This document shows positions 1 through 64,000 of a stretch of DNA of 64,000 bases, piece by piece. The position numbers and the translations under genes were made by a program. Source of the DNA: an uncultured Acidobacteriota bacterium (GTDB taxonomy: Bacteria; Acidobacteriota; Thermoanaerobaculia; UBA5066; Gp7-AA6). Each line of letters opens with the position of its first letter. The stretch's first letter is position 1. The stretch covers positions 67,140-131,139 of the forward strand of contig CAWGOM010000008.1 in assembly GCA_963824165.1 (NCBI GenBank), in the 5' to 3' direction. Under the pieces are notes generated by a model, which saw only the letters and a list, made by a program, of their open reading frames with translations, was not told where the DNA came from and searched no databases.

Positions 1-35
1 CGGCCGCGACGAGAAGCGCGGCGAACCAGTAGCCG

Positions 36-1586
36 CTAGACCGGAACATCGGCGTTCCACAGGGGCGGGCGGCGCAGGTGCCACGGCGTCGCCCGCTCGT
101 ACGCCAGCGCGAGGGCGAGGACGCGCGGCTCCGAGAACGGCGGCCCCCCGATGAGAAGCCCGATCGGCAGGCCCGAGCGGGAGAAGCCGCACGGCACCGA
201 GATCGCCGGCAAGCCGCCGAGGCTGAACCCGAACGTGCAGGCCGGCAGCCCGAAGGGGTCGATCGCCTCCCGAATCGGCATCGGCAGGCCCGGCAGCGTC
301 GGCAGGATCACGAGGTCGACGAGCGCGAACGCTTCGTGGACCGAGGAGCGATGCAATTCGAGGCGGCGGCGCAACTCCGCCGCGGCGGCCTCCGGGACCT
401 CGCGCGCGGAGGCGGCGTCGTCGCGGGTCCGCCGATCGTACTTCTCCGGCGAAGCCTCGAGGTGCGGCCGGTGAAACGCGTACGCCTCCGCGTCGATCAG
501 GCCCCCGAGGTCGGGCATCGGCAGCGCCGACTCGCGAATCTCGCCGACGAGCGGCCGGAGGACCTCGATCGCAACAGCCACGGCGGCCGCGACCTCGGGC
601 TCGACGTGCGAGTCGCAGACGCCGCCGGTCGTGTGGAGCACGCCGAGGCGCAGGCCGGCGATCGCCGGAAGAACCGCCGGGTCGCACTGCGCCGCCACCG
701 GATGGCTCGTCATCGCCCGGAACATCAGCGCCGCGTCCTCGACGGTGCGGCACAGCGGTCCGACGTGGTCGAAGGACTGCGACACCGGGACGGTGCCGCG
801 CGCGCTCACGACGCCGAAGGTGGGCTTCAAGCCGACGATCCCGCAGCAGGCCGCGGGGATGCGGATCGACCCGCCCGTGTCGGTGCCGACCGACCCGAAG
901 CACAGGCCCGCCGCCACGGCGGCACCCGAGCCGCCCGAGGAGCCGCCGGCCACGCGGTCGAGGTCCCACGGGTTGTGCACCGCGCCGTAGTGACTGATCG
1001 CCGAGGTCGTCCCCATCGCGAACTCGTGCATGTTGAGCTTGCCGAGCGAGACCGCGCCCGCGGCCTCGAGGCGCCGGACCACCTCCGCGTCCTCGGCCGG
1101 GACGCGGTCCGCGAAGACCTCGCTGGCGGCCGTGGTGCGCACGCCGGCCGTGTCGACGTTGTCTTTGTACGCGATCGGGATGCCGTGAAGCGGCCCGCGC
1201 CAGTGCCCGCCCGTCACCTCCGCCTCGGCGCGCCGCGCTGCGGCCAACGCGCGCTCCGGCGTCACCGTGATGAAGGCGTTGAGCTGCGGGTCGAGCCGCT
1301 CGATCCGCTCGAGGCACGCGCGCGTCAGGTCGACCGGGGAGAGCGTGCGCCCCCGCACCGCGCGCGCCGCCTCGGCGAGGTCGAGCAGCGCCGGATCGCC
1401 CGCCGGCGCGGGCCCGGCGCTCCGCCGCCCGCAGTCGAGCGTGCCGAGCAGCACGGCGCCCGAGCCTGCGGCGAGGCCGGCGAGGACCGTGCGGCGGGAG
1501 AGCGGGCGCTCGCTTACGGCGTCCCCGCGCTTCGGTCCCTTGTGCTGCTCACCGCGGCGCCTGCGCTCCGGCGAGCGCCCACGCAT
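36..1586 (-). CDS. amidase (amidase-signature family), probably Tat-exported
   Basis: 516-aa ORF with Gly/Ser-rich amidase signature GGSSGGSGAAVAAG and N-terminal RRTVLAGLAAGSGA twin-arginine-like leader. Confidence 0.85.
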   Translation of the reverse strand: MRGRSPERRRRGEQHKGPKRGDAVSERPLSRRTVLAGLAAGSGAVLLGTLDCGRRSAGPAPAGDPALLDLAEAARAVRGRTLSPVDLTRACLERIERLDPQLNAFITVTPERALAAARRAEAEVTGGHWRGPLHGIPIAYKDNVDTAGVRTTAASEVFADRVPAEDAEVVRRLEAAGAVSLGKLNMHEFAMGTTSAISHYGAVHNPWDLDRVAGGSSGGSGAAVAAGLCFGSVGTDTGGSIRIPAACCGIVGLKPTFGVVSARGTVPVSQSFDHVGPLCRTVEDAALMFRAMTSHPVAAQCDPAVLPAIAGLRLGVLHTTGGVCDSHVEPEVAAAVAVAIEVLRPLVGEIRESALPMPDLGGLIDAEAYAFHRPHLEASPEKYDRRTRDDAASAREVPEAAAAELRRRLELHRSSVHEAFALVDLVILPTLPGLPMPIREAIDPFGLPACTFGFSLGGLPAISVPCGFSRSGLPIGLLIGGPPFSEPRVLALALAYERATPWHLRRPPLWNADVPV

Positions 1587-2004
1587 TCAGGAGCGCCACG
1601 TCGCCGGCCGACAGAACGGCATCCCGATGGTTGATCACGTAGAACCAGGGAGGCATCTCGCCCTCGGCGACCTCCTCCCGGGTTTCCTTCAGCTTCTTCG
1701 ACTGCCTTTTCGTCTCGTACCGATTCCAGGTCGAGAAGTTCAGCTCCTTGCGCCCCTCGCGCACGTCACGCGCGACGAGCCACGACACGGGCGCCACCCG
1801 GCTGTACCAGGGCCAGAAGGTCTCGTTGGAATGGCAGTCGTAGCAGGCCCGCCGCAGGACAGCGCGCACGTCCGCAGGCGCCGGGATCTCGGTCTCGACC
1901 GGCGGGTTCGACCGATTCACGGGCACGAACTGAATGGCCGCGAGAACGAGCACCGCGCCGAGCAGCACCCGGCGCACGAAACTCCAGCGGATGAATCCCT
2001 TCAT
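1549..2004 (-). CDS. haem-binding domain protein (CxxCH)
   Basis: 151-aa ORF with N-terminal TM helix and a CYDCH motif, haem-binding-domain-like layout. Confidence 0.7.
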   Translation of the reverse strand: MKGFIRWSFVRRVLLGAVLVLAAIQFVPVNRSNPPVETEIPAPADVRAVLRRACYDCHSNETFWPWYSRVAPVSWLVARDVREGRKELNFSTWNRYETKRQSKKLKETREEVAEGEMPPWFYVINHRDAVLSAGDVALLNAWALAGAQAPR

Positions 2005-2038
2005 CAGTCACCCCTTGATCTCGTTTCGAGGACGCCCC

Positions 2039-3079
2039 TCAGCGAGGCGCCTTCGCGGCGTCGACGAATTTCTGGATCCGGGCGCCGATGATGTCGCCGA
2101 CGTAGACGGAGCCGTCGCCCGCGACCGCGACGTCGTGCGCCAGCGCGAACTGCCCGTCGTAATTGCCCCACCGTCCGAATCGCTCGCTCACGGACCCGTC
2201 GGGACGAACCACGGCGACGCCCGACCGGTTCGGCGGCTCGCTCGGCTGGTCGCCTCCGTCCGCCACGAAGGCCGTGCCGTCCTTCCCGACCGCGACGTCG
2301 TACGGCCGGCCCAGGGCCTCCCCCTTCCACTCGCGCAGGTACCGGCCCTGACCGTCGAACACCTGCACCCGCGCGTTGCTCCGGTCCGCAACGTACACGA
2401 GGCCGGCGCGGTCGAGCGCGATCCCGTGCGGCAGGTCGAACTGGCCCGGACCGCTCCCTTTCGTTCCCCACTGAAAGAGGAGCGTCCCGTCCGCGGCGAA
2501 CTTCAGGACACGTGTGTTGAGATATCCGTCGCTGACGTAGAACGTGCCGTCGGGCGCCACGGCCACGTCGGTCGGCCGGTTGAAATGGGCGTCGTCGCTG
2601 CCGGGCACGCCGCGTTCGCCGAGCGCCAGAAGCGGTTTCCCCTGCCTCGAGAACTTGAAGACCTGGTGCAGAGCCACGTCCGTCACCCAGACGTTGTCGC
2701 CGTCGTCGACGGTCAGCCCGTGCGGCATCGCGAAGCGGTCTGCCCCCCACCGGTCGAGCAACGCTCCCGACCGCCCGTCGAAGACGGCGACCGTGGGCCT
2801 CGCGATCGGCGTCGGGTCGAGGATGTCGTCGGCCGGCCACTTGCGCCCGGCGCGGTGGAAGACGACCACGTTGCCGCGCGAATCGACCCCGACCCCCGTC
2901 ACCTCGCCCAGAAGCTCGCCCGGCGGCAGGACCGGCCAGCCGTGCACGACCTTGTAACGCGCTCCGGCGCCGTCCGGAGCCGGGGCCTGTGCCGCCGCGA
3001 TCCCGACCGCCGTCAGGACGCAGGAAAGGCAAGCGATCACGAGGCAGGCGACCGGTTTTCGAAGCATCGAGGTCGCCAT
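2039..3079 (-). CDS. NHL-repeat beta-propeller, peptidyl-alpha-hydroxyglycine lyase-like, secreted
   Basis: Repeated ...PxDVAVxxDGxxYVxD... NHL blades. Signal peptide MATSMLRKPVACLVIACLSC starts at the Met at 3079 within ORF 2039..3202. Confidence 0.7.
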   Translation of the reverse strand: MATSMLRKPVACLVIACLSCVLTAVGIAAAQAPAPDGAGARYKVVHGWPVLPPGELLGEVTGVGVDSRGNVVVFHRAGRKWPADDILDPTPIARPTVAVFDGRSGALLDRWGADRFAMPHGLTVDDGDNVWVTDVALHQVFKFSRQGKPLLALGERGVPGSDDAHFNRPTDVAVAPDGTFYVSDGYLNTRVLKFAADGTLLFQWGTKGSGPGQFDLPHGIALDRAGLVYVADRSNARVQVFDGQGRYLREWKGEALGRPYDVAVGKDGTAFVADGGDQPSEPPNRSGVAVVRPDGSVSERFGRWGNYDGQFALAHDVAVAGDGSVYVGDIIGARIQKFVDAAKAPR

Positions 3080-3131
3080 TGTCTCCCATCGCGGCATTCG
3101 CCGACGTCCGGGCCGGACTCGAGATCCGTCG

Positions 3132-3868
3132 TTATGCCTTCCCTCGGGCCCGCCGCGCCGCGAACCGACGCGCCACCGGGCCCGTGAGCTCCCGCAGCGC
3201 ATCCTTGCCCACCCACCTCGCCGTCGCGTCCGTCGAGTCCGCCAGGCGCCGGGACGTCGCCACCGCGGCGACGTGGAGCGCCGGGTTCCGCTTGCCGACG
3301 GCGCGCAGGGCCATGTTCACGGCCTTCTTCACGAAGTTCCGGTCGTCGGCGGCGCCTCGCTCGATCAGGGCGAGGCCTCGCAGGAACGGCGCGTCGCCGG
3401 ATTCCTTGTCGTGCACCGTCAGGCTCCACAGCAGCGCGAACGCCGTGCGCTTGACGAACTCCTCGCGGCGGCCGGCCCACGCGGCGACCTTGCCCCACGC
3501 GTGCGGCGTGCGGTCGAAGAGGGCGAAGCACGCGGTGTCGCAGATCGCCCAGTTGTCGAAGTCGAGGCACCAGCGCTCCATCTGGGCCGCCGTGACGCGC
3601 TCCGGCTCGTCGACGAAAGTCGCCAGCATCCGCGCCTCGTACCAGCCCGGACTCCCAGAGGGCGGCGGCGAGCTCGTGGCTGCGGCCGAGGCGCTTCGCT
3701 TCTTTCTTCAGCGCGCCCACCGCCGACGCCGAACGCCTTGTCCGACGGGATGGCGTACCGCGCCATGGCGTCCCGCCCGCTCTTGCTGCCGTGCTTCTCG
3801 AGCCACGCGACGACCGCCCGCGCCTCGTCCTTCGGCTTGCGGCGGGATGGGGCGATCTTGGCGGCCAT
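3132..3868 (-). pseudogene. DNA alkylation repair (HEAT-like) protein, frame-disrupted
   Basis: The N-terminus (ORF 3419..3868), a middle part (VGALKKEAKRLGRSHELAAALWESG in ORF 3037..4125) and the C-terminus (ORF 3132..3629) lie in three frames, so two frameshifts are needed. Confidence 0.65.
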
Positions 3869-3884
3869 CCGGTCCCTCCTCGAT

Positions 3885-4226
3885 CTACGTGTGGGTCACC
3901 ATGACGACCCGGCCGTCCGGGTCCTCGATGCGAAACTCGCCTCGCGGAGCATAGAACGGGTACTCGATCGGCCCGGCTTCGATCCCGTCCTCGATCAGCC
4001 GCGCCCGGAAGCCTGGAACGTCGTCGCAGTAGACATAGAAGAGGACCGACGTCGCACTCGCCGTGACGGGCCCGTCCGCCCGCGCGACCATGAGTTGAGC
4101 TCGATCCGACGAAAGGTTGGCCCACGTGGGCTCTTGCTCCCCCGGCGGCGTGAACGTGTTCTCGATCTCGAAGCCGAGGCGCCGGTAGAACGCGACGGAC
4201 GCCGAGACGCTCCGGACCGGGGCCAT
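3885..4226 (-). CDS. VOC/glyoxalase-family protein
   Basis: 113-aa C-terminal part of ORF 3885..4757 starting MAPVRSVSASVAFYRRLGF, typical small glyoxalase-fold protein. Confidence 0.7.
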   Translation of the reverse strand: MAPVRSVSASVAFYRRLGFEIENTFTPPGEQEPTWANLSSDRAQLMVARADGPVTASATSVLFYVYCDDVPGFRARLIEDGIEAGPIEYPFYAPRGEFRIEDPDGRVVMVTHT

Positions 4227-4270
4227 CGGCACGAGCGCGCGGACGCGGCTGGAGGTCCCCGCCTCCTTCG

Positions 4271-4792
4271 TCACTTTCCCGTTTCCCGGGAAAGCCGCGT
4301 CCACTGCCAGATTCCGCCCGTCGTCGAGACCGGCAGGCGCTGCCCGAGCTGCCGGGCGATCAGCACGATCTGCCCGCGGTGATGCCCCTCGTGCGCGACG
4401 AAGTACGCCAGGATGTGCCCGGCGTCGAGCGGCAGGTTGCGCCAGACGTAGGCCGAAGGGGTCGGAATCCGGCCGCCGTGGTCGAACGCGACCTCGAGCA
4501 GTCCCTGGATGCCGCGGCTGCTCTTCCCCAGGGCCGACACGAGATCCTTTCGACCGACGCTGCGGCGATCGACGGCCGCCGGCACCCGGACGCCGTGCTC
4601 CTTTCCGAGCGTCCGGATCCACGCGCGCCGGGCGTTGTGCACGTGGGCCGCGATCGCGCGGACGGTCCGGCGCGGCACTCCGGGAACGCCCGCCCCCCAG
4701 AGCGCGAGAGGCAGTTTCTCGACGAGAAAGGCCATGGCGCGGTCGTTGGTCCTCCACGCCGCGAGGATCGAGTCCCGGAGCTCAGCCGCCAT
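4271..4792 (-). CDS. DinB-family protein
   Basis: 173-aa ORF with His-rich DinB-type motifs (AAHVHNAR ... AHEGHHRGQ). Confidence 0.75.
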   Translation of the reverse strand: MAAELRDSILAAWRTNDRAMAFLVEKLPLALWGAGVPGVPRRTVRAIAAHVHNARRAWIRTLGKEHGVRVPAAVDRRSVGRKDLVSALGKSSRGIQGLLEVAFDHGGRIPTPSAYVWRNLPLDAGHILAYFVAHEGHHRGQIVLIARQLGQRLPVSTTGGIWQWTRLSRETGK

Positions 4793-5192
4793 CGACGCCT
4801 CCTCTGAGCTGCCGCTCGTAGTCCGCGGCGTCGAAGTGGCCCTGCGATTCGGCCACCAGCCCGTCGCCGCCGATCCGCCATTCCTCGAAGCCGCTCAGCC
4901 GGATCCGCCGGCCGGTCCCGCCCGGACCCGTGTTGGCGCCCGAGAGCGTCCATCGGTAGACGGCCTTCTCGCCCTCGACGAGGAGATCGTTCATCGTGAC
5001 CTCGAGGTCCGGGAAGGCCGTCATGAAGCCCTGCGCCGCTTCCGCGATCGCGCTTCGTCCCACCGACGGGACGCCGCCGTTGATGGTCAGCGAGCCGTTC
5101 GGCGAGAAGAACGCGGCCACGCGGCCGGCGTCCTGGCTGCACCATGCCGCCGTGTAGCGCGCGGCGAAATCGCGAAGCCTGTCTTCATCCAT
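4782..5192 (-). CDS. SnoaL-like / NTF2-fold protein (ester cyclase-like)
   Basis: Starts MDEDRLRDFAARYTAAWCSQD and continues ...FPDLEVTMNDLLVEGEKAVYRWTLSG, typical of the SnoaL fold. Confidence 0.65.
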   Translation of the reverse strand: MDEDRLRDFAARYTAAWCSQDAGRVAAFFSPNGSLTINGGVPSVGRSAIAEAAQGFMTAFPDLEVTMNDLLVEGEKAVYRWTLSGANTGPGGTGRRIRLSGFEEWRIGGDGLVAESQGHFDAADYERQLRGGVDGG

Positions 5193-5260
5193 CGGCGACT
5201 CCCTTCGGGCCTTCGACTCCCGGACTCGAGTCGTGTGCGCCTTCGAGCCCGGAGCGAACT

Positions 5261-5800
5261 TCACGGCGAGGAGCCCGCCGCGACGACTTCGTATTCGCTC
5301 TGAACCAGGCCGCTCGGATACTGCCGGGTCGCGACGTGGTGCAGCCTCACGTCGCGAGGCAGCGCTCCGAAGAGTGGCACGCCGTCCCCGATGAGCACGG
5401 GAACGCGGGTGATGATGAGCCGCTCGATCAAGCCCGCGCGCAGAAACTCCTGGATCGTGATCCCGCCGTCGACGTACAGGTTTCGGGCGCCGGTGGCCGC
5501 CAGACGCGAGACGATCTGCGCCGGAGGCCCGGCCATCTGCTCGACGACGCCTCCAACCGCGGCGGACAGGTCGAGGGGGCGGTGACTCAGGACCACGACG
5601 CGCTTGTCGCCGTACGGCCAGGTACCGAAGCTCAGGACCTTGTCGAAGGTCTTGCGCCCGATCACGAGCGCATCGACGCTCGCCATGAACTCGTCGTAGC
5701 CATGCGGCTCGCCGCCTCCCGGAGGGAGGAAGTCGAGATCATCGTTGCGTCGCGCGATGAAGCCGTCGACGCTCGCTCCGACGAAGACCGATACCGTCAT
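5261..5800 (-). CDS. dihydrofolate-reductase-like (RibD C-terminal domain) protein
   Basis: 179-aa ORF MTVSVFVGASVDGFIARRNDDLDFL...VIGRKTF...LYVDGG. Confidence 0.75.
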   Translation of the reverse strand: MTVSVFVGASVDGFIARRNDDLDFLPPGGGEPHGYDEFMASVDALVIGRKTFDKVLSFGTWPYGDKRVVVLSHRPLDLSAAVGGVVEQMAGPPAQIVSRLAATGARNLYVDGGITIQEFLRAGLIERLIITRVPVLIGDGVPLFGALPRDVRLHHVATRQYPSGLVQSEYEVVAAGSSP

Positions 5801-5815
5801 CGCAGTCTCCAGGCC

Positions 5816-6538
5816 TCACGGCATTCGGAAGGCACCGGACTCCAGAAGGCTCGCCACCCAACCGGCGTGCGGGAGGCCGCAACCCGTCAGGGTCCGGATC
5901 TCCGCGTCGACGTCGTACTCCACCCGGCGAACCTCCGCCACGGTCCCGTCCAGCAGAAGATACGCCGCCCTCCGATCGCCGTCGTAGGGCAGGCTGACGC
6001 TGCCGCTGTTGGCGACGACGAGGCCAGGGAGCATGCGCACGAACGGGCGATGGATGTGCGCGTAGACGGCGACTGGCCGGCCGAGCGCCCGGTACACGGA
6101 CTCGAGCTCGGCGTCCCCGGCGTCCGCCCCAGGCGCGCGCCACGGCGTCTCGGGACTGCCGTGCACGAGGGCCATGGGACCGTTCGCCTGGATCCGCGGC
6201 AACCCTTCCAGCCATGCGAGTCGCTCCGGTCCCAGCGCCTCCCGGGTCCAGGCCGCCATCTCCTCGATCGTCTCGAACATGCGCTCGAGGCCCGGGCGCT
6301 GCGCCGCAAAGGTCCGCAGCGACTCGGGCCGGCAGAGCATCTCGTCCGTGTTGCCGAGCACCCCCGGCCAGCCGAGCTCGCGGATGCGATCCACGATTTC
6401 GACGGGGCTCGCCCCGCTGTCGGCCAGGTCGCCGCCGTGCAGGACGAGGTCCGGAGACGTCTCGCGCAGATCGGCCAGGACGGCCTCGAAGGCCGTCTGA
6501 TTGCCGTGAAGGTCGGACACGACGGCGATGCGGGTCAC
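5816..6538 (-). CDS. metallophosphoesterase
   Basis: GTG start at 6538. Motifs IAVVSDLHGN, GGDL, GNTD and HIHRPF match the calcineurin-like phosphoesterase pattern. Confidence 0.8.
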   Translation of the reverse strand: MTRIAVVSDLHGNQTAFEAVLADLRETSPDLVLHGGDLADSGASPVEIVDRIRELGWPGVLGNTDEMLCRPESLRTFAAQRPGLERMFETIEEMAAWTREALGPERLAWLEGLPRIQANGPMALVHGSPETPWRAPGADAGDAELESVYRALGRPVAVYAHIHRPFVRMLPGLVVANSGSVSLPYDGDRRAAYLLLDGTVAEVRRVEYDVDAEIRTLTGCGLPHAGWVASLLESGAFRMP

Positions 6539-7467
6539 TCGCCCGCCAGCGAGACGCTCAACCCGCCGATCGCACCCGGCGCGATCGCCACGCCCGTTCC
6601 CGCCGCACCTCCCAGCATCTGCCGTCGGGCGAGGAATTCCCGGGCGCGTTCCAGGGAGTCCACCCGAAGGACGATCTCGCGAATGCCGGGCCGCTCCGCC
6701 CGGACGATGCGAACGGAAGGTCCGCCGCCAAACCGAAAAACGTCGGCGGACTCCTGCCCGGGATCGTCGATCAGCATCCGCCAATCCCTGCGGGCGGCAT
6801 CGAGGTCCTTCACTCCGATCACGATCTCCTTCAGCCCGTGCACACCCAGGGGTCCCCCCTTCCGGCGCACGAGCTCTTCACTCTTGGCCTTCCGTGAGGC
6901 GGCGACCTCCTGACGTTCCTCGTAGTCGCAGATGAAGACGGCCTCCGACAGGCCCGCGGCCGTCAGGCCGGTATTGGTCCAGCCGACGAGCACCTTGCCG
7001 CTCGCGTCCCGGTAGGTGTTCACGTCCGGCTCGGAGTGCGGGATGCCCCGGCGGTCGAGCTCGGCCACGGCGGCCTCCGTGTCGCCGGCGGGCTCGAACG
7101 CGAGCATGCTCCATTCCGTCTTCAGGACCTCGCCTGCCGGAACTTCCCACGTCGCGAACTCGAGCGCCGTGTTGCCGACCGACACCGCGCCGCTCGCGAA
7201 GTCGCCGTACCGCCGGAAGGGCCACGCAACCGGGAGCTCCAACGTGCCGCGGAAGAGCTCGAAGAGCGCCTCGGCGTCGGGAGAAGTCGCGAAGAAGTGA
7301 TCGACCGTGACGAGCAGCGGCGCTCGCCGCGCCTCGGCCCGGGGCGGCTCGGCAACGGGCTTCTGGCCGCCGGGGGCCCGCGCATCGCACGCGCTCGCCG
7401 CGACGGCGAGCGTCAGGAGGTGGAGCCACGCCGCCGGCCGGCTCGAGCTCACGGCACGGGCTCCCAC
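6535..7467 (-). CDS. secreted/lipoprotein with glyoxalase-like domains
   Basis: 310-aa ORF with signal peptide and LAVAASAC lipobox; the fold assignment is weak. Confidence 0.5.
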   Translation of the reverse strand: MGARAVSSSRPAAWLHLLTLAVAASACDARAPGGQKPVAEPPRAEARRAPLLVTVDHFFATSPDAEALFELFRGTLELPVAWPFRRYGDFASGAVSVGNTALEFATWEVPAGEVLKTEWSMLAFEPAGDTEAAVAELDRRGIPHSEPDVNTYRDASGKVLVGWTNTGLTAAGLSEAVFICDYEERQEVAASRKAKSEELVRRKGGPLGVHGLKEIVIGVKDLDAARRDWRMLIDDPGQESADVFRFGGGPSVRIVRAERPGIREIVLRVDSLERAREFLARRQMLGGAAGTGVAIAPGAIGGLSVSLAGE

Positions 7468-7865
7468 GGCACCAGGGAAACCGGAATGCCGGAGCGAACC
7501 GTGTTCTGCACTTCCGCGACGGCGTCGGTCTGTCGTAGAAGTGCGGCGAGGTCGGCCTCCGGGGCCGGCGACGAGATCCGGGCGCGGTAGGTGATGTTCG
7601 AAGCGGCGAGACCGATGCCGGAAAACTCCGCCCTGGCCTCGACTTCGACGGCCTCGACGAGAATCTTCAGGCGGCCCGCCTCGCGGTAGATGTCGTTGCA
7701 GAAGCAGGTCGCCAGCGCGAGCATCAGGAACTCGCCGCCGTTGACGGCCGAGCCCCGGCCGGCGTCCCTGGCCGGGACCTGGACCGCCCGCCTCGTGCCG
7801 TCGCTGCTGACCGACGCTTCGTGGAAAGTGCCGGTGTTCCTGACGTAGGCGACGATCTCCACCAA
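7449..7865 (-). CDS. OsmC/Ohr-family protein
   Basis: 138-aa ORF with NGGEFLMLALATCFCND, the typical OsmC core. Confidence 0.75.
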   Translation of the reverse strand: MVEIVAYVRNTGTFHEASVSSDGTRRAVQVPARDAGRGSAVNGGEFLMLALATCFCNDIYREAGRLKILVEAVEVEARAEFSGIGLAASNITYRARISSPAPEADLAALLRQTDAVAEVQNTVRSGIPVSLVPWEPVP

Positions 7866-7878
7866 ACCTCCGGGCCTC

Positions 7879-8292
7879 TCAGCCCTTGCGTTTCGTCACG
7901 CGGCGGCGCGTGGCCTGGCGCGCGGCGCCCGGCCGTCGGGTGGTGCCGTACTCCGCGATCCGGGCCTTGACCAGCTTGCGCACCAGCGTGGCCGGCAGGG
8001 GACGGTCCACCGGAAAGCGGATGGTTCCCTTGCTCGTGTCGTAGCCCTCGAGCTCGTCCTCGAGGGCCTCGATGGGATGGGAACCGGGGTAGAAGGCGCA
8101 GTGCTTCGTGGCCGCCCCGAAGGCGACGAGCATCCTCCCGTCGAGGCGGAAGGCGGGGATGTTGTAGCTGATGCACTCCTGCGCCGCGGGCGCCGCGGAC
8201 CGGATGTCCCTGCGGAGCTTCTCGAGCGCGGCTCGCTTTTCCTTGCTGAGGGGCGCGAGGTATTCGTCGATGCTGCGGGTCTTGGCCTGCAT
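7879..8292 (-). CDS. DUF1801 (YdhG-like) protein
   Basis: Starts at the Met at 8292: MQAKTRSIDEYLAPLSKEKRAALEKLR ... KGTIRFPVDRPLP. Confidence 0.75.
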   Translation of the reverse strand: MQAKTRSIDEYLAPLSKEKRAALEKLRRDIRSAAPAAQECISYNIPAFRLDGRMLVAFGAATKHCAFYPGSHPIEALEDELEGYDTSKGTIRFPVDRPLPATLVRKLVKARIAEYGTTRRPGAARQATRRRVTKRKG

Positions 8293-8314
8293 GGCTCGTG
8301 CTCCTTTCGAGAGG

Positions 8315-9118
8315 TCACTCCGGCCGGAACTCGCGATGGCGCTCGGGAGCGTATCGCGTGGCGAGCAGACCGGTCGCCTGCCCGACGTCGATCGGCTGCA
8401 CCAGCACGCCCTCCTGCCCGTAGGGCAGGTACGCCTGGCACTCGCCCGACGGGGCGATGAGACTGGTCGCCGACTCCTGGAAGCGCATCGCATAGTTCAC
8501 GCTGGCGAAGTAGATCGTGTTCTCCCGGCTGCGGCACATCATCGCCTTCTCGTAGTAAGGCCCGCCGGCCGCGCCCCACTGCGTCGGAAGGACGCCGTTG
8601 CGATCGCTCCCCGTGTGCTGCGGATGAAAGACGATCTTGGCGCCCCGCACCGCCGCCCATCGCACCGTCTCGGGGTAGCGCCAGCCCTCGTGGCAGATCG
8701 CGACGCCGAACTTCACCCCGTCGATCTCGAACAGCCGCCGCGTGTCCCCGGGCACGTAGAACCGCTCTTCGGTCGGGTCGAGCTGGTTCTTCGTCTGCCA
8801 GCCCCGGACCTCTCCCCGGGCGTCGATCACGTAGGCGGCGATCTGCCGACCCGCCTCGGTGGGCCTCTCCATCCCGAGGATCGTCGCCACCGCATGCGCC
8901 CGCGCCCGCTGAGCCACGGCCTCGAGCGCCCGTTCCTGGTCCGCCCGATCGAAGGCCGGGACCTCGAAGTCCTGTCCCCGCAGGCCCGGCAGATAGGCCT
9001 CCGGGAAGCACACGATCTCCGCGCCCCGGGCCGAGGCCTCGGCCATCAGCCGCTCGATCCGGTTCAGGCCCTCATCGAGGGTCGAGGCGATGCGCGGGGA
9101 CGCCAGGGCGACGATCAT
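8315..9118 (-). CDS. carbon-nitrogen hydrolase (nitrilase superfamily)
   Basis: 267-aa ORF with FPEAYLPG and the catalytic-Cys context GVAICHEGWRYPE. Confidence 0.8.
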   Translation of the reverse strand: MIVALASPRIASTLDEGLNRIERLMAEASARGAEIVCFPEAYLPGLRGQDFEVPAFDRADQERALEAVAQRARAHAVATILGMERPTEAGRQIAAYVIDARGEVRGWQTKNQLDPTEERFYVPGDTRRLFEIDGVKFGVAICHEGWRYPETVRWAAVRGAKIVFHPQHTGSDRNGVLPTQWGAAGGPYYEKAMMCRSRENTIYFASVNYAMRFQESATSLIAPSGECQAYLPYGQEGVLVQPIDVGQATGLLATRYAPERHREFRPE

Positions 9119-9136
9119 CGGTCCCGGGCGCTGAGG

Positions 9137-9628
9137 TCACCGGCCCAGGGTCGCGCGGATGCGCGCCAGATGGTGCCAGGTGTGTCGCACCGCGTGGTCC
9201 TCGAGGACGAACTGGGCGCTGACCGGCGCGCCGTAGCTCAGTCCGAAGGGCGCCGCCCGGTCGAGCTCGTCGTCGGTGAACGCGCGGGTCGCGGCGGCCG
9301 CCTCGCGGCTGTTCCGACGCAGCAGCTCGAGCGTGGCGGCCTTCGTCACGCCCGCATGCTCGCTGGCATGCTTGGCGTTCATCTCGGCGATCGCGTCCCA
9401 CGTGACGTCCATGACGGCCTTGCCGCTGGCGACGGCGCGCGCGACGTCGATCTCGACGGGGTAGACGCTCGCGACGTGGTGCACGATGACGCCGACGGAC
9501 CGCCGGTCCTTTCCGCCGCCCGCAATCGGTGTTCGCCATTCCGCGTCCGACAGCCCTTCGGCGAAGGCGGCGAGTCCGGTGGCTCCTTCCTCGATGCGGT
9601 CCGCCAGCAATTCAGCGCGACGACCCAT
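9137..9628 (-). CDS. DinB-family protein
   Basis: 163-aa protein starting at the Met at 9628, with HHVASVYP ... EDHAVRHTWHHL His-rich motifs. Confidence 0.7.
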   Translation of the reverse strand: MGRRAELLADRIEEGATGLAAFAEGLSDAEWRTPIAGGGKDRRSVGVIVHHVASVYPVEIDVARAVASGKAVMDVTWDAIAEMNAKHASEHAGVTKAATLELLRRNSREAAAATRAFTDDELDRAAPFGLSYGAPVSAQFVLEDHAVRHTWHHLARIRATLGR

Positions 9629-9687
9629 GATGGCCTCCCAATCTGTGCGTATGGGCTTACCGTGGAGCCGCCAGCATAACTCCCGGA

Positions 9688-10077
9688 TCAGGCGACCGGC
9701 GGCCAGACACGCTGAAGATCTCCATCTACGAATCCGACGACGACCGCGGCGGCGCCGCGAAGGATCCGGCTGCCCCGCTCCTCCCGTTCCAGGTAACCCA
9801 TGACCAGCTCCAGGGCAAGATCGAGCGACACCTGCCAGTGCGTTCCCGCGCGACTCACCGAGATCTCGAACGCGGGATCCCGTGCCGTGAACACCTCGCT
9901 CTGGGCCCACGCCAGGTCGTCCTCGGAATACGCGTCGCACCCGACCAGCTCCAGCTCCGCGCCGACCGTCGTCTCGTAGAGATTGAAGCTGAAAGCGGCG
10001 ATTCCCTCCGGCACCGGGCCGCCGAGCGCCTCATCCGCCCACTCGTGGAATCGATCGCGGAGCTCGGGTGTGACCAT
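9688..10077 (-). CDS. hypothetical protein
   Basis: 129-aa acidic ORF with coding-like composition; no family recognised. Confidence 0.5.
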   Translation of the reverse strand: MVTPELRDRFHEWADEALGGPVPEGIAAFSFNLYETTVGAELELVGCDAYSEDDLAWAQSEVFTARDPAFEISVSRAGTHWQVSLDLALELVMGYLEREERGSRILRGAAAVVVGFVDGDLQRVWPPVA

Positions 10078-10083
10078 GTCGGG

Positions 10084-10563
10084 CTACACCGGCCCCAGGA
10101 TCTGCGCGACGTGGTGACGGAGATGCCCGACGTAGTCGCGCATGAAGTCCTCGAGCGTCGCGGGCCGGTCCGGCGGCACGGCCTGCCACGCGATCTCGTG
10201 GAGGTTGTGACGGGACCGCGGCTGCTGCCGGACGGACGCGGGGATTGCCTCGGCGACGCGCGCGAGATGAAGGTTGTAGAGGCGCCAGAGCTCGACGAGG
10301 TCCTTCCACGGCGCGTCCCGGTAGCGCTGTGAGGCCACCCACGCCCCCTGCTCGTAACCCGGGAACACGAGGTCGTCCGTGAACTGCGCGCGGACGAAGC
10401 GCTGATGGTTGTTCGCGGCGGAATCGATGAGGTGCCCGATGACTTCCTTCGGGGACCACTTGCCCGGAGCCGGCGGCCGGGAGGATTCCGCCTCCGAAAG
10501 CGCGAGCAGACGGGGCGTGACGGCCGCGACGACCCCGCGAAGCTCGGTCTCGACCGCATCCAT
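10084..10563 (-). CDS. DinB-family protein
   Basis: Starts at the Met at 10563. Contains KWSPKEVIGHLIDSAANNHQRF ... YVGHLRHHVAQI. Confidence 0.75.
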   Translation of the reverse strand: MDAVETELRGVVAAVTPRLLALSEAESSRPPAPGKWSPKEVIGHLIDSAANNHQRFVRAQFTDDLVFPGYEQGAWVASQRYRDAPWKDLVELWRLYNLHLARVAEAIPASVRQQPRSRHNLHEIAWQAVPPDRPATLEDFMRDYVGHLRHHVAQILGPV

Positions 10564-10565
10564 GC

Positions 10566-11492
10566 TCACGACCTTCGGTACACGTCGGTGCTCAGGTACT
10601 TCAGGCCGGAGTCGGCCATCAGCGTGACCACCCGTGGCATCCGGCCCCAGCCGCTCGGCCACCTCGAATCGCGGCGACGACGTTGGCTCCGGAGGACGTC
10701 CCCGCGAAGAGGGCCTCCTCCCGCGCGAGGCGCCTCGCCATCTCCTTCGCGTCGTCGGTCCTGACCGGCAGGATGTCGTCCACGAGAGTCGGGTCCCAGA
10801 GCGGCGGAGTGTAGCCGATCCCGACTCCTTCGATCTTGTGGGGCCCCGCCGCGCCTCCCCGCAACACCGAGGATTCGGCGGGCTCGACGGCGACGATCCG
10901 GACGCCCGGCTTGTGCCGCTTCAGCACGGTGGCGACCCCGCGCGAGGACGCCGCCGTGCCCACGCAGTGGACGAAGGCGTCGATCTTCCCCTCCGTCTGG
11001 CTCCAGATCTCCTCGCCCAGCGGGTGGTAGCCCGGCGATGCTGTCGTGGTTGTTGAGCTGGTCGGTCCAGTAGGTGCGCGGCTCCCGGCTCAACTCGCGG
11101 GCGGCCTCGATCATGTCCAGGATCAGCTTCCTGGTGGTGAGGCCTCCCTCGCTCGGCACGAGCGTCAGCTCCGCGCCGAGCGCCGCCATGTGATCCCGCT
11201 TCTCCTGGCTGAACGCATCGGAGCTGACGATCCGGATACGGTAGCCCCTGGCGGCGCAGACCAGCGCGAGCGACGTCCCCGTGCTGCCGCCGGTGTACTC
11301 GACGACGGTGTCTCCGGGCTTCAGCCGGCCGTCCTCCTCCGCCCGCGAGATCACGGCCTGCGCCATCCGGTCCTTGACGCTGCCGGTGGGGTTCTCCCAC
11401 TCGAGCTTCACGAAGATCTCCGCGCAGCCGGGTGGAACGACCTTGCGCAGTCGGACCATCGACGTGTTTCCGATGGCGTCGAGGATGTCCAT
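10566..11492 (-). pseudogene. cysK: cysteine synthase / PLP-dependent enzyme, frame-disrupted
   Basis: N-terminal part MDILDAIGNTSMVRL...EWENPTGSVKDR. The middle part (ORF 10619..10963, GVGIGYTPP) and the C-terminus (VVTLMADSGLKYLSTDVY) are in different frames. One shift is an extra base in the CCC run at 11031-11033. Confidence 0.75.
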
Positions 11493-11506
11493 GGCGTCGG
11501 GCCCCG

Positions 11507-12295
11507 TCACATCATCAGTGCCGCGTTCTCCGGCAGGAGCGCGCCGCCGTCGACGATGATGGTCTGGCCGGTGACGTAGCTCGCCCCGTCGCTCGCGAGA
11601 TAGAGCATCGCGTGGGCGATGTCCATCGGCGTGCCCCAGCGCTTGAGGGGCACGAAGCGGGCCATCGAATCGCGTTCTTCCGGCGTCGTCACCGCCTCCG
11701 CGCCGGGCGTGAGCACCAGCCCCGGCTCCACCCCGTTGACGGTGATCCCGTACGGCGCCAGCTCCATCGCGACCGAACGGATGAAGCCGTTGATCCCGGC
11801 CTTGGACGCGGCGTAGTGAGCGAGACCGGCCACACCGGTGCGGTTCCCCGTCACCGACGAGGTGAACAACACGCGCCCGTTGCGCCGTCCCTTCATGTGC
11901 GGCAGGCAGGCCTTCGTGAGGCGAAAGGCGCTCGTCAGGTTCACCTCGATCACCCGGCTCCACTCCTGCTCTTCCATCGTCTCGAGCGGCTGGAAGGGAA
12001 ATATCCCGGCGTTGTGCACCAGCACGTCGACCGCCCCGAATCGCTCGACCGTTCCCTGGACCAGGGTGTGCACGCCGTCCGCGCTGCCGATGTCCGCGAC
12101 GATCCCGTGGGCCGTGCCCCCCGATCCCGTGATGTCGGCCACCACCCGCTGGAGGTGGGCGCCGGTTCGGGCGTTGACGGCGACGAGGGCCCCCTCGGCT
12201 GCAAAGAGCCCGGCGACGGCCTCGCCGATTCCCGACCCGGCGCCGGTCACCAGGACGGCCTTGCCCGCCAGTGAGGATGAGTGTTGTCCCGTCAT
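11507..12295 (-). CDS. SDR-family oxidoreductase (FabG-like)
   Basis: 262-aa ORF with TGAGSGIG cofactor motif, NAG and YAASK catalytic motif. Confidence 0.85.
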   Translation of the reverse strand: MTGQHSSSLAGKAVLVTGAGSGIGEAVAGLFAAEGALVAVNARTGAHLQRVVADITGSGGTAHGIVADIGSADGVHTLVQGTVERFGAVDVLVHNAGIFPFQPLETMEEQEWSRVIEVNLTSAFRLTKACLPHMKGRRNGRVLFTSSVTGNRTGVAGLAHYAASKAGINGFIRSVAMELAPYGITVNGVEPGLVLTPGAEAVTTPEERDSMARFVPLKRWGTPMDIAHAMLYLASDGASYVTGQTIIVDGGALLPENAALMM

Positions 12296-12315
12296 GCGAT
12301 CCCTTCCGCGCCGCG

Positions 12316-12702
12316 CTACTCGACCCTTGCCCCGTTCTCGACGAGAAGCCGCTTCAGGAGAGATCGGTGGCAGCGGTTCTCATTCTCGCAGTAGCAGCCC
12401 ACCGAGAAGTTGGCCGTGTGGGACAGCGCGGCCAGGAGCTCCAGGTCGCGCCTCGGCCCGGGCTCGGCCATCTCCGCCGAGTATTTCCTCGCGAACGCCG
12501 ACCACTGCGCCGGCGACGCGGCCGCCTGCCCGAGCTTCATGGTTTCGAGGCTCGGAGCGAGGTTCGGGAACCACACGTCGTACCAGTTCTGCGCCGCGAA
12601 CTGAGTCTTCGGCACGCCCCGGGGAGGGCGGCGCACCGTCCCGATCCGCGGTCCTTCTCCCCGAAGGCGCGGGGTGCCGAGGCGGAGAACTCGCACGCTC
12701 AT
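12316..12702 (-). CDS. DUF488-family protein
   Basis: 128-aa protein starting at the Met at 12702, ending ...VGCYCENENRCHRSLL, the DUF488 hallmark. Confidence 0.7.
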   Translation of the reverse strand: MSVRVLRLGTPRLRGEGPRIGTVRRPPRGVPKTQFAAQNWYDVWFPNLAPSLETMKLGQAAASPAQWSAFARKYSAEMAEPGPRRDLELLAALSHTANFSVGCYCENENRCHRSLLKRLLVENGARVE

Positions 12703-12944
12703 GGCCGGCTCCCCCGCGAGGCGCCGGCCGCCAGGATGCCCAACACCCGCCACGCCGGTCGGCACATGACAGACGACGGTGACTCCACGGCCGTCGAGTC
12801 TACGCGAGGGATCGGTCGGACCGACCCCGGCGGCACCGGGGCCATCGCCGTGGTGATGGATTCCGCCGGCCACCCGGCCGGCCTGTACTTCGAGGACCCC
12901 GCTCCCTCCCGCGCCGCCCCCGGCCCGGCGAGACGATCGGCGGC

Positions 12945-13346
12945 TCAATTGCTCGGATCGGCCGCCGTCCGTGGCTGCACGAAGAACCTGAACCCGAAGG
13001 CGAGCGCGAGCGACCCGTACAGAACCAGGACCGCCGTCAGCGGAATCGAGAACGAAGCACGGCTGGCGACGTTGCCCAACAGCAGCGTCGCCGTGCCGGC
13101 ATGCGCGAGGTTGCCCGCCACGAGCGGCCGCCCGAAGATGCCGCCGACCCGCGCGTAGCGACTCGACCAGTTCAGCATCGCAAAGCCGAAGAGGGCGCTC
13201 CCGATGACCTGCAGCAGCGTCCTGTCCAGGATCGAAGGCGAAACGCCGGAGAAGGTCAGCATCTCCACCGGCGCGAACAGGAGCGGCAGCGCCGCGGCGA
13301 AGTAGATGACGGCGCTGACGACCAGCAAGGGGCTGGTCCGATTCAT
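12945..13346 (-). CDS. hypothetical membrane protein
   Basis: 133-aa ORF with 4 hydrophobic segments. Confidence 0.55.
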   Translation of the reverse strand: MNRTSPLLVVSAVIYFAAALPLLFAPVEMLTFSGVSPSILDRTLLQVIGSALFGFAMLNWSSRYARVGGIFGRPLVAGNLAHAGTATLLLGNVASRASFSIPLTAVLVLYGSLALAFGFRFFVQPRTAADPSN

Positions 13347-13371
13347 CGGGGACGTCGGCGGCGGGTCGCGG

Positions 13372-13972
13372 TCAACGCATGACCTTGCCGGCCATCCGCA
13401 GGATGTCGTCCAGGGAATTGCCGTCGCCGTTCATGTCGAGTATCGAGGCGAGCCCCGGCGCGGCCGCGGCCTGCGTCGCGCTGCCGCCGCCGGGTTGGCC
13501 GCCCAGCAGGCCTCCCAGCAGTCCGCCGAGCCCGCCGGCGGAGGAGGGCTGCGCCGCGGCGCCGGCGCCGCCGCTGCTTCGCCATGTAGCCTGCGACCAG
13601 CATCGCCAGCATCGGCAGCATCTTCTTGAGCAGGGACGAGTCGAGCCCCGACTGCGACGCCGCGTTCTGCGCGACCGCGCGGCTCACGTCCTTGGAGCCG
13701 AAGATCTGTCCGAGGACGTCGTTGCCGCGGCTCACGTTCGTCGGCTGAGGCGCCAGCACCTCGTCGAGAAGTCCGCCGCCGCCGAGCTGACCGAGCAGGC
13801 CGCCGAGCCCGTCGAGGCCCGCGGGCTGTGACTGCGCCTGTTTCTTGAATCCGCCGAGAATCGCCGGAATGAGCGCCTCGGCGCCGGTCGCCGCCTGGGT
13901 CTCGCTGACGCCCAGTTCCCGCGCCATCGACTGAAGGCCGCCCATCTGCGCGAGGATGTCGGTGATCTGCAT
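13372..13972 (-). pseudogene. DUF937-family protein, one frameshift
   Basis: N-terminal part MQITDILAQMGGLQSMARELGVSETQA. The expected C-terminus ...LDMNGDGNSLDDILRMAGKVMR is in another frame and ends at 13372. Confidence 0.6.
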
Positions 13973-14050
13973 GTGCGTTACTCCTTGGGCGGGTTTAGCG
14001 CCGCGATCGGTGCGGCTTGCCCGAGCGGCAGTATATCCACCGCTGCCGGG

Positions 14051-14629
14051 CTAACTCGCCAGCGAGCCCCGTATCGGCGATGCCGGTTCGTGAACCTCGC
14101 GCGCGAGAAAGTCGGACTCGGGCTCACCGGCACGAAGCCGGGCGAGCCAGTCCTCCGGGTCGTACTCGACGCCGACGGGGTTGGCCCCGAAGTGCGGACC
14201 GTACATGAACGCGTTGGCTTCCTCCGCCGAGCCGAAGCACTCGACCTGGAACTCCATCTGATTGCCGTCCGGATCGGCGTAGTACATGGACAGGGTGATT
14301 CCGTGATGGACGCACCAGTACGGCCGGATTCCCTTCTCCCTGAGCTGCGCGTAGTTCTCGAACAGGTCGTTGAGGGACGCGTACGTGTACGCCACGTGGT
14401 CGACGCCGATCTTGTCGTGACGATCGGTCTCGGTGCCCTCCGGTTGGAGGACCGCCAGATTCGCCAGCGCGAACCGATGGTGCTCGTCGTCATAGGTCAG
14501 GAATGCGAGCGCCGGGTTCTGGTACTGGACCCTGGCGTCGAAGACGGTCTGATACCAGTTCAGCATCTGGTCGAAGCGCCGGGTGCGGTAGACGACGTGA
14601 ACGAACTTTGCGGGGCGGACGCGCGGCAT
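14051..14629 (-). CDS. VOC-family extradiol-dioxygenase-like protein
   Basis: Starts at the Met at 14629. Contains FVHVVYRT...VDHVAYTY...YYADPDGNQMEF. Confidence 0.75.
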   Translation of the reverse strand: MPRVRPAKFVHVVYRTRRFDQMLNWYQTVFDARVQYQNPALAFLTYDDEHHRFALANLAVLQPEGTETDRHDKIGVDHVAYTYASLNDLFENYAQLREKGIRPYWCVHHGITLSMYYADPDGNQMEFQVECFGSAEEANAFMYGPHFGANPVGVEYDPEDWLARLRAGEPESDFLAREVHEPASPIRGSLAS

Positions 14630-14680
14630 GGTGCCTCCTTTGCCGTGAGCAGGGTGAAGCATATCGACGGCGCGCCCGGA

Positions 14681-15334
14681 TCACCGCGTCAACGGGCGCT
14701 CCATGAGCATGGGGCCGCCATGCTCGGCGATCGACGCGAACACGGCGCGGCCGCCGAAACGATGGGTTTTGTAGGACCGCTGCGCGCGCTCGACGAAGCC
14801 CTGCTTGTGGAAGATGCGCTGCGACACCTTGTTCGTGGCTTCCGTGACCGCCAGCCGATAGCCCCTTCCCGCGCCGTGCTCGAGGCAGGCCGCGACGAGC
14901 TGCTGGCCAACCCCCCTGCCGGCGACCCGGTCGGAAACCCCCAGGAGGAACAGGTGGAGCGAGTCGCCCGGCCGCACGACCCGGTCGCCGCGGTACTCGG
15001 CATCGAGCTGGCCCAGGATGTCGAAGATCGGATCGAACTTCGGGCTCAGCCGGTCCATGCCCTCGGGCGGCGCCGATGCGGAATCCTCCGTCAGCAACGC
15101 CCCCACCAGCTCCCCCGTGTCGGCGATGCGGGCCACGATCGTCAGGCGCTCGGCCGCCGCTTTCGGACAGAACAGCCGGACGAACGCCTCGAACTCCGAA
15201 GCCGTCAGCCCGGCGGCCACGGCCGGCGGATCGCGACGGCTGAACACCTCGCCCAGAAGCGTCGCCATGGCGTCGGCGTCGGCGTCGGAATAGACGCCGA
15301 AGTCGATCGGGGGTATCTCGATCGAAGCGGCCAT
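14681..15334 (-). CDS. GNAT-family N-acetyltransferase
   Basis: 217-aa ORF with the acetyl-CoA-binding motif GVSDRVAGRGVGQQLV. Confidence 0.75.
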   Translation of the reverse strand: MAASIEIPPIDFGVYSDADADAMATLLGEVFSRRDPPAVAAGLTASEFEAFVRLFCPKAAAERLTIVARIADTGELVGALLTEDSASAPPEGMDRLSPKFDPIFDILGQLDAEYRGDRVVRPGDSLHLFLLGVSDRVAGRGVGQQLVAACLEHGAGRGYRLAVTEATNKVSQRIFHKQGFVERAQRSYKTHRFGGRAVFASIAEHGGPMLMERPLTR

Positions 15335-15362
15335 CGATCGCCTCTTCTCCTCGGGCAGCCGG

Positions 15363-15896
15363 CTACCGCGTTGCTCCGCCGTTGCGCAACTCCTCGAGCA
15401 CCAGGTCTCCCTCGAGCTTGCTCGCCACTCGGAGGGGGATTCCGCCTCCGACCGCGCTCTGGATCCGGGGCGCCGCGACCAGCCGCCCCTTCAGGAAGAC
15501 GCCCAGAAAATCCCCCGAGTGCCGTTCCGACCAGGCCGTCAGACGACGACTCCCTTCCGGCGTCAACGGAAGCCAGATCGTCGCCTCGCCGGCGATGCTC
15601 GTCCTTCCGCCGGCAAAAGCGGCGGCTCCGAGCTCGAACGCGTTCAGGTCGAGGAGTTCCGAGGAGGATGCAAATCCATATCCCGCCCCGGAGGAGGGAA
15701 GCTCGACGCGAACCGTGTGCTCGGCGTCCGCTTCCCTCTTGATCGGCCTCACCACGAGGTAGTCCGGGTTCCGGACGATGATCCGAGCCCGCTGCGCGCC
15801 GTCATCGGAACAGGCGCAAACGAGCAGCGCCGATGCCACCACGGCCGTGGCGACTCCGCAAACAACCGACGCGCCTCGGGCCGGCGGCGACGTCAC
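15363..15896 (-). CDS. hypothetical lipoprotein
   Basis: GTG start at 15896 overlaps the upstream stop by 4 nt. Lipobox LLVCAC and a SecD-head-like segment LGVFLKGRLVAAPRIQSAVGGG. Confidence 0.5.
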   Translation of the reverse strand: MTSPPARGASVVCGVATAVVASALLVCACSDDGAQRARIIVRNPDYLVVRPIKREADAEHTVRVELPSSGAGYGFASSSELLDLNAFELGAAAFAGGRTSIAGEATIWLPLTPEGSRRLTAWSERHSGDFLGVFLKGRLVAAPRIQSAVGGGIPLRVASKLEGDLVLEELRNGGATR

Positions 15897-16477
15897 GGGC
15901 AACCCGTTTTCAGCAGGACGTTCTCCCCGGCCGACGCCACGGCGACATTCCAACGCTCGTTCACGAGCTCGAGGGTGAGCTTTTCGGCCTTCCCGCGCAG
16001 GCTGCAGTTCCAGGCGAGCGCATCCCAGCGCCATGCGGTCATGGTCGCCCGCCCGCCCCTGACCTTCGGAATGGAGACTTCGAGGATCGTGGTCTTGCCG
16101 GGGAAATCCGTTTCGAAGACCCGCGCGCGATAGGTCGGCGAACCCAGATCGATCGGCCCGAGGAGGCCGTTGAAGTCGACGGCCACCGGCACCTGACGGT
16201 TCAGTGACGCCAGGTCGAGTCGCTCATAGACGTCGCCCGCGTATCTTGCGAGGACCACGGACCTGGCGTCCGCTGCCGTCAGGGCCTTGATGGCGGCCAC
16301 CAGCACCGAGCGCTCCGGCTCTCGCACCGGCGAGATCGGTCCCCAGGGCCCGAAGTGCGTCGGCGGCGCTTCTTTGGACGCGCAGGCGGCGATCGTCAGC
16401 GCCAGGGCCGCGAGCCACGAGGCACGCCTGAGGTCGCCCGGACGGCGGCGGTCCGGCGGCATGCCGCTATCCGCCAT
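15893..16477 (-). CDS. hypothetical lipoprotein
   Basis: 194-aa ORF with signal peptide and lipobox LTIAAC. Confidence 0.5.
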   Translation of the reverse strand: MADSGMPPDRRRPGDLRRASWLAALALTIAACASKEAPPTHFGPWGPISPVREPERSVLVAAIKALTAADARSVVLARYAGDVYERLDLASLNRQVPVAVDFNGLLGPIDLGSPTYRARVFETDFPGKTTILEVSIPKVRGGRATMTAWRWDALAWNCSLRGKAEKLTLELVNERWNVAVASAGENVLLKTGCP

Positions 16478-16504
16478 GACCGAAGAATCGCTTGATCGAC
16501 GTCG

Positions 16505-19167
16505 TCATCGAAAGTTCTCCACCAGCATCAGGTCGTCGACCGAGGAGTCCATCCGGGCATAGAGAATCGTGCGGCCGTCCCGGGAGGCGGTCAGGCGGGA
16601 GATCGACGGTGTTGCCGAGGTCGGCGGCCACCGTCGTCGCCTTGCCGGTCGCGAAGTCGAAGTACTGAAGTCGCGTGACCCCCGAGGGCCTGTCGAGATA
16701 GTGGACGCCTCCCTGACCGGAGGTCCGATCGACATAGTAGATGCCTCCCTCGAGCACCGCGAAGTTGGCGAGAACGACCCCCTCCAGCACCTTGACCGGA
16801 ACGCCGCCGGAGGTCGGCAGGCGCCACAACGGGCTCGGCTCGTCGATGGTCTGCACGTAGTAGAGCTGAGCGCCGTCCGGCGATTCCGGGGCCAGAACCC
16901 GACGTCGTTCGTGACCTGGACGGCCTCCCCGCCGGATGCCCGGATCTTCCATATCCGAGGCTCGCCCGTTCGGTTCGAGTTGAAGTAGATCCATTCGCCG
17001 TCGCGCGAGAAGCTCGGTGCCGAATCGGTGGCCGGGTGAGAGGTGAGATTTCGAGGCTTGCCGCCCGCGGCGGGGATCACATAGACCTCCCACTGGCCTT
17101 CGGGGTTGGAGTGGAACGCAATCCGTTTGCCGTCGGGAGACCAACGCGGGCCGCCCGTGGCTGCGCCGCCCATGGAGGTGAGCTGGACGGCGTTGGAACC
17201 GTCGAGATCGGCCAGCCAGATGTCCCACTCTCCGGAGCGATCCGACGCGAAGGCCACCCGGCGGCCGTCGGGAGAAAGCTGCGCCATGCTGTCGTCTTCG
17301 AGTGGATGAGATCGCGACGGCCGGAGGCGAGGAAGCCGGCGCTCCGGGAGCCGAGGTCTCGACGCGCCAGACGTTGAAGTCCTCGAAGCTGCGAACGTAG
17401 ACGAGACGCGAAGGCCTCCCGGGCCGGGGACGCGAAACCACCGGCATCAGACCGTCTTCGCCGACGAAAGGCAGGCGCGCCGGCGTGCTTCGCCGGGGAC
17501 GACCATCCTCCAGAGACCTCCCTTGGCGGAAAAGAGGATCTCCCTGCCGTCGGGCATCCACGCGGGGTAGGCCGCATCGAGCGCGGCCGGCGTGAGGCGC
17601 CGCGGTTCGCCCGCGGCGGTCAGGCCGCTTCCCAGCGGAAGCCCGTAGAGCTCGCCCGTGTACAGCGTGGCCGCTCCGGCGGAAGACCAGCCAACCGCCG
17701 TCGGGGGAAACCGCCGGGTTGGTGTCGCCCGACGCCGGGGGCTGCGGGTGGGTCAACTGCCTCTTCTCCCCGGACTCGAGCGAGATCACGAACAAGGCGT
17801 CCGGCTTGCCCTCGCCCGGCGAGTCCGTGACGACCAGGCAGCTGCTGTCCGGACACCAGGCGAGGTACGGCGGAGTGACGAAGGTCCCGCCGCCGACGCG
17901 GATCTCGGAGAGCCTCCGCTCCGGCCCGCCCAGTGGCGGGATCAGCCGCAATTCACTCCTGCCGGCCTCCGGATGGCTGCGCAGGAACGCGATCCAGCGC
18001 CCGTCGGGCGACCAGACCGGGTTGTAGTCGTTGCCCGGGTCGGTCGGTCAGCCGCAAGGGCGAGCCGGAGCCGATCTGTTGCACGTAGATATCGGGGTTG
18101 TCCTGCTTCGGCCCGGTCCAGGTGAATGCCACGTGGTTGCCGTCCGGGGAGAACGACGGGTAGCGCTCGACTCCGGTCAGCGTCGTGAGCGAGACGGCTC
18201 GCAGCGGCGCCGAGCTCTTCGGTTCGCGCCGGGCGAGCCAAACGAGGAGCCCGGCAATCAGCGCGATCGCCGGTAGCGCGACCCACATCCAGCGCCGCGG
18301 CGATGGCGCGCGTGCCTCGCTATCCGAAACCGACTCCTCGCGAGAATCCTCCAGCGCCACCTTCAGGTCCGCCATGCTCTGGTAACGCCGCGCCCGATCC
18401 TTTCGCAGGCAACGCAGGATCACCTTCGCCAGCTCGGGAGGGACTCTCGGCGGCAGCGGCTCCGGTTCCCGGCTGAGCACCGCCGCGACCGTCGCTACCT
18501 GCGAGTCGCCCCGGAAGGCCCGGCGCCCCGTGACCATCTCGTACAGCACCGCGCCGAAGGAGAAGATGTCGCTTCGCGCGTCCACCGTTTCGCCGGCGGC
18601 CTGCTCCGGCGACATGAACGCGGGCGTGCCCAGGATGGTCCCCTGCAACGTCTGCGGTCCCATGGACACGGTCGTGTCGTCTCGAAGGTCTCCGGTCTCG
18701 GTCAGTTTCGCCAGACCGAAGTCGAGCACCTTGACCAGACCGTCCTCCCGGACCATGAGGTTGCCGGGCTTCAGATCGCGGTGCACGATGCCCGCCGCGT
18801 GCGCCCGGGCGAAGGCATCGGCGATCTGAATCGCGTACTTCAGGGCTTCCGGCACGCCCATCCCGTCGCCCGGGATCAGCTCCTCCATGGTCTTGCCGGC
18901 GACGTGCTCCATGGCGATGAACAACGTCCCATCCGTCTCGCCGATGTCGTAGACCGTGACGATGCCGGGATGGTTGAGCGCCGAAGCCGCCTGCGCCTCC
19001 TGCTTGAAGCGCCGGCGACGCTCCGCGTCCTCCACCAGGCCGGGAGGGAGGATCTTGAGCGCCACCGCCCGGTTCAGGCGCGTATCGTGCGCCTTGTAGA
19101 CGACACCCATGCCGCCCTCGCCGAGCTTCTCGACGATGCGGTAATGGGAGATCGTCTTTTCGAACAC
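16505..19167 (-). pseudogene. Ser/Thr protein kinase with TM segment and TolB-like PD40 beta-propeller, multiple frameshifts
   Basis: Kinase motifs GEGGMGVVYKA, HRDLKPGN, DFGLAK and SPEQ, followed by a TM segment. The PD40 repeats (SPDG...) are spread over ORFs 17953..19287, 16467..17951 and 16505..17287 in different frames. Confidence 0.75.
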
Positions 19168-19198
19168 GAGCGAGATTCCTCGAGAGGTCTCGGATGGA

Positions 19199-19693
19199 AT
19201 GATGACAGACATTCGACCTGCCGACCTGCCACGGGACCTCGAAGTCGTTCGCGCACTCTTCGCGGAGTATGCCGGCAGCCTGGGCATCGACCTCGCGTTT
19301 CAGGGGTTCGTACGCGAGCTGGCGGAATTGCCGGGCAAGTACCAGCCGCCGGCCGGCCGACTCCTGCTCGCATGGAACGGCGCGCAGGCCGTCGGCTGCG
19401 TCGCGCTGCGTCCCCTGGATGCCGCCACCTGCGAGATGAAGCGCCTCTACGTCCGACCCGAGGCGCGCGGCGGGCGACTTGGACGCCGACTCGTCGAACG
19501 CGTCTGCCGGGAGGCCCGGGATGCCGGCTATGCCCGCATCTGCCTCGACACGCTTCCCATGATGGTCTCGGCCCAGGCGTTGTACGAGTCCCTCGGGTTC
19601 GTTCCCACCGAGCCCTACGTCTTCAATCCCATTCCCGGCACGAAGTTCCTCGCGCTCGACTTGAGGAGCGGGCCCGCGGCAACCTCGGGCTAG
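19199..19693 (+). CDS. GNAT-family N-acetyltransferase
   Basis: 164-aa ORF with MKRLYVRPEARGGRLGRRLV motif. This is the only plus-strand gene in the left half. Confidence 0.8.
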   Translation: MMTDIRPADLPRDLEVVRALFAEYAGSLGIDLAFQGFVRELAELPGKYQPPAGRLLLAWNGAQAVGCVALRPLDAATCEMKRLYVRPEARGGRLGRRLVERVCREARDAGYARICLDTLPMMVSAQALYESLGFVPTEPYVFNPIPGTKFLALDLRSGPAATSG

Positions 19694-19722
19694 GAGGGAT
19701 CAGCTCCGAGGCCGGCTCGTGA

Positions 19723-20436
19723 TCAGGCTCCGCTCGGTCCCGGCGCATCGACAACCGCGGGCCGCGCTCGCGCACCCACGATGAGAAGCCACAGGATGAG
19801 CGCAATCTCTCCGAACAGGATGGGGGTGGCGACCGTGGAGAGCGTTTCCACGTATTGCGGCCACAGCAGGCCCGTCACGCTGATGGTCACGTAGGCCAGG
19901 CCGTTCACGATCAGCCAGCCGCCCAGGAAGCGCGGAAGAAACCCCGACCGATAGACGAGCAGCCCGAGGGGAAGGAGCCACAGCCCCCAGAAGATCTCGC
20001 GGACGAGAATGGCCTTCTTGTCCAGGTTGATGAACAGCATCGCCAGGGCGTTGCGTTGCGGTTCGTCGAATGCCGCCAGGAAATCGGCGCCGCGCACCAC
20101 CGTGAGCGTGGCGACGTGGTTCGCGATGCTCAGGAAGGCGATCGGGGCATCGATCAGAATCAGGATCACCATGACCGCGGCGACCTGCGCGTTGACGCCC
20201 TTGAGCAGGCGGTAGAGAGCCAGGACGGTGAAGACGAAGAGCAGCGCGCCAACGACCTCGACCACGGTGTACACCCGGAACAACGACTCGTGCGCCAGGA
20301 TGTTCCTGGCCGTCGCCGTCGCGTCGTCGGGCACGATCAGCTTGCGGGGAACGTAAATGAGGACGAACGGACCGATGATCGCGACGAGCAGGTACAGCAC
20401 CCCTGCGACCCGCGCGTTCCTCTTGAGTTGATCCAT
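19723..20436 (-). CDS. DUF4386-family membrane protein
   Basis: 237-aa ORF starting RNARVAGVLYLLVAIIGPF, with ...LPRFLGGWLIVNG. Multi-TM and typical of DUF4386. Confidence 0.7.
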   Translation of the reverse strand: MDQLKRNARVAGVLYLLVAIIGPFVLIYVPRKLIVPDDATATARNILAHESLFRVYTVVEVVGALLFVFTVLALYRLLKGVNAQVAAVMVILILIDAPIAFLSIANHVATLTVVRGADFLAAFDEPQRNALAMLFINLDKKAILVREIFWGLWLLPLGLLVYRSGFLPRFLGGWLIVNGLAYVTISVTGLLWPQYVETLSTVATPILFGEIALILWLLIVGARARPAVVDAPGPSGA

Positions 20437-20493
20437 CGCCGGGTCTCCTTATCCGTCGCCGAAGGGTCGGCGGTAAGGAACGTCGCTCCCGTC

Positions 20494-20523
20494 GCCGAAC
20501 GCGTGGCGGGTCACTGCGAGCGC
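20494..20523 (-). repeat. attC relic (half site)
   Basis: gccgaacgcgtggcgggtcactgcgagcgc against the family left arm gcctaacgggtggcgggtcagcggcgagcgc. No partner arm is adjacent. Confidence 0.55.
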
Positions 20524-20795
20524 TCGTGATCTCGCAGGATGCTCTCGATCTCCTCGATCGTGAACGAGTTGAGTTGCACCACCAGCGCCTGCGTGCGGAA
20601 TGCCGGCGGGACGATGCCGCGGGCCTCGTCCTTGCTGTCGACCTCCACAATGATCCAGGCCTTGTGCACCCCGTCCCTGCATCCCCAGTCCGCGGTGCTC
20701 AGGAAATGGGACCCGGTCTTCAGGAAGACGTCGACGACCCGTGCACAGGCCACCGTCGACGACTCGTGAGGAACCTCGATGAGAAATCTTGCCAT
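20511..20795 (-). CDS. hypothetical protein
   Basis: 94-aa ORF whose 3' end runs into the attC relic. Confidence 0.5.
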
Positions 20796-20832
20796 CGCTT
20801 GGGATCTCCTCCGTCACGCGAAAATACCATCG

Positions 20833-20869
20833 CCTCGGCGAGCGCGTTCGCTGCACCCGCGGATCAGGC
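20833..20869 (-). repeat. attC relic (internally deleted)
   Basis: cctcggcgagcgcgttcgctgcacccgcggatcaggc resembles the terminal attC (cctcggcgagc...gagtccgctgcacccgcgggttaggc) with the centre missing. Confidence 0.55.
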
Positions 20870-21061
20870 CGCGCCGCGATCGTCCGTCGGCTTGGGTCCG
20901 GGCCACCGATACGACCAGCACTCGAACGCACTCCAGAGCAATCCGATCAGGTCACCGGAGATCCAGGACCACTCGCGGGAAACCGACGCGTCCATTCGAC
21001 CGACCCCGATCCGCCGAACTGCACCTGCCGGGCCACCGCGGGAACGGATTGGCGACCCGTC

Positions 21062-21478
21062 CTAGGACTTCGCTTTCTTCGAGGGTTTCGACCTGCCGGA
21101 ACTGTTGAGGGCGACCGCCTGGCGAACGAGCGCCTTGAAGGCGGACTCGTCGACCTTTTCTCCTTCGTGGATGTCGATCGCGCGGCGCGTGTTTCCGTCG
21201 AGGCTCGAGTTGAAGAGACCCGCCGGATCCTTCAGAGACGCCCCCCTGGCGAAGGTGAGTTTCACGTGATTCTTGTAGGACTCGCCGGTGCAGATGATGC
21301 CGTCGCGCGACCAGATCGGATTCATCCACTTCCACTCCTCGACGACGTCCGGGGCTGCTTTCGTGATGAGCCTGCGCATTCTGCTGAGGGTTTCCCCGCG
21401 CCAGTCCCCGAGGTCGGCGATTCGTTTCGAGATGAGCTCCGATGCCGGCTGGCCCTGGCTCGCGTCCGACTTTTTCAT
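21062..21478 (-). CDS. DUF1801 (YdhG-like) protein
   Basis: 138-aa ORF containing [14 protein letters not shown]...EEWKW...[11 protein letters not shown]. Confidence 0.7.
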
Positions 21479-21588
21479 GTCCTCATCCTGGAGCGAGATT
21501 CCGACGGCTCGTCACGCTGGCGAGCGCTCCGTCCTCCAACGGCCCTTCCAGCGACTCTGCGATCGTACTTTCCGGGCGACGGCGCCAT

Positions 21589-22116
21589 CTACCGCTGTCC
21601 GATCGCTACCGTCATCAGCTGAGTCGCGACTGACGCCTCGCGGCAACCGGAGCGCTGATCGCACGCAGCCGGATCGACGAGCTTCACCCATCCTGTGACT
21701 TTCGCCGTGCCGGTGCCGGCGCGCAGAGTCCTGAGCGGAACCGTCTTCGACCAGACGATCTTCTGGCCAGGCAGGAGCGTAAACCTCTCGTCGCAACTCG
21801 GATGGTCGGCGCGAACGAGGTGGCCTGCATCATGCCCGTCCACAATCACGCTGACGCCCCACGACGGCCCAAAGCACCCCTCGAATGACGTCGACCCCTT
21901 GTTCGTGAGAGCGAACTGCGCCGTCACCGACGTGTCGCCCACCGCCAGGTCGCTTCCCAATGACATTGCGAGGCTCAGGCTCTGGCCAAAGCTCGACCCC
22001 GGCCGCGCCACCGCCGGTGTCGCCGAGGCCGCAGGGGTCGGGGAGGTGCACGCCGCAGCCGCAATCGCGACAAGGACGAGGCCGCCGAACCACTTCCGCG
22101 ACTTTCCGGCGCCCAT
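21589..22116 (-). CDS. hypothetical lipoprotein
   Basis: 175-aa ORF with signal peptide and lipobox AAAAC. Confidence 0.5.
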
Positions 22117-22135
22117 CCCGCCACTCTAGCGCTTT

Positions 22136-22213
22136 GACGTAACGACGTCACGACTCCTCGGCGAGCTCCGAGCCGAAGGCGAGGAGCGAGTCCGCTGCAC
22201 CCGCGGGTTAGGC
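22136..22213 (-). repeat. attC (terminal, distal arm divergent)
   Basis: Right end cgagtccgctgcacccgcgggttaggc is canonical. The left end is gacgtaac...cctcggcgag. Confidence 0.75.
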
Positions 22214-22927
22214 CGCATCCGGGACCTGCCCCGCGCGCAGCGCGAGCCACGCGATAATTCCAGAGTTGAGATCGACAAGGACGTGGAGCACGATCGCTGG
22301 CCAGAGGGAGCCGAAAATCGCCACCACCAGCGTGAGGAACGTGCCGACGATTCCCGTGCGGAGGGCGCCATTCCATCCCTGGTAAGCATGCGAGCTCGCG
22401 AAGATCAGAACTGACAGCGCCGCCGCGCCCCACCAACCGAGCCACGGGGCCAGGGCCCAGATGAAGTACCCCCGGAACAGGAACTCCTCGCAGAACCCCG
22501 CGGTCAGCGACACCCCTCCGAACCAGTACAGTTCGGTTCGCGTGTGCGGCCCCGTGACGTCGGCGAGCTTCCCCATCTGCTGCCGCACGCTCGCCCTGAG
22601 CTGGGAGTCGCGGGCAACCGCCGCGGCCGATTGGACGTTATAGACCACGAGCAGCAGCACCAGGCCAACCGCCACCCACAACCGCCAGCCATCAGGCACG
22701 GAAAAGCCGAGTGAGGTCCAGGATCTGTCGTTGGCTACCCACAGCGCCGCCCCGACGGCGACCAGGGCCCACAGGCCACCCATGGCGCCGCTCCAGAGCC
22801 GCTTCCGAGCCCGCGCCGGATCGGCTTGCAACTGCCGATGAAATGCCGGCCAAAAGACGAGGTAGTCCCACAGCGGCATGGCGACCGCAAACAGCGAGAC
22901 GTAGAGCAGGTCGGGAAACGTGGTCAT
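22208..22927 (-). CDS. CPBP-family intramembrane metalloprotease (cassette)
   Basis: Starts at the Met at 22927 (MTTFPDLLY). Motifs EEFLFRGY, SSHAYQ and HVLVDL. The stop is the TAA inside the attC core. Confidence 0.8.
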   Translation of the reverse strand: MTTFPDLLYVSLFAVAMPLWDYLVFWPAFHRQLQADPARARKRLWSGAMGGLWALVAVGAALWVANDRSWTSLGFSVPDGWRLWVAVGLVLLLVVYNVQSAAAVARDSQLRASVRQQMGKLADVTGPHTRTELYWFGGVSLTAGFCEEFLFRGYFIWALAPWLGWWGAAALSVLIFASSHAYQGWNGALRTGIVGTFLTLVVAIFGSLWPAIVLHVLVDLNSGIIAWLALRAGQVPDAA

Positions 22928-22989
22928 CAGCACTCCGCTGGCAGTCTGGAACCACACATCCGGCTCCGGAGAGCCACGTCGCCGGCGCC

Positions 22990-23060
22990 GCCTGACGGGT
23001 GGCGGGTCAGCGGCGACCTCCGAGCCGAAGGCGAGGAGCGAGTCCGCGCGCGTGTTAGGC
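22990..23060 (-). repeat. attC
   Basis: gcctgacgggtggcgggtcagcggcga...gagtccgcgcgcgtgttaggc, 71 bp. Confidence 0.85.
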
Positions 23061-23453
23061 GGTCGGCCGCTTCTTGCCACGACGTGACTTCGGTGCCTTG
23101 CGAGGCCGAGGCGCTCTGGGCCGGACGTGTCGAGGCTGGTAGACGCCCAGCTTGCCACCGCCGGGGAGCGTCACGTGGGTAAGCTCGCCCCAACCCACGC
23201 TCTGAATCGGGCCGCAAGCAACTCGTCGCCTCTCCATTTCCGCAACAAATGCGCGGATATCCCCGCACATGAAGTAGAACTCGTGAACGTCGTTCCTCCG
23301 CGACGGATGAACGGCAAGCTCGGCCGGCGGGAGGCCGAAGATGAGCCAGCCGCCCCCGGCGTCGACGTGCGGGAGCCCAAGGATGTCGCGGAGAAACGTC
23401 CGGTCCAACTCCGGTTTCCGGCTGTAGATTATCGAATGAGCGCCGATGATCAT
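23055..23453 (-). CDS. VOC/glyoxalase-family protein (cassette)
   Basis: 132-aa ORF MIIGAHSIIYSRKPELDRTFLRDILGL with a basic tail. The stop is the TAA in the attC core. Confidence 0.7.
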   Translation of the reverse strand: MIIGAHSIIYSRKPELDRTFLRDILGLPHVDAGGGWLIFGLPPAELAVHPSRRNDVHEFYFMCGDIRAFVAEMERRRVACGPIQSVGWGELTHVTLPGGGKLGVYQPRHVRPRAPRPRKAPKSRRGKKRPTA

Positions 23454-23499
23454 GTGCGTCTCCCATGCAGAACGACGTGCGCGTGGGCGGATCTTCGGC

Positions 23500-23575
23500 C
23501 GCCTACCGGGTGGCGGGTCAGCGGCGAGTGACCAGCCGAAGGCGAGGAGCGAGTCCGCCGCACCCGCGGGTTAGG
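23500..23575 (-). repeat. attC
   Basis: gcctaccgggtggcgggtcagcggcgag...gagtccgccgcacccgcgggttaggc, 76 bp. Confidence 0.85.
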
Positions 23576-23619
23576 CGGCCTGGCGATGCGTGCACCAGCG
23601 GGAGCGATTCGCATCTCTT

Positions 23620-24045
23620 TCATGCAGTTCCTTCTTCGAAGAAGAGCGCCATCGTATCGGCCGGCCAGTCCATCGCCCGATTCGTCCCCTTGTCCACGCA
23701 CGCGACGATCATGAGGCAGCGCGACAGGCTCTTGCCAGCCTCATCGACCATAGTGCACTCGATGTGCGCATCGGGTCCGCGGAACTCGCGCACGAACGAC
23801 GTGATCGTGATCTCCTGGTCTCCGACGGCAGGCTGTACAAAGTCGACTTCCATCTTTCGGACCCAGGCCATGAATGGCAGCTTCGCAAGAGTCTTCAAAT
23901 CCCAGCCGACATACTCACGTAGGCCATTCATCCGATGATCGACGTAGTAGCCCGAATACACTGCCGTCCGGAGATGATTATAAGGATCGAGCTCGGAGAA
24001 CTTGATCCTGTGCGTGCTCTTGAAAACTACCGGCATTGTCGGCAT
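23620..24045 (-). CDS. hotdog-fold acyl-CoA/ACP thioesterase (cassette)
   Basis: 141-aa ORF with HRIKFSELDPYNHLRTAVY...MEVDFVQPAVGDQEI, the 4HBT-like pattern. Confidence 0.7.
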   Translation of the reverse strand: MPTMPVVFKSTHRIKFSELDPYNHLRTAVYSGYYVDHRMNGLREYVGWDLKTLAKLPFMAWVRKMEVDFVQPAVGDQEITITSFVREFRGPDAHIECTMVDEAGKSLSRCLMIVACVDKGTNRAMDWPADTMALFFEEGTA

Positions 24046-24173
24046 TCGGCTCCTTTATGTCTCGCGGAAGCCGCCGCTGGCGGGGCGACGCGCTGCGAGC
24101 CCCGGACACGCAACTTCCACGCATTGCGGCTGCCGTATCGAAGGTTGGAGACGATGGACTCTGCGACCTAAGC

Positions 24174-24238
24174 CGCCTACCGGGTGGCGGGTCAGCGGCG
24201 CGGATTCGCCGGCAGGCCGACCGCCGTCTTCCGTCAAC
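24174..24238 (-). repeat. attC, degenerate
   Basis: The left arm gcctaccgggtggcgggtcagcggcg is canonical. The right arm ends ...cgtcaacg instead of gttaggc. Confidence 0.55.
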
Positions 24239-24255
24239 GCAACCCCATCAGTCCG

Positions 24256-26321
24256 TCAAATCGCCAGTCCAACGTCGCCTTCGAGCACCGATGTCTTCAG
24301 CTGCGGGCGCTCTCCGCTCTTCCACAGTGCAGCAGTGTGTAATACCCGATACCTGATGGGCCCCCCGTCCGGTCTTTCGCTGCGCGCAATGGGGCGCGGG
24401 ATGCAGACATACTCGGTGCGCATCTCATCGGCCGACAATTGGACCTTCGCATAACCGTGTCCTCCAAGATCGACGAACTCGAGGTGCGGAGCGAGATCCG
24501 GGTTGGACAGCGACCGTGCGCGCTTGAGGTCGAAGCTCTTTGCATATTCGAGGCACGCACGGACGCCGTGCTTCAGCAGCATGTTGAAGGTCCAGTCCGG
24601 CTTCGCCCCCGCCTCCCTGTCAGCAAGAAACAGCGGTCGTAGCGGAGCGTCCTTCGGAAGTTTGTGCTCATAGGCCTCCATGGCGCCGGGACTGACGAGT
24701 GACGCGCCAACGAAACTCAAGCCTACCGGCTCGAACTTGCCGGGGGGAAGTTCCGCAGTCGCATATCCGGCCCAGAAGCTGTGGCGATCGCCCGAGACGA
24801 TGGCGAAGCCCGTAATCTTCGCGTCGCGCACGAGATGGTAGATTTCCGCGCGCTCTGCGTACGCTGTGCCGTAATCACCCCCGCCCAGGGCTGCGAACGT
24901 GTTCTGGGGCCAGGACTCCTTGGTGAGACCCGCGCGGCAGGTTCTGCGGGTCGGCGCGCCAATCCAGCGCGCCCAGCGAGTTGCGCCCAGATTTTCCACG
25001 CCGCGGTCGAGCTCTTGAGCTTGTCCTTGAACCATGCCTTCTGCTCCGCCCCGAGAATCGTTTGCGGCGGCGCGCTCCGTTGCGGGTTGGGGACATGCGC
25101 ATCGTTGAACCGGATTTCCGGAGGAGGATTGCCGCCGTTGAAGCCGCGCCCGCCGTCGAGAACCTGCATCTCAGACTCAGGAAACATCCCGATGAACTCG
25201 TCGCCGCCGAGCTTTCCGAGAGACGGATCGCTGAAGGGATCCGCGCTCCGATAGCTGTGCTGGTCGGTGATGATCAGGTCCAGGTGCTGACCGTACCGCA
25301 GCGCCCGGTAGGCCTTGAGGCTGTTGATCGCCGTCAGGTTGTTCGGTTCCATCCCCAGCCCATCGCTATCGAACTCCTTGATGGGAACGTCTTTTACAGC
25401 GGGTGGATCGAAACGCTCGAGCAACCCGCTCGGCGGAGCGACACGTGCGGGGAGGTATTCGAACCAGGCCTGATTCGCCGCGACCTTGACGCTCTGGCCG
25501 GGCTGCTCGAACGACCCCGCCTTGACGATGCTTTGCCAACCTTGCCACGAGAATTCGTGGTTGTCCCAGATGGCGACGAACGGCCAGCGCGCGCGAGCGT
25601 CCTGGAGGTCGGGATCGGCGAGATAGCCTTTGTAGATGGCCCGGTAGCCGTCGACGGTCAGCGGTATGTGGAAGTTGCCGACCTTTGGGCCGTCCGGGAG
25701 GCGCGCAACCTCATAGATCGTGCGGTCGTAGCGTGTCTTCACCTCGTCGGGATACTCGACCACCTCGTAGATGAAATCGCCCAGGTGCAGAACGAAGTCG
25801 AGCTGTTGGGCGGCGGGAGCGCGTTCATCTTCGTAAATCATCCGGCGATAGGCGTTGAGCTTGCCCTCATTGACATCCTGACAGCTCACGAATGCGAAGT
25901 TCACCGTGCGCGGATCGTTTGGCAACGGCGCGGTGATCGTGCGGCCGACCCGGCTGCCGTTTCCGTCGGTGTCGGTAAACCGATACCAGTAAGTGCGCGC
26001 CGGCTTGAGTCCGCCAATCAGAACGCGCGCGGTCCAGTCCGCGGCGCTCGAGACCGGTGCCTGCGCGTGCGCAATGACTCGGCGGAATGCCTCATCCTCG
26101 GCGACCTCGACGGTCAGGAGCTGGCGTGTGCCCTGGGCAAACGGACGCCTCGTCCACAGGATGACGCTGTGCGGATCGGGATCGCCCGAGGCGACCCCCT
26201 GGGGATAGAGATCACGCCGCTCATGCCAGTGGACACGCGAACCTCGAGCCGGTCCGACCCATGCGAGCGAAGCACCGATTGCTGCTGCAGCTTTGAGAAA
26301 GGATCGGCGGCTAATCTTCAT
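24256..26321 (-). pseudogene. phoD: PhoD-family alkaline phosphatase, Tat signal, two frameshifts (cassette)
   Basis: N-terminal part MKISRRSFLKAAAAIGASL...GVASGDPDP. The sequence after ...TAAWKIW continues as GNSLGALDW in frame 2 (ORF 24875..25102), then AGLTKESWP... in frame 3 (ORF 24256..25035). Confidence 0.8.
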
Positions 26322-26613
26322 CGTCTCACTCCGTCCGGGCTGCAGTTGGCGTCACCTCAGGGTTCGGACGCGAACGCCCGCTGAGACAAGTACGTACTCT
26401 CTGCCCGTAGGTTGCTGTGGCGTGTAACGCTTCGATCAAATGCGACGATCCGGCAATCTGAACGCCGGACGTCGTCGCCGGCCTTCCACTTCGTTCGGCC
26501 CATGGCCGGACGGGACTCGCTGAGCCGGTTGATACTTCCAGGGCCGCCTGTTTCAGCTGGAGGGCATTGCTGTCCGACTCCTGAGATGACGCCTGGCTAA
26601 CCTTCCGACTGTC

Positions 26614-26674
26614 GCCTAACGCTCCGGTTCAGCGGCCGCAACGCAGCGCCGTCCGCTGCAACCGGTTGTTAGGC
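26614..26674 (-). repeat. attC, short subfamily
   Basis: gcctaacgctccggttcagcggc...gtccgctgcaaccggttgttaggc, 61 bp. Confidence 0.85.
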
Positions 26675-26773
26675 GGGGCAAGCCCACACGCCGCCTTGCA
26701 GCCAAGGACTCCGAACGAGACAGTGTTGCAGGTTGATTCCCCATCGGCCGAGGGGTTTCGGCGCCTTGGTCTG

Positions 26774-27235
26774 CTATGCGTCATCGTACGCTCTCTCCAG
26801 TGCCGCCACGTCCAGCTTCACCATCGTCATCATCGCTTCCATCACAGCCTGTACCTTCTTTGGGTTCTTGTCGCTGATGAGCTCCATGAAACGCCTCGGG
26901 ACGATCTGCCAAGTAATGCCGAACGGATCGGTGATCCAGCCACACTGCAATGGGGTTGCGCCGGCGCTGACGAGCTTGTTCCAGTACTCGTCAACTTCTT
27001 CCTGGTCTTCGCAGTCGACAAAGAGCGAGAAACCTTGGGAGAATGTGAAGTACGGGCCGCCGTTGTAACCCATGAAGGACTGACCACCGATGACGAATTC
27101 GGCGGAAGTGACTGGGCCGTCCTTACCAGTGCGCGCGACGCTCTTGATCTCCGAGTCCGGGAATGTCGCAGTGTAGAACGCCATTGCAGCGTCGAGTTGG
27201 TCGTTGAACATCAGGAAAGGTGTCACTTTGCGCAT
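26774..27235 (-). CDS. VOC-family PhnB-like protein (3-demethylubiquinone-9 3-methyltransferase domain) (cassette)
   Basis: Starts at the Met at 27235. Contains VTPFLMFNDQ...GGQSFMGYNGGP...CGWITDPFGITWQIVP. Confidence 0.75.
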   Translation of the reverse strand: MRKVTPFLMFNDQLDAAMAFYTATFPDSEIKSVARTGKDGPVTSAEFVIGGQSFMGYNGGPYFTFSQGFSLFVDCEDQEEVDEYWNKLVSAGATPLQCGWITDPFGITWQIVPRRFMELISDKNPKKVQAVMEAMMTMVKLDVAALERAYDDA

Positions 27236-27262
27236 CTGCGTGTCTCCTCTTCTCGGGTCTCC

Positions 27263-27338
27263 GCCTAACGGGTGGCGGGTCAGCGGCGAGCTCCGAGGCG
27301 AAGCCGAGGAGCGAGTCCGCTGCACCCGCGGGTTAGGG
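27263..27338 (-). repeat. attC
   Basis: Canonical 76-bp family member; the right core reads gttaggg. Confidence 0.9.
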
Positions 27339-27614
27339 CGGCCACGTGAAGCTTGTCGTACAAAAGCTCCGGTGCGAAGTCCGCGCCGTTGGGCCATGAG
27401 ACCGTTCCAAGGTCGCGCGAAACCGCAAAGCGACGAAAGTAGTCTCGGTCCCGAAGCGGTTCGAAAGCCGGTCCGGGGAGGTCTCCATCGACCGCGCCGT
27501 CCGCAATTCGCACGGTCACTTTGTGCCCCGAGTATCGAGCGTGAAATGAGCGGGCTCGTGCTCCCGGTGGTACATCGTGATCACGATTCCGAGAAACCGG
27601 CAAATTTCCGGCAC
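27280..27614 (-). pseudogene. DUF4160 N-terminus joined to DUF2442-like C-terminus, one frameshift, reads through attC (cassette)
   Basis: GTG at 27614 gives (M)PEICRFLGIVITMYHREHEPAHF. A 1-nt shift near 27545 leads into HARYSGHKVTV...FEPLRDRDYF...GTVSWPNGADFAPELLY. The stop at 27280 is inside the attC. Confidence 0.55.
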
Positions 27615-27685
27615 CTGCGAATCGTAACCCGATGCACCCGGGCCGCCCAAGGGGCGGAGAGGCGGCGACTCCCATCCAACCGTGG

Positions 27686-27874
27686 TCAGGCGCTCTGTTC
27701 CTTGCCAGCCGTGTCACCTGCGGCCCGGTGAATCCGCCGAACCTCTGATGCCTTGCGAGCGCCCAGCCGATCCATCTTGCTGGTCGAGTTCCCAACGACC
27801 TTCTGAGGCTTGCACATGCCGTGGCGAGCTCCGCCCGCACGCTGCCTCTTCGCCCTTCCGCGCTTGTGGTGCAC
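27686..27874 (-). CDS. hypothetical small basic protein (cassette)
   Basis: 62-aa ORF MHHKRGRAKRQRAGG...CKPQK. No family named, and it could be spurious. Confidence 0.3.
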   Translation of the reverse strand: MHHKRGRAKRQRAGGARHGMCKPQKVVGNSTSKMDRLGARKASEVRRIHRAAGDTAGKEQSA

Positions 27875-27910
27875 GTTGAGACTCTACGCCCACATCGGTG
27901 TCTTACGACC

Positions 27911-27986
27911 GCCTAACGGGTGGCGGGTCAGCGGCGAGCCCCGAGGCGAAGCCGAGGAGCGAGTCCGCTGCACCCGCGGGTTAGGC
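27911..27986 (-). repeat. attC
   Basis: Canonical 76-bp family member. Confidence 0.9.
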
Positions 27987-28005
27987 CACGGCGACCGATC
28001 CCCGT

Positions 28006-28260
28006 TTACCGAATGATGCGTTCGTACTCCGCGTGGGTACCGATCCAGAACCAAACGACTCTGTCTGCGGCGTCGACTCCAAGAGCTCGGTACGACCGCC
28101 CCACACGAACCGACCAGAACTGCCCAAGCCGCTTGAAGTGCAGAGAGGGGTGGTACGGATTCGACTGGAGCAGGCCGTAATTCTTGCGCGCCAACTCCTG
28201 AACGTCGGCTGGCAGCCTCTCCAGACTGGCCCAGAACCGAGACGTTGCGAGGTGCTTCAA
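28006..28260 (-). CDS. RelE/ParE-superfamily toxin (cassette)
   Basis: 84-aa ORF containing ...FWSVRVGRSYRALGVDAADRVVWFWIGTHAEYERI. It overlaps the upstream antitoxin ORF by 4 nt. Confidence 0.7.
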   Translation of the reverse strand: MKHLATSRFWASLERLPADVQELARKNYGLLQSNPYHPSLHFKRLGQFWSVRVGRSYRALGVDAADRVVWFWIGTHAEYERIIR

Positions 28261-28457
28261 ATCTCCCTGGTCTCGCCCCGCTTGTGTTCGGCCAGAGCCT
28301 CCGCCGCAAGACGATCAAGCTTTCCCGCCTTCACATCGGCTTCCATCTGCCGATCCCAAGCGTCGGCATCGTACTTCGCAAACCAGTCACGAAATGCCGC
28401 AAGCTCCTCAGCCGACAGCTTCTCGATCTCACGTTCGAGAGTCTCAACCTTGCTCAT
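28257..28457 (-). CDS. antitoxin partner (addiction-module component) (cassette)
   Basis: MSKVETLEREIEKLSAEELAAFRDWFAKYDADAWD..., a small acidic helical protein overlapping the toxin start. Confidence 0.6.
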   Translation of the reverse strand: MSKVETLEREIEKLSAEELAAFRDWFAKYDADAWDRQMEADVKAGKLDRLAAEALAEHKRGETREI

Positions 28458-28518
28458 GGCCAAATGATACCAAGCAGCCAATCTCTCTGCCCATCAAGAG
28501 GTTCAGGTTGCTTCCGTG

Positions 28519-28582
28519 GCCTAACGCTCCGGTTCATCGGCGGCCCGCGCAGCGAGCCGTCCGCTGCAACCGGTTGTTAGAC
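28519..28582 (-). repeat. attC, short subfamily
   Basis: gcctaacgctccggttcatcggc...gtccgctgcaaccggttgttagac, 64 bp. Confidence 0.85.
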
Positions 28583-29275
28583 CGCATCTCCTCTGGCCAG
28601 AAGGTAGACACCAACGCAAACGAACCAGAGCAGCCCTGCTACGGACGCCACCTCAAGAGGGATCGCGACACCACTCTCGGACAGAGCGGACGAAATGGAC
28701 ACCCCGGCGATCATGCTCGCCGCCACCTGAACGAACCCGAGGCCCGACATCCACCTGGGAAGTGTTGCCGACCGCCAGCCAGCGACACTGAAGCCCAGGA
28801 TCAGCATCGACCAGGTGACGACCTCCGCAGTAAAGAGGACGCGCGTGAGGCCGAACAAAGCAAAGAAAAGGTCCTGGCTCTGATTGACTGGGGGGGTATT
28901 GAGGAACGCGAGGATCTCAACGCCAGTCGTGACGATTCCGTTCGTCACGAAGACGGCCGCTCCCAGCAGGCCCACAGCGCCCCACCCCATCTCGCTCGCC
29001 GGGCGCGTACGGCACGTTCTCGCAAACAAGGCCGCGGCAAAGAGAACGATGCACATGAAGGCCAAGTACCGACAACCGTGGATGATCGCCCAGGTGCCCG
29101 CCTCGCGAGCGAGGTACTCCTGTAGCTCGGAGGACGTCGGATTGTCCGGAGGAAACTCCTTCAGGACCATATTGAGCACGATGTGGACCATCATGCCAAC
29201 GATGATCGCGAGGCCACCAATACGGATGAGGCTTGACTCGCCCGCGCGCGAAGTGCTTGTGCCGCGACTCACCAT
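28577..29275 (-). CDS. multi-TM membrane protein, DUF4386-like (cassette)
   Basis: 232-aa ORF with about 6 hydrophobic segments and a ...LPRWMSGLGFV motif. The stop is the TAA in the attC core. Confidence 0.55.
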   Translation of the reverse strand: MVSRGTSTSRAGESSLIRIGGLAIIVGMMVHIVLNMVLKEFPPDNPTSSELQEYLAREAGTWAIIHGCRYLAFMCIVLFAAALFARTCRTRPASEMGWGAVGLLGAAVFVTNGIVTTGVEILAFLNTPPVNQSQDLFFALFGLTRVLFTAEVVTWSMLILGFSVAGWRSATLPRWMSGLGFVQVAASMIAGVSISSALSESGVAIPLEVASVAGLLWFVCVGVYLLARGDAV

Positions 29276-29289
29276 GGGACCCCTTGTCG

Positions 29290-29365
29290 GTCTAACGGGT
29301 GGCGGGTCAGCGGCGAGCCCCGAAGCGAAGCGCAGGGGCGAGTCCGCTGCACACGCGGGTTAGGC
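29290..29365 (-). repeat. attC
   Basis: gtctaacgggtggcgggtcagcggcgag...gagtccgctgcacacgcgggttaggc. Confidence 0.9.
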
Positions 29366-29389
29366 GGCCGCACCGACCACTCCCTGCTT

Positions 29390-30625
29390 CTACTGCCGCC
29401 CTGTCTGTCGTCCTTCATTCTTCAATGCCTCGGCGTGCTTCCAGAGCTCACGGAAGATGTCGACGTGGTGACGTTCTTCCTCGCCAGACAGCGAGGTGTT
29501 CGTGAACAGAATCACGCCGATATCCTTCGAGAGGTTTGTAAGCATCCAAGTCCTCAACCCGGGATCGGATCCGTTGTGTCCCATTCGAGTGACATTGAAT
29601 CTGCTTTGCCAGAAGAGTCCGGAGTTGACTTCCTGAAGGCTCACATTTGCCGGCTTGCTCGACTCAGTGTACTGAAAACGGGTCATCTCCTCTACCCAGC
29701 GCCTATCCAGGATCCTTGTCCCCCCGTACACGCCGTCGTTGATAATCGCGATGAAGAACTTCGAGAGGTCAGACACGGACGTACGGACACCGCCATCCGG
29801 ATAGGTCGTTAGCTCATAGAGCTGTATCGGAATGCTAGAGCCGTTCTGCGTCACGTACAGCGTCGTGTGCTTAACCGGATCAACCTCGGACAGACGCCAA
29901 CCTGAATTGCTCATTCCCAGAGGAACAAAGATGCGCTGCTTCGCATATGCGTTTAGCTTCATACCTACGGCGAGCTCGACAACATAGCCGGCCAGCCCGG
30001 CCGCGATGTTCGAATACTCGCGGTGCGTCCCCGGCTTGACGTTCAGGAAGTTGTCTTTCGAGTAGTGCGTCCCGCTCGGCACGACGTAGCTCTTTAGAAA
30101 GTCGCCCAAGGGCTCCGGGGCGTCGCCGCCGTAATGGTACGTCTCCTCGTAAACCGACGGTCGGTCGGTGATGCTTGAGGTATGCGTCGCCAACTGCCGC
30201 AGGGTGATCTTCTCATTCGGATAGTACGGATTGCTTACCCTGAATGGCAGGTAGGAATTGATGTCCTCATCGACGGAGAGTTTGCCCTCCTGGACCGCAC
30301 GCATCAGCGCCACGCCCGTGAACGTCTTGCTAATCGAGCCGATGTTCATGACCGTATCGGGTGTAAAGGCCACGGCGCGTCCTTTGTCGGCAAATCCGTA
30401 GCCCTTCATCCATACGACTTTCTTGTTTACGATAATGGCCGCACCAAGACCCACGATTCCGGCCGCCTCCATCCGCTGGCCAATGAGGCTGTCAATCGTA
30501 TGGTCTGCGCTTGAGGTTGGTGGTTGGGACTGGTCTCCATCCTTAACCTGTCCTGTTACCTGTCCGGTAAGCAGGTAGATGGCGGCAGTCGCGATCGCTG
30601 AAATTATTACTGCGTTGCGTTGCAC
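29390..30625 (-). CDS. beta-lactamase-fold serine hydrolase (class C / family VIII esterase-like) (cassette)
   Basis: 411-aa ORF with N-terminal anchor, S-x-x-K motif (GSISKTF) and YSN motif. Visibly more A/T-rich than its neighbours. Confidence 0.8.
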   Translation of the reverse strand: MQRNAVIISAIATAAIYLLTGQVTGQVKDGDQSQPPTSSADHTIDSLIGQRMEAAGIVGLGAAIIVNKKVVWMKGYGFADKGRAVAFTPDTVMNIGSISKTFTGVALMRAVQEGKLSVDEDINSYLPFRVSNPYYPNEKITLRQLATHTSSITDRPSVYEETYHYGGDAPEPLGDFLKSYVVPSGTHYSKDNFLNVKPGTHREYSNIAAGLAGYVVELAVGMKLNAYAKQRIFVPLGMSNSGWRLSEVDPVKHTTLYVTQNGSSIPIQLYELTTYPDGGVRTSVSDLSKFFIAIINDGVYGGTRILDRRWVEEMTRFQYTESSKPANVSLQEVNSGLFWQSRFNVTRMGHNGSDPGLRTWMLTNLSKDIGVILFTNTSLSGEEERHHVDIFRELWKHAEALKNEGRQTGRQ

Positions 30626-30723
30626 AGTGAGTCCCTTTTGCGGACACGCTGATCATCTCATCGGTTCCGAAACTCCGATGGAGCCAGGCTGACTCGGCAC
30701 CCTGCTGAGAGCGCCTTCGGGCC

Positions 30724-30799
30724 GCCTAACGGGTGGCGGGTCAGCGGCGAGTGACGAGCCGAAGGCGAGGCACGAGTCCGCTGCACCCGCGGGTTAGGC
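30724..30799 (-). repeat. attC
   Basis: Canonical 76-bp family member. Confidence 0.9.
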
Positions 30800-30802
30800 G
30801 GC

Positions 30803-32048
30803 TCAACCATTAGCTGACTCCACGGTTACCGACGTGGCCAGGCGGAAGGGTTGGACCTTGCCGTAAGTGAGACTCCGCCAGCACCACTCTGCTGGTCCAA
30901 AGCGGTATCGCGTCATCCAGGCTCGCGCCAGCACAACCTGCACCACGTAGCCTACGACGGCGACGGCAGCGAGTCCCGCCGGTCCCACTTTTCCCATGAG
31001 CGCAGGCCCGTGTGCGAAGCCGTAGAACATCCAGATGCCGAAGAGCGTCTGGAGCAGATACCACGTCAGGGCCATACGGCCCATCGGGGCGAGCAGGCTC
31101 ACCACCCGTCTCCAGCGCGCGACGAGAAACGCCAGAGCAACGGCGGACGCGTAGGCCAATGTCAGCCCGAGCTGACCTCCCTCGACGAGCAGCCGTCGAC
31201 TGAACGCCAGCCACGGATTGTCAGGAGCGCCCGTCAGAACTCTCCCGGCGAAGATGCTGCTTCCGACTACGCCAACGAGTCCTCCGACGAGAAGGACCTT
31301 TCGAAGCAACGTGCGATGCCCGCCAAGGTTCCCCAGGTTGAGCGTGCGGGCAACGTAGAGCCCGAGAATGAGGCGCCCGAAGACGGCCACTTGGTATCCG
31401 ATCTGATCGATGGAGAGGGTCAGATACCAGTCGTACCGCCAGTTCGCCTTCAGGACCTCGCTGTAGCTCCCACCGCTGAATGCGGCGAGAGCCATCGCGT
31501 CGTAGTCGGTCGTTGCCGTGACCGGGTGGGTCAGTCCGGCCTCCGCGGCCGGCGACGAGCGCTGGGAGCAGCACGCCGGTCGCCAGTGCGATTCCGAGTA
31601 GGCGCCTGGGCGCGGTTCGCACGAAGAGCGGGAGCAGTACGGCCCAGAGGGCGTAAAAACGCAGAATGTCGAAGCACCACAGGAGCCAACCATGGATTGC
31701 CCCGATCGCGAACAGCCAGAAGATCCTCCGATAGAACGGCGCGGTCACCGACGTAGCTCTGCCGCCCACTCGACTTAGGAACAGCCAGAAGCTGATGCCG
31801 AAAAGAAGCGAGAAGAGACCCATGAACTTGTTCTCGATGAAGAATCGCTCGAAGAAATAGGCGATGGTATCGAGCCGACCGCGGAATAACGACGCCCGTT
31901 GCTCCTCGGTCAGGTACTCGATACCCGAGAAGATCAGCAGGTTCGCCCAGAACACGCCAAAGAGGGCAAACCCTCGGAGTGAATCCACGAACTCCACGCG
32001 CCCGGCTGCGGGTATCGCGTCGCCGACATCTCTCATCCGTCGCCCCAA
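30803..32048 (-). pseudogene. DUF418 (YeiB-like) membrane protein, one frameshift (cassette)
   Basis: N-terminal part (ORF 31221..32048) contains FVDSLRGFALFGVFWANLL. The C-terminal part (ORF 30803..31693) contains ...MALTWYLLQT...RYRFGPAEWCWRSLTYG. The shift is near 31560. Confidence 0.8.
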
Positions 32049-32181
32049 ACGCCGGAGACGCCCATGTGATCGGTCAGGACCGCTGGAGCGTAAGCCAAGC
32101 TGTTCCCGGATGACATGAGTGGTTTCAACGAGCGAAGCGTTCCCCTCACACTGCTGCCGCGCCGCCTAGCCGTGGTCGTAT

Positions 32182-32424
32182 TCAGCCGAGAAACCTGAGT
32201 GCCTTCTGCGGCACGACTGGATAGTGGTACAACCCGCGTTCACGATTGCTCATTGTGCGGGTCACGTTGGCGAACTCGCTGTAGAACTGGCGCTTCGTCA
32301 TCCTGAACGTTCCCAAGGGCGTGACGATCTCGAACACGTCACCGTCCGCAAGCGGCTCGATTACCGATGCCCTGAACCCAAGACGGTGAAACTTGTAGCG
32401 AGCTGCTTTTCTACCTGTACTCAT
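32182..32424 (-). CDS. hypothetical protein (same cassette as the DUF418 gene, or its attC has been lost)
   Basis: 80-aa ORF. No attC was found between it and the DUF418 gene. Confidence 0.45.
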   Translation of the reverse strand: MSTGRKAARYKFHRLGFRASVIEPLADGDVFEIVTPLGTFRMTKRQFYSEFANVTRTMSNRERGLYHYPVVPQKALRFLG

Positions 32425-32446
32425 AGGTTTCTCACAACCTGGAGCC

Positions 32447-32522
32447 GCCTAACGGGTGGCGGGTCAGCGGCGAGCCCCGAAGCGAAGCGCAGGGGCGAGT
32501 CCGCTGCACCCGCGGGTTAGGC
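32447..32522 (-). repeat. attC
   Basis: Canonical 76-bp family member. Confidence 0.9.
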
Positions 32523-32780
32523 GCCGGCGACGAGGGGAAAGCGCTCGGGATGCTCGATGGATTCCACCGAGAGATCCACGTCGAGATCCGGCCAGTAGAG
32601 ATGATCTGCATGTGGCCACTCGACATTGAGAATCTTCGAAACCGGCGCGCTGGCAAACCAGGGGAACTTCTCGAACGAGACGAACAACTCCCGGCCCCCA
32701 AGGAAGAGCCAGAACCCTTGCCTCGATATGTTGGCAACTTCAACCTGCGAAGTGCCTGCGCCAAGCTTGTCGGATCTCAT
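32517..32780 (-). CDS. DUF2442-family protein (cassette)
   Basis: Starts at the Met at 32780. Contains ...VEVANISRQGFWLFLGGRELFVSFEKFPWF...HLYWPDLDVDLSVESI. The stop is the TAA in the attC core. Confidence 0.65.
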   Translation of the reverse strand: MRSDKLGAGTSQVEVANISRQGFWLFLGGRELFVSFEKFPWFASAPVSKILNVEWPHADHLYWPDLDVDLSVESIEHPERFPLVAGA

Positions 32781-32982
32781 CTTGCCGCCTCTCCAAAAGC
32801 TCTTGAATTCTAGCAATCTCGCGCTCAGGAAAGCCGTAATTTGCGTGCAACTCGACCTGCGGCTCCATCCAAAACTTCGCTTCTGCCTCAGCGGATTGGA
32901 CATGAACGTGCATCCGCGCCTCTTCCCTGGAGAAGAAGAACACTCGGATGCCGCCCTCCCGAAAGACAGTTGCTGCTTCGGC
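32740..32982 (-). CDS. DUF4160-family protein (cassette); start codon unresolved
   Basis: GIRVFFFSREEARMHVHVQSAEAEAKFWMEPQVEL...EIARIQELLERRQDEIRQAW. No ATG/GTG/TTG lies between the attC and this motif, so the start may be inside the attC. Confidence 0.6.
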   Translation of the reverse strand, partial: AEAATVFREGGIRVFFFSREEARMHVHVQSAEAEAKFWMEPQVELHANYGFPEREIARIQELLERRQDEIRQAWRRHFAG

Positions 32983-33061
32983 GCCTAACGGGTGGCGGGT
33001 CAGCGGCGAGCCGGGGCGAGCGCAGCGAGCCACGCGAGTCCGCTGCACCCGCGGGTTAGGC
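32983..33061 (-). repeat. attC
   Basis: gcctaacgggtggcgggtcagcggcgag...gagtccgctgcacccgcgggttaggc, 79 bp with a variant centre. Confidence 0.9.
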
Positions 33062-33116
33062 GGCCGGACGCCTAGGCCACTTTGGCACCACGAATGCACG
33101 GACAGGCTCTCCGATC

Positions 33117-33287
33117 TCACGGAAGGATTAGCGCGCGGACAGGGTATCCAAATGCGAGCGCCACGGTCGCGACGACAGGTGCTTGAGCGAGGGTCCAGCC
33201 GGTAGCAACCGCGGCCGTCTGCCGCCACGCGCTTGGGTTGTCACGGCGGGCCACTGTCGACCTCACTTTCATGGCGTCGCCCAGCAT
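33117..33287 (-). CDS. hypothetical small membrane protein (cassette)
   Basis: About 56-aa ORF starting at the Met at 33287, with one hydrophobic segment. Confidence 0.35.
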   Translation of the reverse strand: MLGDAMKVRSTVARRDNPSAWRQTAAVATGWTLAQAPVVATVALAFGYPVRALILP

Positions 33288-33325
33288 AGCCCGACAGGCG
33301 ACGGGTACGAGGCGGTGACACGGCG

Positions 33326-33384
33326 GCCTAACGCTCGGCATCAGCGGCACGCGTAGCGCCGTCCGCTCCATGCCGTTGTTAGAC
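33326..33384 (-). repeat. attC, short subfamily
   Basis: gcctaacgctcggcatcagcggc...gtccgctccatgccgttgttagac, 59 bp. Confidence 0.8.
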
Positions 33385-34093
33385 GGCGCCCTCAGTGGTG
33401 ACGCCAACGGTCGCAGGCCTTCCCATCTTGAGCAGCTTCCGGCCGACGAGCGCGGTCCAGATCGGCAGTGGCGCGACGCCCAGGAACCCCCCGATGGCTG
33501 AGGATGTTGTGGAGGATTTCGTTCGCCCGCTCCGTCCCCGCCGGGGGATCGCGGTTGAAGGGAAGCGGGCCGAAAGTCGGGTCAACGAAGAGGAAGTTCC
33601 CGACGGGGAAGACGGCAGCGATCATCAGACCGACACCGACCACCGTCCCGAACCACCTGAGGCCCCGGGGGAAGGCGCCAGCCACGAGCCGGTTGACGAC
33701 GATGAGCCAGAGCCCGAGCAAGCCCTGCCAGAGCATGAAGAAGGGGCCTGCGAGGACGTTGGCGATGATGAGTAGCAGAGTCAAAGTGGTGAGCACGAGA
33801 GCCGCGATGCCTGTCGCGACAATCGATCGGCGCGCGCCCGGAGAACGCTGGCCGACAATGCCGCCGAAGGAGAGCACGAGCGGGATCATGAAGAGAGATT
33901 GGACAAGGACTCCGACGTCGTGGGTCGTGATCAGAGGCCTGCAGGTCTGCTCGTCGCTCCCCGAGATCATCGTGATCAGGAACGCCCACAGGAACCCGTA
34001 GGCGACGAGGCCGATCACGCCGCTCGTGATCGCCGCTCGGCCTGCGGAGCGATACGATGCCGCGGTCGTCTTTGCGGAAGTTGATGTCGACAT
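33379..34093 (-). pseudogene. multi-TM membrane protein, one frameshift (cassette)
   Basis: ORF 33392..34093 is hydrophobic. The C-terminus ...GGFLGVAPLPIWTALVGRKLL continues in ORF 33379..33585 and ends on the TAA in the attC core. Confidence 0.55.
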
Positions 34094-34118
34094 CGTCGCG
34101 ATTCCCTCTAGATCTGCC

Positions 34119-34194
34119 GCCTAACGGACGGCGGAGCTCTTTTCGATCTCAGCCATCGCCACCGGCTGAGCAATGCTGGCCGCGAACGTTACGG
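34119..34194 (-). repeat. possible divergent attC or remnant cassette
   Basis: gcctaacggacggcgg ... gcgaacgttacgg, 76 bp with core-like ends but poor arm pairing. It lies 19 bp from the next attC. Confidence 0.4.
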
Positions 34195-34213
34195 CACAGA
34201 GCCCGATGAAGCG

Positions 34214-34289
34214 GCCTAACGGGTGGCGGGTCAGCGGCGAGCCCCGAGCCGAAGGCGAGGACCGAGTCCGCTGCACCCGCGGGTTAGGC
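34214..34289 (-). repeat. attC
   Basis: Canonical 76-bp family member. Confidence 0.9.
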
Positions 34290-34712
34290 GGCTGCACTGG
34301 GTACCTCAACCGCTTTCCGACGCCTTTCGATCGCCCAGCACATTGCGAAAGCTACTCCTGCGGCCACGAGCGCTTTCGCCAGTTGGGGCAGGAGGTCCAT
34401 CAATGTTGGTGTGACGTACCAACGCGTCGCTGACCAAGTGCATACGCCCACGAAGACGCCCACCCCTGCCGCCCAGGCCAGCGGCCTCGCCGTCTCGAGA
34501 CAAAACCCGGCCGCTACGCCGGCCAACGCCGCTCCCAGCGCGACAGGGATCGTGTTGAGCGCGTGCATCACCAACGTCTGCCAACCGCCCTGATACGTGC
34601 GACCCTCCGTGAGCTTCGAAATCAAAAGCCAGAATGGGATGATCAGCCACGATGCTAGGTAGTAAGCACCGATCATGACCAACGCGTTCCGAAGCCACAA
34701 CTGCTTCCCCAT
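34284..34712 (-). CDS. hypothetical 4-TM membrane protein (cassette)
   Basis: 142-aa hydrophobic ORF. The stop is the TAA in the attC core. Confidence 0.55.
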   Translation of the reverse strand: MGKQLWLRNALVMIGAYYLASWLIIPFWLLISKLTEGRTYQGGWQTLVMHALNTIPVALGAALAGVAAGFCLETARPLAWAAGVGVFVGVCTWSATRWYVTPTLMDLLPQLAKALVAAGVAFAMCWAIERRRKAVEVPSAAA

Positions 34713-34723
34713 GCTTTTCAGCC

Positions 34724-34799
34724 GCCTAACGGGTGGCGGGTCAGCGGCGAGCCCCGTAGCGAAGCGTAGGGGCGAGTCCGCTGCACCCGCGGGTTAGGC
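34724..34799 (-). repeat. attC
   Basis: Canonical 76-bp family member. Confidence 0.9.
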
Positions 34800-34838
34800 G
34801 GCCGCACAATGGACACCCGCGATGAAGCGTAGGCCGAC

Positions 34839-36533
34839 TCATTTGTACCTCGTGTGCCCGCGCGTCGGCGTCACAGGCTTCGCCGCGTCAGACGCACGCC
34901 GCACGTCGTCGTCTGTGAAGACTGCGAAAAGGAACGGCAGCGATTCGAGGAAGTGCAGCCAGCCTCGCAACGTCAGACCAAGATCCGACAGCCGGTCTTC
35001 ATCAACGAAGATTTGGCAGTTCTCCGGCATCGAAGGACGTAATCAGCTGCTTCGCCTCAGGATCGAACTTCTCGTGCAACAGATCAACGATCGACGGCGC
35101 ATAGTGACGGCGGTCCGGCGACGGCGGTTCCGACGGCATGCCATGGTCGGCGGTCACCGCGAGAAGATAGTTGTTCCCAACCTTTGCCTCCAGCGCACGT
35201 CAGCATCCGCGCCAGCTGACGGTCCATTTCGCCGAGTGTGACGCGGAGCTCGTTCGAATCCGGACCGTACTTGTGGCCCACGAAATCCGCGCCCTTGAAG
35301 TTCAGCAGAACGAGATCGGCGACGTTGTCTTCGCCCAGCGGGCTCGCGCTCGATCATCGCGGTCATCGCATCGGCCTCGAATGCCGGAAACAGGGCCGAA
35401 TAGCGGACCGCGACGGGCGAATCGACTCTGTGACTGCATCCACTCACCGTCCGCCGGCGGCAGTGTCCTCGCGTTTCGATCCTTCAGGTACTCGGGCAGC
35501 CGGTAACAATTGGGATTCGTGGTCCAGCCGCCCGTCTGCTGGTCGTAGCTTGCGAGCACGACCGGCGCTCCATTCAGCTGACACGCTCCATGCCCCGCGA
35601 GCGGCGTCGCCGCTCGGTCGATGCTGCCCTGCGCCAGAATGATCGCGCGACCAGCTGTCGCGAGCTGCCAGACGTCTGCCAGCGTCAATGCCATCAGATC
35701 TTGCGGCGTCGCTCCTGCGAATAGGTTGTGGCGCCGGCGGTTGATGCGATCGTACACGCTGACGCCGGTGATTCCGTGCACGCGAGGATCGGTGCCCGTC
35801 GAGATCGTCGAGTGCCCAACGGCGGTGTTCGACGGGAAGGATGTTGACTCGCGCCTGAGTGAACCAGGCGCTGCGCTGGCGCAGGGCGGTCGAGCGTCGG
35901 CATGGAGCCGGCGTACCGATCGAAGTAATCCCGACGCATGCCATCCAGGACGAGCAGCATGACCACTCGCGGTCGAGCAAACGACGTCCGCAAGACCGGC
36001 AATACACGGCCTGTCGCGGTCGGGGGCATCTGCACGCCAAGCGCACGCCGCAAGCGTAGGCGCAACGTCCTGCTGCGCCGCCGGCATCGAGTACACCCCC
36101 GTTTTCACTGCAGGGCCCGCAAACATCAGCGGAATCGAGACGTCATACGACCCACGGCGAACCGTGCATGTACGCCACGTCCGGGTCAGGCCGGGTGATG
36201 AAGTCGCCTTCACGCGGCACGATCAGGAGTTGGCCAGTTCGTCCGGGAAAGTATGCCCGAGCGAACATTTCGAGGAAGCGCTGTCGCGCCGCAAGGGTCG
36301 GCGGCATCGGCTGACGCCACACGCGGCGTTGCGCCGCCCCCAGAAGATCGCTTGACCTGCTGGCCGGAAATCGTCCAAGCCATCGCGACCAGGGTCAGGG
36401 CGAGGAGGACGGCACTGCAAGCGGTCAGCCTCGAGCAGATGACAGAGGTTCGCCGCGTCGTCACCGCACCTGCCTCAAAGAGGAGATCAGCGACCCGCCG
36501 TCGGCTTTCGCTGGGACTATCGACGCCTGACAT
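34839..36533 (-). pseudogene. alkaline-phosphatase-superfamily (nucleotide pyrophosphatase/phosphodiesterase-like) protein, many frameshifts (cassette)
   Basis: Fragments in several frames: VVMLLVLDGMRRDYFDRY, HSTISTGTDPRVHGITG, NFKGADFVGHKYGPDSNE and TADHGM-type C-terminus. The N-terminal TM segment is in ORF 36210..36533. Confidence 0.65.
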
Positions 36534-36538
36534 CGGCC

Positions 36539-36614
36539 GCCTAACGGGTGGCGGGTCAGCGGCGAGCCCCGTAGCGAAGCGCAGGGGCGAGTCCGCTGCA
36601 CCCGCGGGTTAGGC
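36539..36614 (-). repeat. attC
   Basis: Canonical 76-bp family member. Confidence 0.9.
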
Positions 36615-36623
36615 GGCTCCTTG

Positions 36624-36962
36624 TCACAGCCGTCCCGTCCCACCGAGTGGCGATACTGGCTTGCTTTTCTTCCCGCGATACTTGGCTTCGAGATCGCGCC
36701 ACCCCTTTTCCTCAAGAAGCCGGAATATGCCGGCCACCACCAATGCCAGCACGACAGCGCCAAGAAGCGATCAGCATGCCAAAGTAACTGAATTCCACCA
36801 TCCAGAACGGTGCGATACGTTTCACGCGCCCTCTCCCGCCGACACTTTCGCGACAGCGCGCGAGACAACACTGTGCAGCGCAACGGCCGATCCGAGGCCG
36901 GCCAGGATGAGGCCAGCCGCGAATAGCCGGCGACGGGATGCTAGTGCATATCGACCGTCCAT
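36624..36962 (-). CDS. small hypothetical membrane protein(s), frame-disrupted (cassette)
   Basis: A 46-codon ORF MDGRYALASRRRLFAAGLILAGLGSAV (36822..36962), then MVEFSYFGMLIAS... shifting into LGAVVLALVVAGIFRLLEEKGW... Confidence 0.3.
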
Positions 36963-36975
36963 CGTACCTAGAGCC

Positions 36976-37051
36976 GCCTAACGGGTGGCGGGTCAGCGGC
37001 GAGCCCCGAAGCGAAGCGCAGGGGCGAGTCCGCTGCACCCGCGGGTTAGGC
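36976..37051 (-). repeat. attC
   Basis: Canonical 76-bp family member. Confidence 0.9.
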
Positions 37052-37054
37052 GCC

Positions 37055-37537
37055 TCAATTATTCGTCGGGTTGACGTACACGTTAACGGTGGCCGGCACA
37101 TTAGTCGTGTTGAAGAGATACAAATGATATGCGGGAAATCCCGCGACCGCATGCGTCGACTGCGACATGAAATAGCTGGAGTCGCCAGCCGCCACCGGAG
37201 CCGTGAACTCTGCGGCTGCCAGAACCAGCTTCCGGCTTCGATAAAGCGAGTCGAAAAAGGGCCGGTCTGGAACAAGAAGAACGCCAACAACACCGTCTCG
37301 ATCCGCCCGACCTTTGAGTTCACCTGCAATCGTGACGACGAATCCACCGGCCCTCGCGACCGTCACGATACCGGCGTCGGTAAACCGTGATGCGTCAGAG
37401 CGGTCTGCGGTCGTTACGCTGAGCCCCTCAAAGGAGCTCAAGCCGGCAACCTGCGCACACAGAACCGAGGTGCCTAAGGCTATCGAGAGCAGCGAGAGAA
37501 AAGAGATACGACCCCAAACTGAGGCGCTAGGGTTCAT
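37055..37537 (-). CDS. hypothetical secreted protein (cassette)
   Basis: 160-aa protein starting at the Met at 37537, with signal peptide MNPSASVWGRISFLSLLSIALGTSVLCAQ. No family recognised. Confidence 0.55.
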   Translation of the reverse strand: MNPSASVWGRISFLSLLSIALGTSVLCAQVAGLSSFEGLSVTTADRSDASRFTDAGIVTVARAGGFVVTIAGELKGRADRDGVVGVLLVPDRPFFDSLYRSRKLVLAAAEFTAPVAAGDSSYFMSQSTHAVAGFPAYHLYLFNTTNVPATVNVYVNPTNN

Positions 37538-37600
37538 GAGCCCTCCTGATGTCTTTGGATCGGCACGACTGTATACGGGCATCAACCTTGAGCCGTTGGC

Positions 37601-37676
37601 GCCTAACGGGTGGCGGGTCAGCGGCGAGCTCCGAGGCGAAGCCGAGGAGCGAGTCCGCTGCACCCGCGGGTTAGGC
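37601..37676 (-). repeat. attC
   Basis: Canonical 76-bp family member. Confidence 0.9.
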
Positions 37677-37827
37677 GGCGGCGCCGTGCGTTCGTGACGA
37701 CCATCAGGCAGTCGAGCAATCACCAGCAGTCTCCGAGAATGCCTCGTCATGGTCGCCCAAGCGCTGGTAGATCCAAGCGAACGGCCCACATCGATTGCTA
37801 TCCAGCCCTTGTCACAGCACACGCTTG

Positions 37828-39090
37828 TTAGGTCGCTGCCGGCGAGCGGAACGGCTGCCTCCGGCCGTATGTGAGCGACCGCCATGCCCACTCGGCTGGC
37901 CCGAAACGGAACCGCCGGAGCCACCATGCGCTGGCGATTGCCTGGGCTACGAACACCGCGAGGGTCACCCCAAGGGCGGCCGTGGGGCCCACCTTGCCGT
38001 ACCACCCGAGGCCCAGTCCGTAGAAGAGGAAGACGCAAATGACGCTCTGCCCGACGTAGTTCGTGAGGGCCATCCGGCCCACCGGAGCGAAGAGATACAA
38101 CCGTGGACGCCACACCGGGCGCCGGAACAGGAGGACAATCCCACAGACGTAGGACGCCGCGAGGGCCACCACGCCGAGGTTCCAGAGCACCGTCCGCGCA
38201 ACTCTCGCCGGCCACGACTCCCCAGCCAGCACGGGGAGATACTCGTCCGCCAGGAGGATGCCCTGACAGGTCAAGCCGAGCGCGAGCCCGCGCACGAGCC
38301 CGCGCCGTACGAATGCCACGGCTGAACTTTCCTCACGATTACTCTCATGACCTGCGCTCGCACGGACGAGGATACCGGTACGGCCGGCCCACAATCCGAG
38401 AAGGAACTTCCCGAAGCTCGCGACCCCGGTCTTCAGGGCGTCGTCCGTCGACAGCCACGCCCACACATCCGCCGCGTTGGCGCGGACCACGTCCGCGTAG
38501 GAGCCGTGGGCGAAGGCCGCGTGGAGCGCGGTTGCGGTCGCCAACCGTGCCTCGAACCCGCCGCCAAGATCGACTGCTCCGCCCGTGACGACAGGGAGGC
38601 TCAACAGCAACGCTTGGACGGCGGCCGGGACGAGGACGGCGAAGGCGAGCCCCCACCCGACGAGTGTCCGGTCGCTCGCGGAAACCCAACCGATCAGCAG
38701 CAATCCGAGCACGGCGTAGAGGTGAAGGATGTCGCCGTAGTAGATCAGCAACGCATGAGCCACGCCGAAGAGGAAGAGCCACAGCATCCTCCGGACGTAG
38801 AGGGGCTTCACGGCGCCCCCGCGCCCGCTCGCTCGCTGCATCTGGAGCGCGAAGCCGAGGCCGAAGAGAAAGGAGAAAATCGAGATGAACTTGTTGACGA
38901 CGAAGAAGTTCTCGAACTCGAGCACGAAAGGATCAAAGGCAGCGGTCGGCAGGCGTGCTGCGGCGTCTGGTTCGAGGTCCCCGTAACCGCTGAAGAACCA
39001 CAGGACGTTGGCCCAGAGCACGCCGAACAGGGCGAAGCCGCGGAGGACGTCGAGGACATCGATCCGCTCCCCGGTTGCGACCGGCGTCAG
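37828..39090 (-). CDS. DUF418 (YeiB-like) membrane protein (cassette); start uncertain
   Basis: ORF 37828..39021 plus an in-frame upstream ERIDVLDVLRGFALFG motif. The C-terminus is RRFRFGPAEWAWRSLTYG. No canonical start lies upstream of the motif. Confidence 0.75.
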   Translation of the reverse strand: MTPVATGERIDVLDVLRGFALFGVLWANVLWFFSGYGDLEPDAAARLPTAAFDPFVLEFENFFVVNKFISIFSFLFGLGFALQMQRASGRGGAVKPLYVRRMLWLFLFGVAHALLIYYGDILHLYAVLGLLLIGWVSASDRTLVGWGLAFAVLVPAAVQALLLSLPVVTGGAVDLGGGFEARLATATALHAAFAHGSYADVVRANAADVWAWLSTDDALKTGVASFGKFLLGLWAGRTGILVRASAGHESNREESSAVAFVRRGLVRGLALGLTCQGILLADEYLPVLAGESWPARVARTVLWNLGVVALAASYVCGIVLLFRRPVWRPRLYLFAPVGRMALTNYVGQSVICVFLFYGLGLGWYGKVGPTAALGVTLAVFVAQAIASAWWLRRFRFGPAEWAWRSLTYGRRQPFRSPAAT

Positions 39091-39194
39091 TGAGCTCGTA
39101 CCTACCTCAGTTGTCAGCGGACCCCCAAGCGCGTAACCACATGCGCGACTCGGGCAAGAAGGAAGAACTCGGGGACCCCATTCGTCACACCGCC

Positions 39195-39270
39195 GCCTAA
39201 CGGGTGGCGGGTCAGCGGCGAGCCCCGTAGCGAAGCGTAGGGGCGAGTCCGCTGCACCCGCGGGTTAGGC
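39195..39270 (-). repeat. attC
   Basis: Canonical 76-bp family member. Confidence 0.9.
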
Positions 39271-39279
39271 CGCGCTTGC

Positions 39280-39588
39280 CTAGTTCGCATGTTCACGCTC
39301 GCGCCGCGCCGCCACCGAAAACGTCCACGCCTGAAGGCCGAGCAATGGAGCGATCACGCCCAGGACCATCGCGACCATGACAAGCCGGTCACTCCAACTC
39401 CACTCAGCGCTAGCGAATATCGCATACACGATGACGAGCGCAACGACCGCCAAGCTCACGAGCAAGAAAGCGCCGATCACGAAGAGACTCCACCGATACG
39501 CAAGTGCCGCCATCAGGCCGCTGATTGCGGCGACGACGGCAGCCACACTAGACACACCCCGGGAATCCTCCATCCGCAATCGCGGCAA
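39280..39588 (-). CDS. hypothetical 3-TM membrane protein (cassette)
   Basis: 102-aa hydrophobic ORF. Confidence 0.5.
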   Translation of the reverse strand: MPRLRMEDSRGVSSVAAVVAAISGLMAALAYRWSLFVIGAFLLVSLAVVALVIVYAIFASAEWSWSDRLVMVAMVLGVIAPLLGLQAWTFSVAARREREHAN

Positions 39589-39666
39589 CCAAGTACAGCA
39601 CGCACACGGCCGAGGACACGAGGAGGATCCGCCGCGCGACAGGGTTCAGCATGCTCGGTCTACGCG

Positions 39667-39742
39667 GCCTAACGGGTGGCGGGTCAGCGGCGAGCTCCGA
39701 GCCGAAGGCGAGGAGCGAGTCCGCTGCACCCGCGGGTTAGGC
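39667..39742 (-). repeat. attC
   Basis: Canonical 76-bp family member. Confidence 0.9.
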
Positions 39743-39747
39743 CGCAC

Positions 39748-40746
39748 CTAGACCTCATGCTGCAAGGTCAAGACAATTCTCCCCGGACTCGATCCGCGCT
39801 CGACGGCCTCGTGCGCTGAAGAGATGTCGTCAAGTGGGACGCGCGCTTCGATGTCGAAACCAAGCCAGCCGTTCCGCAGCGTATTGTTCAAGGCAGAGGC
39901 GGCCTCAATCTTTGCCGCCGTGGGGAAGTCGTCGCTGCCCAGGAAGAACATCGCAACGTTCTTGAACACCAGAGGCCAGAACGGGATCGTCGGTGTTGGG
40001 TTTCCGGTCGCGTACGTCGCGATCGAGCCACCTTGCAACAGGATGTGCTCGTCAGTCGCAATGTTCGCGTGAAAGGCCACCTCGACAATATGGTCTACGC
40101 CTTCGGATGCGTGAGCGAGGATGCTTTCGGCCGCCGCTTGGGTCGAGAGGTCGCCGGTGACGATGACATGGTGTGCGCCAGCCCGTTCCGCGACTACCCT
40201 GTCCTGTTCGGAGCGAACCGTTGCGAGCACGGTGGCACCGGAATGCCGCGCCAGCGCGACAGCACACTGTCCGACAGCGCCAGCACCTCCCTGGACAAGA
40301 ACCGTTCGCCCATCGACCGGGCCGGCGACATGGACGGCTCGGTGGGCAGTGATGCCGGGAATACCCAGGCAGGCACCTTGCTCGAAGCTCACATTGACCG
40401 GCAGCGGCACGGCTCGATCGGCCGGTACGACAACAAACTCGGCGGCTGTCCCGAATGGCCGGTAACTCTGCGCTCCGAAGCACCACACCCGTTCGCCGAG
40501 TCGAGACACCGACACCACGTCGCCAACCTTGTCGATGACGCCAGCGCCGTCGCTGTGGGGGACGACCCGCGGATACGGCATGCCGACACCGAACATGCCC
40601 TGACGCTTCTTGACGTCGCCGGGGTTGATGCCGGAGACGGCGATGCGGATGCGAACCTCGTTCGGGCCCGGTTCAGGAGTAGGCATCGCGCCTACAAGGA
40701 GAACCTCGTTGGCGGCGCCCTGGCGTTCGTACCAAGCTGCTCTCAT
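39748..40746 (-). CDS. NADPH:quinone oxidoreductase / zinc-type alcohol dehydrogenase (MDR) family (cassette)
   Basis: Starts at the Met at 40746: MRAAWYERQGAANEVL...VSGINPGD...VLVQGGAGAVGQCAVALA. Confidence 0.8.
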   Translation of the reverse strand: MRAAWYERQGAANEVLLVGAMPTPEPGPNEVRIRIAVSGINPGDVKKRQGMFGVGMPYPRVVPHSDGAGVIDKVGDVVSVSRLGERVWCFGAQSYRPFGTAAEFVVVPADRAVPLPVNVSFEQGACLGIPGITAHRAVHVAGPVDGRTVLVQGGAGAVGQCAVALARHSGATVLATVRSEQDRVVAERAGAHHVIVTGDLSTQAAAESILAHASEGVDHIVEVAFHANIATDEHILLQGGSIATYATGNPTPTIPFWPLVFKNVAMFFLGSDDFPTAAKIEAASALNNTLRNGWLGFDIEARVPLDDISSAHEAVERGSSPGRIVLTLQHEV

Positions 40747-40779
40747 GGTGCCCTCCGTCGGTGTGGCGTTCTTGGTGCG

Positions 40780-40855
40780 GCCTAACGGGTGGCGGGTCAG
40801 CGGCGAGCGCCGTAGCGAAGCGTAGGCGCGAGTCCGCTGCACCCGCGGGTTAGGC
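40780..40855 (-). repeat. attC
   Basis: Canonical 76-bp family member. Coordinates were fixed from the ORF 39748..40890 translation. Confidence 0.9.
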
Positions 40856-41056
40856 GACGCTTGTTCGCCACAGCGCCACGCTGCGATCACCCGCTTTAGC
40901 TCTGCGCCACAGACTCGATTCTCCGGGTGCCACCACTGCCTCTAGCTCTGACGTCAGACACCCTGCAACCCACGACTCGCGACTATCGTTGCCGACCCGG
41001 CTGCGCCGCCACGCTGGAAAAGCCCCGGGCAGGAAGGAGCAACTCGGGGACCTCAT
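40850..41056 (-). CDS. hypothetical small ORF (cassette)
   Basis: 68 codons from the Met at 41056, ending on the TAA in the attC core. No similarity recognised. Confidence 0.3.
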   Translation of the reverse strand: MRSPSCSFLPGAFPAWRRSRVGNDSRESWVAGCLTSELEAVVAPGESSLWRRAKAGDRSVALWRTSVA

Positions 41057-41068
41057 TCCTCCCACGTC

Positions 41069-41184
41069 GCCTAACGGGTGGCGGGTCAGCTGCGGGCGCC
41101 CCGCAGCGATGAAACCCCTGACTCGCGACAACTTCCCTGCGCGGCAATCCCAGGGCGACCGTCAGCTGCACCCGCGGGTTAGGC
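41069..41184 (-). repeat. attC, long variant (116 bp)
   Basis: Canonical outer arms. The inner helix is changed to cagctg/cagctg on both arms, and the centre is enlarged and contains the near-palindrome gctgcgggcgccccgcagc. Confidence 0.85.
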
Positions 41185-41548
41185 GCCCCTTCCCTGTCGG
41201 GTTTACACGCCACGCGACACCTCGCTCGCACCAGGCCTCGACCACGGGATGCGCCGGCTGGCGCGCGCTACGGATTGTCCTCCCTCTCGCCACTCGCGCG
41301 CCAGAGCGGCGCGGATTACGACGGGGGGCGGGCCGACTGATGAGTCGTCTGATGCCAGCGCCGAATCCTCGAGCCACACTGCGCCCTGCTCCTGGAGCCG
41401 AGATAGTCGGCCCGCATCCCGCAGGCGGACGGCGCGCAGAACTTCTACCGATTACGCCAACCTCTCCCCTCCGGACACAATCGCGAGCCTCGCGATCGTC
41501 GACGCGACTATTCAGCCCGCGCGACGGCCGCCGTCTTGAGTCCGAAGC

Positions 41549-41625
41549 GCCTAACGGGTGGCGGGTCAGCGGCGAGCGCCGAGGCGAAGCGCGAGGAGCG
41601 AGTCCGCTGCACCCGCGGGTTAGGC
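41549..41625 (-). repeat. attC
   Basis: Canonical family member, 77 bp. Confidence 0.9.
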
Positions 41626-41820
41626 GGCGGCTTCATCGGGCCTCGTCTGGAACTGCGTCGAAGCGCGCAGACCAGCGATGTACAAGGCGCCAACGAATCG
41701 CCCGACGAAGATCGAAGCCGACGATCGCAACGCTGCGGATCGACTCCGCGTCCGACTGCTTCTCGCCAGACGATGCACGGATCGCGACCTCAGCAAGTAG
41801 CATCGCAACTGCTGCAACAC
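41620..41820 (-). CDS. hypothetical small ORF (cassette)
   Basis: 66-aa ORF ending on the TAA in the attC core. Upstream hydrophobic fragments lie in other frames. Confidence 0.3.
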   Translation of the reverse strand: MLQQLRCYLLRSRSVHRLARSSRTRSRSAALRSSASIFVGRFVGALYIAGLRASTQFQTRPDEAAA

Positions 41821-42013
41821 CGTCGGCCGTCAGCGGCGAGCCAGCATCGTCTGCCAGCCACGGCAGATCAGTTGCCCGTCTGCCACGCTACGCGCCCTGC
41901 AGAACGACCGACGGTCAGCCAGGCGATGCACCGCAGACAGTCGGCCCATGCTGCGACTGACGAACGAAGCGTCATGCGAACGAGTCTCATGCGTTCACCC
42001 TGCTCCAACCGCC

Positions 42014-42089
42014 GCCTAACGGGTGGCGGGTCAGCGGCGAGCTCCGAGCCGAAGGCGAGGAGCGAGTCCGCTGCACCCGCGGGTTAGGC
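42014..42089 (-). repeat. attC
   Basis: Canonical 76-bp family member. Confidence 0.9.
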
Positions 42090-42552
42090 GGCGCCACACT
42101 CATCGGACCTCATAGTTTGGGTAATTGTCAGAGTCACGCGAACCGGGCGCCCGTTCTGTCGGCCGGCTCGTACTTCCATCGCGATAGTGCCCGATGGGAC
42201 TCGTCTCCAGCTCTGGGCACGCTGCGAGACAAGCGGAGCCTCGAAGTACGGAGGTTCTCCACGTCACCTTTCACCGTAACTGTTGCCTCGAATACGAAAA
42301 GGCCTTCGACCCGTGACTTCCGGCAGCGCTCGGGGATCACGGCTCAACCCTAGCTTACAAGGCGCGGCGGGCTGACGTCGCCACCGATACCGACGACCCC
42401 GGGTGCGACTGTCGAGGCCGGGCTGGCAGAGGTCACAACTTCTTTGGTCCGACAGTGCTCGACCACTCCTGCCGACAGCCGCCGACAAACACTACGGCGA
42501 CGGCCCAGGTGATCGAGCGAGAGCTACCAGCGCCATGATGTGGATCAGCGCC

Positions 42553-42628
42553 GCCTAACGGGTGGCGGGTCAGCGGCGAGCTCCGAGCCGAAGGCGAGGA
42601 GCGAGTCCGCTGCACCCGCGGGTTAGGC
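42553..42628 (-). repeat. attC
   Basis: Canonical 76-bp family member. Confidence 0.9.
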
Positions 42629-42907
42629 GCCCTTTGATAGCTCACGCTGGAGCCGCTCGGCTAGAAACTGTTTCAGCAACGACTGATATGGGATGTCACG
42701 CTTGTTGGCCAGTACCTTGAGGTGACCGATCATCGACTCAGGCAACCTCAGAGAGATTGTGCGAAGGGTCGGACGCAGATTCGGGAAGGCTCGCCGCTGA
42801 GCACCGGTCCAGTCCACGAAGTCAGCCGAATCGTGTTCAGCCCAGAAGCTGCGCTCCTGCTCTTCAGATTCGAACTTTGGAATCTGCTTACGCTTTGCTT
42901 TGCTCAT
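42623..42907 (-). CDS. brnA: BrnA antitoxin (cassette)
   Basis: 94-aa ORF with ...FESEEQERSFWAEHDSADFVDW...ISLRLPESMIGHLKVLANKRDIPYQSLLK. The stop is the TAA in the attC core. Confidence 0.8.
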   Translation of the reverse strand: MSKAKRKQIPKFESEEQERSFWAEHDSADFVDWTGAQRRAFPNLRPTLRTISLRLPESMIGHLKVLANKRDIPYQSLLKQFLAERLQRELSKGA

Positions 42908-43196
42908 AGGTTTGTAGTTCCCTTCGGGTCATGTCGCGTACCGAGATCACTCGGATGAGAGACCTTCGAACGGTAAAGCTGATGAAGAGCCGGCGCCCGG
43001 AGTCCGCATGGCCGAGCGCGAAGTAGCGAGACTCGGAAGCAGAATGCTCGCGATCGGGCGAGACAACCAGTGGCTCGTTGAAGAAGACCTCCTCAGCCTC
43101 CCAAAACGGCACCCGGTGACGGTCCCAGTTCTTCTCGAGGTTGCCGTCATCCCAATCAAAGCCGGTACAGCCTGCCAGGGGGTCATCTGCCGCCAC
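42888..43196 (-). CDS. brnT: BrnT toxin (DUF497 ribonuclease) (cassette)
   Basis: 102-aa ORF with FDWDDGNLEKNWDRHRV...EAEEVFFN...RVISVRDMTRRE. It overlaps brnA. Confidence 0.8.
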   Translation of the reverse strand: MAADDPLAGCTGFDWDDGNLEKNWDRHRVPFWEAEEVFFNEPLVVSPDREHSASESRYFALGHADSGRRLFISFTVRRSLIRVISVRDMTRRELQTYEQSKA

Positions 43197-43243
43197 GCCG
43201 AGAGTATATGGCAGACATATACGCGGCGCAAGACCCTCAGGGC

Positions 43244-43319
43244 GCCTAACGGGTGGCGGGTCAGCGGCGAGCGCCGTAGCGAAGCGTAGGCGCGAGTCCG
43301 CTGCACCCGCGGGTTAGGC
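43244..43319 (-). repeat. attC
   Basis: Canonical 76-bp family member. Confidence 0.9.
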
Positions 43320-43744
43320 GGCGCCATCTTGATTCCCTGGCAGCCGCGTCCAGCACGCTCTGCTGAGATGTCTGGCCGGTCATCGTTCTGGTACACCGTG
43401 CTTCAAGCAGATCCGAAGACGCTGATCTCGAGCTGCTTCAATCTCGATCCAGCCAATGACCAGCGGCCCGTGCTCGATCAGCAGCTCCGTGAGTGCGTCG
43501 AGACTCGAACCGCCAATTCGCTGTCGGTCGGCGCCCGCTCTACGAGGACGCAGGATCGAACGCCAGGCCTCTTCCGGCTCGAGCTGGCACGAACTCGATA
43601 GGCCGTTCCAGGACCAGAACGTACCGGCATGCGTCGAGCCAGCGCCGCCACGAATGCGTCGCGATCGCGAAACCGTCGGCGATCAGTAACCGTCAGGTAC
43701 TTCCGCTCGCGAGTGGTCACGCCAACCTCAGCCACCTGCGCGCC

Positions 43745-43820
43745 GCCTAACGGGTGGCGGGTCAGCGGCGAGCTCCGAGCCGAAGGCGAGGAGCGAGTCC
43801 GCTGCACCCGCGGGTTAGGC
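43745..43820 (-). repeat. attC
   Basis: Canonical 76-bp family member. Confidence 0.9.
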
Positions 43821-44248
43821 GGCCTCGACGGGAGTCTCCAGTCGAGGCTTGCCAAAGTGCGTTCGTAAATCGGCAAAGTAAACAATGCCCAGGATCAGGC
43901 CTGCAGCGAGTGTGGAGAGCAGCGCCGCAGCTCCTGGCGGGCCGGGATACGACACGAGCGGCCTTCGAAGAGGGTGCCCACGACTCCCAGTAACCAGCCA
44001 GCCGTGTAAATGGCTCGAGCCCTCGCACCACTGCCGCCAGAGCCCAATCCAGCCGACGATAAGGACAAGCGAAACTACCGCCCTCCCACCAGAAAGCGAC
44101 GCCCTCCTGCCTGCTCTTCTGTTGCTCTACGAAACTCCGAAATTCTGGAGGAAGCGAACCTCTCGACAGCAATGACGCCACCACCCAGATAAGACCAAAC
44201 GTGATCTCGCTCGAGAATCAGGATCCTGAGCACGCGATGAAGTTTCAT
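43815..44248 (-). pseudogene. hypothetical membrane protein, frame-disrupted (cassette)
   Basis: Starts MKLHRVLRILILE at 44248. The C-terminal TM segment AALLSTLAAGLILGIVYFADL... is in another frame and ends on the TAA in the attC core. Confidence 0.4.
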
Positions 44249-44260
44249 TCGTCTTAGGCC

Positions 44261-44336
44261 GCCTAACGGGTGGCGGGTCAGCGGCGAGCGCCGAGGCGAA
44301 GCCGAGGCGCGAGTCCGCTGCACCCGCGGGTTAGGC
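44261..44336 (-). repeat. attC (first, closest to attI)
   Basis: Canonical 76-bp family member. Confidence 0.9.
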
Positions 44337-44346
44337 GGCGGCACGA

Positions 44347-44580
44347 TCAGAGCCCTCCGAGAAGCCGAGTCATGACGAGGATTACCAGACACCCGACAAT
44401 GATGAACGAACCCAAGAACGAGCCGCGGAGGAAACTCCTGTCGGGATGCCGGATTCCAAGCCAGATTCCACCAACAACGACAACCAGCCAGACTAGCAAC
44501 ACGGAGTAGGCCGCGACTGGGGTGACAAGAAGCTCAAGCAATGTGCCTGGTGCTTCTTCGGCTGCGAATGCAGGCGGCAA
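44347..44580 (-). CDS. hypothetical small membrane protein (first cassette)
   Basis: 77-aa ORF with 2 TM segments. A signal-like N-terminus (V)KRSLLATSGFLVTLAVGVCVPVIAS starts at GTG 44657 in another frame, so a frameshift is possible. Confidence 0.45.
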   Translation of the reverse strand: MPPAFAAEEAPGTLLELLVTPVAAYSVLLVWLVVVVGGIWLGIRHPDRSFLRGSFLGSFIIVGCLVILVMTRLLGGL

Positions 44581-44687
44581 GAAGCGATCACAGGGACACA
44601 GACGCCGACAGCGAGAGTGACGAGGAAGCCGCTGGTCGCGAGGAGGCTCCTTTTCACTGCTATTGCGGCCACGGTCTAGTTCCGTCC

Positions 44688-44768
44688 GCCTAACGCTCGC
44701 ATAGGCTGTAACTTCGACTTCCTAAGCGTTCCTGTCAATCGCTGCATCGTCCACCGCCCCTCGTCTCT
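44688..44768 (-). other. candidate attI site
   Basis: A single core GTTAGGC on the minus strand (plus-strand gcctaac, 44688-44694) with no partner arm. It is preceded by GTTACAG and CTTAGGA core-like boxes and lies between the intI stop and the first cassette. Confidence 0.65.
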
Positions 44769-45968
44769 CTATTCATCTACGTCCTCGGATTCCGAATCAT
44801 CGGGAAGTTCCTCACCGGTCAGAAGTAAACGCTCCGGGGGCACGAGCGACGTCAGGTAGTTAGGCTGCGAAGAAAGCTGTCTAGTGTCAGGACCGCCGGC
44901 GACGCCGGCCCACAGGATGTCGGCAGGGCTGCGGACGCCGCGTCCACCACGGTTCAAAACGTGGGTGTAGATCATGGTCGTCTTCACGTCTCTGTGGCCG
45001 AGGAGCTCCTGGATCGTGCGGATATCGTACCCCTCTTCGAGCAGGTGGGTGGCGAAGGAGTGGCGGAAGGTGTGGCAGCTGATCCGCCTGGAGATGCCGA
45101 CGTCGAGGACGGCGCGACGAAGGGCGCGCTGGATGACGGTCTCGTGCAAGTGGTGGCGGCGCTCGGGTTGGAGGTCGCCGGGCGCGGTGGGGTTTCGGAC
45201 GGGCGGTGCGGCGCCAGGCTGGCCGGGGCGCCTCTCTCCCCCGCGGGGGTCGTGGCTGCGGTGTTCGCCGGGGAAGACGTACTGCCAGCCCCACTCGCGG
45301 TCGGAGCCGGGGAACTTCCTCGCGATGGCGTCGGGCAGGTAGACGGTCCCGAATCCGTCGGCGAGGTCCTTCTCGTGGATGCGCTTGACGCGGGAGAGCC
45401 AGGTGGGCATCTCGGCGCGGGCGACGAGGGGGAAGGGGACGACGCGGTCTTCGCCGCCCTTGGTGTCGCGGACGACGATGCGGTTGTTGCCGAACTCGAG
45501 GTCCTTGACGCGCAGGCGCAGGCATTCGAGGAGTCGCATTCCCGTGCCGTAGAGAAGTGTCGACACGAGGCGGGGCGTCCCGTTCATGCGGCCGAGGATG
45601 CGGCGGACTTCCGCGCGGGTGAGCACGCTCGGGAGGCGGCCGGGGCGCTTGGCGCGGATGACGGTGTCGAGGTCGGGCAGGGGTTTCTGGAGGACGTGGC
45701 GGTAGAGGAACATCAGGGCCGAGAGGGCCTGGGTCTGGGTCGACGCGCTGACGGGACCTTCGACGGCGAGATGCGTGACGAAGGCATTGATCTCGGGCTC
45801 GGCCATCTCGAGGGGATGGCGTTTGTTGTGAAACAGGATGTAGCGGCGGATCCAGCCGACGTAGGCCTCCTCGGTGCGCAGGCTGTAGTGGCGGGCGCGG
45901 ATGGCCTGGCGCACGCGGTCGAGCAGGCGCGGCTGGCCGGGAGGGGGAACGACGGTGGAGGACGCCAC
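44769..45968 (-). CDS. intI: integron integrase IntI
   Basis: 399-aa ORF with [38 protein letters not shown], the IntI-specific segment [43 protein letters not shown] and [14 protein letters not shown]. Confidence 0.92.
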
Positions 45969-45971
45969 TGT

Positions 45972-46265
45972 CTAATGCCGCCGAGACGAGCGCTGGGGCC
46001 GCCGACTGTCATGCATGAGGGCGAGCACACGAATCGCTCCCGTCCTCACCGAGAAGAGAATGCTGTACGGAAACTGGCGAAGCCGTCTTCGGCGAAGGCG
46101 GCCGCGCACGATCGGAGCCGACTCCGGGTACTCCGAGATGCGATCGAGGGCAGCTGCGACGTCGCGGAGGAAACGGCTTCCGAGGTCGATCCGTCGCGTC
46201 TCGTAGAAGTGAAAAGCCTCGGCGACGTCCTCGACGGCCTGGCGGAGAAATGCGATCCGGTCTAA
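45972..46265 (-). CDS. ParE/RelE-family toxin; start uncertain
   Basis: C-terminal part of ORF 45972..46532: [20 protein letters not shown]...[29 protein letters not shown]. Its stop is 3 nt before the intI start. Confidence 0.7.
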
Positions 46266-46510
46266 CCGGTGCGGGTTTTCCTCGCCGTCCCGGACTTCAG
46301 ACGCCGGAGCACCTCGCGGGCTGGAACCGTATGCGCGCCGCCCTCGTCCAACTCTCGCTCCCGACGCTCGGCTTCGTCGAACCACAGGCGCTCGATGGTC
46401 GTTTCGCCCTCGAGAGGGAGGCTTTCCAGGAGCGTTCGGGCGAGGGCGGCTCGGGCCCGCGCTCCGAGCTTCAATGCTTCGGCTTCGATCTCTCCGAGTT
46501 TCCGAGGCAT
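46262..46510 (-). CDS. addiction-module antitoxin component
   Basis: 82-aa ORF containing EIEAEALKL...RAALARTLLESL...WFDEAERRERELDEG. Confidence 0.65.
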   Translation of the reverse strand: MPRKLGEIEAEALKLGARARAALARTLLESLPLEGETTIERLWFDEAERRERELDEGGAHTVPAREVLRRLKSGTARKTRTG

Positions 46511-46591
46511 GCAGGTGCCCTCCAGCGCTCATTCAGTCTACGCCGCCTTTCGTCTACTTACTGATTGTCGCGAGAGCGCGACGGGCGGCGG

Positions 46592-47020
46592 CTAGGCGAA
46601 GGGATTCCGGACGGTCACGCCCTCGTAGGTCTGGCCATGATTGAGGTCCTCGGTCCAGAGGATCCGGCAGCCGAGCGAGCGGGCGCTCTGGAGGATCATG
46701 GCGTCCCAGAACGAGATGTGGAGGCGCTCCCGGAGGTCGATGGCGGAGAGGACGTCGCTCGGCCAGGGGCGGTGGACGCGCCAGCGCGAGAGGTACGCGA
46801 TCTCGCGCCTGGCCTCGGGGGGCGAAAGGGGCTTCGAGATCTTCGCCGTGACGGAAACGAAGAACTCCTGGAGAACCTGGATGCTCAGGCAGCCGCTGCC
46901 CTTCTGCCAGAGATCGACGACGTGTCTTCGAGCCAGCGCGCTCTTGTCACCTGCGGCGTGGTCGAATGCGTAGACGAGGACGTTGCTGTCGAGAAACTGC
47001 GGCGGCTCAGCGGCGCTCAT
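46592..47020 (-). CDS. vapC: PIN-domain toxin VapC
   Basis: 142-aa ORF with FLDSNVLVYAFD ... FWDAMILQSA, the PIN acidic residues. Confidence 0.8.
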   Translation of the reverse strand: MSAAEPPQFLDSNVLVYAFDHAAGDKSALARRHVVDLWQKGSGCLSIQVLQEFFVSVTAKISKPLSPPEARREIAYLSRWRVHRPWPSDVLSAIDLRERLHISFWDAMILQSARSLGCRILWTEDLNHGQTYEGVTVRNPFA

Positions 47021-47294
47021 GCAGTTCGTCGCGCGTCCAGGTGATCTTGCCGCCGGTGCCGAGATCTCTCGGCTGGTGGAGCGACTCGAGGGCCCGCACG
47101 CGGGCCTCCTCGTACGCGTCGTCCTGGCGGACGAGCTCCTCGAGGGCTTCGACGAGAAGGCGGGAGATGGATGTCTCCTTCTCGACGGCGAGGTGCTTGA
47201 CCTTCCGGAGCAGGGCCCTGGGCAGCGCGAGGGTCACGTTCTGGGTTTCCACCGGTCTACCTATATGGGTGTTGTCGCGAGAGTCGCTCTTCAC
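47007..47294 (-). CDS. VapB-type (ribbon-helix-helix-like) antitoxin
   Basis: 95-aa ORF overlapping the vapC start. Contains VTLALPRALLRKVKHLAVEKETSISRLL. Confidence 0.6.
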   Translation of the reverse strand: MKSDSRDNTHIGRPVETQNVTLALPRALLRKVKHLAVEKETSISRLLVEALEELVRQDDAYEEARVRALESLHQPRDLGTGGKITWTRDELHERR

Positions 47295-47373
47295 GTGAAC
47301 GAGTGTAGCACGTGAATACGTGGCAGCCAGATAGCTTGCCTGCTTAAGTATTGATGGAGATCGACTTGTCTAA

Positions 47374-47994
47374 CTACGGCTTCGGCAGTGTCGCCCAGGG
47401 CGGGATCGCGAGAGCGTCCATGACGAGCTCGACGGAGAGGGCGGCGAGGAGGATGCCCATGACGCGGACGAGGATCGACGCGCCCTGGCGCCCGATGACG
47501 CGGAGGATGGCGTCGGAGGCGAGGAAGAGTCCGTAGGTCAGGAGGAGAACGAAGAGGAGGACGGCGGCGGTCTCCATCTGCTGGGGCACGGTGTAGACGT
47601 CGTTGTCGGTCAGGACGATGACGGCCATGATCGTCCCGGGGCCGGCGATGGAGGGAACGGCGAGGGGAAAGATGGCGATGTCGCGGTCGGGGTCGTCGGA
47701 GGCGGCGGCGCTCTCGAGTTTGCCGAAGAGCATCTGGAGGGAGAAGAGAAACAGGATGATGCCGCCGGCGAGCTTCAACGAGAGCAGGTGGACGCCCATG
47801 GCGTCGAGGATGAACTGGCCGGTGACGACGGCGCCGACGAGGATGATCGCGGCGTAGGTCGTGGCGCGGCGGGCGACGCGGCGGCGCTCGTCGCGGGTCA
47901 ACGTCGCCGTCAGGCCGGCGAAGAGGGCGAGGCTGCCGATCGGATCGACGGTCGCCCAGATGAACATGAAGTCGCGGACGATCTTGGCGAGCAT
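47374..47994 (-). CDS. marC: MarC-family (UPF0056) membrane protein
   Basis: 206-aa protein starting at the Met at 47994: MLAKIVRDFMFIWATVDPIG...IAIFPLAVPSIAGPG. Confidence 0.8.
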   Translation of the reverse strand: MLAKIVRDFMFIWATVDPIGSLALFAGLTATLTRDERRRVARRATTYAAIILVGAVVTGQFILDAMGVHLLSLKLAGGIILFLFSLQMLFGKLESAAASDDPDRDIAIFPLAVPSIAGPGTIMAVIVLTDNDVYTVPQQMETAAVLLFVLLLTYGLFLASDAILRVIGRQGASILVRVMGILLAALSVELVMDALAIPPWATLPKP

Positions 47995-48034
47995 GGAGCG
48001 CTGGCCAGGGACTATATGCCGGCGCGGGTGTCTC

Positions 48035-49582
48035 TCAGTCGTACACGCCGTCGGCGAACCACGCGCTTCCGGCGCGGTCGCGGTAGATCCGGTAGAGCCC
48101 GCCGTCGGAGAGCTCGACGTCCCAGTAGTCGCGGTCGGCGGGGGCCTCGGTCCACCAGCCGTCCTCGAGGGACCAGGGTCCGGAGGCCACGCGCACGGAG
48201 CCGGAGATCGGCGGCGCCGCGTCGGGCGGGGACTGGATCGACACGGGCGACGGTTGTCGGCCGCCGCTCTGGCCGGCTGGTCGACGATGACCTCCACCGC
48301 CACCGGCGGCCGCAGCACGCGCACCGAGAGGAGGCCGCGCCCGTTCTTCGCCGGCGAGCGCAGCTTCGGCGGAGGCGGCGGCGCGTAGCCGCGTGACGCA
48401 TCGCGAAGCGCTCGGGGCGGTGGCCGTCGACCGAGCGCGGAGAGCCGACGCGGTCGGCGCCGAGAAGGGCGGCCAGGCGCGCGATCGTCGTGGCGAGGCG
48501 GTCGGGCGAGAGGGCCGCGGGGCCGAAGAGGGAAAGCTGCGCGCGGCGCGGCGAGTCCGGGTGCGCGGAGAGGACGAAGCCGGCGACGGGCGCGCCGGGC
48601 GGACGGGCCTCGAGCTCGAGACGGACGAGGGTCAGGAGCGTCTTGGCGTCGCGGGTGGGCGCGGGCAGCGCGATCGCGCGCGCGTCGTGGCCGTCGGGGT
48701 CGAGCTTCAGCGTGACCTCGAGGCGCGTGCAGGAGAGGGCGCGGGACTCGAGCCTCGCGAGCAGGCGCTCGAGCGCGGCGTGCGCGAGAAAGAGGAAGGG
48801 CTCGAGGGTCGCGACCGGCCACTCGAGGTCCATGCCCTCGGTGAAGGAGGGCGGCGGGACCCAGGGCTCGAGCGGCGCGGGATCGAGGCCGCGCGCGGAG
48901 AGGTGGAGGGCGCGGCCGAGCTCGCCGAGGCGGCTGGCGACTTCGCCTTCGGGCAGCTTCGCGAGCTCGCCGATCGTCGAGAGGCCCCAGCGGTCGAGGG
49001 TCGCGGCGATCTCGAGCTGCGGGGCGAGCCTCTCGAGCGGGAGCGGCGCGAGGAAGGCCGCCTCCTCGCCTTGCGGCGACGACGGTCGGCGAATCGGGCA
49101 GCCCCGCGGCGACGCGCGCCGCGAGCTTCGACGCCGCCACGCCGACGCGCGCCGGCAGCCCCGCCTTCTCCGCCGCGCGGATCATGTCCCCCGCGAGGTC
49201 GCGCAGGGCGTCTCCCGTCTGTTCCTGACGGGGGCCGGGCCGTCAACCGCGCGTGCCCCTCCAGGTCCACGTACGTCACGCCCTCCCCCGCGTCCTCGAC
49301 GCGCGGCGAGAAGGACTCCGCGACCTCGAGCAGCGCCTCCGCCGCGGCGCGCTCGCACTCGGCGTCGCGTCCGCGCGCGACGAGGCCGGGCATGCGCCCG
49401 CGCGCCTGGGGCAGCGTCATGCCGGGCGCGATGCCGGCCCTGCGCGCCTTGCGCGTCGCGGCGACGACGCGCGCGGCGTTGCCGTTGCCCTCGAAGATCG
49501 CGACGGCCTCGCCCTTCAGCTCCGGCTCGCTGCGCAGCCGCGCCGCGAGCGGGAAGAGCGGGACGAAGAGGCAGGCGATCAT
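48035..49582 (-). pseudogene. imuB: ImuB (Y-family polymerase-like, SOS mutagenesis), frame-disrupted
   Basis: The N-terminus MIACLFVPLFPLAARLR (ORF 48707..49582), the middle (ORFs 47374..49185 and 48012..48833) and the C-terminus SGPWSLEDGWW...YRIYRD (ORF 48035..48244) lie in different frames. Confidence 0.75.
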
Positions 49583-49597
49583 GGACGTATGCGTAAC

Positions 49598-49679
49598 GGG
49601 GCGGGGATGAACCCCGCCCCCACGACCGGGGCCCGAACCTTCGCGCTCTCGTCGTAGGGGCGGGGCTTGCCCCCGCCCT
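49598..49679. repeat. GC-rich hairpin repeats (family A), two copies in opposite orientation
   Basis: ggggcggggatgaaccccgcccccacgac and gtcgtaggggcggggcttgcccccgccc, between imuA and imuB. Confidence 0.8.
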
Positions 49680-50371
49680 CATCCGCCACCGACAACGCGA
49701 ACGACTCCCCCACTCCTCCCCTGCGCCCGCCCGTCCTTCTCGAGCGTCAGCCGCACGCCCATGCCCTCGAGCAGGCGCGGCGACTTCCCCGCCCCGCGCC
49801 AGACCGCGCGCGCGGCGCCGGCGGAGACGACCGCCTCGGCGGCGATGCCGCTGACGCGATAGGGCGCGAGCACGAGCAGCGCCGCGCGGCGGTCGCGGGC
49901 GGCGCGCGTCAGGCGCACCCACGCGGCGTCGGGCACGGAGCGGCCGCGCACGGGCGGCAGGCCCAGGTCGACGACGACGAGCGGGAACCCGGTCGCAAGC
50001 AGCATCTCGGCGCTCGCGACGGCCTCCTTCAGCTTCGACGGCCGCACCCAGAGCAGGCGCGAGAGATCGACGCCGGCATCCTCGGCCGACTGCGGATCGA
50101 GGTGCCCACCGAGATCCACGAGCGCGGCCGCCTCGCCGGCGGAGGTCGCCGCGGCGAGCGAGGCGATGCCGATCGAGAAGCGCCCGCACGAGCGGCGGCC
50201 CGAGATCTCCGTCAGCGCGCCGCGCGGGAGTCCTCCCGAGAGGAGCCGGTCGAGCGCGGCGACTTTCGTCGCGAGCGGATTGCGCGCGGCCGCGGGCGAC
50301 GGCAGGTCGGAGGCGCGCGTGAGCAGGGAGCCCGATCCTTCCAGCAGCCGCTCGATCGCCAGAGCGCCCAT
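49679..50371 (-). CDS. imuA: ImuA (RecA/SulA-like, SOS mutagenesis)
   Basis: 230-aa ORF with LDRLLSGGLPRGALTEISG, directly upstream of imuB. Confidence 0.75.
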   Translation of the reverse strand: MGALAIERLLEGSGSLLTRASDLPSPAAARNPLATKVAALDRLLSGGLPRGALTEISGRRSCGRFSIGIASLAAATSAGEAAALVDLGGHLDPQSAEDAGVDLSRLLWVRPSKLKEAVASAEMLLATGFPLVVVDLGLPPVRGRSVPDAAWVRLTRAARDRRAALLVLAPYRVSGIAAEAVVSAGAARAVWRGAGKSPRLLEGMGVRLTLEKDGRAQGRSGGVVRVVGGG

Positions 50372-50453
50372 GTCTCCCCCTTCAGGTGTAGAGAGGCACG
50401 ATAGGCGTAAATAAGGCGTAACTCAAGAGGCAACTGAATATGTAAGCCTCACT

Positions 50454-50485
50454 TGACTTACTGTAAAGCAAACATTACATTCCCT
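50454..50485 (+). promoter_or_regulatory. candidate sigma70-type promoter with overlapping palindrome
   Basis: TTGACT-17 nt-TACATT in the only A/T-rich intergenic tract. The palindrome TGTAA-N8-TTACA at 50462-50479 overlaps the spacer. Confidence 0.35.
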
Positions 50486-50517
50486 GCGCCGGAGATCAAG
50501 AATCAGGAGGGAAACGC

Positions 50518-50940
50518 ATGGAAAACGCCACGGAATCGATCGACCGCCTTCCCCGCGCGCGCGGCCGCGGGTGGCTGACCCTCGCCGCCGGCATCGCCGC
50601 GCTCGCCGTCTACTTCGCCAGCCGCGTCCTCCTCGAGCGGTCGGACCTTCCGGCGCGCCTGCCGGTCGCGCTCGCACCCCTGCCCTTCTTCGTTCTCTTT
50701 CTCATCGCCTTCATCCGGCTCGTGCGCGGCATGGACGAGCTCGAGCGCCGCATCCAGCTCGAGGCCCTCGCGTTCGCGTACCCCGCGGTCCTCGTCCTCC
50801 TCATGACGCTCGGCCTTCTGCAGCTCGCCGGCGTCGCGCTCTCGCCGGCGGACTGGAGCTTTCGCCACGTGTGGCAGATCGGCGTCGTCCTCTACGTCGG
50901 CGGCATGGCTCTGGCCTCGCGGCGCTACGGGTTCAAGTGA
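50518..50940 (+). CDS. hypothetical 4-TM membrane protein
   Basis: 140-aa hydrophobic ORF. Its stop overlaps the start of the XRE gene. Confidence 0.6.
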   Translation: MENATESIDRLPRARGRGWLTLAAGIAALAVYFASRVLLERSDLPARLPVALAPLPFFVLFLIAFIRLVRGMDELERRIQLEALAFAYPAVLVLLMTLGLLQLAGVALSPADWSFRHVWQIGVVLYVGGMALASRRYGFK

Positions 50941-51158
50941 GAAACCGCCTGCGCGTCCTGCGCGCCGAGCGGGACTGGTCCCAGGCGGACCTGGCCGAGC
51001 GCCTCGCCGTCTCGCGCCAGACCGTCAACGCCATCGAGACCGGCCGCTACGACCCCAGCCTGCCTCTCGCCTTCCGGATCGCGAAAGTCTTCGGGGCCCT
51101 GATCGAGGAGATCTTCGTTCCCGAGGGCCAGCCGCTGCCCCAGTCGTTCGGGACCTAG
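50937..51158 (+). CDS. XRE-family helix-turn-helix regulator
   Basis: GTG at 50937. Contains RLRVLRAERDWSQADLAERLAVSRQTVNAIETGRYDPSLPLAFRIAKVF. Confidence 0.85.
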   Translation: MRNRLRVLRAERDWSQADLAERLAVSRQTVNAIETGRYDPSLPLAFRIAKVFGALIEEIFVPEGQPLPQSFGT

Positions 51159-51194
51159 GGACGGGGCTCGTCTCGATCCCGGGATTCCGGCTCG

Positions 51195-51275
51195 GTCGTA
51201 GGGGCGGGGCTCGTCCCCGCCCTCCGGCTTCCGGCCCGGTCGTAGGGGCGGGGCTCGTCCCCGCCCTCCGGCTTC
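51195..51275. repeat. GC-rich hairpin repeats (family A), tandem direct pair
   Basis: gtcgtaggggcggggctcgtccccgccctccggcttc occurs twice with a 44-bp period. Confidence 0.85.
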
Positions 51276-51373
51276 GCGCATAGAATTCCGCCATTACCAA
51301 GCGGCCGGACTCCCCCGCGGCGCACGCGGTCTTCATCAGCTACTCCAACCGGGACAAACCGGTTGCGGAGGCG

Positions 51374-52276
51374 GTGCGCGCGGGGCTGGAGGATCGGGGG
51401 ATCCGCTGCTGGATCGCGCCGCGGGACATCCTTCCCGGCGCCGACTGGGGCGCGGCGATCGTGGACGCGATCACGGCCTCGCGGGTGATGGTGCTGATCT
51501 ACTCGGGCCACGCCAACGCGTCGCCGCAGATCAAGCGCGAGGTCGAGCGGGCGGTCGCCAAGGGCGTGAAGCTCGTCCCCTTCCGGATCGAGGACGTGCC
51601 GCTCTCGAAGAACCTCGAGTACTTCATCTCGACGGCGCACTGGCAGGACGCGCTGACCGAGCCGCTCGAGGGACACGTCGGGAAGCTCGCGGAGACCGTG
51701 CGGTTCCTGACGGCCTCGCGCGATTCGACGCAGGTGCCGCCGCCGCTCCACCGGCACAGCGGGGCGCGGCTGGGCGATCCGTCGCCGCTCGTGCCGGCGA
51801 CCAACGTCTGGAAGAAGCCGGCCGCCGGAGTCCTCGGCGTCGTGGCCGTCGCCGCCGCGCTCTACCTCTTCGTCCTGCGCAAGGAGCCGCCGCAGATCGC
51901 GGCCGTGAACTTCCCGCCCGTGATCGTGGCCGGCAGCCGCGAGGCCATCGGCACGGTGCAGTTCCAGGCGGGCGACGACGACCTCGCGGAGGCCGACTTT
52001 TCGGTCGTTTCGGCGACGAAGTTCGAGCCGTTTACGCTGCGGCCGGCGGTGGCTGGCGAGAAACAGGGCAGTTTTCCCTTTCTGGTCCGGTCGAGCGTGC
52101 CCCAGGTCGTGACACTCCGGGCCACCCTGATCGACGCTCGCGGCCGGCGCTCGCGACCGGTATCCTTCTCCTTCGAGGTGAAGAAGCCGCCCGCACCCCC
52201 GCCGTCCTCCGCCGGAACCCGCCGCACGATCGAGATCCCGCTGCCGCCGAACCTGAAGTTGAAGATCCCTCGCTGA
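51374..52276 (+). CDS. TIR-domain protein with TM segment and C-terminal extracytoplasmic domain
   Basis: TIR motifs run from in-frame upstream AVFISYSNRDK (about 51326) through CWIAPRDI...VMVLIYS...REVERA. The track start at 51374 is an internal GTG, and no canonical start lies upstream. Confidence 0.7.
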   Translation: MRAGLEDRGIRCWIAPRDILPGADWGAAIVDAITASRVMVLIYSGHANASPQIKREVERAVAKGVKLVPFRIEDVPLSKNLEYFISTAHWQDALTEPLEGHVGKLAETVRFLTASRDSTQVPPPLHRHSGARLGDPSPLVPATNVWKKPAAGVLGVVAVAAALYLFVLRKEPPQIAAVNFPPVIVAGSREAIGTVQFQAGDDDLAEADFSVVSATKFEPFTLRPAVAGEKQGSFPFLVRSSVPQVVTLRATLIDARGRRSRPVSFSFEVKKPPAPPPSSAGTRRTIEIPLPPNLKLKIPR

Positions 52277-52298
52277 CGGACGCGCGACGCCGACGACC

Positions 52299-52985
52299 AT
52301 GAGCCTCTTCGTCAAGGGAATGATCGTGGGGTTCTGCCTCGCGGCTCCGGTCGGCCCGATCGCCGCGATCTGCGTGCAGCGCACCATCGCCAAGCGCTTG
52401 ATCTCGGGCATCGTCTCGGGGCTCGGCGCCGCCGCGGCGGATGCGGTCTACGGCGCGGTCGCCGCCTTCGGCGCGACGATCGTCTCCGAGTTCCTCATCA
52501 CCGAGCACGAGTGGCTCCAGCGGGTCGGCGGCGTGATCCTGCTCGTCCTCGGCCTGCGGCTCTTCCTGATCAAGCCGATCGAGCGCGAGGCCTCCAACGG
52601 AAACGGCGGCCGCGGCCTCGTCGGCGACTTCCTGTCGACCTTCGTGCTCACGCTGACCAACCCGATGACCTTCGTGGCGTTCGCCGCCATCTTCGCGACG
52701 ATGGGCATCGGCGCCGTGCGCGGGGAGCCGATCCTGACGCTCGAGCTCGTCGGCGGCGTCTTCGCCGGATCGGGCGCCTGGTGGATCATCCTCTGCGCCG
52801 GCGCCTGGGCCATGCGGCGCCACTTCGACTTCAAGCGCCTCGCGTTCGTGAACCGCGCCACGGGGGTCTTCGTCATCGGCGTCGGCCTCGTCTATCTCTT
52901 CCTCAAGACCTCGGCCGACCACGGTCCGACGATCCCCATCCCCGAGCGCCTGCGCGCCCCCACCCCCGCCGCGGCCCCGTCGTAG
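52299..52985 (+). CDS. LysE/RhtB-family amino-acid exporter
   Basis: 228-aa ORF containing GMIVGFCLAAPVGPIAAICV..., multi-TM. Confidence 0.8.
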   Translation: MSLFVKGMIVGFCLAAPVGPIAAICVQRTIAKRLISGIVSGLGAAAADAVYGAVAAFGATIVSEFLITEHEWLQRVGGVILLVLGLRLFLIKPIEREASNGNGGRGLVGDFLSTFVLTLTNPMTFVAFAAIFATMGIGAVRGEPILTLELVGGVFAGSGAWWIILCAGAWAMRRHFDFKRLAFVNRATGVFVIGVGLVYLFLKTSADHGPTIPIPERLRAPTPAAAPS

Positions 52986-53007
52986 GGGCGGGGCTTGTCC
53001 CCGCCCC
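52979..53007. repeat. GC-rich hairpin repeat (family A)
   Basis: gtcgtaggggcggggcttgtccccgcccc, overlapping the LysE stop codon. Confidence 0.8.
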
Positions 53008-53020
53008 AAGCGGTCGTTGG

Positions 53021-53437
53021 CTACCCCCGGAATCCCACCTTGTGGTGCGTGCCGTCGCAATACGGCTTGTTGCCCGACGCGCCGCAGCGGCAGAGGGCGT
53101 AGCGGTGGCCGGCGTCGGCCCAGCGCTCGCCGGCGGGATCGACGAGGGGCATGGGCCCGCGGACATGGATGGGGCCGTCCTTCTCGAAGGTGATCGCGAC
53201 CTCCGTCGGGACGGGCTCCGGCGCTCCGCCGTCGCGCCGTACGTAGAGGAGCGCCCCGGTCGGGCAGCGCGCGACGACCTCCGCGACCTTCTCCGCGCCG
53301 GCCGCTTCGGGCCGGATCCACGGCCTCGCGTTCGGATCGAAGACCTCGGGCGCGCCCTCGACGCAGCGCGCGGCGTGGATGCAGCGCCTCGCGTCGTAGC
53401 TGACCTCGATGTCCTTCGACGCGTACGTCTTCCTCAC
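53021..53437 (-). CDS. Fe-S protein: divergent 4Fe-4S domain plus CDGSH-type domain
   Basis: GTG at 53437. Contains DARRCIHAARC...ARCPTGAL and CRCGASGNKPYCDGTHHK. Confidence 0.75.
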   Translation of the reverse strand: MRKTYASKDIEVSYDARRCIHAARCVEGAPEVFDPNARPWIRPEAAGAEKVAEVVARCPTGALLYVRRDGGAPEPVPTEVAITFEKDGPIHVRGPMPLVDPAGERWADAGHRYALCRCGASGNKPYCDGTHHKVGFRG

Positions 53438-54012
53438 GGGCGGCCTCCGTGCACCGCGGGCGCGAGCATCATCCGCGCCTTCTCGAGCGCGCGCGTGAGC
53501 GACACGTCGACGCCGGAGGACAGCGCGGCCTCGAAGCTGCGCCATTCCATCGGCCGCGCCCCGTCCTCCGCGGCCGCCCGGTCGATCTCGCTTCCCGTCG
53601 TGAAGAGGTAGCGCACGTCGAAGTGAGAGTGCGCGGGCTCGCCCGGCCGCTCCGGGATCGCGTGAACGTCGACGTCGAAGATCGCGCCTCCGAACGGCGC
53701 GTCGAAGGACTCGATCCCGGTCTCCTCCCGCGCCTCGCGCAGCGCGGCGTCGAAGGCCGACGCGTCCGTTCGCTCCGCGTGCCCGCCCGGCTGGAGCCAG
53801 CGGCCGAGCTTGCGGTGATGGAGCAGCAGGAACGCCGAGCCGTCCGGCCGCGCCACGATGGCGCTCGCCGTGATGTGGCCCTCGGGGTTCTCGCGCGCGA
53901 AGGGGTCGGCGGGCGCGGAGAGGAAGCGGCGCATCCACGCCAGCGACTCGCTCTCCTTCGCGTCCGCGGGACCGTAGTCCGAGAGATCGGAAAGCAGCTC
54001 TTCGCGGTTCAT
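53434..54012 (-). CDS. NUDIX hydrolase
   Basis: Starts at the Met at 54012. NUDIX box GGHAERTDASAFDAALREAREETGI. Confidence 0.85.
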   Translation of the reverse strand: MNREELLSDLSDYGPADAKESESLAWMRRFLSAPADPFARENPEGHITASAIVARPDGSAFLLLHHRKLGRWLQPGGHAERTDASAFDAALREAREETGIESFDAPFGGAIFDVDVHAIPERPGEPAHSHFDVRYLFTTGSEIDRAAAEDGARPMEWRSFEAALSSGVDVSLTRALEKARMMLAPAVHGGRP

Positions 54013-55262
54013 GCCGTCCTTTCGAGAACCAGGACCGTCCAGTCGTCGGCGAGCGTGGGCCCCGTCGCCGCGCGCACGGACTCGAGGAGCTTGTCGACGG
54101 TCCGAGCGCCCGAAAGCAGCGCCTCGAAGCGTTCGTAGCCGAGCGGGTCGCCCTGCGCGGTCGGCGCTTCGGGTAGCCCGTCGGACAGGAGCATCAGCCG
54201 CTCTCCCGGCGCGAGCACGCCGCCGATCTTCTCGTACGCGACCTCGTTGCGCACGCCGAGAGGAAACCGCGGCCCGGGCGTCGAGATCGCGCGCGGCTCG
54301 CCGTTGCGGTCGAGCACGTACGGGTCCGGCAGCCCGGCGTTCGAAAGCTCCCAGGCGCCGGTCTTCGGGTCGTAGCGCGCGTAGGTCAGCGCGACGAACT
54401 CCCGCGCATCGAGGCGCGGCTTCAGACGGCGGTTCGCTTCGCGCAGCGCCTCGTCGACCGGACGCTCGGCCGCGAGAAACGGGAGCGCCGCCTTCACCGT
54501 CGCCATGATGAGGCTCGCGCCCATGCCCTTGCCCGCGACGTCCGCGACGACGATCCCGACCGCGCCGTCCGGCAGCCGGAAGACGTCGTAGAAGTCGCCG
54601 GCCACGTAGCGCGCCGGGAGGTTGCGCGCGGAGATGCGGTAGCCCTCGCCCGAGAGCTCCTGCGGCGGGAGGATGCGCTGCTGGATCGAGCGCGCGAGCT
54701 CGATCTCCTTCTCGGCGAACTCGGCTTCCTTGAGGCGCTCGACGGACTTCTCGAGCCGGCCCTGCATGACACCGAAGCCGTAGAACAGAATGCCCACGAG
54801 GGCGCCGATCGCGCCCGCGACCGGAAAATAGCCGCGCAGCTCCTCGAAGCCGATCTTGAAGTGGACGAGGCCGAGCGCCAGGCCGAGGCGGCTCGCGAGC
54901 AGCCACCCCACGACGCCGCCGACGAAGTAGACCGCCGTCCGCGCGAGCCAGGACGGGAGACGCGTGCGCTCCAGCCAGCCGCGCAGGATCCACGCCAGCC
55001 CCGCGCAGAAGACGTACCCGAAGACGCCGATGAGCACGCCGTAGGCCGCGGCGCCCCAGGTGAACCGCTGCGCGTCGTCGGCCGTGACGAGGTAGACCAC
55101 GCCGAGGCCGATCGCGGCGGAGATCGCGAGGTCGCGCAGTTGGGCGAGGACGTGCGACCGGCCGGCGTTGCTCACGCGCCGATCGTACAGCGGGCGGATT
55201 CGGGTATCGGCAATAATGCCGCCCGCGAGGTGAACGAACGATGACCAACCCCGACTTTGCAA
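54009..55262 (-). CDS. PP2C/SpoIIE-family Ser phosphatase with N-terminal membrane domain
   Basis: 417-aa ORF with ARSIQQRILP...VAGDFYDVF...VVADVAGKGMGASL...LLSDGL. Confidence 0.85.
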   Translation of the reverse strand: MQSRGWSSFVHLAGGIIADTRIRPLYDRRVSNAGRSHVLAQLRDLAISAAIGLGVVYLVTADDAQRFTWGAAAYGVLIGVFGYVFCAGLAWILRGWLERTRLPSWLARTAVYFVGGVVGWLLASRLGLALGLVHFKIGFEELRGYFPVAGAIGALVGILFYGFGVMQGRLEKSVERLKEAEFAEKEIELARSIQQRILPPQELSGEGYRISARNLPARYVAGDFYDVFRLPDGAVGIVVADVAGKGMGASLIMATVKAALPFLAAERPVDEALREANRRLKPRLDAREFVALTYARYDPKTGAWELSNAGLPDPYVLDRNGEPRAISTPGPRFPLGVRNEVAYEKIGGVLAPGERLMLLSDGLPEAPTAQGDPLGYERFEALLSGARTVDKLLESVRAATGPTLADDWTVLVLERTA

Positions 55263-55690
55263 CGATCGACGGAATCATCACGGCCATGTACGAATCGATC
55301 TCCGGCAGGGCCGGGCAGCCGCGGCAGTGGGACCGCGACCGGGCGCTGCATCACCCGAAGGCGCTCCTGATCCCGGCGCGGCAGGCTTCCGGGGGACCGG
55401 CGGCGGGCGTCTTCGACTTCGACGAGTTCGTCGCGTCGCGCGGGCCGTACCTCGACTCGACCGACTTCTACGAGGTCGAGATCGGCCGGCGCGAGTTCCG
55501 CTTCGGTGTGATCGCGAACGTGCTGTCCTCCTACGAGGCGCGCACCGCGCCGGCGCCCGATGGAAAGGTCCTGCGCAAGGGCGTCAACAGCATCCAGCTC
55601 ATGCACGACGGGGAACGCTGGTGGATCATGTCGACGCTCTGGGACAACGAGCGCGACGGCGTCGCGCTGCCGAAGGACCTGGCGGGCTAG
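55241..55690 (+). CDS. hypothetical protein (NTF2-like?)
   Basis: 149-aa ORF; no firm family assignment. Confidence 0.5.
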   Translation: MTNPDFATIDGIITAMYESISGRAGQPRQWDRDRALHHPKALLIPARQASGGPAAGVFDFDEFVASRGPYLDSTDFYEVEIGRREFRFGVIANVLSSYEARTAPAPDGKVLRKGVNSIQLMHDGERWWIMSTLWDNERDGVALPKDLAG

Positions 55691-55703
55691 AGCCCGACGA
55701 GAG

Positions 55704-55782
55704 GGGGCGGGGACGAGCCCGCCTACGACCGGAGTCGGATCGTTTGCCAAGGCCCGTCGTAGGCGGCGGCCCCGCCCCTACG
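55704..55782. repeat. GC-rich hairpin repeats (family A), two degenerate copies
   Basis: gggggcggggacgagcccgcctacgac and gtcgtaggcggcggccccgcccctacg. Confidence 0.7.
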
Positions 55783-57400
55783 CCCGCGCCGCGCGCAGCT
55801 TCTCGCGCCCGATCGCCAGCGCGACCACCGCGAGCCCCCCGGCGAGATAGAGCCCGCTGACCGTCAGCGACGGCGCCTTGCCGAGAGCGCCGGTGAAATC
55901 CGCTCCCGGGCCGCCCGACATCGCCATGTACCAGGCGACGACGTAGAGGCCCGTGAAGAGCTTTCCGCCCGACGTCAGCGACCCCAGGCCCACGCACGCG
56001 GCGGCGACGGCGAGAAGCCCCGCGACGCACGCGAGGCCCTTCGCCGGCGACTCGACGAGGCCGTGGATCGTCAGCGGCATCCCGAGCATCAGGACGACGA
56101 GGGCGAGCGCGGCGGATTTCCAGAGGACCGGCGAGGACGGCACGCCCGGCTGCGAGAAGACGAGCGCGCGCGTCCCGGCCATGTCCTCGCGCGCCGCGGC
56201 CTCGGAGATCACCGGCACGAGCAGCACCAGGAAGGCCCCCGCCGCGAGGTTGCCCGGCAGCAGCCCCGCGAGAATCGCCGCGAGCGCCAGCGGCCACTTG
56301 ATCCACGACGCGCTCTCCCAGATCAGCCGCGCCTCCGCCAGCACCGCCCCCACCGCCGTCGGCTTCGCCGTCACAGGCGTCAGCCCCCGCCTCCCCGTCC
56401 CCTCCAAACCGAAATCCACCGGGGTCAGGTCTCGTTTTTTCGGTTTCCGGGACGAATCCGAAAATTCGAGACCTGACCCCCTGCTTTTTCGGTGGGAGCG
56501 GGAGGGGTCGAAGCGGTCGAAGAGGAGGACGGCGAGGGCGAGGGGAACGAGGGCGAAGGCGAGGTTGAGGGCGCGCGAGGCGACGAGCGTCGGCGTGACC
56601 TCGATGCCGGGCCAGGGCACGCGCTCGAAGGGCTTGCTGTGCCTGACGTGTCCGGAGGAGACGCCCTTGACGGCCTCGGGCAGCGACTTGCGGACGAGGT
56701 ACTGGTCCGTCGCGAGGCCGGTCGGATCGAAGATCGGCTGCCGGACCATCTGCATCGGCCGGGGCGTCGGATCGTCGACCTCCTCGCCCGCCAGGTCCAA
56801 CGGGAGCTTGACGAGGCCGAACAGAAACACGAAGAACCAGATGACGAGGCCGCCGCGGCCGCGCAGCCCCGGCGTGACGTCGAAGAGGACGGCGAAGGCG
56901 GCGACGACGGCGATCGCGGGGATCGTCGCGAGAAAGTACGGCAGCGCGAAGGCGACGGGCGAGAACGGTCCCGCTCCGAACCGAATGAACGCGACGAGCC
57001 CCGCGGCGAGGCCGAAGGCCGCCAGCACCAGCAGGTACACGAAGTGGGCGGCCCACTTGCCGCCGAGGTACGCCGTCTTCGACAGCGGCGTCGCGGCGAG
57101 GATCGCCCCGACGCCCCGCTCGCGGTCGCGCCGCACGGAGCCCGCGACGAGGTAGAAGCCGCTCATCGCGAGGATGATCCCCGACAGCACCGAGACCGCG
57201 AAGCCCACGTACGCGGCGCTGTAGACCGGCGCCTGGACGCGGCCGTCCGGCAGCTCCCACGACAGCGACGTCGCCTTGCCCGCCGGGTCCGGGATCCAGA
57301 AGAACGCCGCCGCCACGAACGCGGCGACCGCGATCGGCGTCGCGACGGAGCGCAGCCGCATCCGAACCTCGGCGCCGATCTGCGCGAGAAGCGGATTCAT
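55778..57400 (-). CDS. ABC-2-type transporter permease (duplicated membrane domain)
   Basis: 540-aa polytopic ORF translationally coupled to the upstream ABC ATPase. It carries an in-frame repeat insertion at 56421-56480. Confidence 0.7.
   Translation of the reverse strand: MNPLLAQIGAEVRMRLRSVATPIAVAAFVAAAFFWIPDPAGKATSLSWELPDGRVQAPVYSAAYVGFAVSVLSGIILAMSGFYLVAGSVRRDRERGVGAILAATPLSKTAYLGGKWAAHFVYLLVLAAFGLAAGLVAFIRFGAGPFSPVAFALPYFLATIPAIAVVAAFAVLFDVTPGLRGRGGLVIWFFVFLFGLVKLPLDLAGEEVDDPTPRPMQMVRQPIFDPTGLATDQYLVRKSLPEAVKGVSSGHVRHSKPFERVPWPGIEVTPTLVASRALNLAFALVPLALAVLLFDRFDPSRSHRKSRGSGLEFSDSSRKPKKRDLTPVDFGLEGTGRRGLTPVTAKPTAVGAVLAEARLIWESASWIKWPLALAAILAGLLPGNLAAGAFLVLLVPVISEAAAREDMAGTRALVFSQPGVPSSPVLWKSAALALVVLMLGMPLTIHGLVESPAKGLACVAGLLAVAAACVGLGSLTSGGKLFTGLYVVAWYMAMSGGPGADFTGALGKAPSLTVSGLYLAGGLAVVALAIGREKLRAARA
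56421..56480. repeat. 60-bp palindromic element (family B) inside a CDS
   Basis: ggggtcaggtctcgttttttcgg...ccgaaaattcgagacctgacccc, translated in frame as GSGLEFSDSSRKPKKRDLTP. Confidence 0.85.
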
Positions 57401-58275
57401 GCCGCCGCCGTGTCGAGGTTGAGCATCAGGTAGGCGTCCTCGAGCGTCGGCTCGATCGCGCGCGAGTCTGGCAGCGCCGCTCCGGTTCCGTTCGCCACGT
57501 AACGCACGTGCACGCCGTCGGCGCGGCGGATGAGGTTGGAGACGTGGACGCGCTTCTGCGCCTCGGCCAGGCGCTCGGACGAGACGACGGCCGTGAACAC
57601 GCGGCCCGTCGCCTTCCGGAGGAGATCCTCCGGCGTCGATTGCGCGACGAGGCGGCCGCCGCGGATGACGGCGATCTGCGAGGCCACCGCCTCGACGTCC
57701 GAGACGATGTGCGTCGAGAGGATGACGATGCGGCCCTGCGCGATCTCGGAGAGCAGGTTGCGGAAGCGCACCCGTTCCTCCGGGTCGAGGCCGACGGTCG
57801 GCTCGTCGACGATGACGAGCTTCGGGTCGCCGAGCAGCGCCTGCGCGATGCCGACGCGCTGCCGCATGCCGCCCGAGTAGCCGCCCAGGCGCCGGTCCGC
57901 CGCGCCGTGGAGGTTCGTCAGCTCGAGCAGCTCCTGGACGCGGCGCGAGAGGTCGGCGCCCGAGAGGCCCTTCAGCCGCCCGAGGTAGAGGAGGAACTCG
58001 CGCGCCGTCAGCCGCTCGTAGACGCCGAAGTCCTGCGGCAGGTAGCCGAGCCGGCGCCGCAGCGGCAGCGGATCCGCAACGGCGTCCCGGCCCTCCCAGA
58101 AGAAGGTGCCGGAGGTGGGTTTGGTGACCGTGGCGAGGATCGACATGAGAGTGGTCTTCCCGGCGCCGTTCGGCCCCAGCAGCCCGAGCACGCCCTCGCC
58201 CGCCTCGAGCGAGAAGTCCGAAAGCCCCACCGTCCCGCCCGGATACCGCTTGCCCAGGGACCGTATCGACAGCAT
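57397..58275 (-). CDS. ABC transporter ATP-binding protein
   Basis: 292-aa ORF with Walker A GPNGAGKTT, signature YSGGMRQR and Walker B LVIVDEP. Confidence 0.9.
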   Translation of the reverse strand: MLSIRSLGKRYPGGTVGLSDFSLEAGEGVLGLLGPNGAGKTTLMSILATVTKPTSGTFFWEGRDAVADPLPLRRRLGYLPQDFGVYERLTAREFLLYLGRLKGLSGADLSRRVQELLELTNLHGAADRRLGGYSGGMRQRVGIAQALLGDPKLVIVDEPTVGLDPEERVRFRNLLSEIAQGRIVILSTHIVSDVEAVASQIAVIRGGRLVAQSTPEDLLRKATGRVFTAVVSSERLAEAQKRVHVSNLIRRADGVHVRYVANGTGAALPDSRAIEPTLEDAYLMLNLDTAAA

Positions 58276-58284
58276 TCGCGTCTT

Positions 58285-58319
58285 CCCCCGGGGTCAGAAA
58301 CGCAGACTCTGACCGGGGG
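58285..58319. repeat. palindromic element related to family B
   Basis: cccccggggtcagaaacgcagactctgaccggggg, 10 nt upstream of the ABC ATPase start codon. Confidence 0.6.
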
Positions 58320-58361
58320 TTCCATCGAACATTCTCGAGGCGGGGTGCGTATTAAGAGGAC

Positions 58362-59615
58362 GTGGCCCGAGTTTTCGCCGGTTTAGGGGGGTTTCTCGTG
58401 AAAAAGAAGAAGTGGATCGCCATCGTGACGGTCGCCCTGGCGCTGGGCGCCGTGGCCATCGTGGCCGCCAAGGGCAAGGAGAAGGACCCCAAGGCCGAGA
58501 GTTCGCCCTTCCGACTCGGCAAGGTGCAGGCCGAGGACCTCCAGGTCTCGGTCCGCGAAGTCGGCGTCGTGGACCCGGTGACCAAGGTGGAGGTCAAGTC
58601 CGTCGTGTCGGGGCGCGTGCTGTCGCTGACGGTGCGCGAGGGCGCGGTCGTCAAGTCGGGCGACGTGCTGGCGACGATCGAGCCGGATGTCAACCAGGCG
58701 CAGTCGCTCTCCGACGTGCAGGCGAGCGTGCGCGAGTTCGATCTCAAGCTCCAGGACGCCGAGCGCGAGTACACGATGCAGAAGGCGCTCTTCGACCAGG
58801 GGCTCGTCGGCCGCGACCCGTTCCGCGCGGCCGAGATCAAGCGCGACCAGGCCGCCGACAACCTGCGCGCCGCGAAGATGCGCTACCAGATCGTCGAGGA
58901 CCGGGGCATCCCGATCTCGGGCAACGCTTCGTCGCAGAACGCGCGGGTGACCTCGCCGATGTCGGGTGTGGTCATCAAGAAGGGCGTCGAGCTCGGCGAG
59001 ACGGTGACCTCGGGCGTCTCCTCGTTCAACGCCGGAACGGTGCTCTTCACCGTGGCCGATCTCAAGTCGCTCATCATCCGCGTCAACCTCAACGAGGTCG
59101 ACATCGCGAAGGTCCACGTCGGCCAGCCCGTGCGCGTCACGCTCGACGCGTACCCGCAGAAGGTCTTCACCGGCAAGGTCAGCTTCGTCGCCCCGTCGGC
59201 GGAGCTCGTCGAGAAGATCAAGGTGTTCAAGGTCGAGGTCGAGCTCGACGAGCTCGGCGACTCGTTCCGCACCGGCATGAGCGCCAACGTCGAGATCCTC
59301 GGCGAAAAGCGCGACAAGGCGACGTCGATCCCGCTCGAGGCGCTGCAGAAGCGCGACGGCCAGACGGTCGCCTTCCGCCTCAAGGCGAACCTCGATCCCA
59401 AGAAGATCTCCGCCGCGAAGGACGGCCTCTCGGGCCGCAACAAGTTCATCTGGCTCTCCGACAACTGGAAGGACTACTTCGACGTCGTCCCGGTCCAGGC
59501 CGGCATCGCAACGCTCGAGCGCGTCGAGATCATCGCGGGCCTGAAGTCGGGCGAAGAGGTCGCCCTCGAGGACCCGACGAAGAAGCGGGTCGAAAAGGAC
59601 GAAGAGGACAACTAG
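58362..59615 (+). CDS. HlyD/MacA-type periplasmic adaptor (membrane fusion protein)
   Basis: 417-aa ORF with N-terminal anchor, coiled-coil and barrel motifs (SGVVIKKGVELGETV, VRVNLNEVDIAKVHVGQPV). Confidence 0.85.
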   Translation: MARVFAGLGGFLVKKKKWIAIVTVALALGAVAIVAAKGKEKDPKAESSPFRLGKVQAEDLQVSVREVGVVDPVTKVEVKSVVSGRVLSLTVREGAVVKSGDVLATIEPDVNQAQSLSDVQASVREFDLKLQDAEREYTMQKALFDQGLVGRDPFRAAEIKRDQAADNLRAAKMRYQIVEDRGIPISGNASSQNARVTSPMSGVVIKKGVELGETVTSGVSSFNAGTVLFTVADLKSLIIRVNLNEVDIAKVHVGQPVRVTLDAYPQKVFTGKVSFVAPSAELVEKIKVFKVEVELDELGDSFRTGMSANVEILGEKRDKATSIPLEALQKRDGQTVAFRLKANLDPKKISAAKDGLSGRNKFIWLSDNWKDYFDVVPVQAGIATLERVEIIAGLKSGEEVALEDPTKKRVEKDEEDN

Positions 59616-59620
59616 CCGTC

Positions 59621-60304
59621 ATGCATCCGATCATCCACACATCCGGCCTGACGAAGGTCTTCGGCTCCAACGGCGCCGCGGTCCACGCCCTGCGGGGCGT
59701 CGACCTGACGGTCGAGCGCGGCGAGTTCGTCGCGTTGATCGGCCCGTCGGGCTCCGGCAAGTCGACGCTCATGGCGATCCTCGGCTGCCTCGACACGCCG
59801 ACGGCTGGAACCTATGCCCTGGACGGCGAGCGGGTCGAGGGGCTCTCGGGGCGCGAGCTCGCCGGGATCCGCAACGACAAGATCGGCTTCGTCTTCCAGC
59901 AGTACAACCTGCTGCCCAAGGCCTCCGTCGTCCGCAACGTCGAGCTCCCGATGCTCTACGCCGGCGTCGCGCGCAAGGAGAGGCGCCAGCGCGCCCTGGA
60001 GCTCCTCGAGAAAGTCGGCATCCCCGACAAGGCGAAGGTCCTGCCGGCCGCGCTCTCCGGCGGCCAGCGGCAGCGCGTCGCCGTCGCGCGTTCGCTCGCC
60101 AACCGCCCGGCCCTGCTTCTCGCCGACGAACCGACGGGCGCGCTGGATTCGAAGACCGGACACGAGGTCCTCGAGCTCTTCGCGGACCTCCATCGCCAGG
60201 GCAACACCATCATCATCGTCACGCACGATCTCCAGATCGCCTCGATGGCGAGTCGCCAGGTCGAGATCCACGACGGATTGATCAAGGTGTCGGAGGCGGC
60301 TTGA
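59621..60304 (+). CDS. MacB-type ABC ATP-binding protein
   Basis: ATG at 59621. Contains GPSGSGKST, FVFQQYNLLP, LSGGQRQRVAVARSL and LLADEPTGALD. Confidence 0.9.
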   Translation: MHPIIHTSGLTKVFGSNGAAVHALRGVDLTVERGEFVALIGPSGSGKSTLMAILGCLDTPTAGTYALDGERVEGLSGRELAGIRNDKIGFVFQQYNLLPKASVVRNVELPMLYAGVARKERRQRALELLEKVGIPDKAKVLPAALSGGQRQRVAVARSLANRPALLLADEPTGALDSKTGHEVLELFADLHRQGNTIIIVTHDLQIASMASRQVEIHDGLIKVSEAA

Positions 60305-60336
60305 AGCCGTCGTGCTGCCGGAACGGCCGGCCCACG

Positions 60337-60402
60337 GTCGTAGGGGCGGGGCTTGTCCCCGCCCTTCCCCCGGAGCGGGCGGCCGCGAGGGCCGCCCCTA
60401 CG
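60337..60402. repeat. GC-rich hairpin repeats (family A), two copies
   Basis: gtcgtaggggcggggcttgtccccgccc and gggcggccgcgagggccgcccctacg. Confidence 0.8.
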
Positions 60403-60422
60403 TACCAGGGCCGATAACGCCC

Positions 60423-61673
60423 ATGACCTTCAACGGCGCGTTTCGCGAGAGGCTCCGCAACTCGTGGGTCGAGATGCGGGAGAACCTCACGCGCTCGGTC
60501 CTCCAGTCGCTCGGCGTCGTCCTCGGGGTTGCCGCGGTGCTCGGCGGGATGTCGATCTCCGACAGCATGCGCAAGCGCTCGATGGAGCTCTACGTGAAGA
60601 TGGGCGGCCTCGACAAGCTGAACGTCCGCCAGTCCGCCGTCGTCAACGAGGGAGCGCCGACGGCCCTGCAGACGGCGAACCTCGGCCTTCGCTCCGCCGA
60701 CGCCGAGGACGGCGAAGACCTCGACGTGTCGGCGGTCCACGGCATCTCGCTCCGCAAGGACGCGCGGGCCCGCGTGCGCTCGCCCTACGCGGACCAGGAG
60801 CGGGGCATTCGCGGCATCGGCGGCGACTTCCTGGCCCTCGAGGGCTACGAGATCGCCGAGGGCCGCAACTTCACCATGCACGACATCGACACCGCGGCGC
60901 CCGTCGCGATCCTCGGCACGGAGGCCGTGTCCGTGTTCTTCCCCAACGGCGACGCGCTCGGGAAGACCATCCGCGTCGGCGACACGCCGGTCCAGGTGGT
61001 CGGCGTGCTCGAGGAGCGCGTCTTCCGGTACCGCAAGTCCAATCAGAACATGTTCCGCTGGAGGAACCGGATCATCGCGCTTCCGACGACACTCGTCGCG
61101 CGGCGCTTCGAGGGCGACCAGTACCACCGGGTCGACCGCGTGACCTTCCGAATCCCGAACCTCGCGGCGATGGCCGAGTTCTCGAAAAACCTCTCCTCGG
61201 TCCTCAAGGCGAACCACCGCCAGCAGGAGGACTTCCGCCTCGACGACGTCGGGGCGCGTGTGCGCAAGGAGCAGTCGCAGGGCGACGTCTACGACATCAT
61301 CTTCATGCTCTCGGGGTTCCTGTCGCTGATCGGCGGCGGCATCGTCAACGTCAACATCCAGATGGCGACGCTGAAGGAGCGCATCCGCGAGGTCGGCGTC
61401 AAGATGGCGATCGGCGCGCCGGGCCGCGAGGTCTTCAAGGAGTTCATGACGGAGGCGCTGCTGCTGACGTCCGTCGGCTCGATCGCCGGCCTCGTGATCG
61501 GCGTCGGCTTCTCGAAGATCATCACGTCCTCGATCGGCGTCCCGCTCCACATCGACCCCAAGAGCTTCGTGTCGGCGTACCTCCTCGCCGGCGTGTTCGG
61601 CTTCGTGTTCGCGCTCTACCCGGCCTGGAAGGCCTCGCGCCTCTCGCCGATGGAGGCGCTGCGGTATGAGTAG
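60423..61673 (+). CDS. FtsX/MacB-type ABC permease
   Basis: ATG at 60423. Has a MacB periplasmic core domain and the C-terminal FtsX motif YPAWKASRLSPMEALRYE. Confidence 0.85.
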   Translation: MTFNGAFRERLRNSWVEMRENLTRSVLQSLGVVLGVAAVLGGMSISDSMRKRSMELYVKMGGLDKLNVRQSAVVNEGAPTALQTANLGLRSADAEDGEDLDVSAVHGISLRKDARARVRSPYADQERGIRGIGGDFLALEGYEIAEGRNFTMHDIDTAAPVAILGTEAVSVFFPNGDALGKTIRVGDTPVQVVGVLEERVFRYRKSNQNMFRWRNRIIALPTTLVARRFEGDQYHRVDRVTFRIPNLAAMAEFSKNLSSVLKANHRQQEDFRLDDVGARVRKEQSQGDVYDIIFMLSGFLSLIGGGIVNVNIQMATLKERIREVGVKMAIGAPGREVFKEFMTEALLLTSVGSIAGLVIGVGFSKIITSSIGVPLHIDPKSFVSAYLLAGVFGFVFALYPAWKASRLSPMEALRYE

Positions 61674-62971
61674 CAACGCCCTGCCGCTGCCGGCCGCGCC
61701 GGAACGCGCCGCGCGGGCTCCGCGGCCCGGGCTGTCGTTCTCCGCCAAGCTCTCCCTCGGCTGGGAGATCGTCAAGGGCGGCTTCGTCGAGCTCTGGGCG
61801 CACAAGCTGCGCTCGACGCTGACGCTGACGCTCCTCATGCTCGGCGTCTTCGCCCTCGTCGTCATGTCGTCGGTCATGGACGGCGTCATGGACAAGGTCA
61901 CCACGGGATTCTCGGGGATGAGCTGGGACGGCACGGTCATGCTCGCGCCCAAGTCGCCCGAGACGACCGAGGAGCAGAAGCGCTTCGCGATGAGCCCGGG
62001 CCTGCGCGCCGAGGACCTGCCGCGCCTGACCGCGCCCGATCCGATGGTGCTGGCCTACCTGCCGCGCGCGACGAAGGAGTCCGCGGTGAAGGTCGCGGGC
62101 GGCACCGAGCGCTGCTGGATCAACGGCGTGTGGCCCGACTACGGCCGCTGGATGAACCGGAACATCGCGATGGGCCGCGGGCTGACCGACAACGACGAGC
62201 GGCGGCGCTCGACGGTCGCCGTCGTCGGCGGCACGCTCGGATCCAAGCTCTTCGGCGGCGCCGACCCCGTCGGCCGCGACATCACGGTCGAAGGCGTGCG
62301 CTTCCGGATCGTCGGCGTCCAGGCGCCCAGCCAGATCTTCACCGAGGAGCTCTGGTACGACGCCAACGGCATCTCGATCCCGCTCCAGACCTACATGGAC
62401 CGCATCGATCCCGAGCACAAGCTCGCCAACATCGGCGTCAAGCTCGCCCGCAAGCGCGACATGGCCGAGGTCTCGGCGACGATGATCGGGCGAGCCAAGC
62501 AGGCCCACCACGGGATCGAGGACGTCGAGATCACGGACCTCGACGCCGAGGCCGCGCGCGCGTGGGGCCAGTTCCTCGAGCAGATCTTCGGCTGGCGGGT
62601 CGTGCTGACGAGCCTCGCGGCGACGGTCCTCCTCGTCGGCGGCGTCGGCGTGCTGTCGGTGATGCTGATCTCCTTCTCGGACCGGCGCTACGAGATCGGA
62701 CTGCGCAAGGCGATGGGCGCCTCCGACGGCGAGATCCTCGTCCAGTTCCTCCTCGAGGCGTGCGTGCTCGCCGCGGTCGGCGCGACGTTCGGGACCTTTC
62801 TCGGCACCGTCGTCTGCAAGGCGCTGTCGGCGAACTTCCCCTACGGCCTGGTGGTCAACCCGATGGGGCTGCTGATCGCCGTGGGTCACCGCACTGGTGC
62901 TCGCCGTGGTCTTCGGCCTCTACCCGGCGGTGCGAGCCTCGCGGCTCTCGCCGATGGAAGCGATGAGGTAG
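61666..62971 (+). CDS. FtsX/MacB-type ABC permease, one frameshift near 62880
   Basis: The expected C-terminus WVTALVLAVVFGLYPAVRASRLSPMEAMR (stop at 62969-62971) is in the +1 frame. The track ORF instead reads on into the repeat cluster. Confidence 0.75.
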
Positions 62972-63176
62972 GGGTCAGGTCTCGTTTTTTCGAAGGCCCC
63001 AGGCACACCCCGACTCGAGCCACAGAAGAACCGGGGCCCGAAAAAACGAGACCTGACCCCCTCGTTTTTTCGAAGGCCCCAGGGACACCTCGACCAAAGC
63101 CGCGGACAGAACCGGGGCCCGAAAAAACGAGCCTCAGCCGAGCCGGAACTCCAAACCGAAAAAACGAGACCTGACC
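62971..63176. repeat. cluster of family B palindromic elements
   Basis: ggggtcaggtctcgttttttcgaaggcccc...ggggcccgaaaaaacgagacctgacccc followed by a second, degenerate nested copy. Confidence 0.8.
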
Positions 63177-63195
63177 CCCGGGTTTTTCGCCCCCC

Positions 63196-64000
63196 TCACC
63201 TCTCGTCGAGGCCCGCCGCGCCGAACGCCGGCTTTCCGCCGAGCGAGAGGCGGAAGGCGTACACCGCGAGCGCGACGACGACGCCGGCGAGAAAGAGACC
63301 GCGTCCCGCGTACCAGCGCGAGAAGTCGAGCGTCAGCGGCGCCCCGCTGAGAATGAGGTGGGCGAGGTAGGAGAAGCACAGCGCGAGGATCCCGTACCGC
63401 GCGGCGACGAAGATGGTCAGCGCGGCGATGAGGATGCCGGTCGGCAGCTCCACCGCGTAGTTCTCCCCCGAGAGGGCGAGCGCGACGAGAAGGAGGCCGC
63501 CGAAGGCGGCGGCAAGCCACTTCCGGCGCAGGAGAACCTGCGCCAGGACGAGCATCGTCATGATCGCCAGGCCCCGCTGCGTGGCCTCCTGGAGGAGCTC
63601 GGCGAAGTGGCCGGCGGTCTGCGGAAGGCCCAGCAGGAACCTGCGCGACGGCGGCGCCGGGGTCATGCCGGGCAGGTTGATCCAGTTGGGCAGCGCATTG
63701 GACACCGAAAGGCACAGCGAGATCGCCGCGCCCACGAGGATCCCGACGAGGGCGTCGCCGCCGACGAGCGGGTCGCGGAACCGTCCTGCGAGCGCCCGGC
63801 TCCAGGAGAAGAGAAGGTCGGGCCAGCGGCGGCGCACGATGGGCTCGATCGCGACGTAGAGGACCCAGGCGAGGGCGGCGGCGAAGAGGCCGTTGCCGAG
63901 CGCGTCGAAGAAGAGGCCGGACTCCGCGCTCGGTCCCGGAACGTGGTGCGACTGGAGGAGCCACGCGAGCAGGACGAGCGCGAACAGGAACGCCGATACC
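63196..64000 (-). CDS. polytopic membrane protein, 5' end beyond the window
   Basis: The hydrophobic ORF stays open upstream of the track start at 63837 to the window edge. Confidence 0.55.
   Translation of the reverse strand, partial: VSAFLFALVLLAWLLQSHHVPGPSAESGLFFDALGNGLFAAALAWVLYVAIEPIVRRRWPDLLFSWSRALAGRFRDPLVGGDALVGILVGAAISLCLSVSNALPNWINLPGMTPAPPSRRFLLGLPQTAGHFAELLQEATQRGLAIMTMLVLAQVLLRRKWLAAAFGGLLLVALALSGENYAVELPTGILIAALTIFVAARYGILALCFSYLAHLILSGAPLTLDFSRWYAGRGLFLAGVVVALAVYAFRLSLGGKPAFGAAGLDER

Follow-up and report, generated by a model that had tools for sequence, protein, structure and literature searches.

A probable sedentary chromosomal integron of the inverted-integrase type in an uncultured Acidobacteriota genome

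The window analysed here, a 64-kb stretch of DNA from an uncultured Acidobacteriota bacterium, contains a complete integron that comprises intI, attI and 28 attC sites (22137-44336), in agreement with a first-pass annotation that had described a large chromosomal integron with attC-bounded cassettes. With a probability of roughly 0.93, it represents a sedentary chromosomal integron with an 'inverted integrase' layout in a genome of the class Thermoanaerobaculia. On the minus strand, intI is followed by about 75 bp of non-coding DNA, the attI site, which ends in the predicted crossover sequence G|TTAGGC and leads into 28 cassettes, each terminating in an attC site. Recombination between two attC sites by IntI, an activity that we infer for this particular enzyme, would then excise a cassette.

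Integrase and overall layout

The elements of the platform on which the argument rests are the following:

44769-45968, minus strand: intI, integron integrase of 399 aa with a GTG start (matches to TIGR02249, PF00589 and PF13495)
45162-45242, minus strand: Pro/Gly-rich insertion in the IntI-specific segment (about aa 243-268; alignment to VchIntIA)
44772-44924, minus strand: clade-specific C-terminal extension of IntI (about 50 aa with the acidic end ...DVDE; kept across the clade)
44688-44745, minus strand: attI (non-coding stretch conserved in about 29 related genomes)

The open reading frame of 399 aa and the IntI-specific peptide quoted in the first-pass annotation are both present, and its proposal that the recombinase belongs to IntI rather than to XerC/XerD withstood direct comparison. 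The protein reaches 433 bits with the integron-integrase model TIGR02249 (cut-off 265), whereas its scores for XerC (146 bits) and XerD (143 bits) fall below the respective cut-offs. It aligns to the V. cholerae integrase IntIA (PDB 2A3V) with E = 7e-84 across the IntI-specific segment, and its catalytic residues R145, K170, H299, R302, H325 and Y334 (RKHRHY) are invariant in the clade alignment. It is thus a tyrosine recombinase with the IntI-specific segment, distinct from XerC and XerD. In comparison with VchIntIA, it bears a 26-residue insertion, at a place where the V. cholerae protein has 3 residues, and a tail of 50 aa. The insertion varies in length within the clade and is missing from relatives at 74-78% identity. 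The C-terminal extension shows dN/dS values of 0.18-0.73, as against 0.10-0.15 for the IntI core, and a search among 1.84 billion representative proteins returned no homologues of it outside IntI fragments.

The minus strand carries intI, attI and every cassette, and the array follows the stop codon of intI instead of diverging from the gene. The element therefore has the inverted-integrase arrangement, in which intI and the attC sites share a strand and the array lies downstream of intI, a feature that the first reading had missed. The 300 best of 379 covariance-model matches in 80 related loci share the strand of intI without exception, and only two of them do not lie downstream of it. The inverted type has been described before (PMC4889954; PMC13323075; PMC3607928) and is handled by IntegronFinder 2; Cury et al. 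2016 reported this group to be paraphyletic. As in the present case, the inverted integrons of the Treponema denticola type have intI transcribed toward attI and cassettes downstream on the same strand (PMC3607928; PMC13323075), although they belong to another phylum and another attC sequence family. The superintegron of V. cholerae (VchIntIA, VCR) shares with the element the IntI-specific segment, a long array of alike, species-type attC sites, toxin-antitoxin and many unknown-function cassettes and a fixed chromosomal location; by contrast, intI is co-directional with the cassettes here, the central spacer of the attC sites is asymmetric and the host is an acidobacterium. The source lineage consists of uncultured soil Acidobacteriota represented by Thermoanaerobaculia MAGs.

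The long array, the similarity of its attC sites, the fixed chromosomal site and the lack of a mobilising element among the ORFs searched identify the integron as sedentary. An integron carried by a transposon, plasmid or genomic island would agree with the G+C content of the array, which lies below that of both flanks (63.3% versus about 70%), and with the toxin-antitoxin genes that flank intI. However, searches of the array and of a set of flank ORFs revealed neither transposase nor conjugation genes, and many MAGs, on contigs of 0.5-4 Mb, retain synteny in the upstream flank (imuA, imuB, marC). Moreover, an array of 28 cassettes whose attC sites resemble one another so closely is typical of sedentary integrons, and IntI scores only 318.7 bits with NF011946, the model for mobile class 1-type integrases (equivalog cut-off 435), making a mobile integron extremely improbable. 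The element accordingly differs from class 1 mobile integrons in this sub-cut-off score, in lacking a transposon and in the opposite relative orientation of intI; none of its cassettes passes a curated threshold for resistance genes. Integrons in Acidobacteria and integrons with inverted integrases have both been published already, so that the sedentary integron reported here is a real but ordinary element.

Structure of the attC sites

The array is built from copies of an imperfect palindrome of about 76 nt, which occurs in a single orientation throughout and has the RYYYAAC and GTTRRRY ends of attC sites. The motif GCCTAAC/GTTAGGC is found 50 times in the window, compared with about 3 copies expected from shuffles (an enrichment of about 17-fold), and all copies lie within 22207-44865. 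A covariance model trained solely on attC sites of related genomes, with the window excluded, recovered 26 minus-strand sites (34-101 bits, E <= 3e-6), none of them outside 22137-44336, whereas the plus-strand scores of the same sites do not exceed 26.6 bits. Together with a long 116-nt variant and a remnant, they bring the total to 28. The palindromes noted at first pass are thus attC sites that fit the structural model, and their number, 28, is close to the initial estimate of about 29. All sites are listed below, from intI outward and on the minus strand, with their covariance-model scores:

44261-44336, minus: attC 1, 97.9 bits
43745-43820, minus: attC 2, 100.7 bits
43244-43319, minus: attC 3, 92.6 bits
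42553-42628, minus: attC 4, 100.7 bits (fold z-score -4.2)
42014-42089, minus: attC 5, 100.7 bits
41549-41625, minus: attC 6, 90.8 bits
41069-41184, minus: attC 7, long 116-nt variant with enlarged terminal structure, partial match, 17.5 bits
40780-40855, minus: attC 8, 92.6 bits
39667-39742, minus: attC 9, 100.7 bits
39195-39270, minus: attC 10, 90.9 bits
37601-37676, minus: attC 11, 100.4 bits
36976-37051, minus: attC 12, 90.8 bits
36539-36614, minus: attC 13, 89.6 bits
34724-34799, minus: attC 14, 90.9 bits
34214-34289, minus: attC 15, 93.3 bits
33326-33384, minus: attC 16, short 59-nt variant, 34.1 bits and fold
32983-33061, minus: attC 17, 71.8 bits
32447-32522, minus: attC 18, 90.8 bits
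30724-30799, minus: attC 19, 100.8 bits
29290-29365, minus: attC 20, 80.9 bits
28519-28582, minus: attC 21, short 64-nt variant, 37.2 bits
27911-27986, minus: attC 22, 99.1 bits
27263-27338, minus: attC 23, 92.2 bits
26614-26674, minus: attC 24, short 61-nt variant, 45.4 bits
24175-24217, minus: attC 25, remnant with the R'/L' half only, 17 bits, half-site seen
23501-23576, minus: attC 26, 86.7 bits
22990-23060, minus: attC 27, 57.3 bits
22137-22213, minus: attC 28, last site, 51.8 bits

Mean pairwise identity among the 19 full-length copies is 92.6%. The sites fold into conserved imperfect hairpins with the standard parts of attC: an R box of 7 bp, a central spacer that is unpaired, an L box in which one base, 16 nt from the bottom-strand 3' end, and a further one, a T, stay unpaired, and a tip of variable length (59-116 nt). 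The unpaired bases are kept in 97-100% of the sites, and fold z-scores are around -4. Unlike in textbook attC sites, the two arms of the central spacer are unequal (5 unpaired nucleotides versus 2), and part of the spacer is paired. attC 7 shares its R and L boxes with the remaining sites and folds at -33.2 kcal/mol (z-score -3.0); attC 28 has a degenerate R' half and marks the end of the array. Among the sites of related genomes, 98.5% of cells pair, as against 24-41% when the partners are slid, and compensatory base changes are seen at five pairs. On the plus strand, AAC is followed by G, which is also the case in most bottom strands. The first unpaired base occupies the position of G16 in the VCR sites of V. 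cholerae (PMC2727003); it is a C here and a G in VCR, a replacement reported to have a minor effect at this place (PMC2727003). A taxon-specific attC model is available for chromosomal integrons of Acidobacteria (Ghaly et al. 2021, PMC8352920). The integrons in that set share with the present one the phylum and the chromosomal attC arrays, and its attC sites most likely belong to the same broad class, although the lineage studied here is one of uncultured Thermoanaerobaculia MAGs.

As GC-rich palindromes between genes, the repeats also resemble REP elements, raising the question of whether they could be REP- or MITE-like sequences that happen to lie beside a Xer-like recombinase, outside of any integron. 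We give this explanation next to no credence. The recombinase exceeds the threshold for integron integrases and stays below those for XerC and XerD, and the repeats form one block that starts from a conserved site 75 bp past the intI stop codon, with none elsewhere in the 64 kb. In addition, their uniform orientation, their ends and the canonical position of their unpaired bases are those of attC sites, and the units they delimit move as cassettes between genomes.

attI and the upstream gene string

attI adjoins intI and ends in the GTTRRRY sequence at which cassettes appear to insert. Its simple site consists of the L box GCCTATG (44706-44700), a 5-nt spacer and the R box GTTAGGC (44694-44688), and we infer that crossover occurs at G|TT (44694/44693). 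Similarity among the roughly 29 related genomes breaks off right behind GTTAGGC, with blastn breakpoints at 44686-44688 of the window. Farther upstream, attI contains repeats with the sequences CTTAGG and GTCGAAG as well as the hexamer TTGACA (44738-44733). The same logic is known from attI1 of class 1 integrons, with its imperfect inverted L box, about 5 bp of spacing, the R box GTTAGGC and repeat-like sites upstream.

A scan for sigma-70-type promoters around attI and intI yielded no candidate that passed; a weak TTGACA-N17-(T/G)AAGTT pair within attI is partly conserved. With intI and the cassettes co-directional, transcription of the first cassettes probably relies on read-through from intI and the genes upstream, and/or on this promoter-like pair. 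The co-directional gene string extends from imuA through imuB, marC and toxin-antitoxin genes to intI, attI and the cassettes, and a strongly conserved putative promoter/operator lies at its start, at 50401-50421 (TTGAGT, then TTACGCC-N4-TTACGCC, then TATCGT). A more far-reaching and rather doubtful reading, drawn solely from gene order, spacing and motif conservation, is that the platform forms the tail of this imuA-started string, such that intI and the first cassettes would be induced by read-through, with the acidic 50-aa tail of IntI as a further layer of control that it could provide. If so, the inverted layout would place the integrase and the first cassettes alike under the control of a DNA-damage-type mutagenesis operon, so that the known connection of stress with integron activity would be wired differently here.

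Cassette contents and probable exchange among related genomes

The cassettes of this sedentary integron range from 295 to 2445 bp and encode toxin-antitoxin pairs, small enzymes, membrane proteins and many proteins of unknown function:

42623-43196, minus: cassette 4, BrnT toxin (42888-43196; PF04365, 84.5 bits) and CopG/BrnA antitoxin (42623-42907; PF12441, 105 bits)
41185-41548, minus: cassette 7 body, ORF-less, multi-copy in relatives (11 copies in 6 related loci)
39748-40842, minus: cassette 9, zinc-type dehydrogenase/quinone oxidoreductase-like (PF00107 and PF08240)
37828-39021, minus: cassette 11, DUF418 membrane protein (PF04235, 148 bits)
32517-33048, minus: cassette 18, DUF4160 (32740-33048) and DUF2442 (32517-32903) pair (domain matches)
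30803-31693, minus: cassette 19, second DUF418 protein (PF04235, 113 bits)
29390-30625, minus: cassette 20, beta-lactamase-fold serine hydrolase (PF00144, 195 bits)
28006-28481, minus: cassette 22, ParE-like toxin (28006-28260; PF24732) and upstream small ORF (28257-28481)
26774-27325, minus: cassette 24, 3-dmu-9_3-mt/glyoxalase-fold protein (PF06983, 131 bits)
24256-26321, minus: cassette 25, PhoD-like phosphatase with TAT signal, split across two reading frames (domain matches)
23620-24045, minus: cassette 26, 4HBT_2 thioesterase (PF13279)
22208-22957, minus: cassette 28, Rce1-like CAAX protease family (PF02517)

As anticipated at first pass, every array ORF with an above-cut-off Pfam match lies on the minus strand, and the two cassettes singled out as A/T-richer, cassette 20 (57% G+C) and cassette 4 (60%), indeed fall below the flanks. 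By the curated threshold, the product of cassette 20 does not qualify as a class C beta-lactamase: it scores 96.8 bits with NF033085 (cut-off 415) and matches the general PF00144 fold only. The copies of the cassette 7 element (11 copies in 6 related loci) have no ORF in common.

The same platform occupies the same chromosomal spot in dozens of related MAGs with differing cassette sets: gene order in the upstream flank is kept, at 82-95% identity, whereas the arrays differ. Cassettes 7, 14, 18, 25 and 26 reappear at other array positions in other genomes, including two related loci for cassette 18 (L003 and L017), one for cassette 25 (L010, 94.9% identity) and one for cassette 26 (L004). The body of cassette 9 is 99.9% identical to that in another locus (L031:16445-17481), although the backbone of the genome concerned reaches no more than about 91-95% identity, which points to recent cassette exchange in the lineage. 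On these comparative grounds, the cassettes behave as mobile units whose insertion and excision would be mediated by the integrase.

Certain features could instead suggest a fossil, that is, an integron of intact structure whose integrase is inactive in this genome and whose array is merely inherited. The frameshifted PhoD cassette, the remnant attC 25 and the degenerate attC 28 are signs of decay that count against our preferred interpretation; the negative promoter scan and the unusual insertion and tail of IntI, which might affect its activity, are also compatible with inactivity. Nevertheless, intI retains an uninterrupted reading frame, every catalytic residue and core dN/dS values of 0.10-0.15, 26 of the 28 attC sites are intact and alike, and close relatives differ in their arrays, with one cassette far more similar than its backbone. 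We therefore consider a fossil very improbable and favour a sedentary integron with recent cassette exchange in the lineage. Minor oddities specific to the clade are the acidic IntI tail, the variable proline-rich insertion, the ORF-less multi-copy cassettes and the position behind imuA-imuB.

Structure and orientation of the attC array

The 64 kb contain 50 copies of the heptamers GCCTAAC and GTTAGGC, compared with about three expected from dinucleotide-preserving shuffles, and all of them fall within 22207-44865, so that the repeat observation is real and far beyond chance. They constitute the two ends of an imperfect palindrome of about 76 nt, present in a single orientation in all copies (mean identity among 19 full-length copies, 92.6%), which bears out the palindrome described in the first-pass annotation. 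As single-stranded DNA, the repeats fold into hairpins (z-scores about -4) with a 7-bp R box, an unpaired central spacer, a stem carrying two single unpaired bases, an internal loop and a short variable tip. In a set of 93 distinct 76-nt sites, drawn from both the window and its relatives, Watson-Crick pairs make up 92% of those proposed, as opposed to 21-25% with shifted partners. In the 70 sites from relatives, 98.5% of cells are paired, compared with 24-41% when slid, and compensatory changes are found at five pairs, including CG/GC at 13-61 and four pair types at 31-45.

That annotation had also proposed scoring the repeats with an attC covariance model. A clade-specific model, trained on the relatives' sites alone and applied to the window with filters off, yielded 26 matches (34-101 bits, E <= 3e-6), every one of them on the minus strand within 22137-44336, with plus-strand scores of at most 26.6 bits at the same places. 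Together with a long variant and a half-site remnant, these matches bring the total to 28; the attC series stands, with 28 sites rather than about 29.

22137-44336, minus strand: attC sites of the 28 cassettes, numbered from the attI end
41069-41184: 116-nt long attC variant, cassette 7
24175-24217: attC half-site remnant
44688-44745, minus strand: attI, next to intI
44769-45968, minus strand: intI, 399 aa

Two further candidates were rejected: a weak model match at 18249-18320, attributed to chance, falls within a kinase gene and has no core sites, and a lone GTTAGGC at 34125-34119 folds no better than shuffles (z = -0.7). Rfam gave no match in the window at gathering thresholds.

All array ORFs with a Pfam match above cut-off lie on the minus strand, the plus-strand hairpin has its two unpaired bases (C and T) in the 3' arm, and the plus-strand base following AAC is G, as in most bottom strands. 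Taken together, these features identify the plus strand as the bottom strand, such that the cassettes are read on the minus strand, like intI. We rejected the opposite assignment, in which the minus strand, with an unpaired G, is recombined, since only the plus strand has the unpaired bases on its 3' arm, since the ORF orientation and the G after AAC also oppose it, and since a C likewise occupies this position in the attC sites of those relatives whose layout is canonical. The first unpaired base lies 16 nt from the 3' end, at the position of G16 in the V. cholerae repeat, where published assays found a G-to-C change to have little effect (PMC2727003).

The array is located downstream of the intI stop codon, and the integron is of the 'inverted integrase' type, a layout described previously (PMC4889954, PMC3607928, PMC13323075). 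Our results support the chromosomal integron proposed initially, with corrections, including this arrangement of the array behind a co-directional intI, which had been overlooked. Similarly, among 80 related intI loci (designated by L numbers), obtained by scanning one genome per species, the clade model gave 379 attC matches; each of the best 300 lies on the intI strand and, with two exceptions, downstream of intI. A simple hairpin scan agrees with this placement and detects the classical upstream layout in a few more distant loci (L053, L054, L063 and L064).

The integrase and its attachment site

The 399-aa ORF containing the peptide quoted in the first-pass annotation was found at 44769-45968 on the minus strand. 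Its product contains PF00589 and PF13495 and scores 433 bits on the NCBIfam model TIGR02249 'integron integrase' (cut-off 265); by contrast, the XerC, XerD and XerA models reach 143-164 bits, all below their own cut-offs. The top match among solved structures is V. cholerae IntIA (VchIntIA; 2A3V, E = 7e-84), with an alignment spanning the IntI-specific segment (LPTALKEKYPNAPYEFRWHYLFP in VchIntIA). The recombinase is thus confirmed as IntI rather than XerCD. Its catalytic residues R145, K170, H299, R302, H325 and Y334 are identical in all eleven relatives with which it was aligned.

Judged from these alignments, IntI has two clade-specific elements. One is a Pro/Gly-rich insertion of 26 residues, compared with three in VchIntIA, which varies in length and is absent from relatives at 74-78% identity. 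The other extends the C-terminus by about 50 residues, has an acidic end (...DVDE) and is kept across the clade. The dN/dS values of this tail (0.18-0.73, compared with 0.10-0.15 in the core) indicate that it is translated but under weaker constraint. An exhaustive search with the 51-aa tail matched only two IntI fragments and, spuriously, a eukaryotic LRR repeat protein; an AlphaFold2 model based on a 12-sequence alignment had a mean pLDDT of 43.7, too low to interpret the insertion or the tail. The tail-coding part of intI also contains an inverse core, GCCTAAC, at 44859-44865 (-); it precedes the attI crossover by about 165 bp and may serve as an additional IntI-binding site, or may arise by chance from the SQPNYL codons. 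Its equivalent reads GTCTAAC in L001 and GCCTAAC in L002 and, judged by protein sequences, appears to be absent from more distant relatives.

Collinearity with L031, L003, L004 and L005 extends through the upstream flank and intI (82-95% identity), and the similarity ends at 44686-44688. In an alignment of about 29 genomes, the intI stop codon is followed by a conserved non-coding motif (...TTGACA...CTTAGGAAGTCGAAGTTACAGCCTATGCGAGC GTTAGGC), beyond which the sequences diverge. We read this region as an attI simple site in which a 5-nt spacer separates the L box GCCTATG (44706-44700) from the R box GTTAGGC (44694-44688), with a predicted crossover at G|TT and additional repeat-like sites upstream. 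This reading agrees with published work, in which attI is described as a pair of inverted boxes that bind the integrase and lie 4-5 bp from each other (PMC12614218). The attI of more distant relatives is shorter (GTCTAAG-TACAT-GTTAGGC). Following the established integron model, which we infer to apply here, IntI would cut attC in its R box and recombine it with double-stranded attI to insert a cassette, and would excise a cassette by recombining its attC with another attC.

Cassette content and exchange among relatives

The proteins closest to IntI number in the thousands and are metagenomic 'integron integrases', of which those that are named come from Thermoanaerobaculia, and the nearest of the 80 loci are from uncultured Acidobacteriota/Thermoanaerobaculia MAGs. 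The best relative, L031 (CAVZNW010000004.1), shows 99% protein and 94.5% DNA identity and is thus distinct from the genome that contains the window. Arrays differ among close relatives, yet individual cassettes recur:

Cassette 9 (dehydrogenase): in L031 at another array position, 99.9% identical, with backbones about 91-95% identical
Cassette 14: also in L007 and L071
Cassette 18: also in L003 and L017
Cassette 25 (PhoD): also in L010
Cassette 26: also in L004

This comparative evidence points to recent cassette insertion, excision and exchange among related genomes, and we infer that this IntI is probably active. In L011 (8643-9193) and L029 (8583-9192), a homologue of window cassette 22, of ParDE type and with a degenerate attC, lies outside the array, upstream of marC and intI and in the same orientation; it may be a relic or have arisen by off-target insertion.

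The G+C content of the array is 63.3%, compared with about 70% in both flanks. Pfam matches above cut-off were obtained for 12 of the 28 cassettes, whose products comprise a BrnT/BrnA toxin-antitoxin pair, a zinc-type dehydrogenase, two DUF418 membrane proteins, a phosphodiesterase (partial match), a DUF4160/DUF2442 pair, a beta-lactamase-fold hydrolase, a ParE-like toxin, a PhnB-like protein, a TAT-exported PhoD split over two frames, a 4HBT thioesterase and an Rce1-like protease. The hydrolase reaches 96.8 bits on the class C beta-lactamase model, against a cut-off of 415, and should therefore not be called a resistance gene. No cassette passed curated thresholds for antibiotic resistance or phage defence, and PADLOC found no defence-system match in ten unassigned cassette proteins. 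The PhoD-like phosphatase cassette (24256-26321), in two reading frames, is followed only by the remnant attC; its homologue in L010 looks intact (94.9% identity). The 2 kb past the last attC (20000-22136) have 64.7% G+C, nearer to the array than to the core genome, and small same-strand genes in this direction (DUF1801, 21062-21478; DUF4386, 19723-20436) may be old cassettes with decayed attC sites.

No credible ORF was found in cassettes 7 and 8. Cassette 7 (41069-41548) has 11 copies in six related loci, often several per array, among them L031:11610-11972, L003:16111-16473, L004:17182-17544 and 17664-18025, and L005:12094-12456, 12865-13226 and 20607-20969. The copies share no common ORF, and between conserved blocks they have a stretch of about 35 nt (roughly 41337-41372 in the window) that is hypervariable. 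RNAalifold found covariation in three of 104 pairs across eight copies, which are too similar to judge whether an RNA is present or absent. The 213-bp body of cassette 8 (40856-41068) recurs several times in L005, L029 and L011.

Integrons have been listed for Acidobacteriota (PMC8618304), a taxon-specific attC model for Acidobacteria has been published (PMC8352920), and the related MAGs are public, with their integrases already annotated as integron integrases. The element leaves current knowledge of integrons unchanged. It adds a well-resolved, large and apparently active integron from an uncultured soil Acidobacteriota, with a defined attI and clear evidence of cassette exchange between related genomes, and helps to annotate such MAGs.

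Upstream genes and possible routes of expression

Cassette expression in inverted-layout integrons is poorly understood, and the window offers a non-Proteobacteria IntI/attI/attC set for experiments on them. No site around intI and attI passed a sigma-70 promoter scan; attI contains a weak, partly conserved promoter-like pair (TTGACA-N17-(T/G)AAGTT). The intI start lies 4 nt past the stop codon of a ParE gene, preceded on the same strand by a second toxin-antitoxin pair with a PIN domain and then by marC, imuB-like and imuA-like genes. From imuA-like through imuB-like, marC, PIN and antitoxin/ParE (45972-50371, minus strand) to intI, this string is co-directional with short gaps. Read-through from it into intI and the cassettes may occur.

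Before the imuA-like gene (49679-50371), a motif at 50401-50421 (-), TTGA(G/C)TTACGCCTTATTTACGCCTAT(C)GT, is strongly conserved in all relatives, including those with diverged flanks. It looks like a -35/-10 pair with a TTACGCC-N4-TTACGCC direct repeat in the spacer, the repeat probably being an operator of the imuA-imuB mutagenesis genes. An XRE-type HTH gene (50571-51158) is divergent from the imuA-like gene. The imuB-like gene extends over two overlapping frames (48012-48833 and 48707-49582), reflecting either a frameshift or a sequencing error. Elsewhere in the window, ARAGORN places a tRNA-Arg(CCG) at 7524-7619, which, at 96 nt, is unusually long for such a tRNA.

Follow-up and report, generated by a model that had tools for sequence, protein, structure and literature searches.

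The 76-nt repeat found at positions 27911-27986 of the window (the whole stretch of 64,000 nucleotides that we analysed) is very probably the attC site of a sedentary chromosomal integron of the inverted-intI type in an Acidobacteriota, Thermoanaerobaculia-like, genome, and C at position 16 is a habit of the lineage. We assign it as an attC because the repeats adjoin a TIGR02249 integrase gene and a conserved attI ending in GTTAGGC, are spaced at cassette-sized distances, and have outer boxes of the RYYYAAC/GTTRRRY type. The 27911 family is a canonical attC apart from the lineage-wide C at the L'' bulge, and this variant is tolerated according to published mutagenesis. The features of the site and of its array are listed in Table 1.

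The plus strand of the site begins with GCCTAAC GGGTG GCGGGT CAGCGG, continues into an apical part consisting of CGAGCCCCGAGGC, GAA and GCCGAGGAGCGAG, and returns through a 3' arm that reads T CCGCTG C ACCCGC GG GTTAGGC. The initial annotation had folded this repeat by hand, and single-stranded DNA folding with DNA parameters reproduced the fold: a 7-bp R stem, a GGGTG/GG internal loop, the helices GCGGGT/ACCCGC and CAGCGG/CCGCTG, and an apical stem closed by GAA. ViennaRNA placed one extra T-G pair within the GGGTG/GG loop. The two bases that had been proposed to be unpaired on the plus-strand 3' arm, one on either side of CCGCTG, are T27964 (site position 54) and C27971 (site position 61), and both were found unpaired. 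The T had an unpaired probability of 0.95-0.99 in nearly all sites. The probability was 0.80 for C27971 and 0.93-1.0 for the equivalent C at 23 of the 26 folded sites, and it fell below that range at the damaged sites 22990 and 23501. The inner L'/L'' repeats GCGGGT/ACCCGC therefore carry an extra unpaired base in the bottom-strand L'', as is characteristic of attC sites, and this base is C.

Table 1. Features of the 27911 attC site and of the surrounding integron (window coordinates).
Feature	Position	Strand	Basis
attC site, 76 nt, family A; plus is the bottom (recombinogenic) strand	27911..27986	+	Sequence and folding
R' box GCCTAAC (RYYYAAC)	27911..27917	+	Sequence; consensus from PMC5027507
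Predicted cleavage point	between A27916 and C27917	+	By analogy; cleavage point from PMC5027507
Central spacer, 5' side, GGGTG, unpaired, purine-rich	27918..27922	+	ssDNA fold
L' stem GCGGGT, pairs with 27972-27977	27923..27928	+	ssDNA fold
CAGCGG, 5' half of the 6-bp stem between the extrahelical bases	27929..27934	+	Fold, clade alignment
Variable terminal structure (VTS): apical stem, two tandem G-A mismatches, GAA triloop	27935..27963	+	
Extrahelical T, canonical position 23	27964	+	Folds, structural scan, RNAalifold
CCGCTG, 3' half of the 6-bp inter-bulge stem	27965..27970	+	Fold
Extrahelical C, canonical position 16 (G in characterised sites)	27971	+	Folds, scan, RNAalifold; PMC2727003
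L'' stem ACCCGC	27972..27977	+	Fold
Central spacer, 3' side, GG	27978..27979	+	Fold
R'' box GTTAGGC (GTTRRRY)	27980..27986	+	Sequence
Cassette array, ~29 attC sites, cassette genes on the minus strand	20492..44336	-	
Full family A sites (76-nt type), 71-79 nt, n=22			
Family A site with long VTS, 116 nt	41069-41184		
Family B sites, 59-64 nt (three)	26614-26674, 28519-28582, 33326-33384		
Truncated sites (two)	22137-22213, 24175-24217		
Degenerate arm pair (one)	20492/20869		
attI region	44689..44768	-	~70 nt after the intI stop codon conserved across species, core GTTAGGC at 44695..44689
Integron integrase gene	44769-45968	-	TIGR02249

Counted from the 3' end, the C and the T occupy positions 16 and 23 with the 6-bp stem between them, so they stand at the canonical G and T positions, as the initial annotation had supposed. 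Published attC architecture has two or three extrahelical bases, with G16 in L'', a conserved T at 23 or 24, and between the first and last of them the 6-bp spacing that IntI1 needs (PMC5027507, PMC7439510, PMC3053210). A layout with the canonical T adjoining the R'' box was also considered and was ruled out, since PMC5027507 has G16 in L'' and T23/24 nearer the loop, separated by the 6-bp stem. An attC usually has an unpaired central spacer of about 5-6 nt on each arm between its R and L boxes. In family A the GGGTG of this spacer lies across from GG and is followed by 3 paired nt (GCG/CGC), and the spacer is asymmetric, with R-to-L triplet distances of 8 nt and 5 nt. The innermost L' triplet of the 27911 site, GGT/ACC, stands where the canonical GTT/AAC L-box triplet would be.

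Two further properties of the hairpin were observed. Two tandem G-A/A-G mismatches (CGAG...CGAG) frame the apical stem and are kept in the majority of family A sites as well as in many relatives. The sequence of the inter-bulge stem, CAGCGG/CCGCTG, is nearly invariant in the window (27929-27934/27965-27970) and in the related loci L001-L040, and in the long helix that holds it (columns 14-27 with 137-152) 4 of the 13 pairs never vary among 104 distinct sites from 18 loci. Characterised attC sites lack sequence conservation in this stem. Its invariance here could reflect base-specific contacts or recent common descent.

The second bulged base had been read as C rather than G, and this was confirmed by a structural scan that looked for the R boxes, the L triplet, the 6-bp stem and a bulge on each side, and ignored the identity of the bulged bases. 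In the window the scan found 24 sites, among which 22 had T-N6-C, all on the plus strand; position 16 was C in 22 and G in one. In L001-L040 it found 248 sites (T-N6-C in 213), with C16 in 226 (91%) and G16 in 8 (3%). In the loci L041-L080, which come from other phyla and have integrases 54-60% identical, 63 sites were found (T-N6-C in 30), with C16 in 43 (68%) and G16 in 8 (13%). The background of the scan was ~14 hits per shuffled replicate, compared with 335 real hits. C at position 16 is the norm of the integrase clade and not a peculiarity of a single site.

For clinical and Vibrio sites, alignments have shown the first extrahelical base to be 'almost exclusively a G' (PMC2727003). The G16C change in the VCR, the attC of Vibrio cholerae, lowered bottom-strand recombination merely 2.7-fold (PMC2727003). 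An engineered T-N6-C site was excised by IntI1 as well as T-N6-G, and by IntI2*179E, IntI3 and SonIntIA better (PMC3053210). Since the VCR change is mild, T-N6-C is excised well and natural attCdfrA1 has a C, C16 is mechanistically unsurprising. Our literature search, in which Ghaly et al. 2021 was searched by term, found no description of the bulged-base identity for Acidobacteria attC sites.

The integrase itself matches TIGR02249 with 433 bits (cutoff 265) and aligns to VchIntIA (PDB 2A3V) with E = 7e-84. The aligned contacts to the extrahelical bases take in the IntI-specific alpha-I2 / beta-4,5 region (PMC3053210). Going from VchIntIA to this integrase, Q145 becomes K, W157 becomes R, K209 remains K and Y210 becomes F, while W219, P232, H240 and H241 are unchanged. 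The contact residues are thus conserved with VchIntIA or equal to those of IntI1, with Y210 to F as the sole difference; Y is kept at this position in the more distant integrase relatives of the alignment. Among the aligned contact residues we saw no clear signal of a change that would account for C in place of G.

We observed two additional segments in the integrase. A proline/glycine-rich insertion of ~26 aa (residues ~243-268) lies between DPR, the P232 equivalent, and RRHH, the H240/H241 equivalents, within the hairpin by which VchIntIA holds the extrahelical T; among close relatives its length ranges from 0 to ~40 aa. The other is a conserved C-terminal extension of ~50 aa (residues ~350-399) with an acidic tail.

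The initial annotation had interpreted paired changes at the second apical pair as selection on structure. The pair does vary as C-G (4), T-A (4) and G-C (3), but it is unpaired in 5 of the 16 distinct sequences, and site 27911 itself has CCCC/GGAG, with a C-A mismatch at this pair. Columns 39/46 of the array are G-C (9) or C-G (6). Within the array only four pairs vary on both sides, and these are limited to the apical stem. Within family A the pairs of the R boxes and of the L stem show little or no variation, so that these stems can hardly be judged from the array alone. Covariation of the L stem is supplied by family B, where GCGGGT/ACCCGC is replaced by CCGGTT/AACCGG or CGGCAT/ATGCCG. The case for structural selection on the R and L stems rests on related loci, because these stems are constant within the array.

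Such loci were brought together in a clade alignment of 111 sites (104 distinct) from 18 more distant loci with related integrases, fitted to the model built from the array. Here 93.9% of the cells were paired and double changes occurred in 20 of the 28 pairs. The covariation score was 0.267, compared with 0.065 for shuffles and at most 0.059 for slid-partner controls. The L stem changes from GCGGGT/ACCCGC to GCGCAT/ATGCGC or GCGGCT/AGCCGC, and the inter-bulge stem of relatives from CAGCGG/CCGCTG to CACCCG/CGGGTG or CAGCCG/CGGCTG. The fit to the model biases this alignment towards the structure. This concern is reduced by a control in which 32 sites were aligned by MAFFT without regard to structure: RNAalifold returned the same helices and left exactly the T and C columns unpaired.

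The plus strand had been proposed as the bottom strand and the minus strand as the top strand, in agreement with the orientation of the cassette ORFs, and several independent observations point the same way. The arm that carries the bulges faces the AAC triplet on the plus strand, whereas on the minus strand bulges and AAC share one arm; by the published criterion the former is the geometry of a bottom strand and the latter that of a top strand (PMC5027507). Eleven minus-strand ORFs of the array match protein families (5 in NCBIfam, and 6 of 10 in Pfam), whereas 0 of 10 plus-strand ORFs tested match Pfam. The array has attI and intI at its high-coordinate end and therefore extends away from them in the minus-strand direction.

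The co-travel of attC sites with their cassettes is the most direct evidence for the polarity. The attC with the long VTS (41069-41184) is found in six other contexts (L001, L002, L003, L020), and in these its high-coordinate flank travels with it at 88-97% identity; identity of the low-coordinate flank is 58-74%, a range taken as about background without a random control. Since the long attC travels with its high-coordinate flank, each attC is the 3' end of a minus-strand cassette, with minus as the top and plus as the bottom strand, in agreement with the initial annotation. The neighbouring cassette 40856-41068 is also present in L003, where its low-coordinate attC is the same but the long one is replaced by a normal 76-nt site. 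We also tried to read the cassette orientation from variant R boxes and rejected this test as symmetric, since the boxes flanking a cassette are partners under either polarity.

Unpaired bases are purines in 78% of cases on the plus strand compared with 24% on the minus strand, and the GAA loop is on the plus strand. The plus strand was also more stable, by a mean of 1.55 kcal/mol, with the lower energy in 22 of the 26 folded sites (-21.6 vs -21.5 kcal/mol at 27911, -25.8 vs -23.9 at 37601). A stabler fold, purine-rich unpaired bases and a common GAA loop are traits of the bottom strand, which in known attC sites is 2.12 kcal/mol lower (PMC5027507). Folding energy was discarded as a strand discriminator, as the differences were merely 0.1-3.9 kcal/mol. 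By the same token, the proposal that equally good folding of both strands would speak against the strand assignment did not hold: near-equal folding refutes nothing, because the two strands of known attC sites differ by a similarly small ~2 kcal/mol.

Immediately past the intI stop codon, ~70 nt are conserved in ten related loci up to GTTAGGC, beyond which the sequences are unrelated, and BLAST homology of the chromosomal flank ends at 44686-44688. From this pattern we identify the conserved stretch ending in GTTAGGC as attI. The nearest relatives of the integrase come from Acidobacteriota and Thermoanaerobaculia metagenome-assembled genomes, the best being L020 with 99% protein identity, and the first cassettes differ between genomes with integrases as closely related as this. 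Beyond intI, the chromosomal flank (44.7-62 kb) shows synteny with many related metagenome-assembled genomes, which places the integron at a conserved chromosomal locus. The intI gene is transcribed in the same direction as the cassettes ('inverted-intI'), an arrangement which is already known (PMC4889954, PMC8352920). In L001-L040 the covariance model found more than 250 sites, all on the strand opposite intI and all downstream of it except one, L008:9118-9193. This exception belongs to a segment, L008:8606-9193, with an attC and a cassette homologous to 27911-28520 of the window, which lies across intI and outside the main array.

The array spans ~24 kb (20.5-44.3 kb) and adjoins the integrase gene and attI. 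The motif GCCTAAC-N(50-75)-GTTAGGC occurs 18 times, always on the plus strand, and 0 times in 100 dinucleotide shuffles. Fuzzy matching, together with a covariance model derived from 22 of the window repeats, raised the count to ~29 sites, in line with the 29 claimed initially. Cassettes are 0.2-2.4 kb in size and the sites are spaced accordingly. The R boxes fit RYYYAAC/GTTRRRY, with the variants GTCTAAC at 29290, GTTAGAC at 28582 and 33384, and GTTAGGG at 27338. Family B sites have the same T-N6-C bulges and canonical spacers of 6 nt and 5 nt, and two of the three carry the GTT/AAC L triplet. The ORFs with family matches represent 10 cassettes, since 24723-26321 and 24256-25035 fall in one interval. 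Their families are PhoD-like, beta-lactamase-fold, DUF418 (twice), quinone oxidoreductase, Rce1-like, thioesterase, 3-dmu-9_3-mt, DUF2442 and phosphodiesterase.

One could argue that the resemblance to attC is superficial and that the repeats are palindromes of a generic type, either REP-like or a terminator. They are indeed GC-rich imperfect palindromes between genes, and they match no Rfam family at the gathering thresholds; this null carries little weight, since to our knowledge Rfam holds no attC family. However, a covariance-model search of the 64 kb found no copy outside the array next to intI and attI, the RYYYAAC/GTTRRRY boxes are present, no T-run follows the hairpins in the sites inspected, and the same layout recurs downstream of intI in those L001-L040 loci that have covariance-model matches. 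We therefore regard a generic palindrome as extremely improbable. If the repeats are attC sites, the minus strand might still be the recombinogenic one, with cassettes read on the plus strand and each attC to the right of its gene. Perfectly palindromic R boxes give no orientation by themselves, the two strands fold with near-equal energies, and for the three family B sites the folding of the minus strand equals or slightly surpasses that of the plus strand. Yet the bulges would then share the arm of AAC, which is the published geometry of a top strand (PMC5027507), and this polarity would also run against the eleven matching minus-strand ORFs, the position of attI and intI, the flank that accompanies the long attC in six other contexts, and the GAA loop and purine-rich unpaired bases of the plus strand. 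A recombinogenic minus strand is thus very unlikely.

The apical paired changes admit another explanation, namely that a few VTS alleles were copied by cassette duplication or gene conversion without structural selection. About 8 VTS variants are present among 22 sites and several are repeated exactly; the five distinct sequences that break the second pair resemble half-and-half chimeras (CCCC/GGAG at 27911, for example), and shuffle controls ignore relatedness. But the same pairs are found in 104 distinct sites from 18 loci as many independent types (C-G 41, G-C 21, U-A 11), the L stem and the inter-bulge stem covary too in related loci, and the slid-partner controls, which keep relatedness, do not approach the observed score (at most 0.059 against 0.267). 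Copying alone is for these reasons an unlikely account. As for the C bulge, the integrases of the clade may have shifted the preference of their L''-side pocket from G to C, which would make T-N6-C a distinct code that biases exchange within the clade. This reading would include the near-invariant CAGCGG/CCGCTG stem, the Y210-to-F change and the variable proline/glycine-rich insertion at the T-holding hairpin; we consider it doubtful.

With the plus strand as the bottom strand, the sequence of events can be drawn from characterised integrons. Once single-stranded, the plus strand would fold into the hairpin, and T27964 and C27971, which have no partner on the 5' arm, would flip out. IntI monomers would bind the R and L boxes and hold the flipped bases in IntI-specific pockets. 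Cleavage of the bottom strand between A27916 and C27917 would follow, and the strand would be exchanged with attI or a further attC. A comparison of genomes shows homology that stops at the attI core and at the borders of attC sites, with cassettes recurring in different contexts; the cassette differences between related genomes suggest that the system recombines.

Among known sites, attCaadA7 is similar to the 27911 site in that its extrahelical bases are at bottom-strand positions 16 and 23 (G16 and T23 in aadA7) with a 6-bp stem between them. These positions were counted on what we take to be the aadA7 sequence. The two sites also have in common a short hairpin with RYYYAAC/GTTRRRY R boxes, 5 nt from the R'' box to the L'' triplet, and a GAA loop on the bottom strand (PMC5027507). 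They differ at position 16 (G there, C here) and in the L triplet (GTT/AAC there, GGT/ACC here). The R-L triplet distances are 6 and 5 in attCaadA7, whereas in family A they are 8, with the inner 3 nt paired, and 5. The apical stem is longer here and contains tandem G-A mismatches. Natural attCdfrA1 shares the C as the L''-side extrahelical base (Larouche and Roy 2011, PMC3053210), and its engineered T-N6-C derivative has exactly the bulge pattern of 27911 (PMC3053210). However, the natural form of attCdfrA1 is A-N7-8-C and its T-N6-C form was made in the laboratory, whereas here T-N6-C is natural and dominant across the lineage.

The V. cholerae superintegron resembles the present one in having a highly homogeneous attC family in one sedentary chromosomal array, and the integrase-contact residues are conserved between the two (2A3V alignment). 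The VCR differs in being ~130 nt long and in having a branched terminal structure and three extrahelical bases (G16, T20, T24). The Vibrio intI is oriented divergently from its cassettes, whereas here the two are co-directional. Inverted-intI chromosomal integrons (Treponema and others) are the known systems closest in arrangement. The attC sites of Acidobacteria have already been modelled as a taxon-specific family by a covariance model (Ghaly et al. 2021, PMC8352920).

These results mean that the attC rules derived from clinical and Vibrio sites extend to an uncultured, distant phylum of soil bacteria. This applies to where the bulges lie, to their 6-bp spacing, to the purine skew, to the GAA loop and to the polarity. 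The new detail is that 'almost exclusively G' (PMC2727003) reflects the sites that were sampled and not a requirement, as C is present in ~90% of the sites of the integrase clade. The prevalence of C16 is also relevant to models for attC detection that were trained on G-type sites. Since IntI1 handles T-N6-C well in published assays, the cassettes of soil arrays of this kind should be recruitable by class 1 integrons, and the present array includes a cassette for a beta-lactamase-fold hydrolase.

The latter cassette (29390-30625, minus strand) encodes a serine hydrolase that scores 97 bits against the class C model. Because this is far under the cutoff of 415 bits, the predicted product is not a recognised AmpC. 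Cassette 41069-41548 consists of the 116-nt attC and a 364-bp body without a convincing ORF. Copies are present in related arrays: L003 has three, L002 has two, and L001 and L020 have a single one. Possibly this is a cassette without coding sequence, or with a very small ORF, that was duplicated repeatedly. At the far end of the array (20492-20869), degenerate 5' and 3' attC arms surround ~320 nt. A 94-aa minus-strand ORF (20511-20795) lies between these arms and its stop overlaps one of them; the segment could be either an attC whose variable region contains a gene or a decayed site. Most large sedentary arrays have their bottom strands on the leading-strand template (PMC5371416). In the window the GC skew, a possible indicator of replication direction, is weak, and gene orientation confounds it. 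The GC content of the array (20000-46000) is 60-65%, lower than the ~70% of the chromosome that flanks it.

Follow-up and report, generated by a model that had tools for sequence, protein, structure and literature searches.

What do the cassettes of a chromosomal integron contribute when they carry no gene? Gene-less cassettes are a sizeable and poorly understood share of such integrons, and some of those in Vibrio and Treponema are internal promoters that wake silent cassettes. The question arises again at a run of four short cassettes and a fifth close by, in a 64,000-nucleotide stretch of DNA from an uncultured acidobacterium (the window), none of which had been assigned a convincing protein. 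We consider it likely that this run is a mixture, in which conserved non-coding families (c1 and c2) stand beside ordinary genes with broken frames (c4 and c5).

The array and its cassettes

The chromosomal integron of the window has 24 mapped attC sites with RYYYAAC and GTTRRRY cores, each 76-79 nt long except for one of 116 nt. The array adjoins intI (44769-45968, minus strand), which encodes Phage_integrase and SAM_4 domains, and all cassette genes lie on the same strand as intI. By these marks the following are integron cassettes:

40856-41068, minus strand: c1 (213 bp), a gene-less member of family A, from an alignment of copies and a Viterbi codon model
41185-41548, minus strand: c2 (364 bp), a gene-less cassette of a 361-364-bp family with copies 89-94% identical
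41626-42013, minus strand: c3 (388 bp), unassigned, with a weak, frame-stepping codon signal
42090-42552, minus strand: c4 (463 bp), a broken gene for a small TonB_C lipoprotein, from Pfam and alignments to TonB and to an intact homologue
43320-43744, minus strand: c5 (425 bp), a frame-broken DUF6869 gene, from its codon signal and PF21746

The boundaries and sizes in the preliminary description proved exact, with attC sites where it implied them, and the two ORFs that it saw ending on the TAA of an attC core (40850-41056 and 41620-41820, minus strand) do end there. Short cassettes are frequent in the genus (21 of 156 sampled are 270 bp or less). In c1-c5 the GC content varies weakly or not at all between codon positions, in contrast to the intact neighbours ADH and BrnT/BrnA. 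The Viterbi codon model, which recovered ADH and BrnT/BrnA as coding, made c1 and c2 non-coding throughout. Both c1 and c2 recur elsewhere in arrays or genomes; the same cassette was not found at other array positions or in the other genomes searched for c3, c4 or c5.

Cassettes c3, c4 and c5

What genes, if any, lie in the last three cassettes? In c4 the breaks are placed as follows:

42344-42352, minus strand: two in-frame stops (TAG GGT TGA) just before the TonB_C domain, with the TonB alignment collinear through both
42087-42179, minus strand: the final piece (NGRPVRVTLTITQTM...AA*), which lies in another frame, ends at the attC TAA and is 69% identical to the TonB C-terminus

A 68-aa piece of c4 (42137-42343, minus strand) matches Pfam PF03544 with E=6.4e-4. 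Its score of 20.6 bits, like those obtained with stops read as X (18.1 bits) and in a genome-wide search (18.4 bits), falls just under the gathering threshold of 24.6 bits, the TonB_C domain being cut by a frame shift near 42160-42175. Interrupted as it is in the window, c4 remains collinear with the C-terminal domains of TonB_C proteins, at 37.5% identity to TonB over 80 aa and then at 69% over 16 aa in the next frame, and it shares 51% identity with an intact lipoprotein homologue of 148 aa (genome G003, L097:1441-1887, minus strand). Matches with E≤1e-5 occur in 95 of the 105 family genomes, a tally that takes in four unpublished ones (G067, G094, G095 and G120) on which no specific claim depends. 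The Viterbi codon model gave c4 no coding signal. We conclude from the alignments that c4 is an ordinary TonB_C lipoprotein gene damaged by stops and indels, with at least one and probably two frameshifts.

The codon signal of c5 steps across the frames f0>f1>f2>f0, and one piece stays open:

43383-43682, minus strand: an open 100-codon piece that matches DUF6869, followed by an in-frame TGA at 43380-43382

The match of c5 to PF21746 covers profile positions 11-83 of 107 at 27.5 bits and E=3e-6 (E=1.2e-5 in the genome-wide search), just short of the gathering threshold of 30 bits. This interrupted copy aligns with DUF6869 members of 123-129 aa over their conserved core (W...EPE.AW...GPLEDLL..HG). 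Intact homologues in genomes G047 and G046 are 31% identical over 68-71 aa, and the intact homologue L075 scores 85 bits against PF21746. On this evidence c5 is an ordinary DUF6869 gene with broken frames.

The codon signal of c3 follows one frame over 41642-41869 and then another up to the attC TAA. The searches returned no DNA homologue in 105 related genomes, no protein homologue in 175 related genomes, and nothing from a protein search of 5.8 billion clusters; a single soil contig of 229 nt spans 41677-41899, differing by 12 substitutions and 10 gaps. Probably c3 is a frame-broken orphan protein gene, a reading that, for want of a homologue, depends on codon statistics alone. The sole HMMER match of c3 among 1.84 billion representatives, eight weak matches summed to a repeat protein, was rejected as an artefact.

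The preliminary description had seen no recognisable family in any of the five cassettes. That stands for c1 and c2, which have no Pfam or NCBIfam match in six frames, and for c3, where both databases likewise gave nothing; it does not stand for c4 (TonB_C) and c5 (DUF6869). The homologues with longer intact ORFs that it expected of indel-damaged ordinary genes were found for c4 and c5, and not for c1 and c2.

Are the breaks themselves biological? In this assembly 51 of 130 long conserved ORFs (about 39%) are split between frames, and its conserved genes switch frame at least 0.54 times per kb. Assembly indel errors may therefore account for the breaks in c3-c5, or the decay may be real. A uniform local error rate may be what broke c3-c6; the intact BrnT/BrnA and ADH cassettes speak against it, but error clusters of 3-5 per kb are found in core genes and in an AlkP-like cassette as well. 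Since the assembly splits some 40% of its long conserved genes, an ORF with a broken frame in it should be given no biological reading before assembly error has been checked.

The family of c1

If c4 and c5 are damaged genes, are c1 and c2 damaged genes as well? Family A, to which c1 belongs, consists of cassettes of about 207-215 bp. We aligned 18 full copies from six genomes, 75-88% identical to the window copy. Among the genomes searched the family is present in 8 of 44 from the genus and in none of 131 others from the order, with at most seven copies in one genome (G057) and five in G006. A scan of metagenome contigs with a validated pattern gave five loci, two of them real copies (L088 and L090). 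Two features of c1 matter here:

40969-41068, minus strand: the conserved 5' module of family A (on the sense strand), from the identity between three sub-clades
40905-40912, minus strand: a one-G gap in the window copy (GT-GGCG), where all 17 other copies read GTGGGCG

The three sub-clades are 70-74% identical to one another in the 5' module, versus 46-57% in the 3' part. The motifs of the module are, in order, an invariant AATG (its ATG at 41054-41056 in the window copy), CCCCGAG, CTGCCCnnGGC, a T-rich run, TGGC and CAACGA. Because of the missing G, the 204-bp ORF of the window copy reads through to the attC TAA. At this very site (...WA*) nine of the 17 other copies end the ORF that the conserved ATG opens, after 49-51 codons. 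The family has 1-nt indels directly past that ATG, and the copy alignment contains no synonymous excess. As judged from these alignments, what is conserved in c1 is the DNA sequence and not a protein.

The family of c2 and its long attC site

Copies of c2 at 89-94% identity occur twice in genome G017, twice in G057 and once on the metagenome contig L090; together with the window copy they make up a six-copy DNA alignment. In G017 and G057 the copies form tandem pairs. Contigs that carry the family come from soil and rhizosphere, in runs from four studies. The only protein match of c2 is ENA protein P0002, itself the translation of another copy of the family. Two features set the window copy and its attC site apart:

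41354-41383, minus strand: a hypervariable patch, in which the window copy has 1 nt more than the five other copies
41069-41184, minus strand: the 116-nt attC of c2, with normal outer arms and about 70 nt at the apex replaced

Long conserved blocks lie on either side of the patch, and indels of the +1/-1 type are found at 41357-41370 in metagenome contigs too. No frame has a synonymous excess, the synonymous fraction being 23-25% in all six. In the four copies from better assemblies one frame is open throughout 363 bp, which counts against a non-coding reading. Open frames in c2 run to 82-127 codons; we calculate that a frame of 114 codons stays open at 65-69% GC with a chance of about 10% per frame.

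An attC site of 114-119 nt follows every copy of the c2 family in G017, in G057 and on contig L090. The block of family A, long attC (attC118) and c2 family is found again twice in G057 and on one metagenome contig.

How do c1 and c2 compare with the non-coding cassettes delimited by Boucher et al. (2006, PMC1382264)? Those lack any translated match to proteins, as, P0002 apart, do c1 and c2 in the frames searched, whereas c4 and c5 have such matches. They also lack an ORF longer than 150 bp. Both c1 and c2 contain one; at 65-69% GC, however, such frames can stay open by chance, so this mark is uninformative here. Conservation over the whole length with no synonymous pattern holds for both, with the caveat of a pN/pS of 0.68 in one frame of c1. 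Both families, finally, are paralogous within arrays and confined to close relatives. The homologue search proposed in the preliminary description thus found c1 and c2 in several genomes and metagenomes, conserved in nucleotides with no coding signature.

Protein, RNA or neither?

Could the invariant ATG of c1 nevertheless open a real micro-protein of about 50 aa (M-R/G-S-P-S ... G-A-V-V-A-P-G-E ... W-A-stop), the copies in other frames being decayed or mis-sequenced? Nine of the 18 copies retain the intact 49-51-codon ORF with its stop in the same position, whether read as TAG, TGA or TAA; two copies (G006_d and that of G003) recover the frame after shifts; and pN/pS is 0.68 in the ORF frame against 1.06 in the others, although protein-guided alignment pushes the value down in the ORF frame. 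Against this, third codon positions are not relaxed in the best-conserved 83 nt at the start of c1, where 10 of 27 vary as compared with 13 of 28 first and 13 of 28 second positions, and frame-preserving indels make up about a third of the total in a rough tally, which is the neutral expectation. The GC content of c1 is flat across codon positions, Arg, Trp, Pro and Ser would be abundant in the peptide, a GGAG-like motif lies a mere 1-3 nt from the ATG, and a search of 5.8 billion clusters gave no predicted protein with words in common with the ORF. We regard a micro-protein as very improbable. The view that each of the five is a protein gene, decayed or mis-assembled, with c1 and c2 as pseudogene families whose parents are absent from databases, gains from c4 and c5 having turned out to be such genes, from the frameshift-rich assembly, and from a private 1-nt indel in each of the window copies of c1 and c2. 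The coding signature is absent, however, from the better assemblies too (completeness 97% for G057, 98% for G006 and 92% for G017). Neither cassette has a six-frame domain match or a frame with synonymous excess; 213 bp is too little for most domains; and the families are conserved over their full length, as are the true non-coding cassettes of Boucher et al. (PMC1382264). This view we hold to be extremely doubtful.

Conservation of nucleotides with no coding signal would also be expected if c1, c2 or both were genes for structured small RNAs, like sRNA-Xcc1 of Xanthomonas. There is precedent for a cassette-borne small RNA (cited in PMC6557892), the sequence allows local hairpins to be drawn, and the conserved blocks of c2 flank a hypervariable patch. 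Yet Rfam at E≤5 returned only a chance snoRNA match over 40700-44800. RNAalifold gave the 18 copies of c1 a weak consensus of -16.75 kcal/mol, with a covariation term of -1.08 and compensatory change in 3 of 27 pairs. The fold energy of c2 is the same as that of its shuffles (z from -0.7 to +1, both strands). Neither cassette, then, has a covarying structure or an Rfam family, and the structural conservation for which the preliminary description proposed a test did not emerge. These comparisons draw on copy sets (18 of family A and 6 of c2, 75-94% identical to the window copies) that are too few and too similar. A consensus scan of 40700-44800 found no sigma-70-like promoter, and the terminator-like sites of that stretch all lie outside c1 and c2. 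Structured RNA genes here are, in our estimate, improbable. Promoter cassettes, on the other hand, are not predictable in silico (Blanco et al. 2024, PMC11014356), so the negative sigma-70 scan settles nothing. The mixed reading of the run, with c1 and c2 as conserved non-coding families, is the one that we carry forward. Among the options left open by the preliminary description (micro-protein, promoter, RNA or decayed gene), a non-protein reading is thus favoured for c1 and c2 and a damaged ordinary gene for c4 and c5; no promoter or structured RNA was found.

Relation to known gene-less cassettes

Are c1 and c2 something undescribed? To call the short cassettes the window's best candidates for that, as the preliminary description did, was an overstatement, since conserved paralogous non-coding cassettes are known (PMC1382264, PMC11014356, PMC6557892). 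Vibrio chromosomal integrons carry paralogous non-coding cassettes (Boucher et al. 2006, PMC1382264). Like c1 and c2 these are bounded by attC, occur in several copies per array with no coding signature, and are conserved over their whole length, with homologues above 80% nucleotide identity only in the genus or near relatives. Their sequence families are unrelated to c1 and c2, which differ further in a host lineage of about 70% GC with a reverse-orientation integron and in the distinctive 116-119-nt attC of c2, often linked to family A. Promoter activity has been measured for gene-less cassettes of Vibrionaceae superintegrons (Blanco et al. 2024, PMC11014356) and for ORF-less cassettes of Treponema (Tansirichaiya et al. 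2019, PMC6557892), whose integrons share the reverse intI layout with this array. These too lie within sedentary arrays; c1 and c2, by comparison, are known from sequence only, have 65-69% GC and contain no sigma-70-like site. What is added here is a pair of gene-less families from a GC-rich soil lineage whose integron is reversed; both are conserved and present in several copies, and the two are often linked. The phenomenon is thereby extended past Proteobacteria and spirochaetes, with sequences concrete enough for reporter assays.

How might such families be maintained? Both are confined to the genus and to its relatives in soil. Their several copies per array and differing array positions suggest that the integrase treats them as it does any cassette, moving and duplicating them. 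Boucher et al. (2006) offered purifying selection or selfish spread for the Vibrio families; c1 and c2 may likewise persist by acting in cis on the array, as an internal promoter or other transcription signal, or by the selfish spread of short cassettes. That the two families are functional non-coding elements, linked as a module of two cassettes (c2, long attC, family A) by which the transcription or recombination of reversed arrays in this GC-rich soil lineage is modulated, through a mechanism unlike that of the AT-rich Vibrio promoter cassettes, is a speculative proposal and on balance rather unlikely. No RNA run is listed as containing the stretch. In individual sequencing runs at most 19% of the stretch's words were recovered, mostly from attC, BrnT/BrnA and c2, and c1, c4 and c5 had no run cover outside attC; these results are silent on expression and habitat. 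For the 5' module of c1 we lean slightly towards a cis-acting role. The roughly 45 nt that open this module also open, at 39150-39194, the DUF418 cassette of the window.

Integron layout and cassette boundaries

The window holds a chromosomal integron, whose 24 attC sites span 20.8 to 44.3 kb. They share the consensus GCCTAACGGGTGGCGGGTCAGC ... GCTGCACCCGCGGGTTAGGC and measure 76-79 nt, with a single exception of 116 nt. Since every recognisable cassette gene of the array lies on the minus strand, as does the integrase gene, the layout is that of a 'reverse' integron. The preliminary description had singled out a run of four short cassettes (c1-c4), with a fifth (c5) nearby, as lacking any convincing gene. 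The run as such is real, and the coordinates proposed for its cassettes match the attC-defined boundaries exactly:

39748-40747, minus strand, ADH cassette gene, intact by the Viterbi codon model (39743-40779)
40856-41068, cassette c1
41185-41548, cassette c2
41626-42013, cassette c3
42090-42552, cassette c4
42344-42352, minus strand, two in-frame stops of c4 (TAG GGT TGA)
42623-42907, minus strand, BrnA cassette gene
42888-43196, minus strand, BrnT cassette gene; BrnT/BrnA intact by the Viterbi codon model (42629-43243)
43320-43744, cassette c5
43821-44260, cassette c6, outside the run originally noted; the first cassette, adjoining attI
44769-45968, minus strand, integrase gene (intI)

Frameshifts across the assembly

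How much weight can a broken reading frame bear in this assembly? From G006 and G017, two assemblies of the genus that are better than this one, we took 15 control regions, translated 178 long ORFs in them (high GC3, at least 200 codons) and mapped these by tblastn to the source genome, G000, in which the window is C8:67140-131139. Among the orthologue-like best hits (at least 60% identity), 51 of 130 (39%) fall in more than one reading frame of G000. For the 100 ORFs whose best hit reached at least 70% identity, there were 60 frame switches over 110.6 kb, or at least 0.54 per kb; the switches are clustered, with 4-5 in some core genes. The array is affected too: the Viterbi codon model places nine direct frame switches in an AlkP-like cassette (34800-36538), four in a DUF418 cassette (30800-32446) and three in a 361-bp cassette (36615-36975). 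These splits probably reflect an unpolished long-read assembly, which would explain why G000 comprises just 17 contigs, yet is 68% complete by marker genes. Because frame switches are so widespread, a 'frame-broken ORF' in the window is weak evidence of biology. Outside the integron, an ORF at 10619-11089 matches PALP (PLP-dependent enzyme) over no more than positions 139-276 of the 295-position profile, and is likely to be the latter half of a housekeeping gene that has been frame-shifted.

Cassettes c3-c6

For c4, a tblastx match pointed to a TonB gene of the related genome G054. The piece at 42137-42343, minus strand, matches Pfam TonB_C over profile positions 6-64 of 79 (E=6.4e-4), its 20.6 bits falling short of the 24.6-bit cut-off. 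A TonB protein is collinear with c4 over 80 residues (37.5% identity), running straight across the two in-frame stops; the alignment then resumes in another frame (NGRPVRVTLTITQTM, 69% identity), and this piece terminates on the attC TAA. The TonB_C piece matches TonB_C genes in 95 of the family's 105 genomes; the top match is a lipoprotein-like gene of G003, which is intact and encodes 148 aa (51% identity). Read by eye, the signal peptide and lipobox of that protein (…LGSCRQTES) resemble …FVGGCRQEWS of c4, which sits in a third frame. By these alignments c4 is a TonB_C gene, bearing about four lesions within 463 bp.

In cassette c5 the coding signal moves through frames f0, f1 and f2, according to a codon log-odds profile for which 97 intact cassette ORFs of related arrays served as the training set. 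The open 100-codon piece at 43383-43682 matches PF21746 (E=3e-6; 27.5 bits, below the cut-off of 30; E=1.2e-5 in the genome-wide search); the alignment of this piece with a G047 protein of 123 aa, itself intact and scoring 85 bits to the DUF6869 family, shows 31% identity. The piece can also be aligned with a DUF6869 homologue of G046 (L077/L093, G046:C18, ~32020-32292). On homology, c5 is a DUF6869 gene. The G046 homologue lies directly after an attC-like stretch and has one in-frame TGA; c5 has one too, at another position. For both c4 and c5, then, homologues carry intact longer ORFs, counter to the suggestion that these cassettes hold something undescribed. The claim of no recognisable family fails for these two.

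In c3 the codon model detects a marginal coding signal over 41642-41869, followed by another frame up to the attC TAA. No homologue was found in 105-175 related genomes, nor any match in Pfam, NCBIfam or 5.8 billion protein clusters. The lone hit in a full HMMER search (1.84 billion representatives) was rejected, since it adds up eight weak matches along a repeat protein. A relative does exist in nature, since a 229-nt contig from a soil metagenome run spans 41677-41899, differing from it by 12 substitutions and 10 gaps. With low confidence, we regard c3 as probably an orphan gene whose frame is broken. In c6 the frames step from f0 to f1 to f2 through pieces resembling membrane helices; a Pfam search gave no match, and it is probably another frame-broken gene, for a small membrane protein.

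Cassette c1 and family A

Does c1 encode a protein? DNA searches found copies of its ~210-bp cassette family (family A) in 8 of the 44 genomes searched within the genus and 0 of 131 others in the order, with up to seven in G057 and five in G006; two JGI metagenome contigs carry it as well. In an alignment of 18 full copies (A1), three sub-clades share 70-74% identity with one another in the 5' 100 nt (sense strand), against 46-57% in the remainder. The ATG is invariant, and in 9 of the 18 copies a 49-51-codon ORF runs from it to a common stop. In favour of coding, pN/pS is 0.68 in the ORF frame versus 1.06 in other frames, a value biased by the protein-guided alignment. On the other hand, 1-nt indels occur immediately 3' of the ATG, the copies lacking the ORF are out of frame, and GC is flat across codon positions. 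Within the best-conserved 83 nt, third positions are not relaxed (10/27 variable, versus 13/28 at each other position); synonymous excess is absent in every frame, and none of the predicted proteins searched shares words with the ORF. The earlier observation that the c1 ORF ends on the attC TAA was correct, and is due to one G missing near 40908, past which the ORF continues to that stop.

The RNAalifold consensus for family A is weak (-16.75 kcal/mol, covariation term -1.08). Its first ~45 nt also open a DUF418 cassette at 39150-39194 (sense: GA.GAATG.GGTCCCCGAGTT..TCCTTC.TGCCCG), so that one coding cassette and one gene-less cassette have a short 5' module in common. Another family of ~214-223 bp (family B), unrelated to family A and also without a conserved frame, has five copies in G006 (L033, G006:C1:2212000-2231999), four in G003 (L036, G003:C9:15000-30000) and none in the window.

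Cassette c2 and the linked block

The c2 family comprises cassettes of 361-364 bp, each copy with an attC of 114-119 nt. Two copies stand in tandem in G017, two occur in G057 and one on JGI contig Ga0124853_1376930; four studies contribute further contigs from soil and rhizosphere runs, one of 492 nt spanning 41068-41558. Another copy, on an ENA contig, is represented solely by the predicted protein P0002. Copies are 89-94% identical to that of the window, differing mostly within a ~30-nt hypervariable patch that also bears 1-nt indels. One frame (114 codons) stays open across the whole cassette in the four copies that come from better assemblies. By our calculation, the chance of this at 69% GC is roughly 10% per frame. 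No ATG, GTG or TTG was seen near its 5' end, GC2 exceeds GC3, and there is no synonymous excess (25% versus 23-24% in other frames). The window copy carries a shift in this frame, as does the ENA copy to judge by how P0002 is read. Fold energy equals that of shuffled sequence.

Family A (~214 bp), long attC (116-118 nt) and c2 family (~363 bp) form a block that is present in the window (40856-41548), twice in tandem in G057 (L056/L049, G057:C1) and on JGI contig Ga0124853_1376930 (L090). Both gene-less families therefore tend to travel together.

Nature of c1 and c2

Both c1 and c2 are attC-bounded units whose positions and copy numbers vary among several arrays; they are thus mobilised as cassettes. 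Their conservation is at the nucleotide rather than the protein level, and we infer that they are non-coding. Confined to the genus, present as paralogues, over 80% identical and lacking a codon pattern, they show the profile described for the non-coding cassettes of Vibrio (PMC1382264). We conclude that both are true gene-less cassettes and are conserved, a kind already known.

What might maintain them? For the Vibrio cassettes, Boucher et al. proposed either purifying selection or selfish spread (PMC1382264), and promoter activity has been measured for gene-less cassettes of Vibrio and Treponema (PMC11014356, PMC6557892). In c1 and c2 we saw no promoter consensus, Rfam family or covariation, and the DNA is 65-69% GC. 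A cis-regulatory role for the constrained 5' module of c1 may for these reasons be held as a slight favourite only, selfish or neutral persistence being about as likely.

Follow-up and report, generated by a model that had tools for sequence, protein, structure and literature searches.

An Acidobacteriota genome with a reverse-type sedentary integron

Does the integrase gene of this integron point towards its own attI site and cassettes, or does the array that follows it belong to something else? The stretch of DNA analysed here (64,000 nucleotides from an uncultured Acidobacteriota bacterium, hereafter the window) carries one intI and a long series of attC sites. The earlier note, made from the sequence alone, had proposed an inverted layout in which intI runs into attI and the array. 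Our analysis supports this proposal: 27 attC sites follow intI, and their top strand is the strand that encodes the gene. We conclude that the Acidobacteriota genome from which the window comes very probably has a sedentary integron in its chromosome, and that this integron is of the reverse (inverted-intI) type. Its sedentary character is apparent from a fixed chromosomal location that is shared between genomes, from the length of the array and from the high similarity of the attCs. The element is a fresh, well-supported example of an already known layout and not a new kind of element. Coordinates of the features are collected in Table 1.

Table 1. Features of the integron and of its upstream flank, in window coordinates
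Feature	Position	Strand	Remarks
marC-family membrane protein gene	47374..48000	minus	PF01914; conserved chromosomal flank
VapBC module	46592..47294	minus	PIN-domain toxin 46592-47020 (PF01850), antitoxin 47007-47294; between marC and ParDE
ParE antitoxin	46262-46510	minus	PF05016 / PF09720 pair
ParE toxin	45972-46265	minus	PF05016 / PF09720 pair; stop codon 45974-45972
intI, integron integrase, 399 aa	44769..45968	minus	GTG start 45968, TAG stop 44771-44769
Variable spacer, intI stop to attI	44727..44768	minus	poorly conserved, 11-nt indel among relatives
attI (putative)	44688..44726	minus	conserved 39-nt block CTTAGGAAGTCGAAGTTACAGCCTATGCGAGCGTTAGGC, read 44726 to 44688
L-like box GCCTATG	44706 to 44700	minus	within putative attI
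R box GTTAGGC	44694 to 44688	minus	within putative attI
Predicted crossover, between G and TT	between 44694 and 44693	minus	within putative attI
Cassette 1, 427 nt	44267..44693	minus	attC 44336 to 44261
Two small membrane-protein-like ORFs	44493-44672, 44347-44580	minus	cassette 1
Cassette array, 27 attC sites	22137..44336	top strand minus for all	covariance model, stem covariation, DNA folds
Long attC variant, 116 nt	41069-41184	minus	in array

The product of intI scores 433 bits against the NCBIfam model TIGR02249 "integron integrase" (cut-off 265), and both PF13495 and PF00589 are found in it by Pfam. It aligns with the Vibrio cholerae integrase VchIntIA (PDB 2A3V) at E = 7e-84, in two stretches on either side of an insertion, and in this alignment the six catalytic residues (R145, K170, H299, R302, H325 and Y334) are intact. 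The IntI-specific additional domain is present as well, the alignment spanning it with a break at the insertion of 23-26 aa, and W228, P241, H272 and H273 are the equivalents of VchIntIA W219, P232, H240 and H241. The insertion itself is rich in proline and glycine and occupies residues ~243-268 (window 45163-45240) at the tip of the beta-hairpin of the IntI-specific domain, between the equivalents of VchIntIA P232 and H240/H241. Such insertions are restricted to the closest, tight clade of Acidobacteriota integrases, in which they vary in length between 7 and 23 aa and are hypervariable in sequence; ~65 other IntIs have exactly 24 residues across the hairpin stretch. In VchIntIA the corresponding hairpin is the one that touches the extrahelical bases, and it is at this place that the window IntI is enlarged.

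The protein also extends ~50 aa past the usual IntI end (window 44769-44920), in an acidic tail that ends in EDVDE. This extension is kept at the protein level in eight relatives, and one related gene (L094; loci of the genome comparison are given as L numbers) stops prematurely before it. Near the same end of the gene an attC-like hairpin over the intI stop codon was considered and rejected: the stretch from 44688 to the copy of GTTAGGC within intI (44859-44865, plus strand) folds no better than shuffled sequence (z = -1.1). On the coding strand this copy reads GCCTAAC (44865 to 44859) and follows conserved Q-P-N codons, with DNA that varies among the relatives.

The array comprises 27 cassettes across 22 kb. 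A covariance model (R1) built from 22 aligned attCs of the window found 26 sites, and a 116-nt variant brings the number to 27. There are 22 sites of 76-79 nt, three of 59-64 nt, the 116-nt variant and a truncated last site. The sites fold into hairpins that carry RYYYAAC and GTTRRRY cores (R'' and R') and have bulged bases on one arm, with fold z-scores of -3.4 to -4.2; in the alignment 97% of stem cells are paired, compensatory changes occur in four pairs and the mean column identity within the window array is 85%. On the minus strand the 27 sites score 43-103 bits with R1, as against at most 27 bits on the plus strand. The heptamer GTTAGGC occurs 50 times in the window (2.65 expected by chance), and the copies at 22207, 23054, 23570, 27263, 28519, 29359 and 33326 are attC arms whose opposite arm has one mismatch.

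The last attC (22137-22213) retains its R''/L'' arm and loop, with an unrelated sequence in place of the R'/L' arm; R' reads GTTACGT, the hairpin fold is lost and the site marks the distal end of the array. Within the array, 34119-34192 is a decayed attC or a mini-cassette devoid of an ORF, with an exact GTTAGGC 88 nt after the R' of the preceding attC; its hairpin is weak (z = -0.7, model score ~10 bits). Two weak R1 matches beyond the array (11633-11708 and 3667-3742) were treated as noise, the first having neither AAC/GTT cores nor a fold signal. A detector that combined regular expressions with folding was specific in the window and too insensitive or too noisy for distant loci of lower GC, and was abandoned there.

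The earlier note had placed the attI site at a GTTAGGC core about 75 nt past the intI stop codon; the distance measured on the minus strand is 74 nt. The same core had been described as the only isolated copy, with no partner arm. The second half of that description holds, as the core (44694 to 44688) has no partner arm and is covered by no attC model match; the first half does not, since two further exact copies are unpaired, one in the decayed attC (34119-34125, minus) and one in the coding sequence of intI (44859-44865, plus).

The placement of attI at this core is nonetheless supported by a conserved block that ends there and by the points at which homology breaks off in related genomes. 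Seven of eight aligned relatives carry the block (C/T)TTAGGAAGTC(G/T)AAGTTACAGCCTATGCA...GTTAGGC, and similarity is lost right after the core. In blastn comparisons the collinear homology that covers the marC flank and intI ends at 44686 in L094, at 44687 in L084 and at 44688 in L104, and beyond 44686-44688 these three share with the window individual cassettes only, at different positions. An attI crossover point is recognised by just this pattern, a conserved platform that stops at one core and gives way to shuffled cassettes. On this sequence evidence, attI would be the block ending at the core 44694 to 44688.

In the mechanism that we propose, IntI would bind attI and the folded bottom strand of attC, which is the plus strand of the window and on which attC would present two bulges (T and C) on its 3' arm, as the attC of aadA1 does. 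Strand exchange between G and TT would then bring new cassettes in right after intI and in the same orientation. The intI gene (from 45968 to 44769, minus strand) is directed towards its own putative attI, and the cassettes follow on the same strand down to 22137. Judged from the sequence, the element may be active in recombination; points that count against this reading are the failure to identify a Pc, the unusual hairpin insertion of the integrase, the damaged intI genes of several relatives and the truncated terminal attC.

How the cassettes are expressed in such an arrangement is a separate matter. No terminator-like site was found between intI and the core or cassette 1 in a scan of 44300-46700, nor any sigma-70 promoter-like site on either strand of the same interval, where the consensus used was that of E. 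coli, from which Acidobacteriota promoters may differ. A candidate Pc within attI (TTGACA at 44738-44733, with GAAGTT 17 nt downstream) was rejected, as it is not conserved in the relatives and fails the scan. With neither a terminator nor a recognisable sigma-70 promoter between intI and the cassettes, transcription of the ParDE-intI unit could plausibly continue into the array. For the same reason we favour transcripts that start upstream: the attI-proximal cassettes are most likely expressed from transcripts that would begin in the ParDE-intI unit and extend past the end of intI. It is about as likely that there is a separate Pc that went unrecognised.

The latter belongs to a broader alternative, to which we give a little less than an even chance, namely that the reverse layout is real and cassette expression is independent of intI, being driven by a Pc of non-sigma-70 consensus in the 3' end of intI or in attI, together with promoters inside the cassettes. 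In published schemes of reverse integrons intI is indeed followed by a separate Pc (PMC6557892, PMC4909258); it is usual for toxin-antitoxin cassettes to bring promoters of their own, and the array holds both a BrnTA and a ParE-like cassette; one promoter cannot serve an array of 22 kb; and promoters in this phylum may depart from the consensus with which we scanned. Against an independent Pc stand the lack of any promoter-like site in 44300-46700, the poor conservation of the spacer between the intI stop codon and attI, and the fact that no terminator follows intI. We also consider, as a rather improbable extension of upstream-started transcription suggested by the gene order, that intI could have no promoter of its own and act as the distal gene of a toxin-antitoxin operon, the transcript of which would run through attI into the first cassettes. 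Cassette shuffling and expression would then be set by antitoxin autoregulation and not by LexA/SOS, and the clade-specific, hypervariable loop of 7-23 aa at the hairpin tip of the integrase may in addition alter attC recognition.

Whether the reverse layout is a stable design can be judged from the relatives of the element. More than 100 proteins are 70-92% identical to the window IntI, many of them named integron integrase in their source and some assigned to Thermoanaerobaculia, and a metagenome scan gave at least two close relatives among the matches listed. Genomes were scanned with the N-terminal 240 aa of IntI as the query, for patterns specific to the family. In the comparison of genome loci the window falls among Acidobacteriota MAGs. 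Its nearest relative is L084 (on the same contig as L003), with the same marC and imuA/imuB-like flank and with same-strand cassette genes downstream of intI. The array lies downstream of intI in every Acidobacteriota-type relative with enough flanking sequence, including those whose N-terminal identity is only 58-67%. In a rough neighbour-joining tree the window belongs to a tight clade inside a larger group with downstream arrays, formed by other Acidobacteriota and by the Omnitrophota loci L139 and L140. L103 and L123, the two loci of the Proteobacteria/Isosphaeraceae part of this tree to which the strand-specific model was applied, have arrays upstream of intI and on the opposite strand. 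The presence of downstream arrays throughout these Acidobacteriota-type relatives and the tree neighbourhood indicates that the layout is ancestral to the lineage and not due to a recent inversion.

We therefore regard it as very improbable that the integron was canonical until intI was recently inverted in place, as is reported for the class 1 integron of Acinetobacter baumannii 1656-2. Isolated inversions exist and the inverted group is paraphyletic (PMC4889954), which leaves room for such an event. However, species-level relatives with N-terminal identities between 97% and ~58% have the same layout, including the attI block 3' of intI; these relatives make up the neighbourhood of the window IntI in the tree; and an intI that had been flipped alone would have left attI by the former 5' end of the gene.

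The gene is damaged in two of the relatives, by an in-frame stop in L104 (10001-10489) and by a premature stop or frameshift in L094 (~10001-11026), and both keep long arrays. With intI damaged in several relatives, integrase activity is not to be assumed for the lineage.

The other side of intI leads into the conserved chromosome. In L084, L085 and L091 marC is 76-77% identical and in synteny, and marC together with the imuA/imuB-like flank is syntenic in L003/L084, L085, L091 and L094. The interval between marC and intI differs between genomes in its toxin-antitoxin content: ParDE and VapBC are present in the window, ParDE in L088, VapBC next to intI in L104, an antitoxin only in L084 and no such genes in L085, and L094 has VapBC and a ParD-type antitoxin (100% identical over 77 aa) next to intI. 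No attC sites flank the toxin-antitoxin modules of this interval. In the window the ParE stop codon lies 3 nt before the GTG of intI on the same strand, so that no space is left for an attI 5' of intI.

These observations bear on the possibility that the integron is canonical, with its true attI upstream of intI and with a downstream array that is an unrelated CALIN or the property of another integron. Clusters of attC sites without an adjacent integrase are indeed common in genomes (PMC4889954), and the upstream toxin-antitoxin genes are of kinds that also occur as cassettes. But besides the ParE gene, which abuts the start of intI, a scan of the window from 44866 to 64000 gave no attC and no GTTAGGC core, and above 44336 the R1 model returned nothing significant (best match 16.6 bits, E = 0.08, at the distant position 57130). 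On the downstream side the array starts 352 nt after the lone core, the conserved block leads up to that core and platform homology stops there in three genomes, and 15 relatives have the same downstream arrangement on the intI strand. An attI upstream of intI, which would have contradicted the proposed layout, was thus not found, and we give the canonical arrangement almost no chance of being correct.

The layout also depends on which strand of the attCs is the top strand. The R'' and R' cores read alike on both strands, and the orientation was therefore calibrated on an attC of known gene direction, that of aadA1 in plasmid R100, in which aadA1 is transcribed divergently from intI1 and attI1 is next to the intI1 5' end. 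When the aadA1 attC is folded as single-stranded DNA, two single-base bulges separated by 6 bp appear on the 5' arm of the coding (top) strand, and on the bottom strand both are on the 3' arm. The folds of the window attCs, in both size classes, match aadA1 only if minus is taken as top and plus as bottom. The bulges were informative by the position of the single bases in the L stem; a plain count of unpaired bases per arm did not discriminate, and complementarity of the cassette ends is symmetric and makes the two orientations indistinguishable. Nor is the outer bulge of the bottom strand, a C where aadA1 has G, special to the window, as the canonical arrays of L103 and L123 also have C.

Outside the window, 17 loci (the 15 Acidobacteriota-type relatives, L139 and L140) have their R1 matches past the 3' end of intI and on its strand, whereas in the canonical loci L103 (a betaproteobacterium) and L123 (Isosphaeraceae) the matches are upstream of intI and on the other strand, which means that the strand of the model is the strand of the cassettes in both layouts. 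Coding content agrees with this. Each of the 14 cassette ORFs that Pfam supports is encoded on the minus strand, and the long plus-strand ORFs gave no Pfam match at all; in at least seven cassettes the stop codon abuts R'' or uses the TAA of R''. The claim that all cassettes share the strand of intI stands, with 27 of 27 attC sites and 14 of 14 Pfam-supported ORFs on minus, and the contrary finding that might have overturned it, a plus-strand attC top, was not made, since ORF direction, the bulges calibrated on aadA1 and the strand-specific model all give minus. The reading in which plus is the attC top, so that the cassettes run towards intI and the true attI would be found at the opposite end of the array, near 22137, draws on cores that are identical on both strands (GCCTAAC ... 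GTTAGGC), which is not decisive by itself, and on long plus-strand ORFs in several cassettes, and it deserves practically no credence given Pfam-supported ORFs that number 14 on minus and none on plus, bulge positions that fit the calibration only with minus as top, an R1 orientation that agrees with the canonical arrays of L103 and L123, and a far array end that is a truncated attC and not a conserved attI beside an integrase.

Cassette 1 differs in sequence from the first cassette of every relative. Minus-strand Pfam matches include Rce1-like, 4HBT_2, PhoD, PF00144, DUF418 (two), ADH and Phosphodiest, as well as DUF2442 (two), BrnT with a CopG antitoxin, and ParE-like; in five cassettes neither strand has a convincing ORF. 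The toxin-antitoxin-type cassettes (BrnT with a CopG-type antitoxin, ParE-like and two DUF2442) are at 42623-43196, 28006-28260, 32517-32903 and 27280-27840. The product of a cassette gene at 29390-30625 is 411 aa long and belongs to PF00144, the beta-lactamase / serine hydrolase family (E = 1.7e-57). In cassette 25, which is 3.1 kb long, a PhoD-like phosphatase is split between overlapping frames (24723-26321 and 24256-25035), both matching PF09423, which suggests a frameshift or a pseudogene; the 4HBT_2 thioesterase (23620-24045) is in the same cassette. Some cassettes are shared with relatives. Window 41065-41580, the cassette with the 116-nt attC, is 86-89% identical to a cassette that occurs twice in tandem in L084 (17151-18148), window 23494-24107 matches part of cassette 2 of L084, and window 34884-36310 matches L104. 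That relatives have shared cassettes at other places in their arrays shows directly that cassettes have been exchanged or shuffled.

The window element leaves the current understanding of integrons unchanged. It is of interest as a clean, comparatively validated reverse integron outside the spirochaetes, with an attI crossover point that homology breakpoints in three related genomes pin to a single core, and in a lineage that has this layout as a rule, as seen in each of the 15 Acidobacteriota-type relatives tested. We expect it to be useful for the annotation of soil and sediment MAGs, for the design of primers and models, and for the study of integrase-cassette expression coupling where Pc and PintI cannot sit face to face.

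An inverted-integrase group containing Treponema denticola was reportedly recognised by Boucher et al. in 2007.

Reverse (also called unusual, or inverted-intI) chromosomal integrons are known from Treponema denticola ATCC 35405, as described by Coleman et al. 2004 (PMC3607928, PMC6557892, PMC4889954), and the same layout occurs in other Treponema, in Chlorobium phaeobacteroides, in Blastopirellula marina and in one Acinetobacter class 1 integron (PMC3607928, PMC6557892, PMC4909258). In the study of Cury et al. 2016 the inverted group came out as paraphyletic (PMC4889954). The likeness to the T. denticola type that had been pointed out for the window agrees with this literature (PMC3607928, PMC6557892, PMC4889954). 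As in Treponema-type reverse integrons, a long chromosomal array, homogeneous attCs and toxin-antitoxin cassettes are present. Unlike them, the window element resides in an Acidobacteriota host (Thermoanaerobaculia-like, about 65-70% G+C), has an IntI with a clade-specific variable hairpin insertion and an acidic C-terminal extension, and is preceded directly upstream of intI by toxin-antitoxin genes.

Chromosomal integrons of Acidobacteria are known, and in the part of Ghaly et al. 2021 available to us they were used for taxon-specific attC models (PMC8352920); that part deals with attC taxonomy and says nothing on how intI is oriented. The window element belongs to the same phylum. A single attC model built from the window detects the arrays of 15 related MAGs, the attCs being homogeneous enough for this. 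With the class 1 integron In2 of R100 and the superintegron of V. cholerae (VchIntIA) the element has in common the integrase family, the catalytic residues and the GTTRRRY crossover core, and also the R''/L''/L'/R' boxes and a pair of bulges, spaced by 6 bp, in the bottom-strand 3' arm. In R100, however, attI1 and aadA1 are beside the 5' end of intI1 and the genes are divergent, whereas in the window attI adjoins the 3' end of intI and all parts point the same way.
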